Source: Okamejei kenojei
Taxonomy: Eukaryota
Assembly: GCA_035221665.1 (NCBI GenBank)
Contig: CM069156.1
Location: 28,396,001-28,460,000, forward strand
DNA: 64,000 nt
Direction: 5' to 3'
Under the pieces are notes generated by a model. That model saw nothing but the letters and a program-made list of their open reading frames with translations. It was not told the DNA's origin and did not search any database. Positions 1 to 64,000 of this stretch are shown piece by piece (the stretch's first letter is position 1; the number at the start of each line of letters is the position of its first letter). Both the position numbers and the translations under genes were made by a program.

Positions 1-148
1 CCCTGCGGTACCCCACTAGTCACTGCCTGCCATTGTGAAAAGGACCCGTTTACTCCTACTCTTTGCTTCCTGTTTGCCAGCCAGTTCTCTATCCACATCA
101 ATACTGAACCCCTAATACCGTATGCTTTAAGTTTGTATACTAATCTCT
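1..148 (-). mobile_element. 5'-truncated CR1 LINE fragment (RT region) interrupting the DIRS element; continues beyond the window start
   Basis: Reverse complement matches the CR1 ORF2 sequence at about 46965-47112 (RLVYKLKAHGIGGSVLMWIENWL...). Confidence 0.85.
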
Positions 149-3100
149 GATCGGTTTGGTGTTTGCTGCACCAGAAACTTGTCAGGTAGAAAAATATATT
201 CCCAGACAGAAGAAAGATGGGGGTTGCAGAGTCATTCTGGACCTCACAAACTTAAATTCATATATTCAGTATAGGCATTTAAAAAGTACACCTTCAACAC
301 CATAACACAGTTGTTATCACAAGGCTGCTATAGGGCTACTACAGACCTAAAAAAGATGCCTTATTATTCAGTACCAATTCATCATTATCGCAGGTACTTT
401 AAATTAATTGGATGGGTCAGCTGAGGCAATTTAAAGAATTACCTAATGGGTTAACTTCAGCTCTCAGGCTGTTCACAAAATTATTGAAACAAGCACTGGT
501 GTTACAGAGGGCTCAGAATCACATTGCAATGGCTTATCTAGAGGATATTTTAATTGTAAATGCCACTCAGGAGACAGCTGAAGAACTGGTTTCAGCAACC
601 ATAAGCCTATTTGAAAGGCTAGGGTTTCTGTCCATCCAACAACATCTAAGTTACAGCCATCCCAAACAATTGATTATTTGGGGTTTGTCATTAATTCGGT
701 TGATATGTTATTAACTTTGCCAACATAAGGTTGGGGATATTACAAATGCCTGTACTTGTCTCGCTGAGAGACCTTATCCCTCCATCTGAGAAGTAACTAC
801 AGTTATTGGTAAAATGGTAGCAGCATTCCTGCTGTCGAGTTTGGACCTCTGCATTATCAAAGTCTGCAAAGAGCCAGAGAACAAGCACTAAAAAAATAAA
901 ATAAAACATTTTTAAAAAGCGTGCAGGCCATTTTGATAGGTCCATGCAGTTACCAACTAAAGCTTTAGCTGAATTGCAATGGTGGATTCTCAATGTTGCA
1001 CAAGCTACTAGAAAATATTTTGTTTCAGCAACCTTCAGTGGTATTACAAACTGATGTGAGTGCTCTCGGATGGGGAGCTAAGGACAGCGCCACCAATTGT
1101 GGTGGTCGATGGACTGTCCAAGACGATTTAATTCTCCAAACACATGGTATCAATTATTTGGAGTTATTGGGGGCGTTTTATGCATTGATAGCTTATTGTT
1201 CTACAATGAATGACTTACATGTTCAATTACAAGTAGACAATACCACAGCTGTGGGAGAGACAATATTGTGGCAGACAACAGATCACAAAAGTTCAATGAC
1301 AATACAGAATGGATGTTAAATCCAGAAGTTTTCAAAAAGATTGTCAGTCGGTATGGGTACCAAATATTGATCTGTTTGCGTCCAGATTAAATCTCCAGTT
1401 GCCTAAATATGTCTCATAGGAGCCAGACCCAGGAGCAGTAGCGGTGGATGCATTCTCGCTACATTGGGGAAGTATAGTCTTCTATGTTTTCCCCATTTTG
1501 CCTGATTAGGCAATGTCTCACCAAAATAGAGCAAGTCTCCGCCGCAGGCGTTTTGGTGGTTCCAAACTGGTCTACACAGCCATTATTCCCATTGGTGCTT
1601 AGAATGATGATTTAGCCATTCATGACAATCCCCAGCTGCAGTAATTTGTTGGTACATCCAGTAACAGGAGAAGTCATCCATTACATGATCGTATTAATTG
1701 TTAATCTGCAGGTTCTGATGGACTGTCGGATAGGAGCATGGATGTCATAACTGCAGCTTGGAGAGATAGCACTAAGAAACAATATATGTCTCATATAAGG
1801 AAATGGGAAATCTTTTGTATACAGTCAGATATATTTTATCATACTGCAAACATATCGGATGTATTGGAGTTCCTTGCTATGTTGCACCTGAGTTATAGTG
1901 CCATTAATAGTGCTCGGAGTGCTTTGTCCTCCTATTTAGGACAATTTTCAGAACAACAATCTATCGAGTCTCATCCGTTAATATCCCGATTTATGAGAGG
2001 AATTTTAATAAAATCCTACCAAACCCAGATATACAGAAATCTGGGATGTCAGTATAGTTCTCACATTGCTTCGTCAGTGGGCTCCACTTACGTCACTGTC
2101 TTTTCAGAAGTTAATATTTAAAGTGGTTATGCTCATGCCATTAGTATCAGCACAATGAATACAAACATTACAAATGTTGTGGTTAGATTGTATGCAGTTG
2201 TCTGTAGATAAAATTACTTTTTATGTCTATGATCTAAGCAAGCAAAGCAAGCCAGGAAAGGCTGGAACCAAGGTAATCTTTAAAGCATACCCTCTCGACT
2301 AAACATTGTGTGTGGTTAAGCATCTGACTCAATATATTGAAATAACTAAGAGTCTCCGAGTTTGTGAGACACCAATGCTCAATGCCCACAAAAAACATAT
2401 TTTTAAAAAAAAATTTAGAAAGTAACAGTACAAACTATTTCTAGATGGTTAAAACAGGTTCTGTATTTAGCTGGCATTCACACTCATGTGTGTAAATCTC
2501 AACTCCACAAGGGCGGCATCAATGTCCACGGCGAAGGCGCAGGACGTGCCGCTCGACCAAATTCTAGAGGCCGCAGGATGGTCTAAAGAAGTAACTTTTT
2601 CTAGATTTTATGATAAACCTGTTGTCACAGTGCCAGGGTTTGCACATGCTGTGTTGGGTTCTGTTCAATTTGTTTGCTTTGTTTCATATCATTTGTTTCA
2701 TATAATTTGTTGTAATTTTCCCCTGGGATAGAGGGGTTATTACTTTCCTTGTTATTATTATTATTAACATAGTTATTGAATAATTTGAAGCAATGTTCAA
2801 TATATTATTTATTCACTACTGTGTCAACTGAAGCAGTGTGTCGTATGGAGTGAATCTACGGCATGAAAATCACAGAGCTTTAAAATCATCAAGTAGTCAC
2901 TCACGTGACTCTGAAGTAAAATAGTAAGCTTAAACGAGAACTTACCTGTTTGAAGTTTGATCTTTATTTTATGAGGAGTTACGATGAGGGATTACGTGCC
3001 CTCCGCTCCCGGCCCTCATAATCTAAAGGTTCATCTGGTAGTTCTAGTCTTCTGTAAGCCTTACTATCTTACTTCAACTATCGGTTTCTGTGTTTTTCAC

Positions 3101-3225
3101 GCCGCTGCTTTGAAGTATGACGCGTATGCGCCTGGCGGGGCTTCTTCACGTAATCCCTCATCGTAACTCCTCATAAAATAAAGATCAAACTTCAAACAGG
3201 TAAGTTCTCGTTTAATCTTACTATT
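149..3225 (+). mobile_element. DIRS1-type tyrosine-recombinase retrotransposon, degenerate (RT/RNase H, adenine-methyltransferase-like domain, YR, ICR and right terminus)
   Basis: RT motifs LPNGLTSA..FTKLLK and YLEDIL; RNase H QTDVSALGWG, INYLELL and VDNTTAV; MT-like NIDLFASRLN..VDAFSLHW; YR AWRDSTKKQY and STRAAS..ILEAAGWS..TF.RFY. ICR 2890-2998 is inverted to the terminus 3147-3225. Many frameshifts. Confidence 0.92.
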
Positions 3226-3312
3226 AAAGTGGCAAAGTTAGCCAAATATCTGAAATGGGATCCGTATGGCGTGGTACACTTTCACAAAGGATATTAACTG
3301 TGCAGGATCAAA

Positions 3313-3478
3313 TTAATGTAAAGACGTTACACTGTCAGCTCTATGTAGTTTCGCCATGGAAAAAAAAAATCCTGTTTTTGGATGTGGAAGGTTATTTTGA
3401 TCACAGAGCTCCATCAGTGCTCTGTATGGAACTCGACTCTGCAGCCCAGAATGTCTAGTTATTGTTAGTGTTTCTGGG
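3313..3478 (-). CDS. Probable last coding exon of the unnamed TBC-like gene (PETLTITRHSGLQ...VTSLH*)
   Basis: Strong acceptor (tttcttcctctttag) and a phase-2 match to exon 6457-6572; open to TAA at 3313. An internal donor (AGT|gtaacg) is possible, so the gene may continue. Confidence 0.55.
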
Positions 3479-4009
3479 CTAAAGAGGAAGAAATAAAAAT
3501 CATATAAGAGCAATATCATTAATCATTATCAATGGACCATGCTGGAAATATAACGTTTAGAAAACTTCAGTTTTAACCTGGAATGAGTTTTGGTCTGACA
3601 GGGAGCACAGCAAATACTGAAAACCATTTCACCCCATCACTGTTCCAACTTTAACAGTGGGGCATTGATAATATTTACTGGACATATGATGGAGAAGAAT
3701 AGGTCTTTGTGCAACTAGAAGCTTACCAGCTTTTAGGTAAGTTGTGGCTAGAGGGGTGTTTAGGGTCTGGGAGGGTTTCGTGGAAAGGAAGGAAGGGTTA
3801 TGAAGAGGACGTTGGGATCCAGGAAAGCTCAATGCAGGTGATGCCTAAATTATCCTTTTGGCAACTGAAGGAGCATTCCTGTACTTTCTTACCTACATGT
3901 AAAGTGTAAATGAAAACTGTCTTACTAATTAATGTTTTTCCTGCTATCTCATTCTTGTAAGAAAGCCATAATATCTTCCTAGTTTCCCTACCTGAGCAAT
4001 TTTTGCCAT

Positions 4010-4790
4010 TGAGGAGTGTTTCCCCCCTCACCTTAAACTTATGTCTTCTGGTTCTTGATTACCCTACTCTGGGTAAAATACTCTGTGCATTTACCTTATC
4101 TATTCCCCTCATAATCTTATACACCTCTAAATGAACATGCCTCATCCTCCTGTGCTCCATGGAAAAATGTTCTAGCCTGCTCAACCTCTCCCTATAGCTC
4201 AGGCCAGCTCAGTCCTGACAACATCCTCGCAAATCTTTTCTGCACCCTTTCCAGCTTAACAACATCTTTCCTATAACAGGGTCACCAAAACTGAACACAA
4301 TACTCTAAATGTGGTTTTACCAATGTCTTGTGCAACTATAACATGACCTCCCAACTTCTGTACAATACTCTGACTGATGAAGGCCAATGTTCCAAAAGCC
4401 TTCCTGACCACCTTATCTACTTATGACGTCACTTTCAATGAATTATGTACCTGAACTCTGCTCTACACACCCCAGAGCCTTGCCATTCCTGTGCTTGCCC
4501 TGGTTTGATTTCTCAAAATGCAACACCTCTCTGTATTAACCTTCCACAGCCCACCAGCCCAACCGATCAAGATCCTGCTGCAATTTTTTACAACCATCTT
4601 CTCTATCTAAAATACCACCCACTTTAGTGACATTTGCAAACTTACTACTCATGCCTTGTACGTTCTCATCCAAATCAATGATATAGATGAAAAACAGCAA
4701 TGGGCTCAGCACCAAACACTTGGTCACTGGCCTCCAGTTTGAAAAACAACCTTCCACCATCACCCTCTTCTTCCTTTTTCTATCCAGTCA
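4010..4790 (-). mobile_element. CR1 LINE ORF2 3' fragment (resumes at about 5651-5706 after the L1-like insertion)
   Basis: Translation LFFIYIIDLDENVQGMSSKFANVTKVGG...LQQDLDRL is typical CR1 RT. Confidence 0.85.
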
Positions 4791-5650
4791 GTTTTTTTTG
4801 TTTTTTGTTTTGTTTATTTTTGTTAGAAGTAAGTACAGTAGTCTGGTACTTAAGTACCTAATACATAAATACATGTTCTCATTCTTGTACAACTTCATAA
4901 TTTTAGTTCAATAATAAAAGAACAGTGAGAGAAAAAAGAAATAAAGAGTGTCGGAATAGATAGACATGCGAGTAGAAACAGAAAACAAAAAAAAAGGACA
5001 GAGGTGAGAAGTTAAAAGATTGAAAGAGAAGGAAAAAGTAAAAAGAAAAGAGAGATTAGGAGAGATCTACCCATCTCATATTTTTGCCCATCCGTCACCC
5101 AGTTCTAAACATTTAATTTCTAAGGTTATGTTATGTTGCACCATATGCTTGTATAAAGTTGATAAACGGAGACCAAATCTTTAAGAATTGGTCTACTTTG
5201 CCTAGTAAGAGGAATCTCATTTCTTCAAGATGTAGCGTTTCAGACATGTTTGAGATCCACATTTTGAATGTTGGCGTAGGTGCGTTTTTCCAAAATTTAA
5301 GTGTTTTTTTTTCGCTGTTATTAGGCCATAATTAAGAAAAGCTTCTTGGAATATATTTGGAATATAGTTAGTTTACTTCCCTCTTCCATTGATCCAAAGA
5401 TAATCAATTCAGTATTGGGGTTCAATTTTGTGTTAAATAGTTTTGTAAAAATTCCAAAAATTTCATTCCAAAATGTATACAGTTTTGTACAAGAGACAAA
5501 GGAATGTGCTATACTGGCATTTTGAGTTAGACATTTGTCGCAGATGGGGGAAACATTTGAAAATATTTTATTCAGTCTTGTTTTCAAATAATATAATCTA
5601 TGTAAAATTTTTAATTGAATTAGGTTATGTCTTACATTCATTGAACATTT
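4791..5650 (-). mobile_element. L1/Tx1-clade LINE 3' end with A-rich tail
   Basis: ORF2 C-terminal Cys-rich segment QLKILHRLYY...PICDKC...HSFVSC; T-rich run at 4792-4823 is the tail; same family as 8650-9540. Confidence 0.8.
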
Positions 5651-6456
5651 AACTCTCCTTGGATCCTATGCGAACTAACCTTCCAGAGCAGTCTACCATG
5701 TGGAACAGTGAATACCTAATGTATTATTGATTAATGTGTATTTATTTGTGTGTTATTACGTTAAACGGCGTAGTAACCTGCTGAAGTTAGAATTTTATTG
5801 TTTCATTGCCAATACAAGAAACAATTATAATCTTGACTCCTGATTGATATCTTGGAATCCCAAATGGAGAGGGGAGGGGAAATTATGTCTAGTGGTGAAT
5901 CTCAATGAAAGTAGTAAAAATTGTAAAGGACGATCCATTGACTGCAGAGGCTGATGTGGTGAAGGTGAAGACCAGCAGAACTCTATCCTTGTTTTGGCTG
6001 GGGAAAGAGGAAGGAGAGTAGAGTTGCAGGAATTAGATCAGATGCAGTTAAGGGCTCTTTCAAGTATGGTAAAGGGAAGCCACAGTTCATGAAAAGGAAG
6101 ACATCTCAGAGGCAAAGATAATCCCCCCTGGGTTACTGGGAATTAAAAGCACATTCAGAATTATAATATTGTGCATCATATTTCGATCTCACATTTTACT
6201 CTGAATGAAACCAAACATTTTTAGCAGGGTTTATAAGATATTTTGGTACTTATTAGTTGCAATGTTGTTTTACACAATGTGGAGACTGAGGTTCATCTGC
6301 TGAGACTAGATTGATGAGGCAAGTGTGTATCATTGCTAATTTCAATTTAAGCCAACAAATGTGATACTGTGATTCAGGGCTGTTCTAAAGCCAAGAAATC
6401 TCCAAAATAAAACAATTCTGGCTTGCAGTATCCAAACAAATACAGAAACTCCTTAC

Positions 6457-6572
6457 TTCATTTTAAATTGGTTTAATCCAGGAATATCTGCTGGTAGGCC
6501 ACCTTGTTGTAAATGGATCCAAGATCTTTGAATATCTATTGTGTATAGATGGCTGGCATGAGAATAGAATAC
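6457..6572 (-). CDS. Exon of the unnamed TBC-like gene (VFYSHASHLYTIDIQRSWIHLQQGGLPADIPGLNQFKM)
   Basis: ttccctcag acceptor, gtaagg donor; 116 nt, phase 0 to 2, in frame with neighbouring exons. Confidence 0.88.
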
Positions 6573-8321
6573 CTGAGGGAAAGTATTTGATAAGTATCAA
6601 TTAAATGCATAATAACCAATTTGAAGACTAAGAGCCCTTCTTTATTGCACATTTTTTGTTGTGAGCATTGGCTGATAACATGGCTGCTTAACACTTCTCT
6701 TTTGACAACTCGAAAGTCAAATAACAGGCCAAACAATCTACAAATCACAAAGTGCTGAAGGGTTGCCACCCTTTAAAGGGTCCCAACCTGAAACGTCACC
6801 TATCCACTCTCTCCACAGATGCTGCCTGTCCCAGTAAATTACTCCAGCACTTTATGTTTTGTTCAACATCACAGTGTCTGTAGTTCCTTGTGCCAAACCT
6901 TCTAACTCACCTCATTTTGAAGTGGATACTCTCGCTCCTGACAATCAGGTGTGTTTCATTGGTACACATATATTGCAAGGTTGTGCATACAAAGTGAGGG
7001 TTGTTACATACCAAGTATCAAATACTACAGAACAAAAATAAAGTACAAATCCTTAAGTGCCCAAGCTTATGCTTTACACAAATCATTTTCAACTCCCATA
7101 TATTTTCTTGTCCAAACAAAAACATGCATGAAGAATTGTCTCAACCCGAAACATCACTCATTCCTTCTCTCCAGAAATACTGCCTGTCCTGCTGAGTTAC
7201 TCCAGCTTTTTGTGTATCTTTGGTTTCACAAAAACATGGGGAGATTGTCATGCACAATGGCGCACGGTTATCTCTATAGCAATAATATCCTAATTTTAAG
7301 TTATTAGTCATACAGAGCCTTTGAAATACTTTGTTAAGATTATTTCTATGGTGAACGAGCATATTTTAAAGTTCAATTTAAGACTTAAATTTGTATGAGT
7401 GCATCGCTGGTTTCTTGCATTTTGAGTCTGAAGAAGGGTTGCGACCTGAAACATCACCTGTCAATTCCCTACCCAGATACTAAGCTTCTCCAGCACCTTG
7501 TGCTTTGCTCAAGATTTCAGCAACTGCAATTTCTTGTGTCTGCATCTCAAATCTTTAATGGCCCTTGAAACAATTAAATCCGGTTACGCCAGAGGGTACT
7601 GCCAATGTACATTTCTGATTTTCATTTGCCACATAATAAAACATTAACAAAAACAAAGACGGGTAATTTCTGTTAGTCTGTATTTTTAATAAAATAATAA
7701 ATGCTTGCATACCTGACAGAAAGTCAGGTTCCAAAAAGGAAGAGGTCATTTGGCTTCACTGCTTTCACACTCCCACCCTTCATCCCTAAATGCAAGGTGC
7801 ACCAGTAGTAATTCTTGCAGCAAAGAACTAGGCCAAAAAAAGCTATTCAATTGTTTTTAAATGACATAAAGAAGCATAATGGAAGGTCAGCAATCTAAAA
7901 TGTTAAGTCTGTTTATCATCCCGCAAATGCTGCTTGACCTGCTGAGTAATTCCAGCTTTTTCTGCAGATGCATCAGTAGTTTTTTGCTTTTCTATTAAAG
8001 TTGATGTTTAACTATTTCCTTAATAAGATTCTGGATTATTTTAATTTTTATTATAGAGATAAATTTATAGGTGCCTAGTTTTGTTTTAGATTCAAAAGTA
8101 TATGCTTCTCAATGTTATTTCATGTTTTTTAAATGTTGTCTCCTGTGCTGATTATTTTCAGCATTTTCTGTTCTTATTTTCAAATTCCATTTTGGCAACC
8201 TTTTATTGTGCTGTGCTGTGAGCTTCACCTGTGAATTCAATTTCTTTTTTTTTTTTTTTAATCATAGTGAATAGGTGGAAAGTATGAAAGGAGTTTAAGG
8301 CAATAATATTTTTTATCTTAC

Positions 8322-8483
8322 TTGTTTCAGACTGTGATGATCATCAGACTCTATCAAAGGTTCCCTCAGTAACAAGAGGATTGTCAGGCAGAAATCTTCC
8401 ATCACCCGCGGCTTCCAGTCTTGCATAAAGAGTTGGTCCCAGATCAGCAACATGGCTGGCATGTCCAAGATGCCTACAAACCC
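8322..8483 (-). CDS. Exon of the unnamed TBC-like gene (GFVGILDMPAMLLIWDQLFMQDW...SLKQ)
   Basis: ccatag acceptor, gtaaga donor; 162 nt, phase 0 to 0; contains the TBC C-terminal L.IWD..F motif. Confidence 0.92.
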
Positions 8484-8649
8484 CTATGGCACACAGGCAG
8501 TTGAGTGAAACAATTTACTGCCCATCCAACAGTGTAATGTATGTCAATTCACAATGCGTTATGCCAATCAGATAGATTCAATCCCTAATCTATGCTTAGT
8601 TTTTTTTAATATACTGTAGGCATTACAATTGTTCTCAATGATCTCAGGT

Positions 8650-9540
8650 AGAAAAATGATTTTAAATGTGGGAATTCATATTAAATATAGAAATATCATC
8701 ACCCGATAGAATTAGAAGAGATTGGGAACAAGAACTAGCTATAAAAAACTCGAAAGAGAGTTGGGATAAACACTTGCTATATGTGCATAAATGCTCGAAC
8801 AATGTAAGACATATTCTAATCCAATGTAAAATCCTACATAGATTATATTATTCAAAAACTAAAATAAGTAAAACCTTTCCAAATGTTTCCCCCATTTGTG
8901 ATAAATGTCTATCTCAAGAAGCAACTATAGTACATTCCTTTGTTTTTTGCATAAAAATCCAAAAATTTTGGAATGAAAATTTTGGAACAATGGAAGTCGG
9001 CTTTGAGCTGACTTTGTTCCAAAAGAGTTTCCTTAATTATGGCAAAAAAACTCATACTTAAATTCTGGAAAAACGCTCCCACACCAATGGTAAAAATATG
9101 GATTTCAAATATGTCTGAAATGTTACACCTTGAAGATATGAGATTCGTCCTAGCAAGCAAATCAGACCAATTCCAAAAGATTTGGTCTCCATTTATCGAT
9201 GTATTATAAGCATAGGGTGCAACATAACTTTGAAAATAAACAGTTTCAGGACCTGGTGAGGGGTGTGTAAAGATATGAAGTAGGTACATCCCTTTTATCT
9301 TATCTTATTTTCTTATATTTTCATTTTTCTATTTTTCTCTTTCCTTTTTTTTATTCTTTCTCATGTTCTACGTCTCTACGGGTTCTTCCTTTTCACGCAC
9401 TTACTATCTTATCTAACTTTCTCTATTTTTCTTCTTCTTAGAGTTTAAAACAAGTAGTGGTACATGAAATGTATTATGTTATTTTTGGCTTATACTACTG
9501 TAATGTACATTACTTCTAATAAAAATAAATTAAAACAAAT
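8650..9540 (+). mobile_element. L1/Tx1-clade LINE 3' end
   Basis: ORF 8666-9061 WEQEL...QCKILHRLYY...PICDKC...HSFVFC; pyrimidine-rich 3' UTR, AATAAA and A-rich tail at about 9518-9540. Confidence 0.8.
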
Positions 9541-9766
9541 ATATATTTTTTCCCTGCAATCCCAAGTGATGTATATGCAGAAGATGGCTGTGTGAAAGAC
9601 CTGTGCTGATATTGTGTAGTCCAACAGCTCATTGCGTAGGCTTACACATAAAAAGGGAACTATGTGTGTGAGGTATCTAAAGAATGCAAAGTGCCTATTA
9701 AATTAGCAAATAAGATACTGCCTTTGCTAAGAAGCACAGGAAGTAAAGAAAAGGAATGAAAGACAT

Positions 9767-10150
9767 AAGAAGACACAAGGAAATGCAGATGCTGGTTTAC
9801 AAAAAAAGACACAGAATGCTGGAGTAACTCTGCGGGTCAGGACCCTTCTTCAAAATTATTATGCTGGGGTGGTAGAAAGTTGGACAAGAGGTGGGGACAG
9901 GACAAAGCCTGTTGCATGTAACCACCAGATAGGTGGATACATGCAAGCAGAGATTTTGATGGCAGGTTGGACAAAGGCAAGATGAAAACACAAAAAGTGT
10001 GAAATAAAGGTAGAAGAGGAGCAAATTGTGAAGCCAGAGGAAGGAATCTAATTGAAAGGGGATGGGGGAGGCCGAAGGGAACTTATGGACGCAAATCCAC
10101 GTGGGACACAGGGAAGAGAGGGGGCAAGGAAGGAAGAAAAAAAAAGGAAT
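9767..10150 (-). mobile_element. Penelope-derived short element (terminal-repeat fragment)
   Basis: Shares gatgctggttt...gctggagtaactc.gcgggtcag with the Penelope termini at 60280-60380 and 62450-62570. Confidence 0.6.
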
Positions 10151-10213
10151 GTACGACTTGCATTTATAATGCAGCTTTCATCATTCCCAGAACCCACTGA
10201 ATATTTTCCTTAC

Positions 10214-10357
10214 CTCTCCGATCCATTTCCTGAGGAGTATGATTGGGTTTTTCAGCAATTCTTTGCTTATGTGTTGCATATTTTCAGAGTTGTGCCCAAT
10301 ACTATGGAATTGCTGAACCTGTGTCTTTTCACACTCAACTTGCTCCAGTAGGAATTC
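10214..10357 (-). CDS. Exon of the unnamed TBC-like gene (EFLLEQVECEK...LLRKWIGE)
   Basis: ttctctaatcag acceptor, gtaagg donor; 144 nt, phase 0 to 0. Confidence 0.9.
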
Positions 10358-10544
10358 CTGATTAGAGAAATGAAAAGGCATTAACTGAAGTAGGGATAGT
10401 GTGGAATGGGGCAGCTCATTTCCTAAAACATTTTCATGATGAAAAGTCAGCAAGGAAGGATCGAAGCTTTTCAATAACAGCTGCTCTCAAGTTCTAACAA
10501 AGAGCCCTGGACCTAAAAAGATATTGATTTTTTTACCACAGATG

Positions 10545-11130
10545 CATAGCATATAGAACAGGACAGGAACAGGTCCTTCGGCCCGCAATGTCCATGCTGA
10601 ACATGATGCCAAGTTAAGCAAAGTATGCATGCATATAATCCATATCCCTCCATTCCCTGCATATCCATGTGCTTATCTAAAAGCCTCTTAAAAGCCGTTA
10701 TCATATCTACCTCCACCCCTGGCAGAGTGTTCCAGGCATCCACAGCTCTCTGTATAAAAAACGTGCACCAACACATCTTCTTTAAAGTTTGACCCTCTCA
10801 CCTTAAAACTATGTCCTCTAGTCAGTGACATTTCTCTCCTGAGCAAAAAGTTCTGATTGTCTACGCTGTCTATGCTCTCACAATCTTATAAACATCTATC
10901 AGGTCTCCCTTTGGCCTCTGACGCTCCAAAGAAAACAAGCTACCTTTGTCAAACCTCTCCTTATATCTAATATCCTCAAATTCAGGCAGCATTCTAGTAG
11001 TCCTATCTCCTTCGCTCCTTAGATGCTGCTGCACCCGCTGAGTTTCTCCAGCCTTTTGTGTACCTTCGATTCTCCAGCATCTGCAGTTCCTTCTTTAACA
11101 CGTTTTCTAGTAAATCTCTTCTGCACGTGA
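10545..11130 (-). mobile_element. CR1 LINE 3' fragment with a Penelope-type short element inserted at about 11000-11100
   Basis: FFIQRAVDAWNTLP...FKRLLDKHMD is the CR1 ORF2 C-terminus, followed by its 3' UTR. Confidence 0.8.
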
Positions 11131-12104
11131 TATGTTGTGTATTTCCAGTATTTCCTGTTGTTATTGTACCTTGCACAGTTTAGGAAAACTAGGCGTGTTT
11201 ATATTCTTGGTATGCAGCCTCACTAAATGATTTCAAATACAGTGGACAGTCAGTACGGCATGCCAAAGTCTCATTTATTAATTGCTAGGTGATTGTAATT
11301 ATCAGAGATCTTCCAGTTTTCTAATCCTCTCTCCCTTCCAATCAGGCTACATTCCATGAAAGCACAGTTTTGCAAATAGACTCATGTCTATTTGATGCCT
11401 TTTCCTGTCTTAAGTGCACCAGTAACTTGAAATATTTTGAAATGTAACAAACATTTTGATGTTATAGATTTATTAGATTGATATAAATTAACCAGCTGTG
11501 TATAAGCAATGTTAGCAATAACATTAGTTGAATCAAAACCCCTAAGATGGGACGTTTCAGATTTTTTTCACAAGTAGGTGTTAATTATTTTCCACCTGAT
11601 TTCCAATCATCACTCCAATTCCTGGCACTTTGCCCTCAAGGTATGACACTATCCCATATGCCTTGATTTGCTAATTTCCTCTCCTAATCCCCCAATCAAT
11701 TGTTCCTCCCACCTGCCCCATGGCGCCAACTCCTGAAGCCTTGATGCCCCTACCTTTACCCATCATCTGCTGGCCCACAATTACTATAAATTCACTCTTC
11801 CACCTAGTTTCAAAGTCCTTCTGGAGCTCCAAAAAGCACCCGACTACCTCCACTCACTCTATGTTGATGCATATCTTGCTTTCTACACCCTTTGGCCCTG
11901 ATTGAAGAATATCACCACTCCCCGATGGTCACAGCAAACTTGTCAAGCTTTTAGCATCCTACCAAACATAGATCATTATTAACCAATATTATGATGATAG
12001 ATCCATGACATAAACAGTTGTGGTCTTATTGCATTACTCCAGTTTATTCACAGTTATAGGGTTATTCTTCATTATCCTGGTCTTTGATGTCAATTAATTC
12101 TTAC

Positions 12105-12283
12105 TTTGGGATCAATTAAGGCATTCTTGGTGAACGAAGAATGAAGGTGAGCAAAGAGTACTGGGTCTTCATTTCCTAAACGATTCATCACTTTTTCAGC
12201 CATTCCAAAAACTTCCGGCCAAATTGGGAATACATTGTCAATGAGCAGGTGCAGATACATTGCCAACTCATACGGATGTTCAG
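12105..12283 (-). CDS. Exon of the unnamed TBC-like gene (EHPYELAMYLHLLIDNVFPIW...EDPVLFAHL...IDPK)
   Basis: gccacag acceptor, gtaaga donor; 179 nt, phase 1 to 0; DPxLxxHL is a TBC hallmark. Confidence 0.92.
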
Positions 12284-12589
12284 CTGTGGCACACAAAATA
12301 GATGTTTGTACAATTGGATGAATTTGAAATTATCAACTACCTCTCTATGATCCAACCTCATGCTATGTTAGAATCTTCTCTTTTCTCTGAATTGCTTACA
12401 CTGGCTTACTGCCTCTCTGAACTTTTCTATCATTTTCTTCCTACCCTTATTCTTTTTCCTGTCCCATCATCATGTTGAAAATCACAATATTCTACTTAGT
12501 AACAATAACGTCTATTCCCGTAGCATTGTAATGTAGCAGTGCAGAAACACCAAATTGCATCACACAGGACACAATAGTGCAAAGTCAAT

Positions 12590-13012
12590 GAGGTAGGATT
12601 TAAGGAGTATCTTAAAAGAGGAAAAATACATATCTGTATAGAGATGGAGAGAGAGGGAATTTCAATGTTTAAGGTCATTGGCAGTTGTGGTTAAATTTGA
12701 ATATGATCAAGAGGCCAGCAGAACATTGGTATCTCAGAATGTATAGAGCTGGAATGGATTACTGAGAAGGGTGTGATCATGGAGGGATTGGAAAATAAAG
12801 ATAGGAATTTTAAAACTCGGAAATTGCTTAACTGATGCTTAATCATAACTCAGCAAGCACAAAGTATATAGTAAATAAAATGCGGTGCAATGCAGTATGA
12901 GGACCAGACGTTTGGATGATGTCAAGTTCGAATAAGGAAGACTGACCAAGAGTGCATTTGAACGGTTAAGTCTGGAGGCAACAAAGACATTGCTGAGGAT
13001 TTTATTAGTCAA
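12590..13012 (-). mobile_element. Old L2-like LINE remnant, interrupted by the Helitron
   Basis: ttttaaggagtatcttaaa...gagggaattt pattern also seen at about 51270-51480; purine-rich decayed sequence. Confidence 0.45.
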
Positions 13013-13113
13013 CTAGACTAAGTGGGACCAGTTGGGTCCCAGCATCACACAGGAGGGCTGGACCCCCAACGCAATATTTTACCTCTCCACCAATTCCAAT
13101 ATTGGTGGCCAGT

Positions 13114-13145
<32 letters not shown>

Positions 13146-13337
13146 GGGGGTTCTGGAGCGCTAGTATGGGCGTTGTGGGCTGAAGAGACTGGTTTCCAGA
13201 TGGCTAGTATGGACATTGTGGGCCTAATGGATTTTTGGGCTGGTGGCTCAGTCACTCAAGCCTGTTGTGCTGGCAGCTCACTCACTCACGGCTGGTGGGC
13301 TGGCAGTTGACTCACGGCTATTCCTTGAAATTGCATT

Positions 13338-13458
13338 TCAAGTAGGGTGCAAGGCCACCAAATTCAAGTGCAGTTTCTTACCACTTCAAGCAGGGTGCAA
13401 GGCCACCAAATTCAAGTGCAGTTTCATACCATTTCAAGTAGGGTGCAAGGCCACTAAA
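13338..13458. repeat. 48-bp tandem repeat, about 2.5 copies, inside the Helitron
   Basis: tcaagtagggtgcaaggccaccaaa units start at 13338, 13386 and 13434. Confidence 0.9.
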
Positions 13459-13821
13459 GACAGCGAGTCGTGACCTCTCCCTCCTCCATCTTGCAGAGAC
13501 TGATCCACACCCACACTTCTGGGTTTTATAGTCCCACCCCACCTCCCACCAGAAGGGGCGTGGCCTTCATGGCGTGACTGACAGGAGAGAGAATCTCAAC
13601 ATTTTTTAAACACTAATAACTCTTTTATTTTTCATCGATGGGAAAAATCCTCGGCACCCGATGAGCGGAGGGGGACTCTGAGTAAGATGGCCAAAAATCA
13701 CAGCCATACATGGTAGCGTTTTTTCTAAAATCAATATAAAACGCAAACAGAAAGTGGTCAAGATTAGACTTTTAATTATATAGAAGGCAAGGCAACTTTA
13801 ATTAGCAAGGCAACTTTAATT

Positions 13822-14005
13822 AGGCAACACTGCTTTAGCATTTCCAATCCATACGCAACACAGCTTTAACATTTCCAAACCAACGGCAACACAGCTTTAG
13901 CATTTCCAAACCAAGGGCAACACAGCTTTAGCATTTCCAAACCAAAGGCAAAACAGCTTTAGCATTTCCAAAGCAAAGGCAACACAGCTTTAGCATATCC
14001 AAACT
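13822..14005. repeat. About 30-bp tandem repeat, about 6 copies, inside the Helitron
   Basis: Repeated ggcaacacagctttagcatttccaaaccaa. Confidence 0.9.
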
Positions 14006-15214
14006 ATATTTTCAAACCACATTAAGGGCACTGACAGGTTAGTAAAACCACTCACAGTTTAGTAGATATGTGTTCAGTGTTATTCATAGCTCAGACTGAG
14101 AGATGTGACCATCTCGCTCCCCCATCTTGCAGAGACTGACTGAGGCACTCAACACTTCCGGGTTTTATAGTCCCTCTGGAAGGGGCGTGGCCTTCAGGAG
14201 AAAGAATCTCAACAATTTTTAAACACTAATAACACTTTTATTTTTCATCGATTGGAAAAATCCTCTTGTCCTGCGCAGCAGAGGGGGACTCTGAGTAAGA
14301 TGGCCAAAAATCACAGCCGTAAGTGATAGCGTTTTTTTCTAAAATCAATATACAGAACAACAGGAAGTGGTCAAGATCAGAATTTTAGCAATATAGATAG
14401 AGCTGAGGTTATGGAGGAGTCAGGGGATGTTGTGGAAATGGAAACAATCTTAGCAATGGCAATTTCTGCTCAACTGAAATTGAACATGAGATAACCCATC
14501 ATACAATGTAAAGACAAAGAGGATGGGTCAAGAGAAATAAAAGTAGAAACAAATTACAGCAGTGTACATGTAGAAACAGATGCCATGTGTTCAGATGATA
14601 CTGCTGTGGGTCAGCATATGGATATGAGGGGGGAAGGGATTTAGAATGATATTTCAGGGAAAACAAGGTAATACTGTGAGCACTGTAAGATAAATTATTG
14701 CTGATGATTCTATTGTTATGACTCATGTGGCAAGAATGGAAATGGATAGCTGGTGTCACCCGGCCAGTCATAGTAGAGATGCATTGCAGTTGGATGTAAA
14801 AGGTTGCAGGTAGTTTGAGGAATCACATAGAATGTCACTTGTGCCATTAGAAATATCTGGGTATTGTGCTTGGTTTCACACCTGAAAATAGATGCTCAAT
14901 CAAGGATTTCGGCAAAGATAAGCATAAATTTGAGAGGCTACGATAACTTTAAGGACTTTGGAGAAAAAAAGTATGGAGACTGCGTTCTTGTTTGGAAGGA
15001 AAAATGGCTTCTTTGTAAGGCAGGGTGGATGAAGGAAAGAGTGACAACTGCATCTGCGGATATAGAACTTCCAATTTCATTTTCCCAGCTTTTCAAAGCA
15101 AAACAGATTCTCTCCCTCAGCGTTGCATTCTATCGAGATTATGATACCTTCTCCTAGATACCACAGCAGGAGAAACAACAACCTTGCATGACCAGTAATG
15201 GATTGATTGAAGGA

Positions 15215-15517
15215 CATAGCATAAAATCAGGCCCTTTGACCCACAGAAAACACACCATCCATTGATCACCCATTCATACTAGTTGTCTGTTATCCCGCTT
15301 TTGCGTCCACTCCATACATGCTTGGGGTAATTTACAGTGGCCAATTAATGTACAAACTACCATATATTTGGGACATGGGAGGAAACCGGAGAACCCAGAG
15401 AAAACCCTTACAGCCACAGGGAGACGGTGCAAACTCCACACAGATAACAACCAACGTCAGGATCGAACCCGCACGTGTGAGACAGCAGCTCTACCAGCTA
15501 TCCTACTGTGCCGCCCC
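15215..15517 (-). mobile_element. tRNA-derived SINE (HE1/V-SINE-like) with a CR1-like tail
   Basis: Minus strand GGGGCGGCACAG..GCTGGTAGAGC (A box), GGTTCGATCC (B box), core GTGTGGAGTTTGCA..CTCCGGTTTCCTCCCA. Confidence 0.8.
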
Positions 15518-17329
15518 TGTGCTGGATTGTTTTTAAATTCATTGCTGGGTACTAACCATTCATTACTTCTTGACTAGTCTGCTTTGTCCCTACTTTGTTA
15601 AACAGTATTGCTATTGATTGATTCATTACATGGAACATTAATTAGCTGCATTGTTTTGCATTTAAATGCATTGACTAGGAATATTGCCTTTTGAAATGCC
15701 ATTTTGAAAATTAAAAATCAATGTGTATTCCCTCAACCTGTACAAAACAAGTCAAACATCTACATAGCATGCACTTTCTTTTGAGCATTTATTAGGAACA
15801 TTTAGAAAAATAGATACAATTACTTATGAAAGAACTATGATTTATCATATTCTATTTTTGAACACTTTGGTGAATCATGTCCTTGTCATGGTTATCTTTA
15901 AATCTAGACCATCATTATGTATATTATGTTCCATCAAGGCTATGTTCATAGCTGTCCAGTTCCTTGTCGTATTACTTTATCTGTGATGCAGCTCATAGTT
16001 CATTACGTAATTGTTGCAAATAATTCAAGAGATCACCACAGCTCAGTCCTCCTCTTGTTATTTCTGTTCTTACTTCCTATCAATGAGCTCCTAGTCGTTA
16101 TTCAAACCTATCCTTTTACGGATGATTTCATTTCACATTCATTAACATCCTTCACCTGCAACCTGCAATGTTTATGACCTCTCACCTCTCACAGTTACAA
16201 TTATGAATCACCATTTTTGATCTCCTCCATGCTAAAGAATAGAAAATTAGAACATTTTGTTCTTTCAATTAAAGGGAATAGATTTATGATTTTTGTCTAA
16301 GCAATATCTATTCATAATCTTTGATGGCTCCAAATTTAACTTCACTTCCTGAATACAGGAACAGGATTAGGCTTTGCAGCCCTTAAGCTAATGGTGATAT
16401 TCAACTGATTCATGAATTACATATCTTTGCTCTTTATCCTTGATAGCATTACTTAATAAACAATTAAATATAGACCTCACTATCTCCCTTACCTTGCTTG
16501 ATAAAAAAACTGTATTTGTATCCTGAGTCCCTATTAGGATATATTACAGACAGTTTTACAGCAAATGGGCCTCTGTTCCAATGCTCCTCTCAAACTCAAG
16601 GCGTCTCAGCTTCTGCATTCCACCCAACCTCAGGGGAGGGATGCTCTCAGTTCCAACGCTACTCCCAAATTCAGGGGCCTCTGTTGTTATGCTCCTTTCA
16701 TACTCAAGATGCTGCTGTTCCTGTACTTCTTCCAAACTCTAGCATTCTCAAGTTCACCTCCTCCTCTTAAACTCAGCGAATCTCCATATCTGAGCTCCTT
16801 TCAAACACATTCCCCTTTGTTTCAGCACTCCTCTTTATATTCAGGGAGGCTCAATTCCTCTAGACAGGATCAGAAGCTCCTCGTATTTAAGAGCAGCTCA
16901 ATAAGATGCCTCCTGAGTTTAAGAGGTGGGGGCAAGGATAGAGATCCCTAGATTTTAAGAGGAGAACCTGAATATAGATTATTTGATTATAAGACAACCC
17001 CAGGAATGGAAACCTCTTTTGTTGTTGAGGAGAGCGGGAGATAGAAGCCCCGAGTTTAGATTGTTTATGCTGAGTGATGATGTGTTGGAAATGAAGCAGG
17101 AATTAGAAGGAATGGAATGGAAGAATAGAGACGAGGTATGGTGAAGGGAATGAAGAGAGAAGTAGACTGAGGGCACGGGAAAGAAGGGTGGCAGTTAGGG
17201 AAAAGAGCACCAAGGTAGAGAGATTGAGAAAGCAGGGTGTAGAGAGATCTGAGGTTAAGGGTGGTGTGTGTGTTTGTGTGTGTCTCTTGCTCTCCCTTTA
17301 TGCATGTTGTTCCAAGTTTGTGCAATAGA

Positions 17330-17600
17330 TGCTTGTCTCCAGTCACGATGTTAAGTAATATGGCAGCAAAAGTATGTGAAGCAAGTTCCCACAAATAGCA
17401 AAATGATAATGACCTGATAATCTGTTTTAGCATTCTAGAGTTAAGGATAAATACCGGAAGGGAGTGTTACCATATTCTTCCTGTTTAAATCCACCTAAGA
17501 GAAAAAATACAGTACCTGGGGCTAATGCTTCATCTAAAAGTAACCTCCTTTGATGGTGCAGGTTTTCCCTCATATCTGTCATTGAGTGCCAGCCTATTTC
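17330..17600 (-). mobile_element. Old Deu-domain SINE-like remnant
   Basis: Resembles the + strand copy at 52870-53190 (tgtgggaacttgct...tttgctgc, attatcagg). Confidence 0.45.
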
Positions 17601-18573
17601 CTCCATTGCTGGACCCATTCCCTCAAAAAGCTTCACTGTTTTATATAAATGTAAAGAATTTTGTTACAATATATTAAGAGATCTTTCACTCTCCTTGTTA
17701 AGAAAAATATTTATGCCAATTAATCTTTCTTGCCTTTGGCTTACAACTTTTCTTTCTTATCTTACTCTTACTCTTACTATTTATGAACTACATTTCTCCG
17801 AACAATCCTTTTGCACTCCTTAAATCTTCCTACTACATATTGTGCTGGTATTCAATTTATTACATTATTGTTTCTAAAGTCGGCATAAAAATTAAAAACT
17901 TTTTAAAGACTGATGAAATTTTCTCATGGTTTTCCCCCTCTATGCTATATGTTTCATAGATTTGCTTAACTATTGCATGGTCAATCTATTCATGAATAAG
18001 AGGCATCAAATCTGAGCTTGATTTTACACCATGTGTCAAAATATGGGCAGCTTCCAGAAGACATATGCCTATAATCTCCTGCAGACCTGTATCCCCCTGA
18101 GATGTATGCGGTCCAACAAGTCTGGGTCTTGAGCATCTCCAAACTTAACTTTTTACCCATCAGCAATGATGGAATTCATCCCCTAAGCCTTGCCTCCACA
18201 CCATGTGTATTTTGTAAGTTAAGGCTCTTGTTAAAATCTACCTGTTTGATCAAGCCTTTGGTAATCTAGTCTGGTATCTCTTCTGCGCATCTTGGGAATG
18301 TTTTCATTTTGGGAAAGTCATGATATCAGAAAGTTGATGTTGTTGGATAGCAACTCTATGTTACTATCTGGTTTTTCTCTCCCTGATCAAGTCTTGAGAC
18401 CAAGTGCAGAGCACTTTCTACAACATGGGATGTGATCAGCACCTACAGAGTTACGCCATGTTCTCTTTGTGTAAATTACAATGATATTTATTGAGTGAAT
18501 CAATTCTGAGTTTTGCTAATCTAATCTAATTTTAAATATTTACCGATATAACACAAACTTTTTGGTTACTCAC

Positions 18574-18742
18574 GCTTGGATGATGCATTTTTAAAAGCAA
18601 TCTGAAGAGGAAAGAGCCAGTATATTAGGTGTGGTTGGTATGTTCCATCATAAACGTATAGGACATTGAGTGCTTTGCTGGCTTCTAAAATCATTTGCTC
18701 ATTTGTGGCAAAGGGCTGCATGCAGGGTGTCTTTTCAAATTT
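18574..18742 (-). CDS. Exon of the unnamed TBC-like gene (KFEKTPCMQPF...GTYQPHLIYWLFPLQIAFKNASSK)
   Basis: aaacag acceptor, gtgagt donor; 169 nt, phase 0 to 1. Confidence 0.92.
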
Positions 18743-19256
18743 CTGTTTCAATGGGAAATATAAGCATGAACCATGGTTATGTTTGTTTTGCATATATTTA
18801 TACACTAGAGCTTGTACCTATTATAATAAATGACCAAAATCCAAGTTAAATTCAGGACAATTAGTGCTTCATTGTCTTTGAATTTAGCAGCTATCAGTAA
18901 TGTATGAGATGCAGATTGGTCTCTAATAATGTGAGCTGATTGTAGCATGAATATTATTAAATAGAAACTGATTGAAAAATGTCCCAAAGTACTGGGGTAA
19001 CGCAGCAGGTCTGGCAGCATCTCTGGAGATTGTGGATAGATATATCTACATTCTCCAGATGCAAAGAGTTACTCCAGCACTTTGTGTCTTTTTTTGTAAA
19101 CCAGCATCTGCCATTCCTTGCATCTCCAGGAACTGGATTGAGTCTGATCCAACATATTTTTCACTTAACACCCTTATATCTAATTATAGAAAGGAGGCTT
19201 CCATCCCAATCTGATAAAGGATACTAGAGAATTAAAAATAAAATGAGTGATCTCAC

Positions 19257-19380
19257 CTCAACTACAGCATTTTCTACTAGTCCTGAAATAGGAGAACGTG
19301 TCGCACTTCTCAGTTTCAGTTCAGACACTCTGCGTTCAAGTACCCACCCAAACCTTTCCCTGGTAGTTTTTTCAACACTT
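19257..19380 (-). CDS. Exon of the unnamed TBC-like gene (SVEKTTRERFG...SPISGLVENAVVE)
   Basis: ttcttcacacag acceptor, gtgaga donor; 124 nt, phase 2 to 0. Confidence 0.92.
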
Positions 19381-19679
19381 CTGTGTGAAGAACAAATATT
19401 AAACACACAGCCATCCACAGGGAAAAGCAACATTAAAACATGAAGAAGCACAGAATTCAAACATGTGTCAATTTCCATGTCACATAGCAGTACGTGAATA
19501 CCTTCACCACAAGGATTACAGTGGTTTAAGAAGTAGCATCACTATTTACTTCAGATGTATTAAGGTTAGATAATAAATGCTATGTTTGCAATAACAGCCA
19601 CATACCAAGAAATGAATATTTAAGAAATATTCAAAGCTAAGATCAATAAATAATTCCATATAACCTAAATAACCTAAAA

Positions 19680-19945
19680 GAGGGCATAGCTTTAAGGAGA
19701 TGTGAGGGCTCTTCTTTTTTACACATTTTTTGGGTGTCTGGAATGGCCGCCAGAGTTGGTGGTGGAGGTAATATAATAGTGGCATTTAAGAGGCTTTCAG
19801 ATAGGCACATAGATATGCAGACAATGGAGGGGCATCAGGCAGATGATGTGCAGGCAGATGATTAGTTTATTTTAGCGTTGTGTTCAGCATAGCCATTCTG
19901 GGCCAACGGGTCTGTTCCTGTGCTGTACTGTTGTATGTTCTATTA
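19680..19945 (+). mobile_element. CR1 LINE 3' end fragment
   Basis: agggcatagctttaagg...ggcatttaagaggct...ctgttcctgtgctgtactgttgtatgttcta 3' terminus. Confidence 0.75.
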
Positions 19946-19992
19946 CATCAGCTATTTATAATATTGAAATGATATGACAAACAAATTCTTAC

Positions 19993-20218
19993 TCTACTGA
20001 AGCTCTGGTCTGGTACTTTTCATTCATTTTCAGCAGCTTATCCAGCCAAATGAAGCTTCTTAGTGTCGATGGAAGCAACTTTCCTTTCAGTTGTTCACTA
20101 ACAGCAAGCATCTGTTCACGATCTGACCTGAGGACAGCACAGACAGAGGTTCCAAGTACCTCACTCTGCACACAGCTCAGCGCTGGAGGGTTCAACTTGG
20201 GACTCGGGTTGTTGCCAT
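19993..20218 (-). CDS. Exon of the unnamed TBC-like gene (GNNPSPK...GKLLPSTLRSFIWLDKLL...RASV)
   Basis: ttgcag acceptor, gtaaga donor; 226 nt, phase 1 to 2; LPSTLRSFIW matches the TBC N-terminal (I/L)PxxLRxxVW motif. Confidence 0.92.
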
Positions 20219-20369
20219 CTGCAAACCACTTAAGTCATTATATTCAAGAAGATATTTCACAGGGTATAATAATGCAATGCAAAATTGTGACTAAAATATA
20301 TTTAATCAAGTGAGAAGCAAATTCTGTTCAGAAAATATGTTGTGGATTAAATATAAATGATTGTGCACC

Positions 20370-20590
20370 TAGAAACATAGAAAATAGGTGCAGGAGTAGG
20401 CCATTAGGCCCTTTGAGCCAGCGCCGCCATTCAATAAGATCATAGCTGATCATCCAGAATCAGTACCCTGTTCCTGCTTTCTCCCTATATCCCTTGATTC
20501 CGTTCGCCCTAAGAGCTATATCTAACTCTCTCATGAATACATTCAGTGAATTGGCCTCCACTGCCTTCTGTAGCAGAGAACTCCATAGAA
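20370..20590 (-). mobile_element. CR1 LINE 3' end
   Basis: tagaaacatagaaaataggtgcaggagtaggcc is the reverse complement of the CR1 tail at 48060-48128. Confidence 0.85.
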
Positions 20591-21730
20591 TTCAGAAGAG
20601 AATTCCACCTGTGAAACAACTCACCGGTGCAGATGGAATAGTTTACAAGGTATATTCAGATAACTGGTATGTGAGATTGAGATTATTTGTAAAGGGACCT
20701 ATCATCTTTTACTGTCCCTAAAAATATTTTTTTCTGATATGGAAGATTTTTGTATAGTTAATCATTTGAATTTTGTGTATCAATCTGTAGGCAATTCTAA
20801 ATTTGTCTTCTGTTCTTTATATACTTTTACTCAAATACATAATTTACAAGAGGCTAAAGAATATTTGGTCTTCATAGTGATATTCAAACTAGCAAACTAT
20901 AAAGTGCATAAGTGAACTCTTTCTATGGAAATATTCTCTTGGCTATAGTGTTTTTAAGCACAAATATACAAGGCATGGCAGGATTCTATCTAATGATTGT
21001 CAGCATATTGGTAAACCAGATGGATGTTTAATATAATCTGATAATTTCAGAATTACTCACTTCACCTGTTTCCACCTATTACTTGCTAGGCTTTATCCCA
21101 CCACAACCTCTCATTTCAGCTTTCTCCCCTCTACTACAATCAGCCTGAAGAACTATCCCAACCCAAAATGTAGCCTGTCCATTCTCTCCACAGATGCTGC
21201 CTAACCAGCTGAGTTCCTCCAGCACTTTGTGTTTTGTTCAAGATTCCAGCATCTGCAGTTCCATGTCTCTCCATTTCAGATATACTTCCTGGTGTTTGCT
21301 CAAACATGACCTAATATCTTAAATTTACAACATGCCAGGGTGGAGCTGATCTCATTAATTTTGGTTTACCAGAACACAGCCAGTGCTAATTGGCTGCAAT
21401 GTCCTTTGAGAAGAGATCCGAGAATAGGAAGCAAAACAAACCCTGAATTAATAATACACTGTGATGTGAACATGTACCCTAGGTTCATCAAATGGAGTTA
21501 TGAACAACTGAACCACTCATGTGAACGAGACAAACCCAAACAACGGAGATTTTTAATCTGTTCCACCCTACTGAACTCTGGAAATCCAATCTCATGGGAC
21601 TTCCAAAGAAGTTCAGAGAGAAAATGACTTGCTCTTAATTTAAGTTAGTGGAATAGCATTTCCAAGCACCTATAGTTTATGGTTAACCAAGAGTTATGGT
21701 TAAGGACTACTGCTACTGTTTGCATATTAC

Positions 21731-21875
21731 CATTCAAATTTAATTGAAATTCAGATCGTCTCCGCATTGTCAGGTGCAAATCTTTACTCTCCACTGATTT
21801 TGGGCGTCTTCCAACCAATTCTGCCCATGAGAACTGTCGTGTTGCTGAGTTGTGTGCCAAATCAGAGTCATAATC
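21731..21875 (-). CDS. Exon of the unnamed TBC-like gene (DYDSDLAHNSATRQFSW...QLNLN)
   Basis: ttattcccacag acceptor, gtaata donor; 145 nt, phase 0 to 1. Confidence 0.85.
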
Positions 21876-22304
21876 CTGTGGGAATAAATAAATAGGAGCA
21901 ATGAAAATTCAATTTCTTCCCTTTAAAAATACTTTAGTAAATATTCCATATAAATTGGTAATTTAGCCCTTTTATTGTTGGAAGTGTTTTTTTGTAATAT
22001 TCATTATTATGCCTTTGGCTTCACCCATCATTCTGGCCTGGCATCTCTGATTGCTGCTAATGCCCATGCATCTATGCCTGGATGCATGGAACATTAATTG
22101 CTGCTTACTCTTCCTTTGTTGTTGGAGAACTATTGTGACAACCAGCGAAATAATACAAGAGTGCAATACCACTGAAATAAATTGCCCATCAAAAAATCTT
22201 AGGTTTCTGCTCTTTGCAATATGCAAAAGAACCCATCCCATTTAATGATCTGGGAAATGTTTATCCATCAGAGTAGTCCAAATGCTGCACGATGGGGTTC
22301 TTAC

Positions 22305-22342
22305 CGTATCGTCATTCATGGGCACATCACATTCATCTTCGT
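22305..22342 (-). CDS. Tentative acidic micro-exon (DEDECDVPMNDDT)
   Basis: Strong gtaaga donor; phase 1 to 0 fits between 26393-26444 and 21731-21875, but the acceptor is weak. Confidence 0.35.
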
Positions 22343-22816
22343 CTGATGTGATGAGGCCTCCTCACTGGCTATCTTGATTCCAGCACCTAGGCCAAAGCAA
22401 TGGCTGCAAAGAGTAGAGGTACTGACCCTATAATGTCCCTCATTCCCTCTGACAAAGCAAAGCTGGAACCAAAGATTAACCTTTCCTCAAAGTTGTCATT
22501 GATTTAGATGTCTGATATTTGGACACACATAAAATATTAAAGTTGAGATAAATAGGTTAAAAGAAAAGTTTTTAAATAAAATATAAAGTTAATTAAAAAA
22601 CACACAAAATATTAAATACTTTAAAATAAAGTACAATAATTAAAATAAATGCTCCTCTCTGCCTCCTAATCTGCAGGATTAGATAACTCATTAAAATCAA
22701 TATGGTTTTGGATCCTGCCACAAGATATAAGTACTTCTAGTATTACCATTGTCTTTAATAATACCTTTAATGATTTCCATGTGTTTTTAGAATTGACTTT
22801 GTTTTTTAATTTAAAA

Positions 22817-24803
22817 CTAGACTGTGGGTCCCATTGGGTCCTGTCACACGGGAGGCCTGGTCCCCCAACCCGTTCCCCCAACACATTATTTCACCACTCA
22901 CCCATAGCCCCCACAACTGCACAGGCACGGCTCATTTCCTCTCATCCCCAGCACTCTCTCCCCTTCCTCTTCACCCACCCTCTTCTTTCCTCTCTCTTCC
23001 TCCCTCCCCCAATCCCTCCCTTACCTCTCCTTTCCCCTACCCTCAGTCACTCCCTCCCTCTCTCCATAACCTCTCCCCTCCCTACCCCACTCCTATCCCT
23101 CTATCCCCACCTCCCCCTCTATTCCCACCATTCTCCCTTATCACCTCCCCCACTTTCCCCTCTCTCCCTCCCTACCTCCTCCTCTTCCTCAATTTCACCA
23201 CTCTCCCTCCTCACCTCCCCAGGATCTTGAGGTTGCCGCTTCTCTGACCGGAGGTTGCCTTGACTGGAGGTTGCCTTGACCGGTGGCCATGCCGACCGGA
23301 GGCCGTGCCGACTGGTCCGACAGGAGGCTGCGCCGACCGGACGCCGCACTGACCGGAAGACGAGCCGGGCAATGCCAGGCAGAGGTGGGCGCCGTCAGTG
23401 ACTGACACCGGAGGCTGTGCCATCTGCACGCAAGAAGGGAGAGGAGTGGCAACCTCGAGATCCTGGGGAGGTGAAGATGGAGAGTGGGGGAGGAGGGGGG
23501 ATAGAGGGAGAGGAGGGGGGTAGGGAGGGGAGAGATGGAGGGAGGGAGGGTTGGAATGACTGAGGGTAGGGGAAAGGAGAGGTGCAGGAGGATAGGAGGA
23601 GAGGGGAAAGAAGAGGAAGGAGGTGAGGAGGGAGAGTGGGGGAGGAGGGGAATAGAGGGACAGGAGGGGAGAGTGGGGGAAGTCAGGAGTGGGGAATAGT
23701 GGGAGAGGAGGGCAGTGGGGGAGGTGAGGAGGGATAGTGAGGGGGATAGGGAGAGATGAGGAGTGGGGGGATAGAGAGATAAGAGGGGGGTAGGGGAGAG
23801 GAGAGGAGTTATGGAGTGACTGAGGGCAGGGGAAAGGAGAGGTAGGGAGGAATTGGGGGAGGGAGGAGGTGAGGGGAATGAAGAGGAATGGTGAAGAGGA
23901 GGGGGATGGAGTGCTAGGGATGAGGGGAAATGAGCCATGCCTGCACAGTTGGGGGCTACGAGTGAGTTTTGAAATATTGCGTTGGGGGAACAGATTGCAT
24001 TGGGGGACCAGGCCTCCTGTGTGACAGGGACCCACTTAGTCGAGTACATAACTAAAACTCTCATCTTGTTATCTTCTGGTTTGCATTGTTTTTGCAAATG
24101 CGCAAAAATGGTACACGATAGCACTATGATGTTTCGCCACATTACTCACCATTCTCCTGTGCTGCAAATGCAACAAGTTTTGATCAGATCGGTGGTATAT
24201 TTTAAAAGTTATTAAGGTTTAAAAATCTTTAAAACTGCGCATATGCAGATTGGTCTCCTCTCCTGTCAGTCACCACCGGGATGGCGATGCCAAGTCACCA
24301 GTGGAGCCCGCCTCTGCCCGACGTTGCCCAGCGTGTCTTCCGGTCGACGTGGCCTCCGGTGTCAGTCACCGGCAGTGGCCGCTTCTGCCCAGCATTGCCC
24401 GGCGCTTCTTCCAGTCGGCGCGGCCTCTGGTGTCAGTCAAAGACGGCGCCCACCTCTGCCTGGCGTTGCCCGGCGCGTCTTCTGATCTGTGCGGCCTCCG
24501 GTCAGCGCAGCCTCCTGTCAGACCGGTTGGCACGGCCTCTGGTCAATGTGGCCTCCGGTCAAGGCAACCGGCAGGAAGGTGGGCGACAGCAGACAGGCGG
24601 GCCGCAGCAGGCAGGGGTTTTTAAACCTTAATATCCTTTAAAATATACCACCGATTGGAACAAAACGTTGGTGCATTTGCAGCACAGGAAAATGGTGAGT
24701 AAGGTGGTGAAAAATCGTAGAGCTATTGCGTAGCGTTTTTGCGCAAATGTAAAAACAACGCAAACCGGAAGAGAACATGATGAGAGATTTAGTTACGTAT
24801 AGA
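22817..24803 (-). mobile_element. Non-autonomous Helitron with internal fold-back (inverted) duplications
   Basis: Minus strand A|TCTATAC...GTCTAG|T with a degenerate GGGWCCCA..GGGTCC hairpin; 3' region related to 13013-13100; three pairs of internal inverted repeats. Confidence 0.8.
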
Positions 24804-26392
24804 TAGATTGATAGATATTTTCTTTTAACTATTTATCTCAATTTTAATACAAAGGTAATACTAGGAAATACCAGCAGGACTTTGCCCTGTCACTGGACTC
24901 TGAATAGAGTCCAGTGGCAAGCAAACTGAAAGATCCTGCTCTCAAATCTGACAATAAATCCCTGACTGGCAGTGTGCTCACAGTCCAGGATTTACTTCAG
25001 TTTAAATTGCAGAACACCAGCAGTTCCATTTGGAACCGTCAGCTGCAGAAATGCAATTCGGCCAAAAAACTAAAACAAACCCTTTATTGCAACAGCAACA
25101 ACAATTCAAAAGTAGGCCGCTGAGGAGGATGGGAGATGTGGATTAATAAAGGAGATTAGGGTATCTAAATTAATGAAGAATCTATAGCAAGTGGATATAA
25201 AGAAAAACTGTTCTTATTGGCACAAAAGATCAAAAACCAAAGCATAAAGAATGAATGTTTCTTACAAAAATAAAATCAAAAGCGATATAAGGAAAAGTCA
25301 TTTTTTGCAGTGAGTGATTACAATCTGAAAAGTATTGCCAATTGGAGCAATGGAGAGAGATTCAATTTGGTGCGCAAAAGAGGATATCAAATTGAAAGAA
25401 AACGTAGAACTATGGGGAGAAGACATGAGAGTGGGATGAGATGAACTGCCCTTACAGAGAACCAGTAGGAGCTTGATAGAATGCATGGCTACTTTTCACA
25501 CTGAAATTATTCCATGATACTATGAAAGGTGCTATACAAATGCATGTATTTCTTTCTCTCATTATCCAATTTTGAGGCTGATTGAGACCAAAGCAGAATG
25601 TAACTTGAATTTTTGTCCATTCCTACTATGTTCATTCAGATTAAATCTCTTTATAAATATACAACATGTTCTTCAAGCAAACACATTACTTACTTTGGAC
25701 TGGAAAGTTAGAAATATCACCCAATACATTGTAATGTTATTGCAAATTAAATGGTCAACCAAAGCTGTCAAACTCTGAGAAAGATTAGATTAAGATTTAT
25801 GGCAAACATCACCACTCCCAGTTAATATAAGTAATTAGGCATTTTTCTGATTGACATGGGTTTAATAGGGTTCATTTTAAAACGAACTGTAAATTAGACT
25901 TGTTTGAATGACTTTCAGCACCTTTCCACGTTACAATAAATTCCATATGTACTGCTTGAATGTTTATACACATTAACAAGTTAATGAGGGGGGTGCTTCA
26001 ACCCAAGTCATTATTATTGCCTTTTTTATTCAAAAATGATGCTGCTGAAACTAATTGCTTAACAGCTGAATTCGGGAAAGAATGGGTTCATTCTCCAGAA
26101 ATGAAACATTTGTATATCTCATACATCAATGGAATGCGCAAATGTATTTTGTGGCCACATATTAAGGCAGTAATATTACACCTTTTTCTGTTGTTTTGTT
26201 AGAAGTAATTTTGTGACTTGGTACGATGACTATCGGAGGTGATTTTAGAAGGAAGGGGCAATGGATAAATCAATCACAGTTAGTAAATCTCAAAAAGATC
26301 TATGGTCACTTAATTTTCATCACAATCCAGGCATAGAGTAGGGATAACACTGGGTATGAATGAAGATTAAAAATAAACCGCATTCCATTAAC

Positions 26393-26444
26393 CATCTGTA
26401 AAGACTACTCTAGCTTCTTCAGGGAATGGCAGTTTAAGTGTGTT
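26393..26444 (-). CDS. Tentative small exon (NTLKLPFPEEARVVFTD)
   Basis: cttcagttttcag acceptor; phase 0 to 1 follows exon 27522-27634, but the gttaat donor is weak. Confidence 0.4.
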
Positions 26445-26862
26445 CTGAAAACTGAAGGGGGGGTAGGTAAACTACACTGTAAATTTTTCAACCAGATATA
26501 ATTACTTGATTTTTTTTCAATAATCCCTCTCTCCCACTTAATTTTTTCCTAATCTATGATTTTAGAAAATAAAATAAAAAGATGTACTACATGTAAATAG
26601 ATTCGTTTTAAACTGAATCTCAAAGCCAGTGTGAACCTTATAGGAAAATGTAAGCCAATTAAGAATATTAATAGTAACAACAACAAACAAATACAAACAT
26701 CTAAATCATGCTTGTTAAATCATTATTTTACTAACTACTGTATACTTAATGATGTATTGCATTGTATTTTAAAATTATCTGTTTGGATAACTGAAGAAGA
26801 AACAAAATAACCACTAACCACTGAGTAACCTTTCCCCAGTCCCAACTAATTGAGCTAGTATG

Positions 26863-26984
26863 TGTAGGAAGGAACTACAGATGCTGGTTTAAACCAAAGA
26901 TAGACACAAAACGTTGGAGTAACTCAGCGGGTCAGCCAGCACCTCTGGAGGAAAGGAATATGTGACATTTCGGGTCGATACCCT
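26863..26984 (-). mobile_element. Penelope-derived short element with a target-site duplication
   Basis: Flanked by taattgagcYagtatg at about 26848-26862 and 26985-27000; carries the cgacccgaaatgtc end of the hammerhead-like core. Confidence 0.75.
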
Positions 26985-27521
26985 TAATTGAGCCAGTATG
27001 TTGTTGAAATACAGCTCCACCTCTCCCTCACAAGGTCGTCACACTGTTGGCCACCATCACATGGCTATCATACGATTAGAGCCACTGCCCACTTCTACAA
27101 AACAAATGCATAATTGGGAACAGCTGCCTAATGCAGCGGGGATAACGTAATGTCAAGATTTCTGCTCATTCCCACCGGGTGAATACACTGTCAGGGTCAC
27201 TTATCTTACCTTGCAAATTGGGAATCATGCAACAATCCCATCCGCTGGTCACCTCTTGAGAACTGACTCTCAGGCATACTGCATAATAAGTTACACCAAA
27301 TTTCGAAAGGTAGAAAGGTATAAGGTATCAGGGAAATAACTACTTTGAACACAATGAAAAGTAAATATTTTATAAATTCCATTGCCTCTGCAAGCTTGAA
27401 CAATTCTGCACTTGTGTTCAAAAATCATAATGTGTGTTAATATACTAATGCACCAGTGAAGGCAGAGATTCACACTTTAAATAATAGCTAAACTTAAATT
27501 ATTGAAAGAAGTTCATATTAC

Positions 27522-27634
27522 ATTTTGCTTTGCCTCGTGTCTTGCCAGTAGCTGTTCCATCTCCATGAAAACCAGTTTGTAGGTGTCATCAATGAAGTTA
27601 ATCATCTCAGATGATACGTCAGAATAATCACCAG
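27522..27634 (-). CDS. Exon of the unnamed TBC-like gene (GDYSDVSSEMINFIDDTYKLVFMEMEQLLARHEAKQN)
   Basis: aaccacag acceptor, gtaata donor; 113 nt, open only in phase 1, which matches the upstream exon end. Confidence 0.85.
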
Positions 27635-28439
27635 CTGTGGTTACAAACAAAATAATGAAGTGATCAGATTTCAAATCTCTCTCTCATTCATGAAAGCTGA
27701 CATATAATTGTAAGAGTGAGTGAATGAGTGAAGAGGAACGCACAAAATCAAAAATGGAGAACAAATTCCTGTTACTGCTGCAACACTTCAAAGGTAGTGG
27801 TATATACAGTATATGGAAAATCATTGTTAGTTTATCAAGCCTACATATACTTTGCTAATTATCATACTGAAAATTATAAGCAGTGCAACAATTCTGAGGA
27901 CATTTTAGGAGCAACAACAAACTATCAAATCAAACAAAGCCATTTATCTTGATCTAAACCTAGATGACCATGTTTCTGAAATGTACATCCAACTGCTCCC
28001 GAACACATTTTCACTTGTGTCCTCAATGTGTTCCCATTTATAATTGGTTTCACCATACTTCCGATAGTTATATTGTCATTTACGTGGGAAAAACAGTTTT
28101 CACTGACAGAATTAGTTTGATAAGAATAACCAGGAGATCCAGGAGCTAATAAACCACAAACATTCTTAGAAACTCCACCAGAACACAAAGAAGGTAAGAA
28201 AAAAAAATGCTATTGGCACCAGAAGGCTGCACTTCAACAGAAAACTTGAGATCTAAAGAACTGGTCGTGGATGGAAAAGGTACAGAAGATCAGGCGACTC
28301 ATGGAAACTAAAATGTGCAAATTGCTCAACGGTGCCAAGGACATCTCCAGCCCAAACACAATGAGCCAACTATTCTCAACTATGATTCTCTCCTTGAGTG
28401 CACTTGACCCTACATCATAGCAAACCAACTTGTCTGCCT

Positions 28440-28659
28440 AAGATAGACACAAAATGCTGGAGCATCTCAGCGGGTCAGGCAACATCTCTGGAGAGAAGGA
28501 ATGAGTGACGTTTCGGGTCGAGACCCTTCTTCAGACTGATGTCAGGGGAGAAGGAGATACATACTTAAGGAAGTGTAAGGTGTGACAGCAAGACAAAGGG
28601 AATCGGGATCAAGGAAAATGTTCCTTCCTATAAACCAGCATCTGCAGTTCCTTCCTACA
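28440..28659. mobile_element. Penelope-derived short element with an inverted 5' part and a 14-bp TSD
   Basis: caacttgtctgcct at 28426-28439 and 28660-28673; intact hammerhead-like core on the minus strand at 28507-28534. Confidence 0.8.
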
Positions 28660-28779
28660 CAACTTGTCTGCCTCATTGTTGCCCAGATAAGAAAATAAAC
28701 GGCCGTATGCCAAACAAAAACAAGGCCTGTGAAACAGGCTACATTACTGCTGAAGTTTCAAAACTGTTGAGGGAAACTT

Positions 28780-29230
28780 CAGTCACAAATTCACAACCTC
28801 AATTCCTGATGTCTTCATTCTCCCAGTAAAGATTTTTTTCCTCATTGCAGTCCCAAATGACTTATCCCAATCCTGAGACTGAGGTCCTTCATATAAGACC
28901 TTAACTGTTGGAGGAATCAGCCTTCTTGCATTCAGGCTGCTGAATCCCGTCAGAAATGTGTACATTTCCATTCTATCTCCTCTCATTCTTCTAAACACTG
29001 CTGAATATGCCTAATTGATCAAATGTCTCCTCGTATCCTGCAATCTCAAGAATTATTGTCAAGTATATTTTCTTAGATAAGGAGCCAAAGTTGCACACAA
29101 TATTCCAGGTCTGGTGTCACCAAAACTCTGAACAATTGTACTAAAACATCCTTGTGCCTGTATTCAAAGCCTCTTGCACTATCCAACATATAATTTGCCT
29201 TCTGGTTGGCTGCACCAGCATGTTTACTAT
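28780..29230 (-). mobile_element. Old CR1 LINE 3' fragment
   Basis: FRRMRGDRMEMY.FL.G translation of the CR1 ORF2 C-terminus. Confidence 0.75.
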
Positions 29231-29867
29231 CAGATACTTTTTAAAGCAGAAAAATAATTAATAAATTAAAAACTATTTTAAAACATTTAAAAATGTAAAA
29301 AAGCGAATGTATCTAAAACATTAAATTGTTGTTAATTAATTATAAATATACACTGAAGTACATGAAAAATAACCCGTAAATGTACTTATGCTGTTAAATG
29401 AAGGTTGCTAACCACATTCAAATGAATGGACCCGTGTTGGAGGCACAGGCAGACACTTTGTATTTGGCCACTTGGCTCAGCAGCAAAGTGCTCCAGACTT
29501 GGTTCTTCTTGGTTCTTGGTCCTCCAAAATATTCCAACTGGAATTTAAACTGGAGGTGGTAAAGGGAGGGGTTAAGTCAGAGAGGGTTATTGGGAAGAAA
29601 GAATTGTCTGCGAGCATCCAGCGCCATGACTGCCCGGCTGCCCGCCCGCCCGACTTAATGGGGGGCCTAGAGATGGAGGCATCTCACCTCCAACATAATT
29701 CGGACATTTATTCTGCAGTGTCCAGGCACATGTCCAGAATGCACTGATGCATACACTGCAGCTAACCAACCATTCCCAATGGAACTAGCTCACTCAGCAC
29801 AATGAATTGCAGAATTATCAAAACCTATCCCATAATGGGTGCCCCCAATCACAGTTGCAGACATCTA

Positions 29868-30228
29868 GGTTTAGGTTTAGGTTTATTATTGTCACCTGTA
29901 CCGAGGTACAGTGAAAAGCTTTCTTTCGCATGCTATGCAATCAAGTCAGGTAATGCTATACATAAATACAACAAGCCAAACTTAAGTCGCACAGTTAGAG
30001 CAAAGGGAAAGATACAGAGTGCAGAATATAGTTCTCAACATTCAGCACACCAGTTCCAGAGACAAAGACCAATGTCCGCAATGAGGTTAAGGTGAATCGG
30101 ACAATACCCCAGCTTATGGAAGGACTGTTCAGAAGCCTGATAACTAAGGGAAGAAGCTGCTCCTGCCTCTGGTGGTGCTCGCTTTCAAGCTTCGGTATCT
30201 TCTGCCCGACAGGAACTGAGAGAAGATT
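29868..30228 (-). mobile_element. Rex1/L2-type LINE 3' end with a (TAAACC)n tail
   Basis: (ggttta)3 followed by ttattattgtcac...; same architecture as other microsatellite-tailed LINE ends in the window. Confidence 0.55.
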
Positions 30229-30307
30229 TTATAATCTAGTTTTATGAAACAGTATTAAGAGAGTCAAGAGGGTTTAATTGTCACATGCAGCAAAACTGAA
30301 ATTCTTA

Positions 30308-30980
30308 TGGGCCTGTCCCACTTGTGCGACTTTTTAGGCGACCGCAGGAGACTATGCAGTCATGGTCGTGAGGAGTTCCCGCATTCTGGGAGCTAGTCGC
30401 GGCCTCATTACGGTCACCGTGAATTTTTCAACATGTTGAAAAATTAGCGGCGACTAGAATGAAGCTGCCATGGAGAGTAGGGAGAATTCTCGAGCCGTAG
30501 GTGGGTCGCCAGAAGGTCCTAATTGGTTGCCAGGAGGTCGAAAGTTCTTGGAGGTTCTCGTAGGTTGTAGCCAGTGCTGACCGGTGAATTTCTTTGGCTC
30601 ATTGGGAAAAAAAAGGTAAGCAGTAGTTTTCAGAACCAAGGATAACCGACCGGTAATGTTAAATGTCCGCTGAGCTTCACAGCGTATCTCTGGCTTCTTA
30701 AAAATTGTCTCCACTCATTCTCCCTACTTCTACCCCCTTCATCCCCCCTCTCCTCCCCTCTTTTAAAGGCGGTGTGTGTTTGTTTCACCTTGGCTTTGCA
30801 CCCTTTTTTAGACAGCTCCCCCCGCTTGCCATGTCCCCTGCATAATGGGCTGGTGTAGGAAGCGATCTGTTTGTGTGTGTGTGTTCCACTCTGACCATCG
30901 CAGTTCCAGTTGACGGTTTTTCAGGCAACTGCCGGCAAATCGGTAGTCCGCTGAAAAATCGCCTAAGTGGGACAGACCCA
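30308..30980. mobile_element. PIF/Harbinger-type MITE
   Basis: TIRs TGGGCCTGTCCCACTT / AAGTGGGACAGACCCA (1 mismatch); TTA TSD at 30305-30307 and 30981-30983; inserted in a LINE 3' remnant (about 30256-31320). Confidence 0.88.
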
Positions 30981-31486
30981 TTACTTGCAGCAGCACAACA
31001 GGTTTGTATACACAGGACTCAATAGATAACATAATAAACAAACAAAAACGTTTGATAATTTTTTTTTTTAAGTGCAAAACAAAACAAAGCTCAAAGGGTC
31101 CCTCATGCAACCAATACGGTTCGTAGTTCATAGTGTTCAATAGCCTGGCAGTTGTTGGGAAGAAACTGTTCCTGAACCTGGACAACACTGTTTTCAGACT
31201 CCAAACCTTCTTCGTGATGGTTGGAGTGAAATGAAATTGTGGCCAGGGTGGTGTGGGTCCTTGATGATGAGCATTAAGTGTAGTTGGAGTCAATAGTGGA
31301 GAATCTGGTCTGTGTGATGGACAGGCTACATATTATGTTTCAAATCCCTATTCTGTTTTTTTTAAATCCCCTAATTTCCCCTCTCATTCTTTAACAAATA
31401 CATTACATCTAAAAAATAATCTCCCTTCTAAGAATGAAACGCATCTTCCTGTTCACACATGGCATGGGTACAAGGTTGACAGTCTG

Positions 31487-34400
31487 AAAATAGTAAGATT
31501 AAACGAGAACTTACCAGTTCGAAGTTTGATCGTTATTTTATGAGGAGTAACGATGAGGGATTACGTGAAGAAGCCCCGCCTGGCGCTGGAACGGCATACT
31601 TCAAAGCAGCGGCATGAAAAACACAGAACATAATAGCCGGAGTAAGATAGTAAGGCTCAACATAGATTTAGAACTACCAGATGATCATTTATTTTATGAG
31701 GGTCGGGAGTGGAGGGCACGTAATCCCTCATCGTTACTCCTCATAAAATAACGATCAAACTTCGAACTGGTAAGTTCTCGTTTAATCTTACTATTTTACT
31801 TCGGAGTCACGTGAGTGACTACGTGAAGATTTTGAAGCTTTCTGTGTTTTTCATGTCGTAGACTCCTTCCATACGACACTCTGGCTCACACAACACAGTA
31901 ATGAGCAAAATAACACATTTTTTCCCCCAAACATTGCCTCAAGTTATGTGATAAATTATTTCACATTATAAAAGAATAAAAGTAATGCCCTTTCTATTGA
32001 AAGGCAAGTTTATCACAAAATATCAATTGATATATATAATTTGATGGTATGAACAAAGCAACAATTATAGAGAACCCAACACTCCATGTCCAATCGTGAC
32101 ACAATGACTGATTTCATTTCATTTAATATTTATTTTACACCCTCCTGTGGCCTTGCATCTTTGCTCGAACGACACATCCTGTGCCATTCCTGTGAATGTA
32201 TCTACCTCCTTAACAGAGTAATTTTCCACATTTCAGTATCTAGTTCCACTGAGTGTTATTCAATGTTTAACCATCTAGAATACATTTCTCTAGAACCATC
32301 AGTTTTACTGAACGTAATGTGGTTTTTTGTGTGTAATAAAATAGTGTGTCTCATTACCACAGAGACTCTTAGTTACTTTAACATATTTCATCAATGTTCA
32401 CACACACAATTTAAGGCCAACAGGATATGCTTATAGGTTTACCTTGGTTCCAGCTCTTCTTGGTCTGCTTTGTTTGGTAAATTCATAAACATATATGATA
32501 ATGTAATCTGTATCCACATATAATTATAACGTAATATTTACAATATTTGCACTCTTATCTTGATACTAAAGTCATCAGTATTATTACTTTCAATGTTAAC
32601 TTTTTTGAATCATTGATAGAACTGGAGTCCATTGCCTAAGGCAATTCAGGACTATATTGATCTCCAGACTTATGTATTGCAATTTTGGACAGATTATATA
32701 TACACATATACATATATATACTTTTATTTATATCTACATATATATCCCTTTTCATATCGGGATTTTACTAATGAACCTGATAACTTCTTGGTTAGTATAT
32801 TGTCCGTAATTAGGACGAAAACACTCTGAGCCCTATTATTGGCTCTATCAATTAGATACTCAGAAAAAATGCAATCCACAAGAACTCACATATATCTAAT
32901 ATGACAAATAATTTTACTGTATACACAGACTTCCAATTTCTTATAAAATATTGTTGTTTTTTTTTTTTTTTTTTTTCCCTCTGCAAATTGCAGGTATAAC
33001 ACTTCTTTATACATAATTATTTTATTGTTATGTTGTTATATTAGTTAAACATTCATAGACTTCTTTGACCATTAAACTATTGTAATGGTCTGATCAACCT
33101 GCAGATGGTCAATTTATATTTTCATATTATGGATGCCTTTGTACAACAATAAATTACTGCAACTATGAATCATCACAAGTGGTTCAACATCACTCAATAT
33201 TTATGAAAACCATGAAGGATCCGTTTTAGACCACCAAAATGCGTCTGACAGTGTTTTGCTATATTTTCATCAGACAAAAATGAGGAACATAAAAACCCAT
33301 TTTTCCTCATGTAATTGAGAGAAAAGCATCCACCTTTCCGGTTCTTGGTTTACCCACGAGAATATTTGAAAATTTGGTTATTTAATCTGTATACAACCAG
33401 ATTAATTGCAAGTAATCCATATTAATGACAATGTATTTTCCTCCCTTAATGTGTAGTCTGTGATAACATTGTCTCTTTCTTAGAGATAAACAGCTGGACT
33501 AAACATTTTAGAATATGCCACATCTGTTTACTCAGATAATCACATGATTATTATTTTACTTATCTTATGTGATTTAATATACGCCACATCCGTGGTATTG
33601 TACACCTTGTTATGACCTGGACACTTCCATAATAGAACAATCGATATTTTAATCCATAATTCTATTATAACTCAATAATTAATACAAATGTTTGGAGAAT
33701 TTCTTAGGACAATTCATTTGCATTTACCTGGTATTATTGTCCGTAGTCCCAACAAAGAGACGTATCAATTATCTTTATAAGAATAGATAATATTTTTATC
33801 TTACCCAAATATTCACAGAAACTGTCCATCATCTGTTAATACTTGCTTCAGCTTGCAACAGCTGCTAAGCTTATAGTTGAAGCAACTTGTGAACCCCTTC
33901 TTTTTTTTTTTTTAATCCATTAATTTAATAATGATAATGTATAATTTGGTATTTGTATAAGCCTCTCACAAAGGCATACATATTCTTATAATCTTCTGTA
34001 TTTCTTCTTTTGGAGCTTTATTACTCTTACCTAGGCTCCTTTTCTAATGGAGGGACAAAGTATGTCAACAAAACCATAAGACATATTTGTATCATGGAAC
34101 AATTTTCCCCCTCTTATGGTGCTGAATTACTCCTAAATAGTAATTTATGAATATTTATGAATGCCTAAAACATAGGCTTTATGTGATGGGTCAAGTCTTT
34201 GCCTTTCAATAGACTTGTAATTGCAGCACTAATTTGCAGCTGAATCTAATTTAAATGTGATCAAGATAACCATGACCGTCCTCATTAGTGCAAGTGCTGA
34301 TCTTATCAATGCAATTGTTCTTCCAGTATTCTGTTTAACAGCCTTAAACTGGATTTAATCCTTTAGACAATGTTTTAACTTGCACTGCTTGACCCATTTT

Positions 34401-36054
34401 AATTAATTTCAAGCACCTGTAATATTTGATTAACACTTTGTTAATAACAACTGTATTTCAATGTTGAAGATGTTCCATTTTAATAAAATGTTCTTACACT
34501 GTGAAAGTGTATATAAAACGATATTTTGTATGGTTTATACCATCACATCTGTACACTGAGGTAATTTATAATATATAACATATAACCATATAACAATTAC
34601 AGCACGGAAACAGGCCCTCTCGGCCCTTCCAGTCCGTGCCGACCATTTGTTTTCCCCTAGTCCCATCTACCTGCACTCAGACCATACCCCTCCATTCCCT
34701 TCACGTCCATATACCTATCCACTTTACTCTTAAATGTTAAAATCGATCCTGCCTCCACCACTTCTGCTGGAAGCTCATTCCACACAGCCACCACCCTCTG
34801 AGTAAAGAAGTTCCCCCTCACGTTACCCCGAAACCTCTGTCCCTTAATTCTCATGTCATGCCCTCTTGTTTGAATCTTCCCTACCCTCAATGGGAAAAAA
34901 CGTATCCACGTCAACTCTGTCTATCCCTTTCATCATTTTAAAGACCTCAATCAAGTCCCCCCTTAACCTTCTGCGCTCCAAAGAATAAAGACCTAACTTA
35001 TTCAACCTTTCTCTGTAACATAGTTGCTGGAACCCTGGCAACATTCTAGTAAATCTCCTCTGTACTCTCTCTATTTTGTTGACATCCTTCCTATAACTAG
35101 GCAACCAAAATTGTACACCATACTCCAGAATTGGTCTTACCAATGCCTTGTACAATTTTAACATTACTTCCCTACTCCTATATTCAATGCAATGCTCAAT
35201 ATATATAATATATATATGTATGTACCCCTTGTTTATTGGAGTTACTTTTGGGTGCAAACCTAAAATCAAATTTTTACGTTTTCTTATACAGGTGAACCAA
35301 TCCTTTCTAATTTTTTGTAGTCTTTAGTTATTTTAAATTAATGATCATAATACAACTGTAATCCCCCACAATCGGAGATTTCATGAATTTATTTTGTAAC
35401 AGTTGTTTGCACCTCTTCCACGTACTTCAGGCCTTCTTTTCCCAATTATATGGGTTCGGATAAGGCTATGTTTGATTATGTTTATTTATCATACTTCTGC
35501 CTTAGTTTTGATCCATTATCACATCTTTATATTGGATCATAATTTTTCCCCCCCCAAAGTTTAAAGACCAATAGTCTGTTATTTTGTAATCAATACTTTG
35601 AATAATCATAAGGCAGGTTTTATTCCATAATAATCAGGATTTTAACATAACCTGATTTGATCTGCAAATCTGGAGTGCAGATTTGGTCCCTAAATATTAT
35701 ATATTTCTTCCCAATCAGCTCCACAAACTGATGGCAATTAATTTTCTTTTAAATGTATTGGTTATTTTGCACAATATTTTATTTGTTTTCCATTGAATGG
35801 AAATGCCATGCACCAGTTTGAAATACTTTTAAAATCGTATTTCCTTATATCTCATCTAATTGAGACATGGATATCATAACCGGATTCACCGTTGATATCT
35901 TTATAACTTAAAAGTTTGATCATATTCTGCTGTTTCACTATAACAGCTTTGGTGAGGCCAAAATTTTTTTTTTTTTTTTTTCACTATAACAGCTTTGGTT
36001 ATTTATTTTTCATGGTCTCACTCATACATTCAGGTATCAAACCTAGTACACTTA

Positions 36055-36085
<31 letters not shown>

Positions 36086-37037
36086 TAATTTTGTGCTGAA
36101 GTGTACTTAAAATAAAACATAAAAAGTTTTATTATTATTCTGCTGTTTTAATCATAACAGTAGTGAGAGACCAATTAATTTTTGTTTTCCATGGTTATTT
36201 TCATGGCAGGTGTTGTACTACACTGTATATATATATACACAGTCACACACACACACACAATATATATATATATATTTCTTTTTTACTGGTGCTGTGGTGG
36301 GTACTTCATGACCAGCCACCACTATCAGTGCATTTTTAGGGTCAGTTTTCCATTTTATTTTTACTGCCCTTATTACTCCTGAGTTTTTCCTCAATGAGAC
36401 TACCTTCAAATCTCTGAGGTAGATATTCCCACCATAATTCATCATATATATTAATATATGAAACCCGTTTAGGGTAGGTTAGGGAATGTTTTTGGGCCTT
36501 TTAACCCTTTTTGGCTTGAATTCTTTATTTACTTTATTTTTGGAATCTTTTTTTTTTTTTTTTTTCCATTATTTTTTCAAGCCATAACCTTTTTTAGTCT
36601 GAAGGCCTTTTATTGATTTTTTTTAAATTATGGCCTTTCTGACTTTATAAAATATCCCCCCCCCCCCCCCGTGCCAAAAGTTTGTGGAGCGACTAAAAAT
36701 CTTTCTAACGTAATTTTGACGGCCACCGGTATCGGAACCGGCTCCGTAATCTCCCGTTCCGATCGCTCCCCTTAGGACGTTCTTTTTTAAAACTCCGTTG
36801 TTTTTCAACTTATTTTTTACTTTTAAATTAGTTTTAAATTCTGGTATTCAGTACCAGCCACGGAGTTTTTTAGACCCTGACAGTGTTTTTCCCCCTGCAC
36901 TTACCTGCGGGCCCGTACCTACCACTGTCGAGGAGCTGCCTCTGCAGCTCTTGCTCTGCCGTCAGCGTCGACGTAATGCCGTTCCAGCGCCAGGCGGGGC
37001 TTCTTCACGTAGTCACTCACGTGACTCCGAAGTAAAA
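31487..37037 (-). mobile_element. End-to-end DIRS element with perfect ITR/ICR and a decayed non-coding interior
   Basis: ITR 31562-31597 versus 36976-37011; ICR 31717-31829 is complementary to both termini; AAAA at both junctions; residual similarity to the YR and MT regions of the DIRS at 149-3225. Confidence 0.9.
34572..35190 (-). mobile_element. CR1 LINE 3' fragment nested in the DIRS element
   Basis: IEYRSREVMLKLYKALVRPILEYGVQFW...FFTQRVVAVWNELP; (GTTATATG)n-like tail; TA-rich flanks. Confidence 0.9.
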
Positions 37038-37244
37038 TCTTATTTCATATGGATATGCAGAGAATGCAGGATATGGATAATGTGCAAGCGGATGAGATGG
37101 TTTTATCTTGGCATCATGTTTGGCATTACATTGTAGGACTAAGGGGCTGTTCTGTTCTATATTATATAAACAGAATCAACTCCAATAATGACTAAAATAC
37201 TATTGTAGGATACTTATGTATATTGTAGGATGCCAAAATCTTAC

Positions 37245-37359
37245 CTAGCCTCCTTTGGCAGCCACACTTTTCAGCTGTCTTCAGCACAATTTCATGTAAC
37301 CACACTCTTGTATCCTGAACTAAGCCCTCATGGTGATCAATGTCCATATTGGGTGACTG
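37245..37359 (-). CDS. Exon of the unnamed TBC-like gene (QSPNMDIDHHEGLVQDTRVWLHEIVLKTAEKCGCQRRL)
   Basis: Pyrimidine tract plus tag/cag tandem acceptor, gtaaga donor; 115 nt, phase 0 to 1. Confidence 0.85.
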
Positions 37360-38977
37360 CTATTCCAGGGAAGGATAAAGAGTACAAAAATTATTTGTTT
37401 GTGGTACAGAACAATGGGAAAGCAGATTTTTCCAAAGTTTCCTGAATAACTTTAACAATCTTAAAGACTTGTTTAATTTTGAGTTATAATGAAAATGGAG
37501 TTGTTACTTAGCCACATGTATTAACACTTGAATTAAATAAAAAAACTTCAGTGCATTATATTCCAAAACATAATTTTGAGGGAAAAAATATTATATATAG
37601 ATAATATCTGGTGATATCTGAAACTTTTTTTGTTAATTGCTCATAATATAGCTATCTATTAGTGCGAAGCATGGGTATTCAGCTACCAAACCTTTCACTT
37701 GATTGCCCCACCACCCTTTAAAAAAATGTAATGGCTCTTCATAGGTTTTCATTATTTTTAAAGACAGAAATACCATTCCATTATATGTTTTGCCAATTTC
37801 AGGACACTACAGAACATCACCCTGATTAGTAAGGTTTCTTGATTAGTAAGGATGTCAGGGGTAATGGGGTGAAGGCAAGAGAATTGGGTTGAGAAGGAAA
37901 GATCGATCAGCCATGATGGAAGGGCGTAATGGACTTGATGGGCCAATGGCATAATTCTGCTTCTAGAAGTTTTGAACTTATCACCCAACAAGTTAATCCA
38001 CACTATTTTATGAAGTGCTTAACTGAAATTGACAAAACTATAAACAGTTACAGTTTTACTGCTACCCAGCACTGTGTAAATAACAAACCCATCATGGCAT
38101 GGCATTTTACTAGAAATGAAGGTATCTTTAAGGCAGTGAATCTGCTGTAGTATAGTATCATTGATTTTGGCACAGTTATTAATTCAAATATAAATTTAAT
38201 TTGTGAGTATTGTACCATGAGCACCTAACAGCTAAGCCTGGTCCTGTCCTACTGAATATCTGGATGCATCTGTTTTCCAGCAGGTGTCACAGGATAAAGA
38301 AGAAAGCCTGGCTGATATTTTTCCTTGTGTTGACAGATGCCAAATCCAATCAGGGCTTCCAAACCACTGTCAGCTAATTCAGAGAGATTAGAAATAAAGT
38401 CTGCAACCTTGAATTTTTGCCATGCTGGCCAAATCCTAAACAACATAGCTGTCAAACTGGGTCAATGTCAATTGGTAAAGAAAACACGCCAATTGGTAAA
38501 GAAAAACATGGCAAATAATGAAAAAGCAAGAAAAATTGCAGATGCCCCAAATCTGAAATATAAAGAGAAATTAGTGGATATATTCAGTAGGTTAGGTACC
38601 ATTTTGTGGAAAGAGAAACAGTGTTAATGTCCTCTCAGCAGACAAGGTTATTGACCTGAAATATTAATATCCACAAACACAATCCATCCATCAATCAATT
38701 TATCAATCTATCTCATCATAAGAAATGTTTGATTCACTACTTCCAGTATTTCCCGTTTGCGCTACACACAAAATAAATTATTTCAACTTGTTTTCAGCCA
38801 GGGGAGTGGTAGAGTTTTAAAATTGGCAATTACTGTCATGGGCCAGAAGCCGAAGTCAACGGCAATCTCTTATAGTGACACATCTCTATCAGTTGATCTG
38901 AATGCCTTTTACGCCCGTTTTGAATAGGCAAACAAAGCTCTCCCTAAGTACATCCCCCGATCGCCCAATGGCTCTGT

Positions 38978-39878
38978 CCGATACATCTGGGTGGCAGTGT
39001 GAACTATGAGGAGGATGCTATGAGAATGCAGGGTGACTTGGACAGGTTGGGGGAGTAGGTAGATGCATGGCAGATGCAGTTTAATGTAGATAAATGTGAG
39101 GTTAACCACTTTGGTAGCAAAAACAGGAAGGCGGATTATTATCAAAATAATGTCAAGTTGGGAAAAGGGGAAGTACAACAGGATCTGGGAGTCCTTGTTC
39201 ATCAGTCAATGAAAGTAAGCATGCAGGTACAGCAGGGAGTGAAGAAAGTGAATGGCATGTTGGCCTTCATAACAAGAGGAGTTGAGTAGAAGCAAAGAGG
39301 TCCTTCTGCAGTTATACAGGCCCCGAGTGAGACCACACCTGGAGTATTGTGTGCAGTTTTGGTCCCCTAATTTGAGGAAGGACATTATTGCTATTGAGGG
39401 AGTGCAGCGCAGGTTTACAAGGTTAATTCCCGGGATGGCGGGACTATCATATGCTGAGAGAATGGAGCGGCTGGGCTTGTATACTCCGGAGTTTAGGATG
39501 AGAGGGGATCTTATTGAAACATATAACATTATTAAGGGTTTGGACACGCTAGAGGCAGGAAACATGTTCCCGATGTTGGGGGAGTCCAGAACCAGGAGCC
39601 ACAGTTTAAGAATAAGGGGTAAGCCATTTAGAATGGAGATGCGGAAACACGTTTTCACACAGAGTTGTGAGTCTGTGGAATTCTCTGTGGGCGGTGGAGG
39701 CCGGTCCTCTGGATACTTTCAAGAGAGCGCTAGTTAGGGCTCTTAAAGATAGCGGAGTCAGGAGATCTGGAGAGGTGGCAGGAACGGGGTATTGATTGGT
39801 GATGATCAGCCATGATCACATTGAAAGAGGTGCTGGCTCGAAGGGCCGAATGGCCTACTCCTGCACCTATTGTCTATC
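38978..39878 (+). mobile_element. CR1 LINE 3' part, inserted into a Rex1-like element
   Basis: MQFNVDKCEV.HFG...VRPHLEYCVQFWSP...RGDLIETY and the CR1 3' UTR. Confidence 0.9.
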
Positions 39879-41375
39879 TCAATGGCAGAACTCAGAACTA
39901 CTTTCACAACTGTAAAGTTTTGGAAAGCAGCTTAGACGGAGACCCGAGACATGTTCTGAAAGCATGCAGCAGTCAACTGGCTACAGTCATCTCCTTGTCT
40001 ACTTCAGAAAAACCTCCATCATTCCAGTCCCAAGAAAAATGAAGTAACCTGTCTCAATAACTACCACCTAATTGCTCTATTGTCGACCATAATGAAATGT
40101 TTGGAAAAATTTGTAATGGCCCATATTGTGCCAGTCATCCAGACAATATAGATCCCTACTGGAAAAATAAGTCTAGGGAGGACGCCATCTCTCTTGCATT
40201 ACATTCAGCCATGATGATCTTGGTCTTGATGATCAGAACACCTATGTCATGATACTTTTCTTGACTATAGTTCAGCCTTCACCACTTTAATTCCAAATAA
40301 GATCATCTCTAAACGTCTTGTCCTCGGCCTTGAGTCTCCATAGGCAACTGTCTTCTTGACTTCTTGATCAACGGACCTCAGACAGTTAGAATTGGTTACA
40401 ACATTAACTCCACTCTGAGCCTCAACACTAGGTTGTGAGCTCAGTCCCTTGCTCTACTTTCTGTATGTCTATGATAGTGTGGCCAAGAACAATTCCACTT
40501 CACTCTTTAAGTTTGCACTTATCGCTGTTGTTGGCCAGATCTACAACAACGATGAAATGAAGCACAAGAAATAGATTGAGAACCTAATGTCATGGTGTCA
40601 GGACAATCACCTAGCCCTTAACATCAGCAAGGCAAAAGAGTTGATTGTTGACCAAAGGAAGCGTGGGGGTGAACTCAAACCTGTCCTCAGCAATGGAACA
40701 GCTGATGAGCTCATCAACCATAGCTTCAGGTTCTTTAACATCCATATCAGCAAAAACCCAAGTCCCTTCACGCTGATGTGGTGATCTAAAAAGCACTTTA
40801 ACGTATTTATTTTCTTAGGCACCTGAGAAGATTCAGCATGTCCCTGAGGATTCTCTCAAATATTCTCTCTATAGATGTGCTTCAGAAAGTATTCTGATTG
40901 GATATACATCTCAACCTGGTATGGCAACCTCTCAACTGTTGACTGAATGAACCTTCAAAGTGGTGAACACACCCCAGTCCATCACAGGCTCTTCACTTCC
41001 TTCCACTTCGTCCATTTTCAGAATGCTAGAAACGGGAAGTCTCTTCTGGGAGAAGAGAGAGGAACTTCAGACTTAAGAACAGCTTCTTCCTCACTGTTTT
41101 CTGTCTCCCGAACTAATCATCTCTTTTATACACACTTTCTGGAGATGCTACCATGTACTCTTATTCTTAACACATTCAGTTATTCCATTATTGTACTTTT
41201 AAATTCGTTTGCACTGACTGGATTTTGCACTACAATCCTGCACCATTCTGTTGTTTTGCACAGATTGTATTTATTATATTGACCATGATTATGTGTACAG
41301 TTTAATCTGTGAATTTCATGTGAACAAGTAATTTTATTACACCCTGGTATATATGACAATAATCTAATCTAATCT
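39879..41375 (+). mobile_element. Degenerate Rex1/Babar-type LINE (RT region and 3' tail; upstream part at about 38790-38977)
   Basis: CLNNY..IAL....MKCLE, DYSSAF and WCQDNHLALNISKAKELIVD motifs; (aatct)n tail near 41360. Confidence 0.7.
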
Positions 41376-41982
41376 ATTCTGTGCAAGAAGTCATCATTTG
41401 AGAATTATATACTGCTGGAGGAGATTACACAGATAGAATTTTGAAATTATGGAGGAATCTGAGAAGAGGACAAGAATGTTTAATTAAGGAATTTTATAAC
41501 CAGTAGGCAAGCACAAGGGGATGGATGAAGACGTATACTATTTAGTGGGACACTGGCAATGAAGATGTGAGTGATCTCTAGATCATGGAAATTAAAACAA
41601 AGGATAATGACCAGGTATGTATTGGAATAATTATATATAACCGGCAAGATAAGGGTTTCAACAATTTTTAAATCATGACACGGTATGAAGGCTATTTTAG
41701 CAGTTCTTGGTGAAGACAGAGATGAGATTCAAAGCTCAACTGTGGGTCAAAGATAACATCAAAGTCATACAAGGTCTGCTACAGTGAGGACAGAGTTGAT
41801 GACCAGAGACAAAACTTTTCTTTAGGAATAATGTCCATAGCTTCAGGTTTTCTTGGAAGAGTTTTACATTCATTCAGTAGTCGATATGAATCAAATTATC
41901 TGACAATGTAGATAGTGGAAGGTTTTTGTTGAAATAAAGCTAGGCTTCATCTGTGCACACGTGGAAACTATCCAGAGCTCAC

Positions 41983-42126
41983 CTGTATACCAGGCTGCTC
42001 CAGATGGCTGATGTGCTTTTGTACAAAAGGACGTCCCAAAAGCTGTAGAATTATCTGTCTTCGTTCAGAATTCTTCAATTGATCCTCAATTTCACAAACA
42101 AGGGCAGATTCTAATTTTTCATAAAC
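41983..42126 (-). CDS. Second coding exon of the unnamed TBC-like gene (VYEKLESALVCEIEDQLK...EQPGIQ)
   Basis: ttttaaactcag acceptor, gtgagc donor; 144 nt, phase 0 to 0. Confidence 0.85.
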
Positions 42127-42419
42127 CTGAGTTTAAAATATAGGCAAGCACATGAGTTATGACACACTCTTTACAAAGGAACTACTGTTTTACAATTCAT
42201 TTCATATTTTCTTACAACATAGAAGATCAATGCCACGTCACAAAGCAATATCATTCCCCTGTTATTTTTTCCCTGTAATCAACTCGCTAAAGAATCTCAT
42301 CAATCACTCCAAATTACAACACTCACCTCCATTTTTGGAGTAATTTACAGTGGCTTATTCAATTACCAACACACACATGAAATTAGTGAACTTAGGGAAG
42401 CACATGGTTTCAGTAGGAA

Positions 42420-43235
42420 CATAGTGACACAGCTGGCGTCCTGGTGCCATTGCAACAACCTGGAGCTCAATGCCCTTAAGACAGTGAAGTTGATTGTAGA
42501 CTTTAGGAGAGCTCCCCCTCCCCTCACCCCACTCACCATTAACAACGCCACAGTCACATCTGTGGAGTCTTTTAAGTTCCTGGGAACCATCATCTCCAAG
42601 GACCTTAAATGGGGGGCCACCATCAACTCCAGAGTCAAAAAGGCACAACAGAGGATGTACTTCTTGCGGCAGCTGAGGAAGCACAATCTGCCACAGGCAA
42701 TGATGGTCCAATTCTATACAGCCATCGTAGAGTCTGTCCTCACCTTCTCCATCATGGTCTGGTTTGGCTCACCCACCAAGCATGACATCCAGAGGCTGCA
42801 GCGAATCGTCCGATCAGCTGAGAAGGTTATTGGCTGCAACCGTCCCTGAATTGACGAACTGTACACTGCAAGGGCCAGGAAGCGAGTGGGTAAGATCCTC
42901 TCTGACCCCTGTCATCCTGGCCACAAACTCTTTGAATCGCTTTCCTCTGGAAGGCGACTCGGACTGTCAAAGCTGCCACAGCCAGACATAAAAACAGCTT
43001 TTTTCCACGTAGTAGCTCTACTCAATAACCAAAAATCTGTAGCCTCCTTTTGTTCTGGTATTCTATTTAATTCACGTGTTTAATCGATAATGTTTTATTA
43101 TTAATGTTTAATGTTTTATGTGTTATTCCTAACTGTCACCGTATGTCATGTTGTCACTTCTGGGCAGAGCACCAAGGCAAATTCCTTGTATGTGAATACT
43201 TGGCCAATAAACTTATTCATTCATTCATTCATTCA
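42420..43235 (+). mobile_element. Rex1-type LINE 3' fragment, relatively young
   Basis: WCHCNNLELNALKTVKLIVDFRR...FKFLGTIIS.DLKW...KKAQQRMYFLRQL; AATAAA followed by an (ATTC)n tail at 43215-43235. Confidence 0.9.
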
Positions 43236-44464
43236 TATAAACTGCACACAGACAGCAATAGAGGCAAGGATTATATCCTGGTTGCTGGAGATGTGAAGCA
43301 CAGCTTTGGTATCTGAGCCACTATGCTCTAAAATGGTCCTCTTCCAGTTGTTTTGATGTTTTACAATGTTTCTATCCATGAATATGTAGAAACAATTGTG
43401 CTTGCAGTGAGGAGAAGCTGAGTTTTCAATGTACGTAGAAATTTAGTTGTTTGTTGAGAGCAAAGAATTTACACCATTATATTTAAATCCCAGTATCAAG
43501 AAATGTGGGACCAGAAATCAAATGCTGTTAAAGATGCAAAAGAACCTTTAATAAAGGAAATAACGCCAGAAGTTTGATGTGGTTGACCTAAAACCTGAAA
43601 TTGGTTTCCTTTTCTTCCAATCTCTACAATTCCCCAATCAAACTATTCAATTCTGCCAAGATAATACTGAAATTAGAGGAGCAAAGACACAAGTCAGTGC
43701 TTGTTCTTTGTAAATCTTTCTGCATCACCCAAATATAATGCAGATTTTACACATTCACCCTGACTGTGTGATCTGTTCAATAAGTTTCTCTCCCTTACTA
43801 ATCACCTAGAGTCCTACAAATTCTTGCTTTTCAAGAATGTTTAATTCCATTTTACATGGCCTTGTGCAAGAGCTATGGGTTAATAGGGGATGACCTCTCA
43901 ATCATCATCAAAACAAATATTTGAGATTATGAACCCAAACTCACACATTTGCCCCACAGCATTCAGGTCACAGACTCATGCTCAAAGCCGACAAATGAAT
44001 AATCATGCATATTCCCCATATCATTTGAAAGTTATCACTAAATCCTCTTACATTTTTACCCTTTCAAACTGCATTTCAGAAAATTCATTTTCTAAAAAAT
44101 ATTTTCACATCTCCACATTTATTCTTTTGCTAATTATCTTAAATCTTAAGTTGCAATTTATAAAGCATGATGTCTTCCTACTATTCATTGGAAGTTTTAG
44201 TTATATGCTTATTTAGTTGCATGATTTATTATACTTAAGAAGGAGGATGTAGATCAGTCAGTATTAGTTGACCCGATCCATGTCATGTTTTACTGCATAT
44301 CACTGTGTACTCAAACAATCATCTGGTTGAATGTCTCATATTATCTAGTCTGTTAGTCCAGCCTCTAGTTGGATTTGTTGCTGAGCTTGAGTTTACAACA
44401 CCAATGTATCTGTGTGTTTACTATAATAAACAACTTATGTACGTATCCTGAGTTATTACACATG

Positions 44465-47400
44465 TTTGGCGAGTCGAGACAGTCGGGTCCAATAAAGTTC
44501 TTTATTTTTTAAACAAAAATAAAGTGATTACCCGAGTCGATATTGTCAGCCAAAATAAATGACGCTCACTCAAACCGCGTGGAGCTGGAATGAATGGTTT
44601 TACAGAAAAACCTGCGAAAACGCACCCCCGCTCACATGACCGCGCCAGCCAATAGCGAGGGTTCGACATTACCAGGGCCACCGCTAGGTGTCGCTACAGG
44701 ACACCCCCCCAGAACCCGAGGTACGGAACCGTGCGTGAGGTTGGACACGGCGACCGCAATGTGTGGTAACAACGGACGGGGCGGGAGATACAGGTGGGGC
44801 TGGCAGAACAGAGCCAGGACAGTACCAATATATGGTACATATTGGTACCAATGACATAGGTAAAAAAAGAGAAGAGATCCTGAAAGGAGAATTTAGGGAG
44901 TTAGGAAGAGAATTAAGGAAAAGAACTGCAAACATAACAATCTCAGGATTACTTCCTGTGCTACGCGACAGTGAGAGTGGGAATGGAGCAAGGTGGAGGA
45001 TAAATGCCTGGCTGAAGGACTGGTGCAGAGGGCAGGGATTCAAGTTTCTGGATCAATGGAACCTCTTTTGGGGAAGGAGTGACCTGTATAAAAAGGACGG
45101 GTTGCACTTGATCCCGAGGGGGACCAGTATCCTGGCAGGGAAATTTGCAAAGGCTACCGGGGGGACTTTAAACTAGAACGGTTGGAACGAGGGACTCAAA
45201 TAGAGAAATCCAGTAGACAGGGTCTGAGGCAGGAGGCAGAGAAGGGAAGCACTCAGACCCAAAATATAGGGGGGAAAGAAAAAAATAAATAAACAGAGAA
45301 TAAGACGTGGTGGGTTTCCAGGGCAAAAATCAAAAGGGACCACTTGTCAGCATAATTGTATAAGGAGGAAGAGTGTTGTAAAAACAAGCCTGAAGGTTTT
45401 GTGTCTCAATGCAAGGAGCATTCGTAATAAGGTGAACAAGTTGAATGTGCAGATAGTTATTAATGACTATGCTATAGTTGGGATCACGGAGACATGGCTC
45501 CAGGGGGACCAAGGCTGGGAGCTGTAGAAAGAAAGGAAATGGAGGTGGGGTAGCGTTGCTGGTGAGAGAGGAGATTAATGCAATAGAAAGGAAGGACATT
45601 AGCTTGGAGGATGTGGAATCAATATGGGTAGAACTGCAAAATTTTAAGGGGCAGAAAACGCTAGTGGGTGTTGTGTACAGGCCACCTAACAGTAGTAGCG
45701 GAGTTGGGGATGGCATCAAACAGGAAATTGGAAATGCGTGCAACAAGGGTAAAACAGTTATAATGGGTGACTTCAATCTACATATAGATTGGGTGAATCA
45801 AATAGGCAGGGGTGCTGAGGAAGAGGATTTCTTGGAATGTATGCGGGATAGTTTTCTATACCAACATGTAGAGGAACCAACGAGAGAGCAGGCTATTCTA
45901 GACTGGGTATTAAGTAATGAGGAAGGGTTAGTTAGCAGTCTTGTTGTGCGGGGCCTCTTGGGCAAGAGTGACCATAATATGGTTGAGTTCTTCATTAGGA
46001 TGGAGAGTGACATAATTAAGTCAGAAACAAGGGTTCTGAACTTAAACAAAGGTAACTTTGAAGGTATGAGAAGTGAATTGGCCAAGATAGACTGGCAAGT
46101 GATTCTTAAAGGGTTGACAGTGGATGTGCAATGGAAGGTATTTAAAGACTGCATGGATGAACTACAACAATTGTTCATCCCAGGTTTTGCAAAATAATAA
46201 ATCTGGGCAGGTAGTGCATCCATGGATAACAAGGGAAATCAGGGATAGTATAAAAACAAAAGATGAAGCATAGAAATTAGCCAGAAAAAGCAGCTTACCA
46301 GAGGACTGGGAGAAATTCAGAGTTCAGCAGAGGAAGTCAAAGGACTTAATTAGGAAAGGGAAAATAGATTATGAAAGAAAACTGTCAGGGAACATAAAAA
46401 CTGACTGCAAAAGTTTTTATAGATATGTGTAGAGAAAGAGATTAGTTAAAACAAATGTAGGTCCCTTGCAGTCAGAAACAGGCGAATTGATCATGGGGAA
46501 CAAGGACATGGCAGACCAATTGAATAACTACTTTGGTTCTGTCTTCACTAAGGAAGACATAAATAATCTGCCGGAAATAGCAGGGGACCGGGGGTCAAAT
46601 AAGGTGGAGGAACTGAATGAAATCCAGGTTAGCCGAGAAGTGGTGTTGGGTAAATTGAATGGATTAAAGGCCGATAAATCCCCAGGGCCAGATAGTCTGC
46701 TTCCCAGAGTACTCAAGGAAGTAGCCACAGAAATAGTGGATGCATTAGTGATAATTTTTCAAAACTCCTTAGATTCTGGAGTAGTTCCTGAGGATTGGAG
46801 GGTAGCTAATGTAACCTCACTTTTTAAGAAAGGAGGGCGAGAGAAAATGGGAAATTACAGACCAGTTAGTCTAACATCGGTAGTGGGGAAACTGCTGGAG
46901 TCAGTTATTAAAGATGGGATAGCATGGAGAACCAGTGGATGTGTTATATCGACAAGGTCCCACATAAGAGATTAGTATACAAACTTAAAGCACACGGTAT
47001 TGGGGGTTCAGTATTGATGTGGATAGAGAACTGGCTGGCAGACAGGAAGCAAAGGGTAGGAGTAAACGGGTCCTTTTCAGAATGGCAGGCAGTGACTAGT
47101 AGGGTACCGCAAGGCTCAGTGCTGGGGCCCCAGCTATTTACAATATATATTAATGATTTGGACGAGGGAATTGAATGCAACATCTCCAAGTTTGCGGATG
47201 ACACTAAGCTGGGGGGTAGTGTTAGGTGTGAGGAGGATGCTAGGAGGCTGCAAGGTAACTTGGATAGGATGGGTGAGTGGGCAAATGCATGGCAGATGCA
47301 GTATAATGTGGATAAATGTGAGGTTATCCACTTTGGTGGCAAAAACAGGAGGGTAGACTATTATCTTAATGGTGGCAAATTAGCAAAAGGGGAGATGCAA

Positions 47401-50041
47401 CGAGACCTGGGTGTCATGGTACACCAATCATTGAAAGTAGGCATGCAGGTGCAGCAGGCAGTGAAGAAAGCAAATGGTATGTTAGCATTCATAGCGAAAG
47501 GATTTGAGTATAGGAGCAGGGAGGTTCTACTGCAGTTGTACAGGATCTTGGTGAGACCACACCCGGAGTATTGCGTATAGTTTTGGTTCCAAATCTGAGA
47601 AAAGACATTCTTGCCATAGAAGGGGTACAGAGAAGGTTCACCAGACTGATTCCTGGGATGTCAGGACTTTCATATGAGGAAAAACTGGATAGACTTGGCT
47701 TGTACTCGCTAGAATTTAGAAGACTGAGGGGGGATCTTATAGAAACTTACAAAATTCTTAAGGGGTTGGATAGGCTAGATGCGGGAAGATTGTTCCCGAT
47801 GTTGGGGAGATCCAGAACAAGTGGTCACAGTCTAAGGATAAGGGGTAATTCCTTTAGGACCGAGATGAGGGAAACATTTTTCACGCAGAGAGTGGTGAGT
47901 CTCTGGAATTATTTGCCACAGAAGGTAGTTGAGGCCAGTTCATTGGCTATATTTAAGAGGGAGTTAGATTTGGCCCTTGTGGCTAAAGGGATCAGGGGGT
48001 ATGGAGAGAAGGCAGGTACAGGATACTGAGTTGGATGATCAGCCATGATCATATTGAATGGCGGTGCAGGCTCGAAGGGCCGAATGGCCTACTCCTGCAC
48101 CTATTTTCTATGTTTCTATGTTTCTATGTAATGGTGCAGGAGGAACAGAAACAACAGGTGAGAGGGGAACAGGCACAACAGGTGCGACCGGACCGGTCAG
48201 TGGAGGTTGCGCCGCCACCTCCGGGCTGTCGACATTCAGGTGGGCCGGCTTAAGTCGAGCGACGGAGACGATCTCCTCTCTGCCCCCGTCGTCCAAAAGG
48301 AAAGTCGCGATGCCGGGTCGCAACACCCGGAACGGACCCTCGTAGATTCACTGCCGTGGGGACCGCTGCGAATCCCTGCGGATAAACACCAATAGGCAGT
48401 TCTTAAGGTCCGGCGCCACATGCACTGGGGCAGTCCCATGCCGTGAGGTAGGAACAGGGGCCAGGCCGCCCACTCTCTCCCGGAGACTCGCCAAAACCGC
48501 TGAGGTAGACTCCGGCTGCCCTCGAACCGCAGGGAGGAAATGCCCGGGCACCCGCAAAGTCGAGCCATATACCAACTCGGCGGACGATCCATCCAAGTCC
48601 GCTTTAGGGATGTGTAGATGCCTAACAGCACCCAAGGCAACTGGTCGACCCAGACTGGACCTGTGAGCCATGCCTTCAGAGTCGATTAGAGTCGATTTCA
48701 GGTGGCGGTGGAATCGTTCCACTAACCCGTTGGCCTGGGGGTGATAGGCGGTGGTGTGGTGCAACTGCGCCCCATATAATTTTGCCAACGAAGCCCACAA
48801 TGTGGACGTAAACTGAATCCCCCGGTCGGTGGAAACATCTGCCCGAACCCCGAATCTAGCAATCCAATGGGCTGTCACTGATCCATGACTGTGAGGAGAT
48901 GCGTGGCACCGCAGGACGGCGGTAACGGACCCACTAAATCCACATGGATGTATTGGAAACAGCACGATGCAACCACAAAGTTTTGCACTGGGGCTCGTAC
49001 ATGACGCTGAACCTTGGGTGTCTGGCAGGGGATGCAGGTTCTAGCCCAAGCCGCGACCTGCTTGCGGTGGCCCTGCCAGACAAATTTGTCCACCACCAGC
49101 GCGGAAGTCGCCCGAATTGAAGGGTGAGCCAGGCCATGGATGGCGTTGAAAATCCAGCGGCGCCAACCCGCAGGAACAATGGGGCGTGGGCGCCCGGTGG
49201 AAACATCGCACAGTACCAACGCTCCTGTGGAGCCAAACAGAAAGTCGGCCAACCGCAACCCTGAAGCGGCCGTCCTGTAGCCATCCATCCTGTCGTCTGA
49301 GCAGCAAACTCCACGTAAGCCACACCATGGTCCACGGACGCCACAGCCGGTAGGGCCGGGCGGGACAGGGTGTCGGCGACCGTGTTGAATTTCCCGGCCA
49401 CATGCTGTACGTCTGTCGTGAACTCTGACTCGAATGCCAGGTGTTGTAGTCAGTAAAAGCCGTGAACGGCCTGCCCTCCAGGAAGTATCTAAAGTGACGG
49501 ATGGCCAGGTACAGTGCGAGGAGCTCCTGGTCGAACGCGCTCGGGGGGTCCTCAGCTCACGGCTGAAAAAGGCTAGCGGCAGCCAGTGGCCGTCAATGAA
49601 CTGCTCCAACACCCCACTCAAGGCCTTATCGGAGGTGTCTGCCGCGTGAGCAGTCAAGGCTGAGGTCTGCAGGTGTACCAGCATGGTGGCTTTGGCCAGC
49701 ACCTCTTTCGCGCCGTCGAACACGGCCTCAGCGTCCGTGGACCACACAAGGTCCCGTGGCTTACCAGCGGGGCACTGAAACAGGGGGCACATGATCCTGG
49801 CGGCCGCTGGCACGAAACGATGATAGAAGTTAACCATGCCGACAAACTCCTGCAGCCCATTTAGTGAGCGGCCTGGGGAACTGCCGGATGGTCACCTTAG
49901 ATGGTCACCTGCGAGGTAACATGGTGCCCCAGGAATGAAATTGTGCTGGCATTTGGCGGGATTGACTACGAGTCCATGGTCCTCGAGCCGCTGGAACATC
50001 GCCCGCAGGTGCGTGAGGCGTTCCTGTTAGCAGCGGCTACA
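44465..50041 (-). mobile_element. Truncated Gypsy LTR retrotransposon (part of RT, RNase H, integrase, PPT, 3' LTR), split by a CR1
   Basis: GMVNFYHRF, PLAFFSR, H-H-C-C zinc finger (HGLAHP..CIPCQ), HVDLVGPLP, TDRG.QF and TTAYHPQANGLVERFHR; G-rich PPT at 44699-44710; LTR 44465-44698 starts TGTAGCG; CATG on both flanks. Confidence 0.9.
44830..48128 (+). mobile_element. Near-full-length CR1 LINE (ORF1 SGNH-esterase end, ORF2 endonuclease-RT, 3' microsatellite), inactivated
   Basis: HIGTNDIG..DGLHL esterase; GVVYRPP, GDFN and SDHN endonuclease; KSPGPD, GNYRPVSLTS, VPQGSVLGP and KFADDTK RT; (TTTCTATG)3 tail; frameshifts and internal deletions near 45525 and 46925. Confidence 0.95.
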
Positions 50042-50695
50042 CATGTTTATAAGATCTCCCATGATCAATGGGCATATTGGCCAGACTGCGTGCTTCCTTC
50101 AAGAGTTACAGTGGAAATTAAAGTGTTGCCCAACTCCTTAGACAACATGCCTTGGAAGTGATGCAGAGGGTTTTGTTGAGGCTTGTCCCGGACAGCTGAA
50201 CAAAATAGGACACTGGGCTGTTCCCATGGATTGCACACTGAGACATATATCAACTGTTGCTGGAAAACCAGTGCAATGTGTCTCCTGGCCTGCCTGAAAT
50301 TCACTGATGCAAAGGTATAATCCACAGATGAATGCTATAAATAGACACATTCAAATATCCACAACTGAGTGCTAAGTGTCATGCTGAAGCTCAATGCAGC
50401 CAGTGCATGGGCTCTATGGGAAAGAACTACAGTTCATTGCACATTAATTAGCTGAGTGTTTTAAAATCCTGTGAACTATTTGCTTTAAGGTTGAATAGAA
50501 ACAATAACTATGATGTGCTAATTTTAAGCAATGGAAATAACAACCTGTTATGAAAATATTGAATTGAGTGTTATATATTACATTTCCATTTTTCATGATA
50601 AAGTACATTTTGAAATTAAAGAAATACTTTTCCAGTGATGGTATTTATATCGCTGAATACAATTTAAAAAAAAGACAATCCAGTCATATACTGAC

Positions 50696-50818
50696 CTTGT
50701 GCCATGGTTTGCCTGGGAATAATGTCTCCTGCAGGCTTGAGTCCAGCCAATCCATCTTGAATGGATGGTTATTCATGTCGGATCCCAGATGATATCCAGT
50801 GCTTTTTGAGATACTCAT
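50696..50818 (-). CDS. First coding exon of the unnamed TBC-like gene (MSISKSTGYHLGSDMNNHPFKMDWLDSSLQETLFPGKPWHK); exon extends as UTR to 50851
   Basis: attgcag acceptor at 50852-50854, in-frame TGA TGA just upstream of the ATG, gtcagt donor; phase 0 joins VYEKLE. Confidence 0.75.
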
Positions 50819-52869
50819 CTGTCATCAATAACCTCTGAGCTTTGGATTTAACTGCAATATCAACACTGATAAGTTAGCTTAAGATTTAAGAAATGTTCTA
50901 TGCTGGGCCTCTGCATTATTAAAAAATAGGAAAAAGGGTGATTATGATAAATAATGTTAAATAATTAGGTAAAAGTTATTTTTATATCCATTGTAACAAC
51001 TGGTTATAATATTATTTATTACAGTGAGACCTTTATCACGCTCTTTGACTACCGAACTATCATAGCCAACCCAGAATATTTTTCCTTCCGGTACTTGTAC
51101 ATGATCATGTTATGCATTTATTAATTCTTCCATTGGAACCATGGAATAGTTCAGCTTTGCTCAATCACCTTTAGTGCCTGAAAACATTCCAAGATACTTT
51201 TACCAAAGCACTATGAGACAAAATTTGATCTTGATCCATGCAAGATGATATTATGACCAGCATGAGGTACATTTTAAGATGTCTTTTAAGGGATGGGAGA
51301 GTTGGAGACAGGCATAGAAATTTAGGAAATGTATTCGATTGTTTGTGTCAGGACTGCTGAGCACTAATAATAGAATGTGAAAATGTATAAAATGCAAGAA
51401 TTGGAAGAAGGGTTCAGAGATTATGCACTCAAGGGACGTTTTGAAAATAAAGACGAGAATTGTAAAACAAACCATAAGCATCATAGGTTACATTCTTAGA
51501 CTGAGTTACCTTGGGAACTACATACCGGGTAACTATAAATTTTAACACCGTTTGGCTGCTGATATGAAAACAAAAAGATCTTAAATCAAAACCTTTGCAA
51601 CAACTTCAGTGACAGATTTTTTTCCCGCCTTTCCTTCTTTCTAATGTTGTATCTTTAGAAAAGAGGAGGATCTCAGATTTAGTCTCTTTGTGCTGAATTA
51701 ATTGAGCTCAGAGGGGATATCAGAATAGAGAGACTACAAATTGCGCAATGAAAGGAAATAAAAATTGTATTTGCAATATCTGCTGAAATATATTCCAATA
51801 GAATGGATTTACCTGGATATATCAATTCAATCATCATGCACACTTGCCAGTGGAATCAAAGGCAAGCATGGAACTGAAGCCTTTGTTTGGATAGGGGAGG
51901 AGAGAGAGGATTGGGGAGAGGTGGAGAGAATAAGTAAAAGTAAAAGGATATTTTAGAAAAATAGTTGGGAGCTTTCCAATGGAACAACTTGCTTTCTTAT
52001 TCTGAATAATAGGGTAAAATATATTTTTATTAAGAGATATTTTAATAGAATACAATCTCTTAATATTTTACTCTATTAACTCTTAATAGTTAAAAAGAGT
52101 TACACATTAAGAGACAAATATTGCTGCAAATAGAATTGGATTTTGCATCATATAAGTGGTCAATAACAAAGTAAAATTATCCAATGTGCTTCTCAAAAAA
52201 CTTTAATTAAACACAATTTAATGACATGTCACATAAAATGATTGAAAGCTGGTATGGACAGAATGGGCTAATTAGGCTAAATGGCCTTCCGTGCATTAAT
52301 CATTCCACAATTCAATAAAATGGGGTGGAAGATTGCAACCTTCACGTTTCATCTAATGCAATCAATTCGATGTGCACAAACGGAAGATCAAATAGAACAA
52401 GTTGTCCTACAACTTTAGGCTGTGCACGCCACACAAAATGATCATATTGAATGGCGGTGCAGGCTCGAAGGGCCGAATCGCCTACTCCTGCGCCTATTTT
52501 CTATGTTTCTATGAAAGAAGAAGATTCAATAAAATGAGCAATGCAGAGTCAAAATGATAGATTTGCTAAATAAGGTAGAAGAGGCGAAGAGTCTTTAGCA
52601 TTGGAATTTCGTTGATTAGTTAGTTGTAGGTATGACAGCCAAATAATGGAAATCGAGGAAGTAGTAACAATCAGAACTGAAGAGCACTGAGATTTTGGAG
52701 AGCTGAAAGACATTGCAGACATAGGGAGAATTGGAAAAGCGAGGGTAGAACTAATTAAACACAAAAAAAAACAAGGATTAAAATGGCATGTTATGACATT
52801 TTGCAATGTATAATTTTTCATCCGAAATTTCTGAAACCGCAACATTCACTCAGCAAGGCATTATTTGTC

Positions 52870-53190
52870 AACTGTGGTTCAGTCTTGCCTCTGAGTAAGA
52901 AGGTTGTGGGATCAATTCCAACAGCACAGAACTGACCACAAAAATATAGTGCTGCTCTCCAGTGTAGGTTTGAGGGATAGCTAATTTTGGAGATGTTTGA
53001 TTTCAGACACAATGTCAAAATACTTTCTTGGGTATCTACAAAAGATCCCAATGGTGACCCGGGGTCAATGTTGTTCCCATAATTATCAGATTATCTATTA
53101 AATATATATAACAGTTTGTGGGTTCTTCTCCTCAGGCACACAATTGCTGCTGCATTGCCCATACACTAACCACAATCATACTTCAAAACA
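52870..53190 (+). mobile_element. Old tRNA-head Deu-domain SINE-like element
   Basis: cttgcctctgagt.agaaggttgtggg.tcaa.tcca head, then aaagatccca.tgg and gtttgtggg..ctt..cacaaattgctgctgcatt core. Confidence 0.55.
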
Positions 53191-53206
53191 AAACCTTACT
53201 GCTTGT

Positions 53207-53416
53207 AAGTAGATAAAAATGCCGGAGAAACTCAGTGGGTGAGGCAGCATCGATGGAGCGAAGGAACAAGTGACGTTTCGGGTCGAGTCTGAAGAAGGGT
53301 CTCGACCCGAAACGTCACCTACTCCTTCGCTCCATAGATGCTACTTCACCCGCTGAGTTTCTCCAGCATTTTCATCTACCTTCGATTTTTTCCAGCATCT
53401 GCAGTTCCTTTTTAAA
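53207..53416 (+). mobile_element. Palindromic Penelope-derived mini-element with a hammerhead-like core and a 12-bp TSD
   Basis: Inverted arms at about 53209-53286 and 53302-53379; core CTGAAGA-GGGTC/GACCC-GAAA-CGTC at 53289-53316; cttactgcttgt at 53195-53206 and 53417-53428. Confidence 0.85.
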
Positions 53417-53487
53417 CTTACTGCTTGTTAAGAATGTTGCGACATCCTGACGAAGTTACCAGGTCCATAAATAAGTACAACTTTCTT

Positions 53488-53845
53488 AGAAACATAGAAA
53501 ATAGGTGCAGGAGGGGACCATTCGGCCCTTCGAGCCAGCACCGCCATTCATTGTGATCATGGCTGATCGTCCCATTTCAATAACCCGTGGCTGCCTTCCC
53601 CCCATATCCCTTGATACCACTAGCCCCTAGAGCTCTATCTAACTCTCTCTTAAATCCATCCAGTGATTTGGCCTCCACTGCCCTGTGTGGCAGGGAATTC
53701 CATAAATTCACAACTCTCAGGGAGAATTTTTTTTTCTCACCTCAGTCTTAAATGACCTCCCATTTATTCTAAGACTGTTGCTCCTGGTTCTGGACTCGCC
53801 CAACATTGGGAAGAGAACCAGGGGCCACATCTTAGAATAAAGGGA
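53488..53845 (-). mobile_element. CR1 LINE 3' end with a short 5' inversion
   Basis: CR1 tail at 53488; 53813-53841 is inverted relative to 53763-53791. Confidence 0.85.
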
Positions 53846-53988
53846 AAGTCTTGTTAGATTGTAGAAGTGGGTTTTGTACCGTTAAACCTATGGACTGACA
53901 TTTTAACAATATAGCAAAAAAAAACCCACAGGAAAATTGACATTGCAAGACATATTAACAAAGGGTGTTAATTTAATAACAAAACCTC

Positions 53989-54202
53989 GGGTAGACAAAA
54001 GCAAAGATACTAGAGTATCCTCTAGTATCTTTGGACAAAAGTGCTGGAGAAACTCTGCGGGTGCAGCAGCATCTATGGAGCGCAGGAAATTGGGACGAAA
54101 CGTTGCCTATTTCCTTCGCTCCATAGATGCTGCTGCACCCGCTGAGTTTCTCCAGCACTTTTGTCTACCTTCGATTTTCCAGCATCTGCAGTTCCTTCTT
54201 AA
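53989..54202 (+). mobile_element. Palindromic Penelope-derived mini-element with a 10-bp TSD
   Basis: acaaaacctc at 53979-53988 and 54203-54212; inverted arms at about 54034-54090 and 54109-54165. Confidence 0.8.
54002..54033. mobile_element. 32-bp hAT-like micro-MITE (14-bp TIRs, 4-bp spacer, 8-bp TSD)
   Basis: CAAAGATACTAGAG-TATC-CTCTAGTATCTTTG flanked by GACAAAAG at 53994-54001 and 54034-54041. Confidence 0.8.
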
Positions 54203-54242
54203 ACAAAACCTCTGGGTCTGGTGCCAAAAGTGCAGCGTTTAC

Positions 54243-54555
54243 CTGTTCACTGCTCCCGTTGCTATAGCAACCAACGATACCAGAGGAGCGGGGCGACGTT
54301 GAGCGTCATTGCGTCGGGATGCAATAAAAAATACTTTTCTTTTCATGTATTAAATATAGAGAGAGCACTGTTATTCACCCAAAAACGAACCCTAACTGTA
54401 GACTGCGACTCGTTGTGTTTTTTTAAAGGTGTACATACACATTTCTTAAAGCTTTAGCTGTAACCTATGACCTGCTGTGAGGCGGTTTGTGACCGCGGCC
54501 GAGGAAATGGCTGCTGGGGGTTGAGGGAGGCGGCGGGCGCCGGGCTCTCGCCAGC
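54243..54555. promoter_or_regulatory. CpG-rich bidirectional promoter and 5' UTR region shared by RNFT1 (+) and the TBC-like gene (-)
   Basis: The only non-repeat CpG cluster noticed in the window; minus-strand donor CAG|gtaaac at 54242 and the RNFT1 ATG at 54556 are about 310 bp apart. Confidence 0.75.
54258..54271. promoter_or_regulatory. RFX-binding X-box (perfect palindrome GTTGCTATAGCAAC)
   Basis: Fits the X-box consensus GTNRCY-AT-RGYAAC and lies at the 5' end of the minus-strand gene. Confidence 0.75.
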
Positions 54556-54581
54556 ATGAAACTCCGGCCACAGAATGACAG
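54556..54581 (+). CDS. RNFT1: RNFT1 coding exon 1 (MKLRPQND)
   Basis: gccagcATG in CpG-rich sequence, AG|gtaatt donor; phase 2 matches exon 2. Confidence 0.8.
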
Positions 54582-56023
54582 GTAATTAACGCAATACCTT
54601 GGCAGTGACGGCAGGAAGAAGCAGTCGACCGTCGTTTTAGGTTTGTTTGTGTTGTGGAAATCAACCTTTTTTTTTGTCTTGATGTGAGTATATGATGTGT
54701 TCGCCTTTAAAATGTACGTTGTCTGCAGGCCCTGGAAGAGGCTGTTCCGCTGGAGTCAAATGTCCCCACTTTCTAGAACAAACTCAAAGAGTCCTCATTC
54801 CCAGCTGTCGCCCCAATACCACGTTATGCTCCATCAAATTCTTAAGCAAGCACCCTTTAGAACTAAAGATAGACAACTAAAGATTTTATTTTAAAGTTGG
54901 AGTAATTCAGCGGGTCAGGCAACATCGCTGCAGAAAAGGAATAGGTGACGTTTCGGGTCGAGACCGTAATCTTCTTCAGAACTACTTCCGTTTTCTACAG
55001 CCCTTGCAGGACGAGTTCCCGATCATAACCTGCTTGGTTCCGATCATAAAGCTCATGGGTTTTTTTTATTTCTGTAAATGGAAGTGCCTCTATTGATCCT
55101 CTTTAAATTTGTAATGATCGAATCTTATCTCTTGTCAGAGGGAACGGGCGACGTTTCGTGTCAAGACCCCTCCTCAGATGAAGTCACTTACTCCTTATCT
55201 CCAGAGAAGGTGCCTGTCCTGCTGAGTTACCCCAGCATTTTGTCTATCTTCGGCGTAAACCAGCATCTGTAGTTCCTTCCTCCACTTATCTCTTGCCATC
55301 TGTCTTTGCCCCCTTTACTCCATTTTAACATTGTACTTGAAGTTTATCCTATCCAGGCATGCTATCTCAACAAATAATACCACACAAGTATATCAGGTAG
55401 TATAAAAGAAAAAAATCATGCCAAAAATAAAATTATTACAGCTGCCAAGAGGTAGATTGGAAGATTTGGATATTTGTATCAAATCTCATATGTGAGTCGG
55501 AGATCAATCAAGTGTCTGATAACAATGGGAATATAGTTACTATGGAATCTGGTGGTATATGCTTTCAAGCTATTGAATCTTCTGCCTCATGGGAGAGGAC
55601 AGATGAGAGGATAAACCATAGTATGAATGGTGCTTGATTATATTGGGTCTTTTAAGTATGGAGTTCATGCGGGGAGGCTAATTTTCGTGTGGACTCGGCT
55701 GCGTTCACATCACTGCATTGTCTTGCATTTCAGGCAGAGCAGTTGCCATACCAAGCTGTGATGCATCTGGGTAGGATGCTTTCTATACTGCCATATGTAG
55801 AAATTGGTGAGAGTCATTGGACACGTGCTGAATGTTCTTAGACATCAAAGGAAGTAGAGACATTGATGTGCTTTCTTGGCTGTCGTGTCTATGTGCTGAG
55901 GACCCTGCCTTGTTTCTTAACAGTTGCAGAGGAACTTGCTCAAAGAGAAATAATTTTTATTGATGTCATCTACAAGGTTCTGCATAGGATGAGCTTCTTG
56001 TTAATGGTTGAATCAAGAGTAAA

Positions 56024-57266
56024 GATTAGATTAGATTAAATTCCTTTATTGTCATTCAGACCTTTCGGTCTGAACAAAATTTTGTTACCTTGCAGTCATA
56101 ACATATAATAAATTAAAACAAAACACACAATAAACACATATTTAACATCCACCACAGTGAGTTCACCAGGCACCTCCTCACTGTGGTGGAAGGCAAAAAT
56201 CTTAAAGTCTTTGTCTTCTTCCCTACCTGTTCTCCCTCTGCGCTGAGGCGATCCAGGCCTCCGATGTTATCGTCCACTAGGCCCACGGCCGAGCCTCCGA
56301 AGCCGGGCTGCCACCACCGCCGTCGCCGGAATGCTGGAACACCGCCACAACTCTGAATCAGGGTCCACCGCTGGAACGCTGGAGCTCTGAAGCCGGGCCG
56401 CCGCTGGAGCGCCGGAGCTCTGAAGCCGTGCCACCGCTGGAGCACCGCTGGAACGCCGCTGGAGCAACTGCTGGAGCACCGGAGCTCTGAAGCCGTGCCA
56501 CCGCTGGAGCGCCGGAGCTCTGAAGCCGGAGCGCCGCTGGAGCAACTGCTGGAGCACCAGAGCTCTGAAGCCGGGCCGCCGTTGGAGCATCGCTGGAACG
56601 CCGCTGGAGCACTGGAGCTCTGAAGCAGGGCCGCCGCTGGAGCACCAGAGCTCTGAAGCCGGGCCGCCGTTGGAGCACCGCTGGAATGCCGCTGGAACAC
56701 TGGAGCTCTGAAGCCGAGCCACCGCTGGAGCACCGCTGGAACGCCGCTGGAGCACCAGAGCTCTGAAGCCGGGCCGCCGTTGGAGCACCGCTGGAACGCC
56801 GCTGGAACACTGGAGCTCTGAAGCCGGGCCACCGCTGGAGCACCGCTGGAGCAACTGCTGGAGCAACTGCTGGAGCTCTGAAGCCCTGAAGACGGGCCGC
56901 CGCTGGAGCAACTGCTGGAGCACCGGAGCTCTGAAGCCGGGCCGCCGTTGGAGCGCCGCTGGAGCACCGGAGCTCTGAAGCCGTCCGCTGCCGCCGCTGG
57001 AACACTGGAGCTCTGAACGCTCGCCACAGCTCCGAGGCCGCCTGCTCCACCATTAGGCCTCAGCACAGACTGAGACGGTGACGGGGGACACGACAAGAAA
57101 AGGTTGCATGCCCCCGAAGGGAGAGACTAAAACCTTGTTCCTCCCACCCACAAACACAAACTAATTATCCAAAATTCTAACTAAAACAGACACAAAAAGA
57201 CAAAAAAACGAAAAAAAAACAGACGGACTGCAGGTGAGCGGCAGCTGCCACGCAGCGCCGCCACTT
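56024..57266 (-). mobile_element. Non-autonomous LINE-derived (Rex1/L2-like) element with an expanded internal tandem repeat
   Basis: Minus strand starts AAGTGGCGGCGCTG, ends gacaataaaggaa with a (TCTAA)n tail; no RT coding. Confidence 0.55.
56365..57020. repeat. GC-rich higher-order minisatellite (ccgctggagca and ggagctctgaagccg subunits)
   Basis: About a dozen gagctctgaa cores separated by variable numbers of about 11-bp gctgga units. Confidence 0.92.
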
Positions 57267-57498
57267 CTGAGTGCTTAAGAGACTAAAGAGTGCTTAATTG
57301 ACCTGAAATGGAATAATGAGATTATTTTCTGTGGATTTACAGGCACATTAATGCAACACAAGGAATAAATATACAATAAACAATAATATAAATTATCAGT
57401 AATACTAGGTAACCAGACAACTATAATACAAACCGAAGTACATTGTGAAACCTAAACAAAGTCCATGGTAGATAGTTGCTGAGGTCAGGTTGCAGTTA

Positions 57499-58428
57499 GA
57501 CTCTATCCCCTACTCCCAATTCCTTTGTCTACGCCGCACCTGCGCCCAAGATGAGGTGTTTCATACTAAAAGATCCGAGATGTCCTCATTCCCCTCTCCC
57601 ACCATAGATGAGGCCCTCACTCGTGTCTCCTCGGTACCCCTTGCTCCCCCTCTCCCTAGTCGCAACAGAGACAGTCTCCCTAGTCCTTACCTTCCACCCA
57701 TCAGCCATTACATACAAAATACTGCCTCCCCAGGTACCTTCCCATGCAACCACAGAAGATGTGACACCTGTCGCTATACCTCCTCCCTCAACTCTGTCCA
57801 GAGACCCCGACAGTCCTTTCAGTTTAGGCAGAGGTTCACTTGAACCTCCTCCAACCTCATCTACTGTATCCATTGTTCACGATGTGGGCTCTTATACATC
57901 GGCGAGACCAGACGCAGACTGGGCAATCGTTTCGTGGAACAACTTCGCTTAGCCTGCCTGTAACAACTTGATCTCCTGGTTGTTGGACATTTTAATTCTC
58001 CTACCCATTCTTACACAAACCTTTCTGTCCTAGGTCTCCTCCATTGTCAGAGTGAGGCTAAACACAAATTGGAGGAACAGCATCTCATATTTCACTTGGG
58101 CAGCTTACAGCCCTGTGGTATGAGTATTGATTCCTATCACTTCAGGTTGCCCCGGCGTTTCCTCTCTCTCTATCTCTCCCCCCCCCCCCCCACCCAAGTC
58201 GCACTAGCTTCTCATTTTCACCCTACAAACCGCTAACAATGGCCTGTATCATCGTTACTTTTTTGCATCTCTTTCATTCATTGTTCTTTATCTCTCCACA
58301 TCACCGTCTCTCATTTCCCTTATCCCTAACCAGTCTGAAGAAGGGTTCCGACCCGAAAAGTCACCCATTCCTTGTCTCCAGAGATTCTGCCTGTCCCACT
58401 GAGTTACTCCAGGTTTTTGTGTTTCTCT
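57499..58428 (+). mobile_element. Penelope-like element 3' part (RT C-terminus, GIY-YIG endonuclease, terminal repeat)
   Basis: SIPYSQFLCLRRTC, PCNHRRCDTC and SSNLIYCIHCSRCGLLYIGET motifs; hammerhead-like core at about 58334-58361. Confidence 0.85.
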
Positions 58429-58650
58429 GCAGTAAGGGCCGTTCAAGAGCCTAATGTTGATGGGAACTTTTCTCTTTGAATATGGTCAAGACAAGCCATG
58501 CCTGAGGTCCCTCTCACTCCCTGAAAACAATTTGTGTGGGAATGTAGGCAGCAGTAATGCAAGAACATGAAAATACGCAGCTTATCCAGAGTACTTTCTC
58601 TGCAATTATTCCCTTTTGATGAAACTAACATTTTATTTTTAACTTGATAG

Positions 58651-59138
58651 GAGACATTCGAGCCAGAATTCTGGAATACCACACAGGCCAGGGATTCTGA
58701 ACAGCCGGTTGGTAGGGCCTGACATGCAGAACGAATTTGTTGCTGTGCACACTGGTATCAGCCAACACCACGTGCAGCCACTAACTGAAACCACAGGGGA
58801 AGGTGCAGCTTCGCATCCTGACTTATTTGTTGGGACTTCAGAGAGTGTGTCACATCCTTCCAAAGACGTTGTTCAAATTCAAATGGATGCATCTGAAGAC
58901 CAGAACAGGCGACTTGGAGCAGGACCCCAGCATACAAACGCTTCTCATTCGCACTTGCACTCTCACTTGCATTCTCATGCCAGAACGGAGGGTTCTGCAG
59001 GAGAAAGGTCTGAACTGGATGACAGGGAACCCAACTCGGGCTCAATCTCGGAACTTCGGTACCTCTTCCTTTGGCTTCAGAAGAGTCTCCCATTTATTGT
59101 CATCATTTGTGCCAAACTGATTTTTCAACATGCACTAG
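58651..59138 (+). CDS. RNFT1: RNFT1 coding exon 2 (His-rich linker and first TM segment)
   Basis: HSHLHSHLHSHAR...SELRYLFLWLQKSLPFIVIICAKLIFQH matches RNFT1; ttgatag acceptor, gtatga donor; 488 nt, phase 2 to 1. Confidence 0.93.
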
Positions 59139-59230
59139 GTATGAGAAGTATTTCATGAGCATGTTAACATTTGTAAAAGAACACTGAATGTCACATTGAA
59201 ATCTTTTATTCTTCATCATTGAAATTCTAA

Positions 59231-59396
59231 AGGGCCTGTCCCACTTACGTGATTTTTTTGGCGACTTGCCGGCACCCATCATAGTCGCAGCAAGTCGCCG
59301 AAAAATTTCAAAATGTTGACAATCCAGCGGCGACCAGAAAAAAGTACGACTCTTTGGGCGACTACTCACGACCAAACAGGCGTCACCCCGTGACAT
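59231..59396. mobile_element. One-ended Harbinger-type MITE (same TIR family as 30308-30980)
   Basis: TAA|AGGGCCTGTCCCACTT; truncated by the following Penelope fragment. Confidence 0.75.
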
Positions 59397-60380
59397 GTCT
59401 CCCTACTCCCAATTCCTCAGTCTAAGCCGTGCCTGCGCCCAGGATGAAGTTTTCCATACTAAATCATCGGATATGTCCTCATTCCTTAGGCAATAGGGGG
59501 TTTCCCTCTTTCATTCTAGATGAGGCTCTCACCAGGGTCTCCTCGATATCCCGCAGCTCTGCTCTTGCTTCGCAACAAGGACAGAGTCCTCCTATTCCTC
59601 ACCTTCCATCCCGTCAGCCATCGTATATGGCAATATAATCCTCCAACACTTTCGCCACCTCCAATGGGATCCCACTACTGGGCACATCTTCCCATCTCCA
59701 TTCCTTTCTGCTTTCCGCAGAGACCGTTCCCTCCGCAACTCCTTGGTCAACTGGGCCCTTCCCACCCAAACCACCCCCTCCCTCGCTACTTTCCCCTGCA
59801 ATCGCAGGAGATGCAACGTCCATTTACGCCCCCCCTCGACTCCATCCAAGGACCCAGACAGTCTTTTCAGGTGAGGCAGAGGTTCACTTTCACCTCCTCC
59901 AACTTCATCTACTGTATCCGCTGTTCCAGGTGTCAACTTCTGTACATCGGCGAGACCAAGCGTAGGCCCGGCGATCGTTTCGCTGAACATCTCCGCTCAG
60001 TCCGCCGTAATCTACCTGTTCTCGCAGTTGCTCAGCACTTTAACTCCCCCTCCCATTCCCAATCTGACCTTTCTGTCATTGTCAGAGTGAGGCCCAGCGC
60101 AAATTGGAGGAACGGCACTCATATTTCGCTTGGGTAGCTTACACCCCAGCGGTATGAACATTGACTTCTCTAACTTCAAATAACCCTGGCTTTCCCTCTC
60201 TCTCCATCCCATTCCCAGTACTCCCACCAGTCTTACTGTCTCCGACTACATTCTATCTCTGTCCCACCCACTCCCCTGACATCAGTCTGAAGAAGGGTCT
60301 CAACCCGAAACGTCACCCATTCCTTCTCTCCAGCGATGCTGCCTGTCCTGTTGAGTTACTCCAGCATTTTGTGTCTTCCT
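59397..60380 (+). mobile_element. Penelope-like element 3' part (GIY-YIG endonuclease, terminal repeat)
   Basis: FQVRQRFTFTSSNFIYCIRCSRCQLLYIGETKR..GDRFAEH; hammerhead-like core at 60287-60314. Confidence 0.9.
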
Positions 60381-61004
60381 TCTAATGCAGTGTTGGTCGT
60401 CCAAGTCTGCAGAAGCAGAATTGCTGGATCATTGCACCAGGGGCCATTGACCTACCTTTTTGATATACTGATCTGCAAGGCTGCTGTATAATTCTGGTAT
60501 CTGAGACGAGGTCTGCTTTTTTTTAAAAAGGGCAAATAGTGTGAATTCGGCTGACTTTAGATAGTGGTTTTGGTCATGGCTGAATCTATTTCTGGTAACT
60601 AATTTATTCAAACTTGCAACATTCAATAGTTCAGATTTCCAGAAACATACCGTACCACACATCAGATTGACATGCCATCCCCCATATTAAACATCTATTC
60701 TCTCCATGCAATGTGAATCATTTACAAAAGCAACTTGGCAGGGCTTCTTTGATGGCACCTCTCAAATATTCAACCTGCTCCAGGAGAAGAGCAGAAGGCG
60801 CACGAAAAAATATCACAACCTACAAATTTTCCACAAAAGTCACACACCATCCTAATACATCTGTGCCTTCACTTAAAGACCAGTCAATAAAATGGCTCAC
60901 TGTCATGCATTAGATGCAGGCAATCTCTCCATCAACACATCTCTAGCATGGATTTTATAATTCCAATCAAATTTGCAAGTTTCTCTTTAAAGTTTCTACA
61001 AAAG

Positions 61005-61752
61005 GTGAATGGTGTCATATTAGGAAAAGGGGAGGTGCAATGAGACCTAGGTGTCCTTGTACATCAGTCACTGAAATTAAGCATGCAGGTAAAGCAGGCA
61101 GTGAAGAAAGCTAATGGCACGTTGGCCTTCATACGGAGAGGATTTAAGAGGAGCAAGGAAGTCCTACCGCAGTTGTACAGAGCCCTGCTGAGACCGCACC
61201 TGCAGTTGAGTGTGCGGTTTTGGTCGCATAATTTGAGGAAATACATTGCTATTGAGGGAGTGCAGCGTAGGTTCACCAGGTTAATTCCAGGGATGGAGGG
61301 ACTCACATATGATGGAAGAATGGAGCAACTGGGCTTGTATTCACTGGAATTTAGAAGGATGAGTGGGGATCTTGTAGAAACATATAAAATCCTTGAGGGA
61401 TTGGACCGGCTAGATGCAGATTTTTTTTCCCTATGTTAGGGGTGTCCAGAACTAGGGGTCACAGTTTAAGAATAAGGGGTAGGCCATTTAGGACTGAGAT
61501 GAGGATAAACCTTTTCAGCCAGAGAGTTATGAATCTGTGGAATTCTCTGCCACAGAAGGCAGTGGAGGCCAATTCACTGGATGTATTCGGGAGAGAGTTA
61601 GATATAGCTCTTAGGGATAATTGAATCAAGGGATATGGGGAGAAAGCAGGAACAATTACTGATTTTGGATGATCAACCATGATCATATTGAATGGTGATG
61701 CTGGCTCAAAGGGCCAAATGGCCTACTCCTGTACCTATTTTCTATGTTTCTA
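61005..61752 (+). mobile_element. CR1 LINE 3' part
   Basis: QAVKKANGTLAFI...IEGVQRRFTRLIPG...NLWNSLPQ and a tttctatgtttcta tail. Confidence 0.9.
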
Positions 61753-62098
61753 TTATCGAAAATGTTGACAAGTGATGGGTGCTGTCAGTGCTTATCACAA
61801 ATGACTGTCATGATGACCATACTTTTTTAAGGGCTGTTGATATGAAGAATAAATATTGGATGGTTCACTTTGGAGAATTGTCCTTAAATAGTGCCGAACA
61901 TCCACCTGAGCAGGCAGGCGGCAGTGATTTACTATGAAATGCATATAAAATAGAATATTAAGCACAGCAAGTAGGAATGTGCGAGTATCCAAATATTGGA
62001 ATGATTGTATTTACATCATAATTCAGCTGCATTCTTGCCTTTTCATTTTACTAATAAAATTCCACGAAAGACAATCACAACTGTTTGTCATTTAATAG

Positions 62099-62175
62099 GT
62101 ATTGCAGTTGGTGCTGGATTGTGGATAACTTCCCTTTATGCAAACAAGATAATTATAAATCAGGTCTTCCTACAG
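62099..62175 (+). CDS. RNFT1: RNFT1 coding exon 3 (GIAVGAGLWITSLYANKIIINQVFLQ)
   Basis: tttaatag acceptor, gtaggt donor; 77 nt, phase 1 to 0; YANK.I.NQVFL motif. Confidence 0.93.
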
Positions 62176-62447
62176 GTAGGTTTCTTTTTATTTAAATACA
62201 CTCTTTTTTCCCCTCTCTGAATGCTTGGAATGTATTGGCACTCCACTGGGTTTCAAAGTAATCTTGCATCAGTGGTTATTATTCATCAGCTCCATACTAA
62301 TTTACATGCTAGGTACATTGACTAAAATTCAGATGTGGGTCCCCCACTGCGGATTAATGAATGGGAAATGGTTTAGTGGAATCTAACATGGACCCAATGG
62401 ACTAAATGACTACCTTCCCTATTTTAATCAGTGGGAGATGGTTTTGT

Positions 62448-63640
62448 GTGTACAAATGAACCGTAGATGCTGGTTTAAACCAAAGAAAGACACAAAACGC
62501 TGGAGTTACAGCAGGTCAGACAGCATCTCTGGAGAGAAGGTGACGTTTCGGGTCAAGACTATTCTTCAGACAAAGTCAGGGGAAAGGGAAACGAGAAAGA
62601 TATAGAGGATGATATAGAACAAATTAATTAAAGATATGCAAAAAAGTAATGACAAAGGAAACAGGCCATTGTTAGCTGTTGGCTAGGTGAAAATGAGTTT
62701 CAGAAAATGAAACTCACCAGGGTGACATTGAAACTAGTACAATGACTAGGGTTGGGGAGGGACGGAGAGAGGGAAAGCAACGGTTACTTGAAGTTAGAGA
62801 AATCAATATTCATATCGCTGGGTGGTAAGCTGCCCAAGCAAAATATGAGGTGCTGTTCCTCCAATTTTCATTTGGCCTCACTCAGACAATGGAGGAGGTC
62901 CAGGACAGAAAGGTCAGTGTGGGAATAGGAAGGGGAATTAAAGTGTTTGGCAACAGGGAGATCGGGTAGGCCCAGGAGAACTGGCCGACGGTGTTCAGCA
63001 AAACAATCGCCCAGTCTACGTTTGGTCTTGCCGATGTTTAAGAATCTACACCTGGGACAATGGATCCAGTAGATGAGGTTGGAAGAGGTGCAAGTGAACC
63101 TCTGCCTGACCTAAAAGGACTGTCGCTGTCGAGGGAGGAGGTGTAGGGGCAGGTGTTGCATCTCCTGCGTTTGCAGGGGAGGTACCTGGGGACAGGGTGG
63201 TTTGGGTGGGAAGGAATGAGGTTAACGAGGGAGTTGTGGAAGGAACGGTCTTTGCGGAAGGCGGAAAGGGGTGTAGATGGGAAAATGGTGGGATCCCAGT
63301 GGCGAAAATGTTGGAAGGTTATTTGTTGTATGCAACTGCTGATGTGATGAAAAGCAAGGACTAGGGGGCATGGGAGCAGGAGCAGAGCTGCAGGGTGCCT
63401 CGGATGTCCTGGTATGGAATACCTCATCTTGATGCAGATGCAGCGTAGATGGAGGAATTGGATGAAGGGGATAGTCTTTGCAGGAGGCAGGATGGGAAGA
63501 AGTGTAGTTTAGATAGTTGTGGGAGTCAGTTGGTTTATAATAGACGTCAGTCGATAGTCTATCTCCTGAGATGGAGATGGTGAGATTCAGAAAATGGAGG
63601 GAGGTGTCGGATGAAGGATGTCGAATTTGAGTGCAGGATG
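62448..63640 (-). mobile_element. Penelope-like element 3' part, opposite orientation
   Basis: LHFLNLTISISGDRLSTDVYYKPTDSHNYLNYTSSHP (PLE RT C-terminus), CKRRRCNTC; terminal repeat at 62450-62580. Confidence 0.9.
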
Positions 63641-63778
63641 GTTTCTTTCTTATTTTAGGATGATACAGAATCTGATCTTTTGTGAGTCTTTTGGGAGTGT
63701 TGTATGTTTTGAGATTTCCTGTGATCACTGATATTCTTGTGCTAATTCAAACTGAATATGACATTTTTTTTATTTTAG

Positions 63779-63879
63779 GAGCGCCGCTCTGTATTAGAGT
63801 GTGGCTGGTTGCTTGGGTTTCTAACTGCCTCCACCTTTCTCCTCTATGATACTTTCCAGTCTCAGTCACTCTTCTACAG
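63779..63879 (+). CDS. RNFT1: RNFT1 coding exon 4 (ERRSVLECGWLLGFLTASTFLLYDTFQSQSLFY); gene continues beyond the window
   Basis: ttattttag acceptor, gtatgt donor; 101 nt, phase 0 to 2; C.WLL.FL..S..LLY.TF.SQSL motif. Confidence 0.93.
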
Positions 63880-64000
63880 GTATGTTTCATAGATACATGA
63901 GTGAGAAAGAAATTGGCAAAATCTTTGAACGTGTGGGTAGTTGTGATTAGTGGTACAAATAATGAGTAGGTTCCATTTTAATAAAGAGCTAGGCAACAAT

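Follow-up and report, generated by a model that had tools for sequence, protein, structure and literature searches.

A skate gene from an undescribed subfamily of TBC proteins with a putative pseudo-GAP domain and tandem C2 domains

A gene of the skate Okamejei kenojei is predicted to encode a protein in which a degenerate TBC domain is followed by C2 domains. We assign it to a so far undescribed subfamily of pseudo-GAP TBC proteins whose domain layout is new and whose function we infer from fold, conservation and expression. RefSeq already carries the gene as an 'uncharacterized LOC' in many species. The analysis started from a window of 64,000 nucleotides (G000:C26:28396001-28460000), which holds the front half of the gene only.

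The exons were defined from homologous proteins. A query with exon 6 retrieved five cartilaginous-fish proteins of 1,134-1,349 aa, which were mapped back onto the window and 150 kb to its left. The mapping yielded a 28-exon chain with AG/GT boundaries throughout, consistent phases, 1,352 codons and zero stops; exon 29 adds the last 12 codons, giving a full protein of about 1,364 aa from 29 coding exons. Exons 1-12 lie in the window on the minus strand, from the ATG at 50818 to 6457, all GT-AG and in phase. The 17 exons 13-29 lie at window-relative -2818 to -83797 (G000:C26:28393182 down to 28312203), and the gene extends 84 kb beyond the window's left edge. The features of the gene in the window are as follows.

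54243..54320, minus strand: candidate CpG-rich 5' non-coding exon, donor after 54243, proposed from sequence only
50696..50818, minus strand: coding exon 1, ATG at 50818; a second ATG at 50776 is the start in most homologues
41983..42126, minus strand: coding exon 2, N-terminal region (homologue mapping)
37245..37359, minus strand: coding exon 3 (homologue mapping)
27522..27634, minus strand: coding exon 4 (homologue mapping)
21731..21875, minus strand: coding exon 5, a low-confidence linker in the model (homologue mapping and model)
19993..20218, minus strand: coding exon 6, where the TBC domain begins (homologue mapping and fold match)
19257..19380, minus strand: coding exon 7, helix in which the Arg-finger site is degenerate (model residues A327, E330)
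18574..18742, minus strand: coding exon 8, with Pro367 at the Gln-finger site and with K331/K334, the finger residues in the alternative register
12105..12283, minus strand: coding exon 9, TBC (homologue mapping)
10214..10357, minus strand: coding exon 10, TBC, including an insert modelled at low confidence
8322..8483, minus strand: coding exon 11, the C-terminal subdomain of the TBC, which is what Pfam PF00566 detects
6457..6572, minus strand: coding exon 12, where the TBC domain ends; joined to exon 11 in an RNA-like contig
1..6456, minus strand: intron 12, which runs out of the window; the C2 domains and C-terminus are encoded by exons 13-29 beyond
3313..3478, minus strand: exon 13 of the initial annotation, a chance in-frame intronic stretch without conservation

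The skate protein is identical to Leucoraja P0098 ('uncharacterized' in RefSeq) at 1,277 of 1,338 positions (95%) and to Scyliorhinus P0005 at 940 of 1,334, and the window gene model shares 94% identity with Amblyraja P0001. The gene is single-copy in its own genome, with 26/26 matches falling at the same locus in a stricter first look for paralogues.

The initial annotation had proposed 13 GT-AG exons from the ATG at 50818 to a TAA at 3313, encoding about 640 aa. Twelve of these exons were recovered, and the motifs it quoted are present on the minus strand at 20075, 19280, 18646, 12170, 10.2 kb and 8465. Exon 13 and the stop did not hold, as homologues pass from exon 12 into 17 further in-frame exons outside the window, and the tandem C2 half of the protein had been missed. 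Appending 3478-3313, which has an open frame and an AG acceptor, to the 12 exons reproduced the earlier 641-aa product. That this TBC-only protein is the main product is extremely improbable, given the conserved exons downstream and a tail found in none of the homologues (best match of the exon-13 peptide against 65 homologues, E 0.17). Four runs of one study, only presumed to be RNA, were mapped to exons 11-12 and to the earlier exon 13. Among the mapped pieces listed, an RNA-like contig (run X3, record 22) supports the proposed join of exon 11 to exon 12 and continues for 69 more letters; this spliced contig exits exon 12, yet depth in X3 is 0 over 3368-3584. Runs X1 and X2 have low depth in the same bin (0.57 and 0.47), and X2 record 14 continues into intron 12 without splicing. 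Given the X1 and X2 depth, a minor isoform using 3478-3313 may occur.

The protein holds a complete predicted TBC domain. An AlphaFold model of Amblyraja P0001 covers the full protein except its first 120 and last 130 residues, and a TBC-only model reached pLDDT 86.7 and pTM 0.85. Solved TBC domains matched these models end to end, led by TBC1D22A (Z 22.3), Gyp1p (21.6) and USP6NL (20.9). With these and the other canonical Rab-GAPs compared, TBC1D15 and RABGAP1L, the whole fold is alike (Z 19-22, rmsd 3.3-4.1 over about 260-290 residues), whereas the skate protein shares only 9-16% identity with solved TBCs, carries neither IxxDxxR nor YxQ and has a tandem C2 tail; no paralogue stands out. In the fold comparison, 12 TBC rows scored above Z 14 and the first non-TBC row scored 7.3. 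The finger-less TBCs included scored lower (TBC1D23 18.2, TBC1D7 16.7, TBC1D24 14.6). The matches also include a chain with a TBC fold from the A-C linker of Tetrahymena (Z 14.4). The whole model found its top Foldseek match (E 3e-7) in a chain of an entry for the central pair at the ciliary tip; the paper on that entry describes a C2 protein (PMC11642885). The divergent TBC fold claimed by the initial annotation is thereby confirmed.

Pfam sees little of this domain. PF00566 covers only the C-terminal 55-70 residues of the TBC, often below cut-off; its curated cut-off was passed by 0/5 cartilaginous-fish proteins and by 3/10 other orthologues (C-terminal part only). A PDB sequence search with the family profile and the Lottia protein gave no matches at E up to 10. 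The TBC is the most conserved part of the protein, with 27% of columns at least 90% conserved, and a binding role may therefore have been kept.

Residues were present at the catalytic finger sites in 46 of 48 aligned orthologue rows. The Gln-finger site is Pro in 46/46 orthologues, the Asp of IxxDxxR occurs in 0/46 in either of two possible finger registers, and Arg occurs in 0/46 or 8/46 by register. The registers lie one helical turn apart. Register 1 (A190, E193; P0001 numbering here and below) has a 37-residue spacing to the Gln site, equal to that of two canonical TBCs of the same genome, and the spacing from Arg finger to Gln site is 35 in Gyp1p according to the available text of PMC3676764. 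In register 2 (K194, K197) the spacing is 33 and the site falls at a helix end. HHalign of the family TBC profile against six single TBC exons of the same genome gave no significant match (best probability 1%) and therefore left the register unfixed. The Q of GTYQP, a segment that the initial annotation had placed at the glutamine-finger site, is a variable middle position with Glu in 36/46. Further relatives agree: among the listed new matches, 88 TBC-bearing rows contain no IxxDxxR or YxQ motif (0/88), with Gln at the Gln site in 0/65, Asp in 1/59 or 1/62 and Arg in 1/62 or 8/61 by register. Control TBCs of the same genome retain both fingers. The altered catalytic motifs noted earlier thus stand, and the TBC domain, judged by these residues, very probably lacks GAP activity. 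An atypical active GAP, using E188, E193, Y228 or Arg/Lys 197 on a Rab or Rab-like GTPase, would fit the high conservation of the finger helix and loop and the Arg/Lys at position 197 in 24/46 orthologues. However, that position is N, S or Q in the other 22/46, Pro occupies the Gln site and acidic E193 is unfit as an Arg finger, making such activity very unlikely.

Two predicted C2 folds follow the TBC domain. C2-1 (P0001 477-663) matches AIDA (Z 11.3) and also PI3K C2 domains. C2-2 (about 700-857) matches C2 domains at Z 8.3-9.2, including the Munc13 C2 (9.2) and DOCK8 DHR-1 (8.5). A third is probable at 946-1095, which is all-beta in the full model and gives a weak PI3K_C2 score in one orthologue. 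Ca2+-binding C2 domains carry five loop aspartates; in C2-2, D715 and D722 are kept in 41/41 and D787 in 34/41, with Thr and hydrophobic residues at the presumed positions of the other Ca2+ ligands. In a profile search several distant family members were without C2-1. ESM Atlas leads for the C-terminal half were NPHP4-like clusters (0.93, 0.92) and an AIDA C2 cluster (0.91). None of this is specific to ciliary C2 domains, since PI3K-type ones match equally.

Two word-based searches retrieved 65 and 50 proteins, of which 63 and 40 were named. Vertebrate members come from sharks, rays, gar, bowfin, sturgeons, bichir, eels, tarpon, amphibians, turtles, lizards and alligator, and invertebrate members from amphioxus, acorn worms, echinoderms, molluscs, a brachiopod, nemerteans and Owenia. 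An exhaustive search gave 510 representatives at E up to 0.001; the best 150 of the 510 were examined and 133 were new, ten of them named (coelacanth, two from lungfish, Caretta, Varanus, Limulus, Penaeus, Schistosoma, Seison and Intoshia). Alligator was the best match in 0/133 new rows. No mammal, bird, clupeocephalan teleost, insect or nematode is among the named matches listed, with 123 listed rows carrying no name and 360 of the 510 lying beyond those listed. Based on this distribution, the gene was likely lost in mammals, birds, most teleosts, insects and nematodes. Shrimp (Penaeus) retains it although decapods are not known to have motile cilia, and it is apparently absent from mammals despite their many types of ciliated cell.

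A quick tree of 30 rows broadly tracks the species tree. Twelve metagenome loci are related, L030 and L031 having long branches of unsure placement. L031 (63% GC) consists of one ORF, 867 aa long; its match to the TBC profile of the family has E 4.5e-50, it branches far out, and it shares the family's domain layout and the Pro at the Gln site. As the initial annotation had suspected, no TBC1D name appears among the named matches or in cluster look-ups. Apart from 'pinin' and 'ANK2', two labels that do not fit, no source offers a name for the protein. Searches of main-text literature turned up nothing that describes the family; 12 family gene ids led to a single passing mention, and the ids are absent from one supplement file each of PMC10081853 and PMC13057974. 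The gene was likely overlooked because mammals and birds apparently lost it.

MED13 lies downstream on the same strand, with a PF06333 match at C26:28.10-28.12 Mb and what we take to be its N-terminal exon at window-relative -138.7 kb. On the other side lies a head-to-head neighbour, presumably RNFT1-like, named from its likeness to RNFT1 and the X. laevis gene order. The two features there are as follows.

54556..62175, plus strand: RNFT1-like membrane RING ligase gene, head to head; exons near 54556, 58650-59147 and 62100-62175, RING exons further right in L043
54258..54271, no strand: perfect palindromic RFX X-box GTTGCTATAGCAAC, in the promoter region common to both genes

The site was noticed post hoc; an X-box pattern with a 3-base spacer had given 0 matches. 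The site is the sole strict match in the window (0.02 expected) and in 214 kb, and lies 15 bases from the candidate first donor of the TBC-C2 gene; genome-wide, 654+711 strand matches were counted versus 286+312 for a reversed control. In X. laevis, MED13 (minus) and RNFT1 (plus) lie 138 kb apart, with no gene between them among the rows listed (PMC5245798 file 7); the X. tropicalis orthologue, LOC100490302, is on Chr02. In the available parts of PMC5245798 the X-box is the most enriched motif at multiciliated-cell promoters, and the RNFT1-like neighbour is up 2.1-fold with multicilin (padj 0.12). The X-box may serve this neighbour. The available supplements of that study (Quigley and Kintner) hold no ChIP or knockdown row for the TBC-C2 gene, and the Xenopus gene ids are absent from 12/17 of its supplement files.

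Expression data come mainly from Xenopus. In SUV4-20H-depleted caps, in which cilia tufts fail, LOC100490302 drops 8-fold (log2FC -2.96, padj 3e-10; PMC10147948 Table S3) and ranks amid cfap99, ak7 and dzip1l. The same study has it unchanged in controls (PHF8 alone padj 0.97, LacZ 1.0), and the knockdown lowers 2,246 genes, many of them non-ciliary. Relative to the whole embryo, mucociliary caps show one Xenopus isoform at +6.8 (PMC6158741 Table S5). Both cap data sets share the explant system, with epidermal cell types unseparated. The X. laevis orthologue marks cluster 37 only (22.5% versus 0.4% of cells), for which the main text of PMC9314398 gives no cell-type label. The turtle orthologue was detected in blood RNA in the available data of PMC12687789.

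A membrane-anchored binding platform is suggested because a finger-less GAP fold, the highest conservation and several C2 domains occur together. The C2 domains would dock the protein on a membrane, a small GTPase or partner would be bound at the TBC surface but not switched off there, and expression would take place in RFX-driven ciliated cells. We consider a non-catalytic membrane scaffold, probably in such cells, the best explanation, with a probability of about 0.45. Taken separately, the membrane scaffold role is probable, the ciliary or basal-body setting is slightly favoured, and the scaffold or effector reading of the initial annotation is still the best inference. The ciliary setting draws on the X-box, on three rows of Xenopus tables and on the NPHP4-like leads; against it stand blood RNA, shrimp retention, apparent absence in mammals and the shared promoter.

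Alternatively, the protein might be a trafficking adaptor outside cilia, comparable to TBC1D23 or TBC1D7. Its dead GAP fold would then bridge vesicles or complexes in some specialised cell, epithelial or secretory, and the X-box would be the neighbour's. Turtle blood expression, a gene kept in shrimp, the breadth of the knockdown effect, generic C2 matches and a promoter common to both genes would suit this. The closeness of the X-box to the gene's own candidate first donor, the gene's rank in the knockdown table and the NPHP4-like leads point away from such an adaptor, which we regard as unlikely. It is quite unlikely that the protein has a purely structural role in centriole, basal body or transition zone and no GTPase partner, as with the TBC-fold chains in the centriole A-C linker; the A-C linker and central pair matches agree with it, but they are weaker than those to ordinary TBCs and tied with generic C2 domains, and loss in several lineages would be odd for a core component. 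Extending the scaffold reading, the TBC-C2-C2-C2 pseudo-GAP might be a module of the ciliary membrane or basal body that most animals have and that has gone unnoticed; it might even predate animals, with independent losses in mammals, birds, most teleosts, insects and nematodes. This is tentative, and the odds are against it.

The family differs from known systems in its domain combination. Finger-less TBC classes have scaffold roles, and we know of none with C2 domains; the skate protein has predicted C2 domains, and its fold scores to TBC1D23, TBC1D7 and TBC1D24 are lower than to canonical TBCs. One or both fingers are missing in TBC-H (TBC1D19), -I (TBC1D23), -J (TBC1D7), -K (TBC1D24) and -L (WDR67), and 'C2 domain' has 0 occurrences in the available text of that classification (PMC3655817). 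NPHP4, AIDA, CCDC33 and PI3K-type C2 proteins have similar tandem C2 folds, which are leads and not orthology. To our knowledge, none of them has a TBC domain. CCDC33 has three C2 domains, which are required in Xenopus cilia according to PMC12796433.

The gene adds an unclassified TBC subfamily that is conserved across bilaterians, with a layout described nowhere that we found. It offers a clean test case for the role of finger-less TBCs, for which the Xenopus gene ids LOC100490302 and LOC108708284 are available. It illustrates how a whole gene for trafficking or cilia could stay out of sight through repeated loss in human, mouse, chicken, zebrafish, fly and worm, and if the ciliary reading is true, it would be a ciliary module invisible to nearly all model-organism cilia catalogues.

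Retroelement-like sequences lie at several positions in and around the TBC-C2 gene. Its intron 1 carries an endonuclease/reverse-transcriptase element copy (window 45478-48029, + strand), presumably LINE-type by its likeness to such elements, and a decayed RT/RNase H/integrase remnant (window 48236-49891, - strand), presumably gypsy-type by the same kind of likeness. Remnants with RT, RNase H, and tyrosine-recombinase-like pieces lie at window 403-2121 and at window-relative -100398 to -96850 (L011/L010), and are assumed to be DIRS-like, a name also given by likeness. Intron 1 of the neighbouring RNFT1-like gene contains a GC-rich imperfect tandem repeat (window 56113-57126), both strands of which carry long open reading frames.

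Elsewhere in the skate genome (G000), a pair of nearly identical TBC exons, located about 1 Mb apart at C1:102007925 and C1:100955969 (L017, L018), either arose by duplication not long ago or reflects a haplotype that was falsely duplicated. A tandem array of nine X-box-like 14-mers, spaced by about 45 bases, is found at C1:280846-281232.

The C-terminus of the Amblyraja RefSeq orthologue P0001 aligns to intronic sequence (window-relative -40823 to -40929; L005) that breaks the collinear order, so the end of this model is apparently an artefact of annotation or assembly. The amphioxus model P0067, which carries the name ANK2, and the Lingula model P0066, in which a TBC stretch occurs twice, appear to be gene predictions affected by fusion or duplication. 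The metagenome-derived L031:143-2746 is a far-diverged, single-ORF relative, possibly from a unicellular eukaryote, and shares its Gln-site loop with protein P0268.

Follow-up and report, generated by a model that had tools for sequence, protein, structure and literature searches.

Two divergent genes and their shared promoter

The window (the whole 64-kb stretch of skate DNA that was analysed) carries two genes placed head to head. The minus-strand gene, hereafter the TBC-C2 gene, is intact, with 12 GT-AG coding exons that encode 586 aa and contain no internal stop. When the window was searched by tblastn with three orthologues of ~1350 aa, only their residues 1–587 were matched; the orthologous protein is more than twice the window-encoded part. 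C2 exons were not found in the window by this search, and presumably they lie beyond its base 1. The Amblyraja annotation (P0001) begins ~138 aa late, and window positions 50851–27634 contain those N-terminal exons intact and in frame.

On the plus strand, a gene that opens at ATG 54556 has four phase-consistent exons encoding 230 aa. We take it to be RNFT1-like, as recognised from its translation; a Pfam scan of exon 2 gave no match, and the C-terminal RING, if this is RNFT1, would fall outside the window. A short upstream ATG at 54507 (plus strand) opens a 5-codon uORF ahead of this gene, and its intron 1 contains a GC-rich compound tandem repeat of 11- and 33-bp-related units (56351–57017). 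The features of the two genes and of the region between them are:

50696..50851, minus strand: first coding exon, ATG 50818 (aligns to residue 1 of P0002 and P0004)
41983..42126, minus strand: coding exon, N-terminal helical region (splice model and tblastn)
37245..37359, minus strand: coding exon, N-terminal helical region (splice model and tblastn)
27522..27634, minus strand: coding exon (100% to Amblyraja over 28 aa)
21731..21875, minus strand: coding exon, low-confidence linker (splice model, tblastn, structure model)
19993..20218, minus strand: coding exon, start of the TBC fold with the conserved LRxxxW (splice model, tblastn, predicted fold)
19257..19380, minus strand: coding exon, TBC fold, leading into the expected arginine-finger region (splice model, alignment)
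18574..18742, minus strand: coding exon, TBC fold, expected arginine- and glutamine-finger positions (splice model, alignment)
12105..12283, minus strand: coding exon, TBC fold (97% to Amblyraja radiata LOC116989141)
10214..10357, minus strand: coding exon, TBC fold (splice model and tblastn)
8322..8483, minus strand: coding exon, TBC C-lobe (weak PF00566 match in orthologues)
6457..6572, minus strand: last coding exon in the window, end of the TBC fold (splice model and tblastn)
54002..54206, no strand assigned: dispersed short repeat (SINE-like) just inside intron 1, without the X-box (blastn to other copies in the window)
54230..54640, no strand assigned: CpG-rich head-to-head promoter patch (GC 0.50, CpG o/e 1.07)
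54237..54245, minus strand: candidate splice donor (score 5.2, rank 10/188)
54243..54320, minus strand: candidate non-coding exon 1 of the TBC-C2 gene, enclosing the X-box (from the donor, the CpG patch and the need for an upstream exon)
54258..54271, no strand assigned: candidate palindromic RFX X-box (only strict match in the window)
54466..54474, minus strand: alternative candidate donor at 54472 (score 7.3, rank 4/188)
54556..54581, plus strand: RNFT1-like first coding exon, name presumptive (reading frame)
58651..59138, plus strand: RNFT1-like exon 2 (phase-consistent; without a Pfam match)
62099..62175, plus strand: RNFT1-like exon 3, hydrophobic (phase-consistent frame)
63779..63879, plus strand: RNFT1-like exon 4, hydrophobic (phase-consistent frame); the gene presumably runs past the window end

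ATG 50818 sits 33 nt inside its exon, with an acceptor and in-frame stops upstream. Because this codon is Met1 of two shark/ray orthologues and lies that far inside the exon, a non-coding first exon is required upstream. A minus-strand CAG/GTAAAC is present at 54245–54237, and 15 nt (54257–54243) separate the X-box from its splice point, exactly as the sequence-only reading had placed it. Scored with a matrix built from the window's 16 modelled donors (leave-one-out range 2.0–9.9), this donor (54243) ranks 10th of 188 minus-strand GT sites in 50900–54560; it is a plausible candidate for the exon-1 donor. Use of the alternative donor would place the X-box ~200 bp into intron 1. With either donor, the X-box would stay a few hundred bases from both putative gene starts, within −500/+500, the interval around the TSS in which the functional X-boxes of validated human RFX targets cluster, both upstream and downstream (PMC5838959). 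The candidate exon 1 also holds a 15-codon uORF that ends inside the exon.

The CpG-rich patch contains 27 CpG, and repeats elsewhere in the window reach similar ratios. The CpG-rich surroundings described in the sequence-only reading are thus real, but the enrichment is modest at a GC of 0.50 and is matched by repeats. That reading had also put the X-box at the 5' end of a TBC-like gene. An upstream exon is indeed required there, but the start of the plus-strand gene, whose ATG is 285 bp from the X-box, had been overlooked: the promoter is common to two genes, and exon 1 and the TSS of the TBC-C2 gene are putative.

Mobile elements were seen elsewhere in the window. A decayed LTR retroelement with RNase H and integrase pieces (~48100–50050, minus strand, intronic) lies in the same intron as a LINE with esterase, endonuclease and reverse transcriptase pieces (~44700–48030, plus strand; both by Pfam), and shorter LINE copies occur near 34800–35300, 39000–39750 and 61000–61750. 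A 24-bp perfect palindrome (30422–30445) is found inside a probable mobile element. Related high-CpG elements with inverted internal repeats (~2900–3215, 31510–31830 and 36960–37045) recur near retroelement-like frames at 400–2700.

The X-box and its expectation by chance

The palindrome GTTGCTATAGCAAC is 14 bp long and is present in a single copy in the 64-kb window, even when two mismatches are allowed. It fits the palindromic RFX consensus and is the sole match to the strict pattern GTYRCYATRGYAAC. Among 200 dinucleotide shuffles of the window the strict pattern turned up in 3, and among 5000 shuffles of 54000–55000 in none; the test was post hoc, the motif having been picked after it was seen. 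For a looser, spacer-tolerant pattern the corresponding counts were 115/200 and 132/5000, and it is expected about once per window. A second, weaker X-box-like match, with a spacer one base shorter, is located at 37503–37515 (minus strand) in an intron, ~145 bp upstream of a coding exon, and is of the kind expected by chance.

Perfect palindromes of at least 14 bp number 14 in the window outside a pure TA run, the X-box included, and palindromy by itself was discarded as evidence. Since long palindromes are this common, the weight of the X-box lies in its consensus fit and its position. Its being part of a repeat was ruled out, as blastn of 53900–54700 against the window matched repeats only within 54002–54206. 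Its being part of an RNA gene was likewise ruled out: the 14 Rfam matches in 50500–56000 are all below the gathering score, and none lies over the motif.

These counts bear on whether the match could be a functionless coincidence, in which case the gene would be a TBC/C2 scaffold of the ordinary endomembrane kind. In favour of this, the selection was made post hoc among many possible motifs, in a window where 14-bp palindromes are common and the looser pattern turns up by itself. Against it, just one CpG patch in the 64 kb contains gene starts, and the sole strict match is located there; the protein, moreover, gives a separate pointer to cilia (see below). We consider such a coincidence quite improbable. 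The 14-bp palindromic X-box named in the sequence-only reading is confirmed; it is single in the window and rare by chance, and the site is a strong candidate X-box. Like the RFX X-boxes of ciliary promoters, it is a 14-bp inverted repeat that fits the consensus and lies near gene starts; it differs in being placed between two divergent genes and in being known from sequence alone. An X-box is an ordinary, known element, and it is the gene flagged by it that carries the value.

A TBC fold joined to three C2 domains

Two AlphaFold models of orthologues cover the protein (mean pLDDT 75.5 for the first, from a caecilian, and 80.1 for the second; pTM 0.44 and 0.62). Residues 232–579 of the first model align structurally with the full length of solved TBC domains: TBC1D22A with Z 21.4 (rmsd 3.5, 277 aligned), Gyp1 with Z 21.3 (rmsd 4.1, 288 aligned), USP6NL with Z 20.9, and the Chlamydomonas flagellar RabGAP (4P17) with Z 20.2 (rmsd 3.6, 266 aligned). 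The "TBC-like" label of the sequence-only reading is thereby upheld by a full TBC fold in the predicted structure. The near-tied Z scores mean that the fold does not pick out a TBC subfamily, and the flagellar RabGAP scores level with or below non-ciliary TBCs.

PF00566 gave 14.5–21.8 bits in 8 of 12 named relatives and no match in the other 4, against a cut-off of 25.2; that value was reached by 1 of 39 distant matches, and precomputed PF00566 hits were found on 12 of the 58 matches to the full-length shark protein. Searches of PDB sequences with alignments A1 and A2 and with protein P0177 returned no matches, a search with P0125 nothing relevant, and a search with alignment A4 only C-lobe TBC matches (TBC1D4, E 6e-4).

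The LRxxxW motif is conserved, with R in 109 of 110 rows. The glutamine finger YxQG is present in 0 of 114 aligned rows over the finger region; proline fills the expected column in 118 of 140. An IxxDxxR-like string, as expected of the arginine finger, was seen in just 2 of 114 rows, and the expected arginine column is variable (K27/N24/R19/S18/T10 of 117). In these counts the finger positions were placed by motif spacing in the sequence alignment, not by residue-level structural superposition. The domain is probably a pseudo-GAP and not an active RabGAP. Compared with the TBC/RabGAP family (PF00566), it keeps the whole fold (Z 18–21 to most solved TBC domains) and LRxxxW, but identity is 10–14%, Pfam scores are below 25.2 bits in the named members scanned, the finger motifs are absent and three C2 domains are fused to it.

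After the TBC fold come three beta-sandwiches. The first two match C2 domains with Z 9–12, the best match of the first being the C2 of AIDA (Z 11.2); the third, beta-rich and with high pLDDT, is called C2 without a fold match of its own. C2 domains of PI3K, ferlin and Munc13 match about equally well. Since non-ciliary proteins match both parts as well as ciliary ones do, the C2 and TBC folds do not single out cilia. The top Foldseek match, 9nw3_3A, a two-C2 chain in a ciliary-tip central pair structure, was set aside, as it superposes with an rmsd of ~20 and a Z of 9.2–9.8, like other tandem C2 proteins.

Language-model features were compared for residues 840–1245 (the second and third C2), with the caution that the look-alike scores (Atlas) are uncalibrated for protein parts and cluster names are automatic: an unnamed cluster scored 0.97, "nephrocystin-4-like" 0.95 (188 shared features), another unnamed cluster 0.94, NPHP4_C2_2nd 0.92 (178), Aida_C2 0.92 (167) and, as a lead, CCDC17_C 0.86. 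Transition-zone proteins are typified by divergent C2 domains (PMC3495828), and tandem divergent C2 domains are common to our family and to the NPHP4/RPGRIP1L/AIDA type (look-alike scores 0.92–0.95). That likeness comes from language-model features and not from alignment, no Ig-like repeats were seen in the skate-gene family, and Pfam scans of named relatives and distant matches reported no NPHP4 family. NPHP4 membership is not demonstrable, and the protein probably works like ciliary C2 scaffolds. In the accessible part of PMC3495828, fusion of TBC to transition-zone C2 domains is not mentioned (0 occurrences of TBC).

The C2 module is shared with a sister family. Nine distant matches, picked by eye for being without TBC (alignment A5), are homologous to the TBC family over part of C2a, C2b, C2c and the tail (probability 100, E 2.6e-61, 592 columns). 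Where the TBC family has its TBC domain, long A5 members have a coiled coil and an extra C2, whose profile scores 85–239 bits on 7 of 9 A5 rows and does not exceed 23.5 elsewhere. In a quick, unfinished tree built from 55 rows, the two families were split with an SH-aLRT of 98; 8 of the first 55 stored proteins were kept in it, and rows without both domains were left out. We take A5 to be long CCDC17; its long CCDC17-like members (P0177, P0192, P0199, P0164, P0175 and P0191; 1100–1570 aa) share the three-C2 module. The N-terminal half holds a coiled coil and an extra C2 in A5 but TBC in the skate-gene family, and by this comparison the skate protein is not CCDC17. Human CCDC17 is presumably much shorter than the long A5 proteins, and mammals may have lost the three-C2 module twice, with the TBC gene and in CCDC17.

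CCDC17 induction and Rfx dependence bear on the skate gene only if A5 is long CCDC17, as we assume. In Xenopus, Multicilin raises the two CCDC17 models 59- and 76-fold, and both belong to the core multiciliated-cell set (PMC5245798 supplement); in mouse, Ccdc17 expression falls in ependymal cells of Rfx2−/− and of Rfx3−/− animals (PMC7498320 supplement). CCDC17 is reported to mark ciliated cells (10.1101/672626) and has been called a ciliary tip protein (PMC12700831). Two apparent mentions were dropped: that in 10.1101/153437 is CCDC170, and the accessible text of PMC6163198 has no whole-word match. The C2 module thus supports a link to cilia independently of the X-box.

The full-length shark protein gave 58 matches, of which 56 are named, all from animals (coral to alligator): 9 chondrichthyans, 6 non-teleost ray-finned fishes, 7 elopomorph teleosts, 23 amphibians, 6 reptiles and 5 invertebrates (two molluscs, two sea-urchin models and one coral). 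No mammal, bird or clupeocephalan fish is among the 56, in a search that misses distant members: an amphioxus relative, P0012, was not returned and was found in a separate search. We infer losses in mammals, birds and clupeocephalans, most safely in mammals. Zebrafish is probably unsuitable as a test animal, because no clupeocephalan orthologue was found. The family shows 30–50% identity across animals and is annotated only as uncharacterised; the Xenopus laevis orthologue is LOC108708284.

A full-library search yielded 510 relatives at E 0.001 and 81 at 1e-30, all without names, and a profile search over 8000 candidates gave 2 proteins, likewise without names. Among 200 relatives, many of them fragments, 85 combine TBC with C2, 70 have TBC alone, 44 have C2 alone and 1 has neither part. 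We rejected the "ANK2" label given to amphioxus P0010: a Pfam scan revealed no ankyrin family, and the gene model is internally repeated. One distant TBC-family match, P0141 (1870 aa), also carries leucine-rich repeats and may be a fused gene model.

RFX control and a possible ciliary role

The placement of the gene in the RFX ciliogenesis or spermiogenesis regulon, as the sequence-only reading had it, gains from the strong X-box, the true TBC fold and a C2 module that points to cilia; it loses from the shared promoter and from the low weight of RFX binding. In Xenopus, 3025 of 3505 promoter sites co-bound by Foxj1 and Rfx2 are not at core multiciliated-cell genes (PMC5245798), so that binding alone is weak evidence.

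A shared promoter also means that the X-box might mainly serve the RNFT1-like gene, or be a general RFX1/5/7 site in a housekeeping promoter, the TBC-C2 gene not being specifically RFX-controlled. The plus-strand ATG is near, the densest CpG is at the 5' end of the plus-strand gene, and RFX1–3, 5 and 7 are broadly expressed (PMC5838959). Xenopus RNFT1 follows Multicilin with a trend of 1.25-, 1.44- and 2.07-fold, none significant after correction (2.07 at 9 h, padj 0.117; PMC5245798 supplement), which could mean that the X-box acts on the plus-strand gene too. However, the X-box lies within the candidate first exon of the TBC-C2 gene. Among the rows listed, Xenopus RNFT1 occurs once, in the all-gene sheet, and not in the core multiciliated list (PMC5245798), and of the mouse tables the one for distal peaks is alone in listing Rnft1, which is absent from those for differential expression and promoter peaks (PMC7498320). 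The neighbour thus looks less like an RFX target than the TBC-C2 gene does, and we regard control of the neighbour, or general RFX binding, as distinctly improbable.

In mouse (mm10), the Med13–Rnft1 interval holds one RFX1, RFX2 and RFX3 peak, ~12.7 kb upstream of Rnft1, off its promoter, and 114 kb from Med13 (PMC7498320 Table S8). This site is possibly a regulatory relic of the lost gene. In the Xenopus tables, no gene model stands among the rows listed between MED13 (ends 1,341,081) and RNFT1 (starts 1,479,790), a gap that we assume to hold the orthologue (PMC5245798).

Searches of the literature for the family itself were negative. Open-access full text contained no mention of LOC108708284 or of six other orthologue IDs and nothing that brings together an X-box, RFX and RNFT1; in this text and the supplements searched, no expression, ChIP, localisation or phenotype was found for any orthologue. 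LOC108708284 is absent from the accessible supplements of PMC12768278 and PMC12069884 and from the supplement rows listed in PMC5245798, which uses other IDs. It is also absent from the rows listed in the PMC10081853 supplement, as is rnft1, so that this absence is uninformative.

A precedent for a ciliary TBC protein with an RFX peak exists in TBC1D19. Orthology with the skate gene is not claimed; both are TBC proteins, and TBC1D19 presumably has no C2 module. The ciliary role and the RFX peak at the TSS are those of TBC1D19, a basal-body protein of the tubulin polyglutamylase complex needed for cilia (PMC13376646), with RFX1/RFX3 peaks at −3/+48 (PMC7498320 supplement).

We think it somewhat probable that RFX binds the X-box and drives the TBC-C2 gene in ciliogenic cells, and that the encoded protein is a scaffold anchored through its C2 domains at the base or membrane of the cilium, with a TBC domain that binds a partner and does not inactivate it. 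The motif, the gene model, the homology, the predicted folds and the absence by alignment of the finger motifs are the direct part of this explanation. We infer the rest: RFX binding, the gene driven, the TSS, expression, localisation and partner binding. On this reading the X-box would be functional and bind an RFX dimer; it would coincide with the start of the minus-strand gene or lie just inside it, within a promoter placed head to head with the RNFT1-like gene. Through it, RFX would switch the TBC-C2 gene on in cells that build a cilium or flagellum, namely multiciliated cells, spermatids and sensory cells. The predicted product of ~1350 aa would have an N-terminal helical region, a complete TBC fold in which catalytic fingers are not conserved, then three C2 domains and a tail of helices, and would act as a membrane-anchored scaffold. 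Its C2 module may bind phosphoinositide membrane or partner proteins, and its TBC fold may hold a Rab or other partner without stimulating GTP hydrolysis.

An RFX factor of the RFX2 type could also drive the gene in spermatids or secretory cells, where the protein would serve membranes outside the cilium, such as in the acrosome or in vesicle traffic. RFX2 is a major regulator of spermiogenesis (PMC4498915), most RFX-bound promoters are not those of core cilia genes (PMC5245798), and general trafficking proteins match the TBC and C2 folds equally well; yet among named look-alikes of the C2 tandem, those that come closest are of the NPHP4 type. The sister family, which we take to be a ciliated-cell gene, also speaks against such a role, and we hold it to be unlikely.

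Beyond the ciliary scaffold proposed above, the locus may represent an unnamed, ancient, RFX-driven ciliary family, in which a dead TBC is fused to the three-C2 module of long CCDC17 and which was kept from coral to crocodilians and lost separately in mammals, birds and clupeocephalans. We put this forward tentatively, as possible rather than probable. The component domains are known; the architecture of a pseudo-GAP TBC with three C2 domains is new in so far as no description of it was found in open-access full text. Human, mouse, zebrafish and a handful of protists supply most of the ciliary parts lists, and a component missing from these vertebrates would be overlooked. If the proposal is true, the losses would explain how the family escaped notice in human, mouse, chicken and zebrafish. 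Xenopus has an orthologue, and Rfx2/Foxj1 ChIP and Multicilin RNA-seq are already published for it. The TBC-C2 gene is a good candidate for an overlooked cilium or sperm-tail component, and would, if the proposal holds, be a membrane-tethering part that the main model vertebrates do without.
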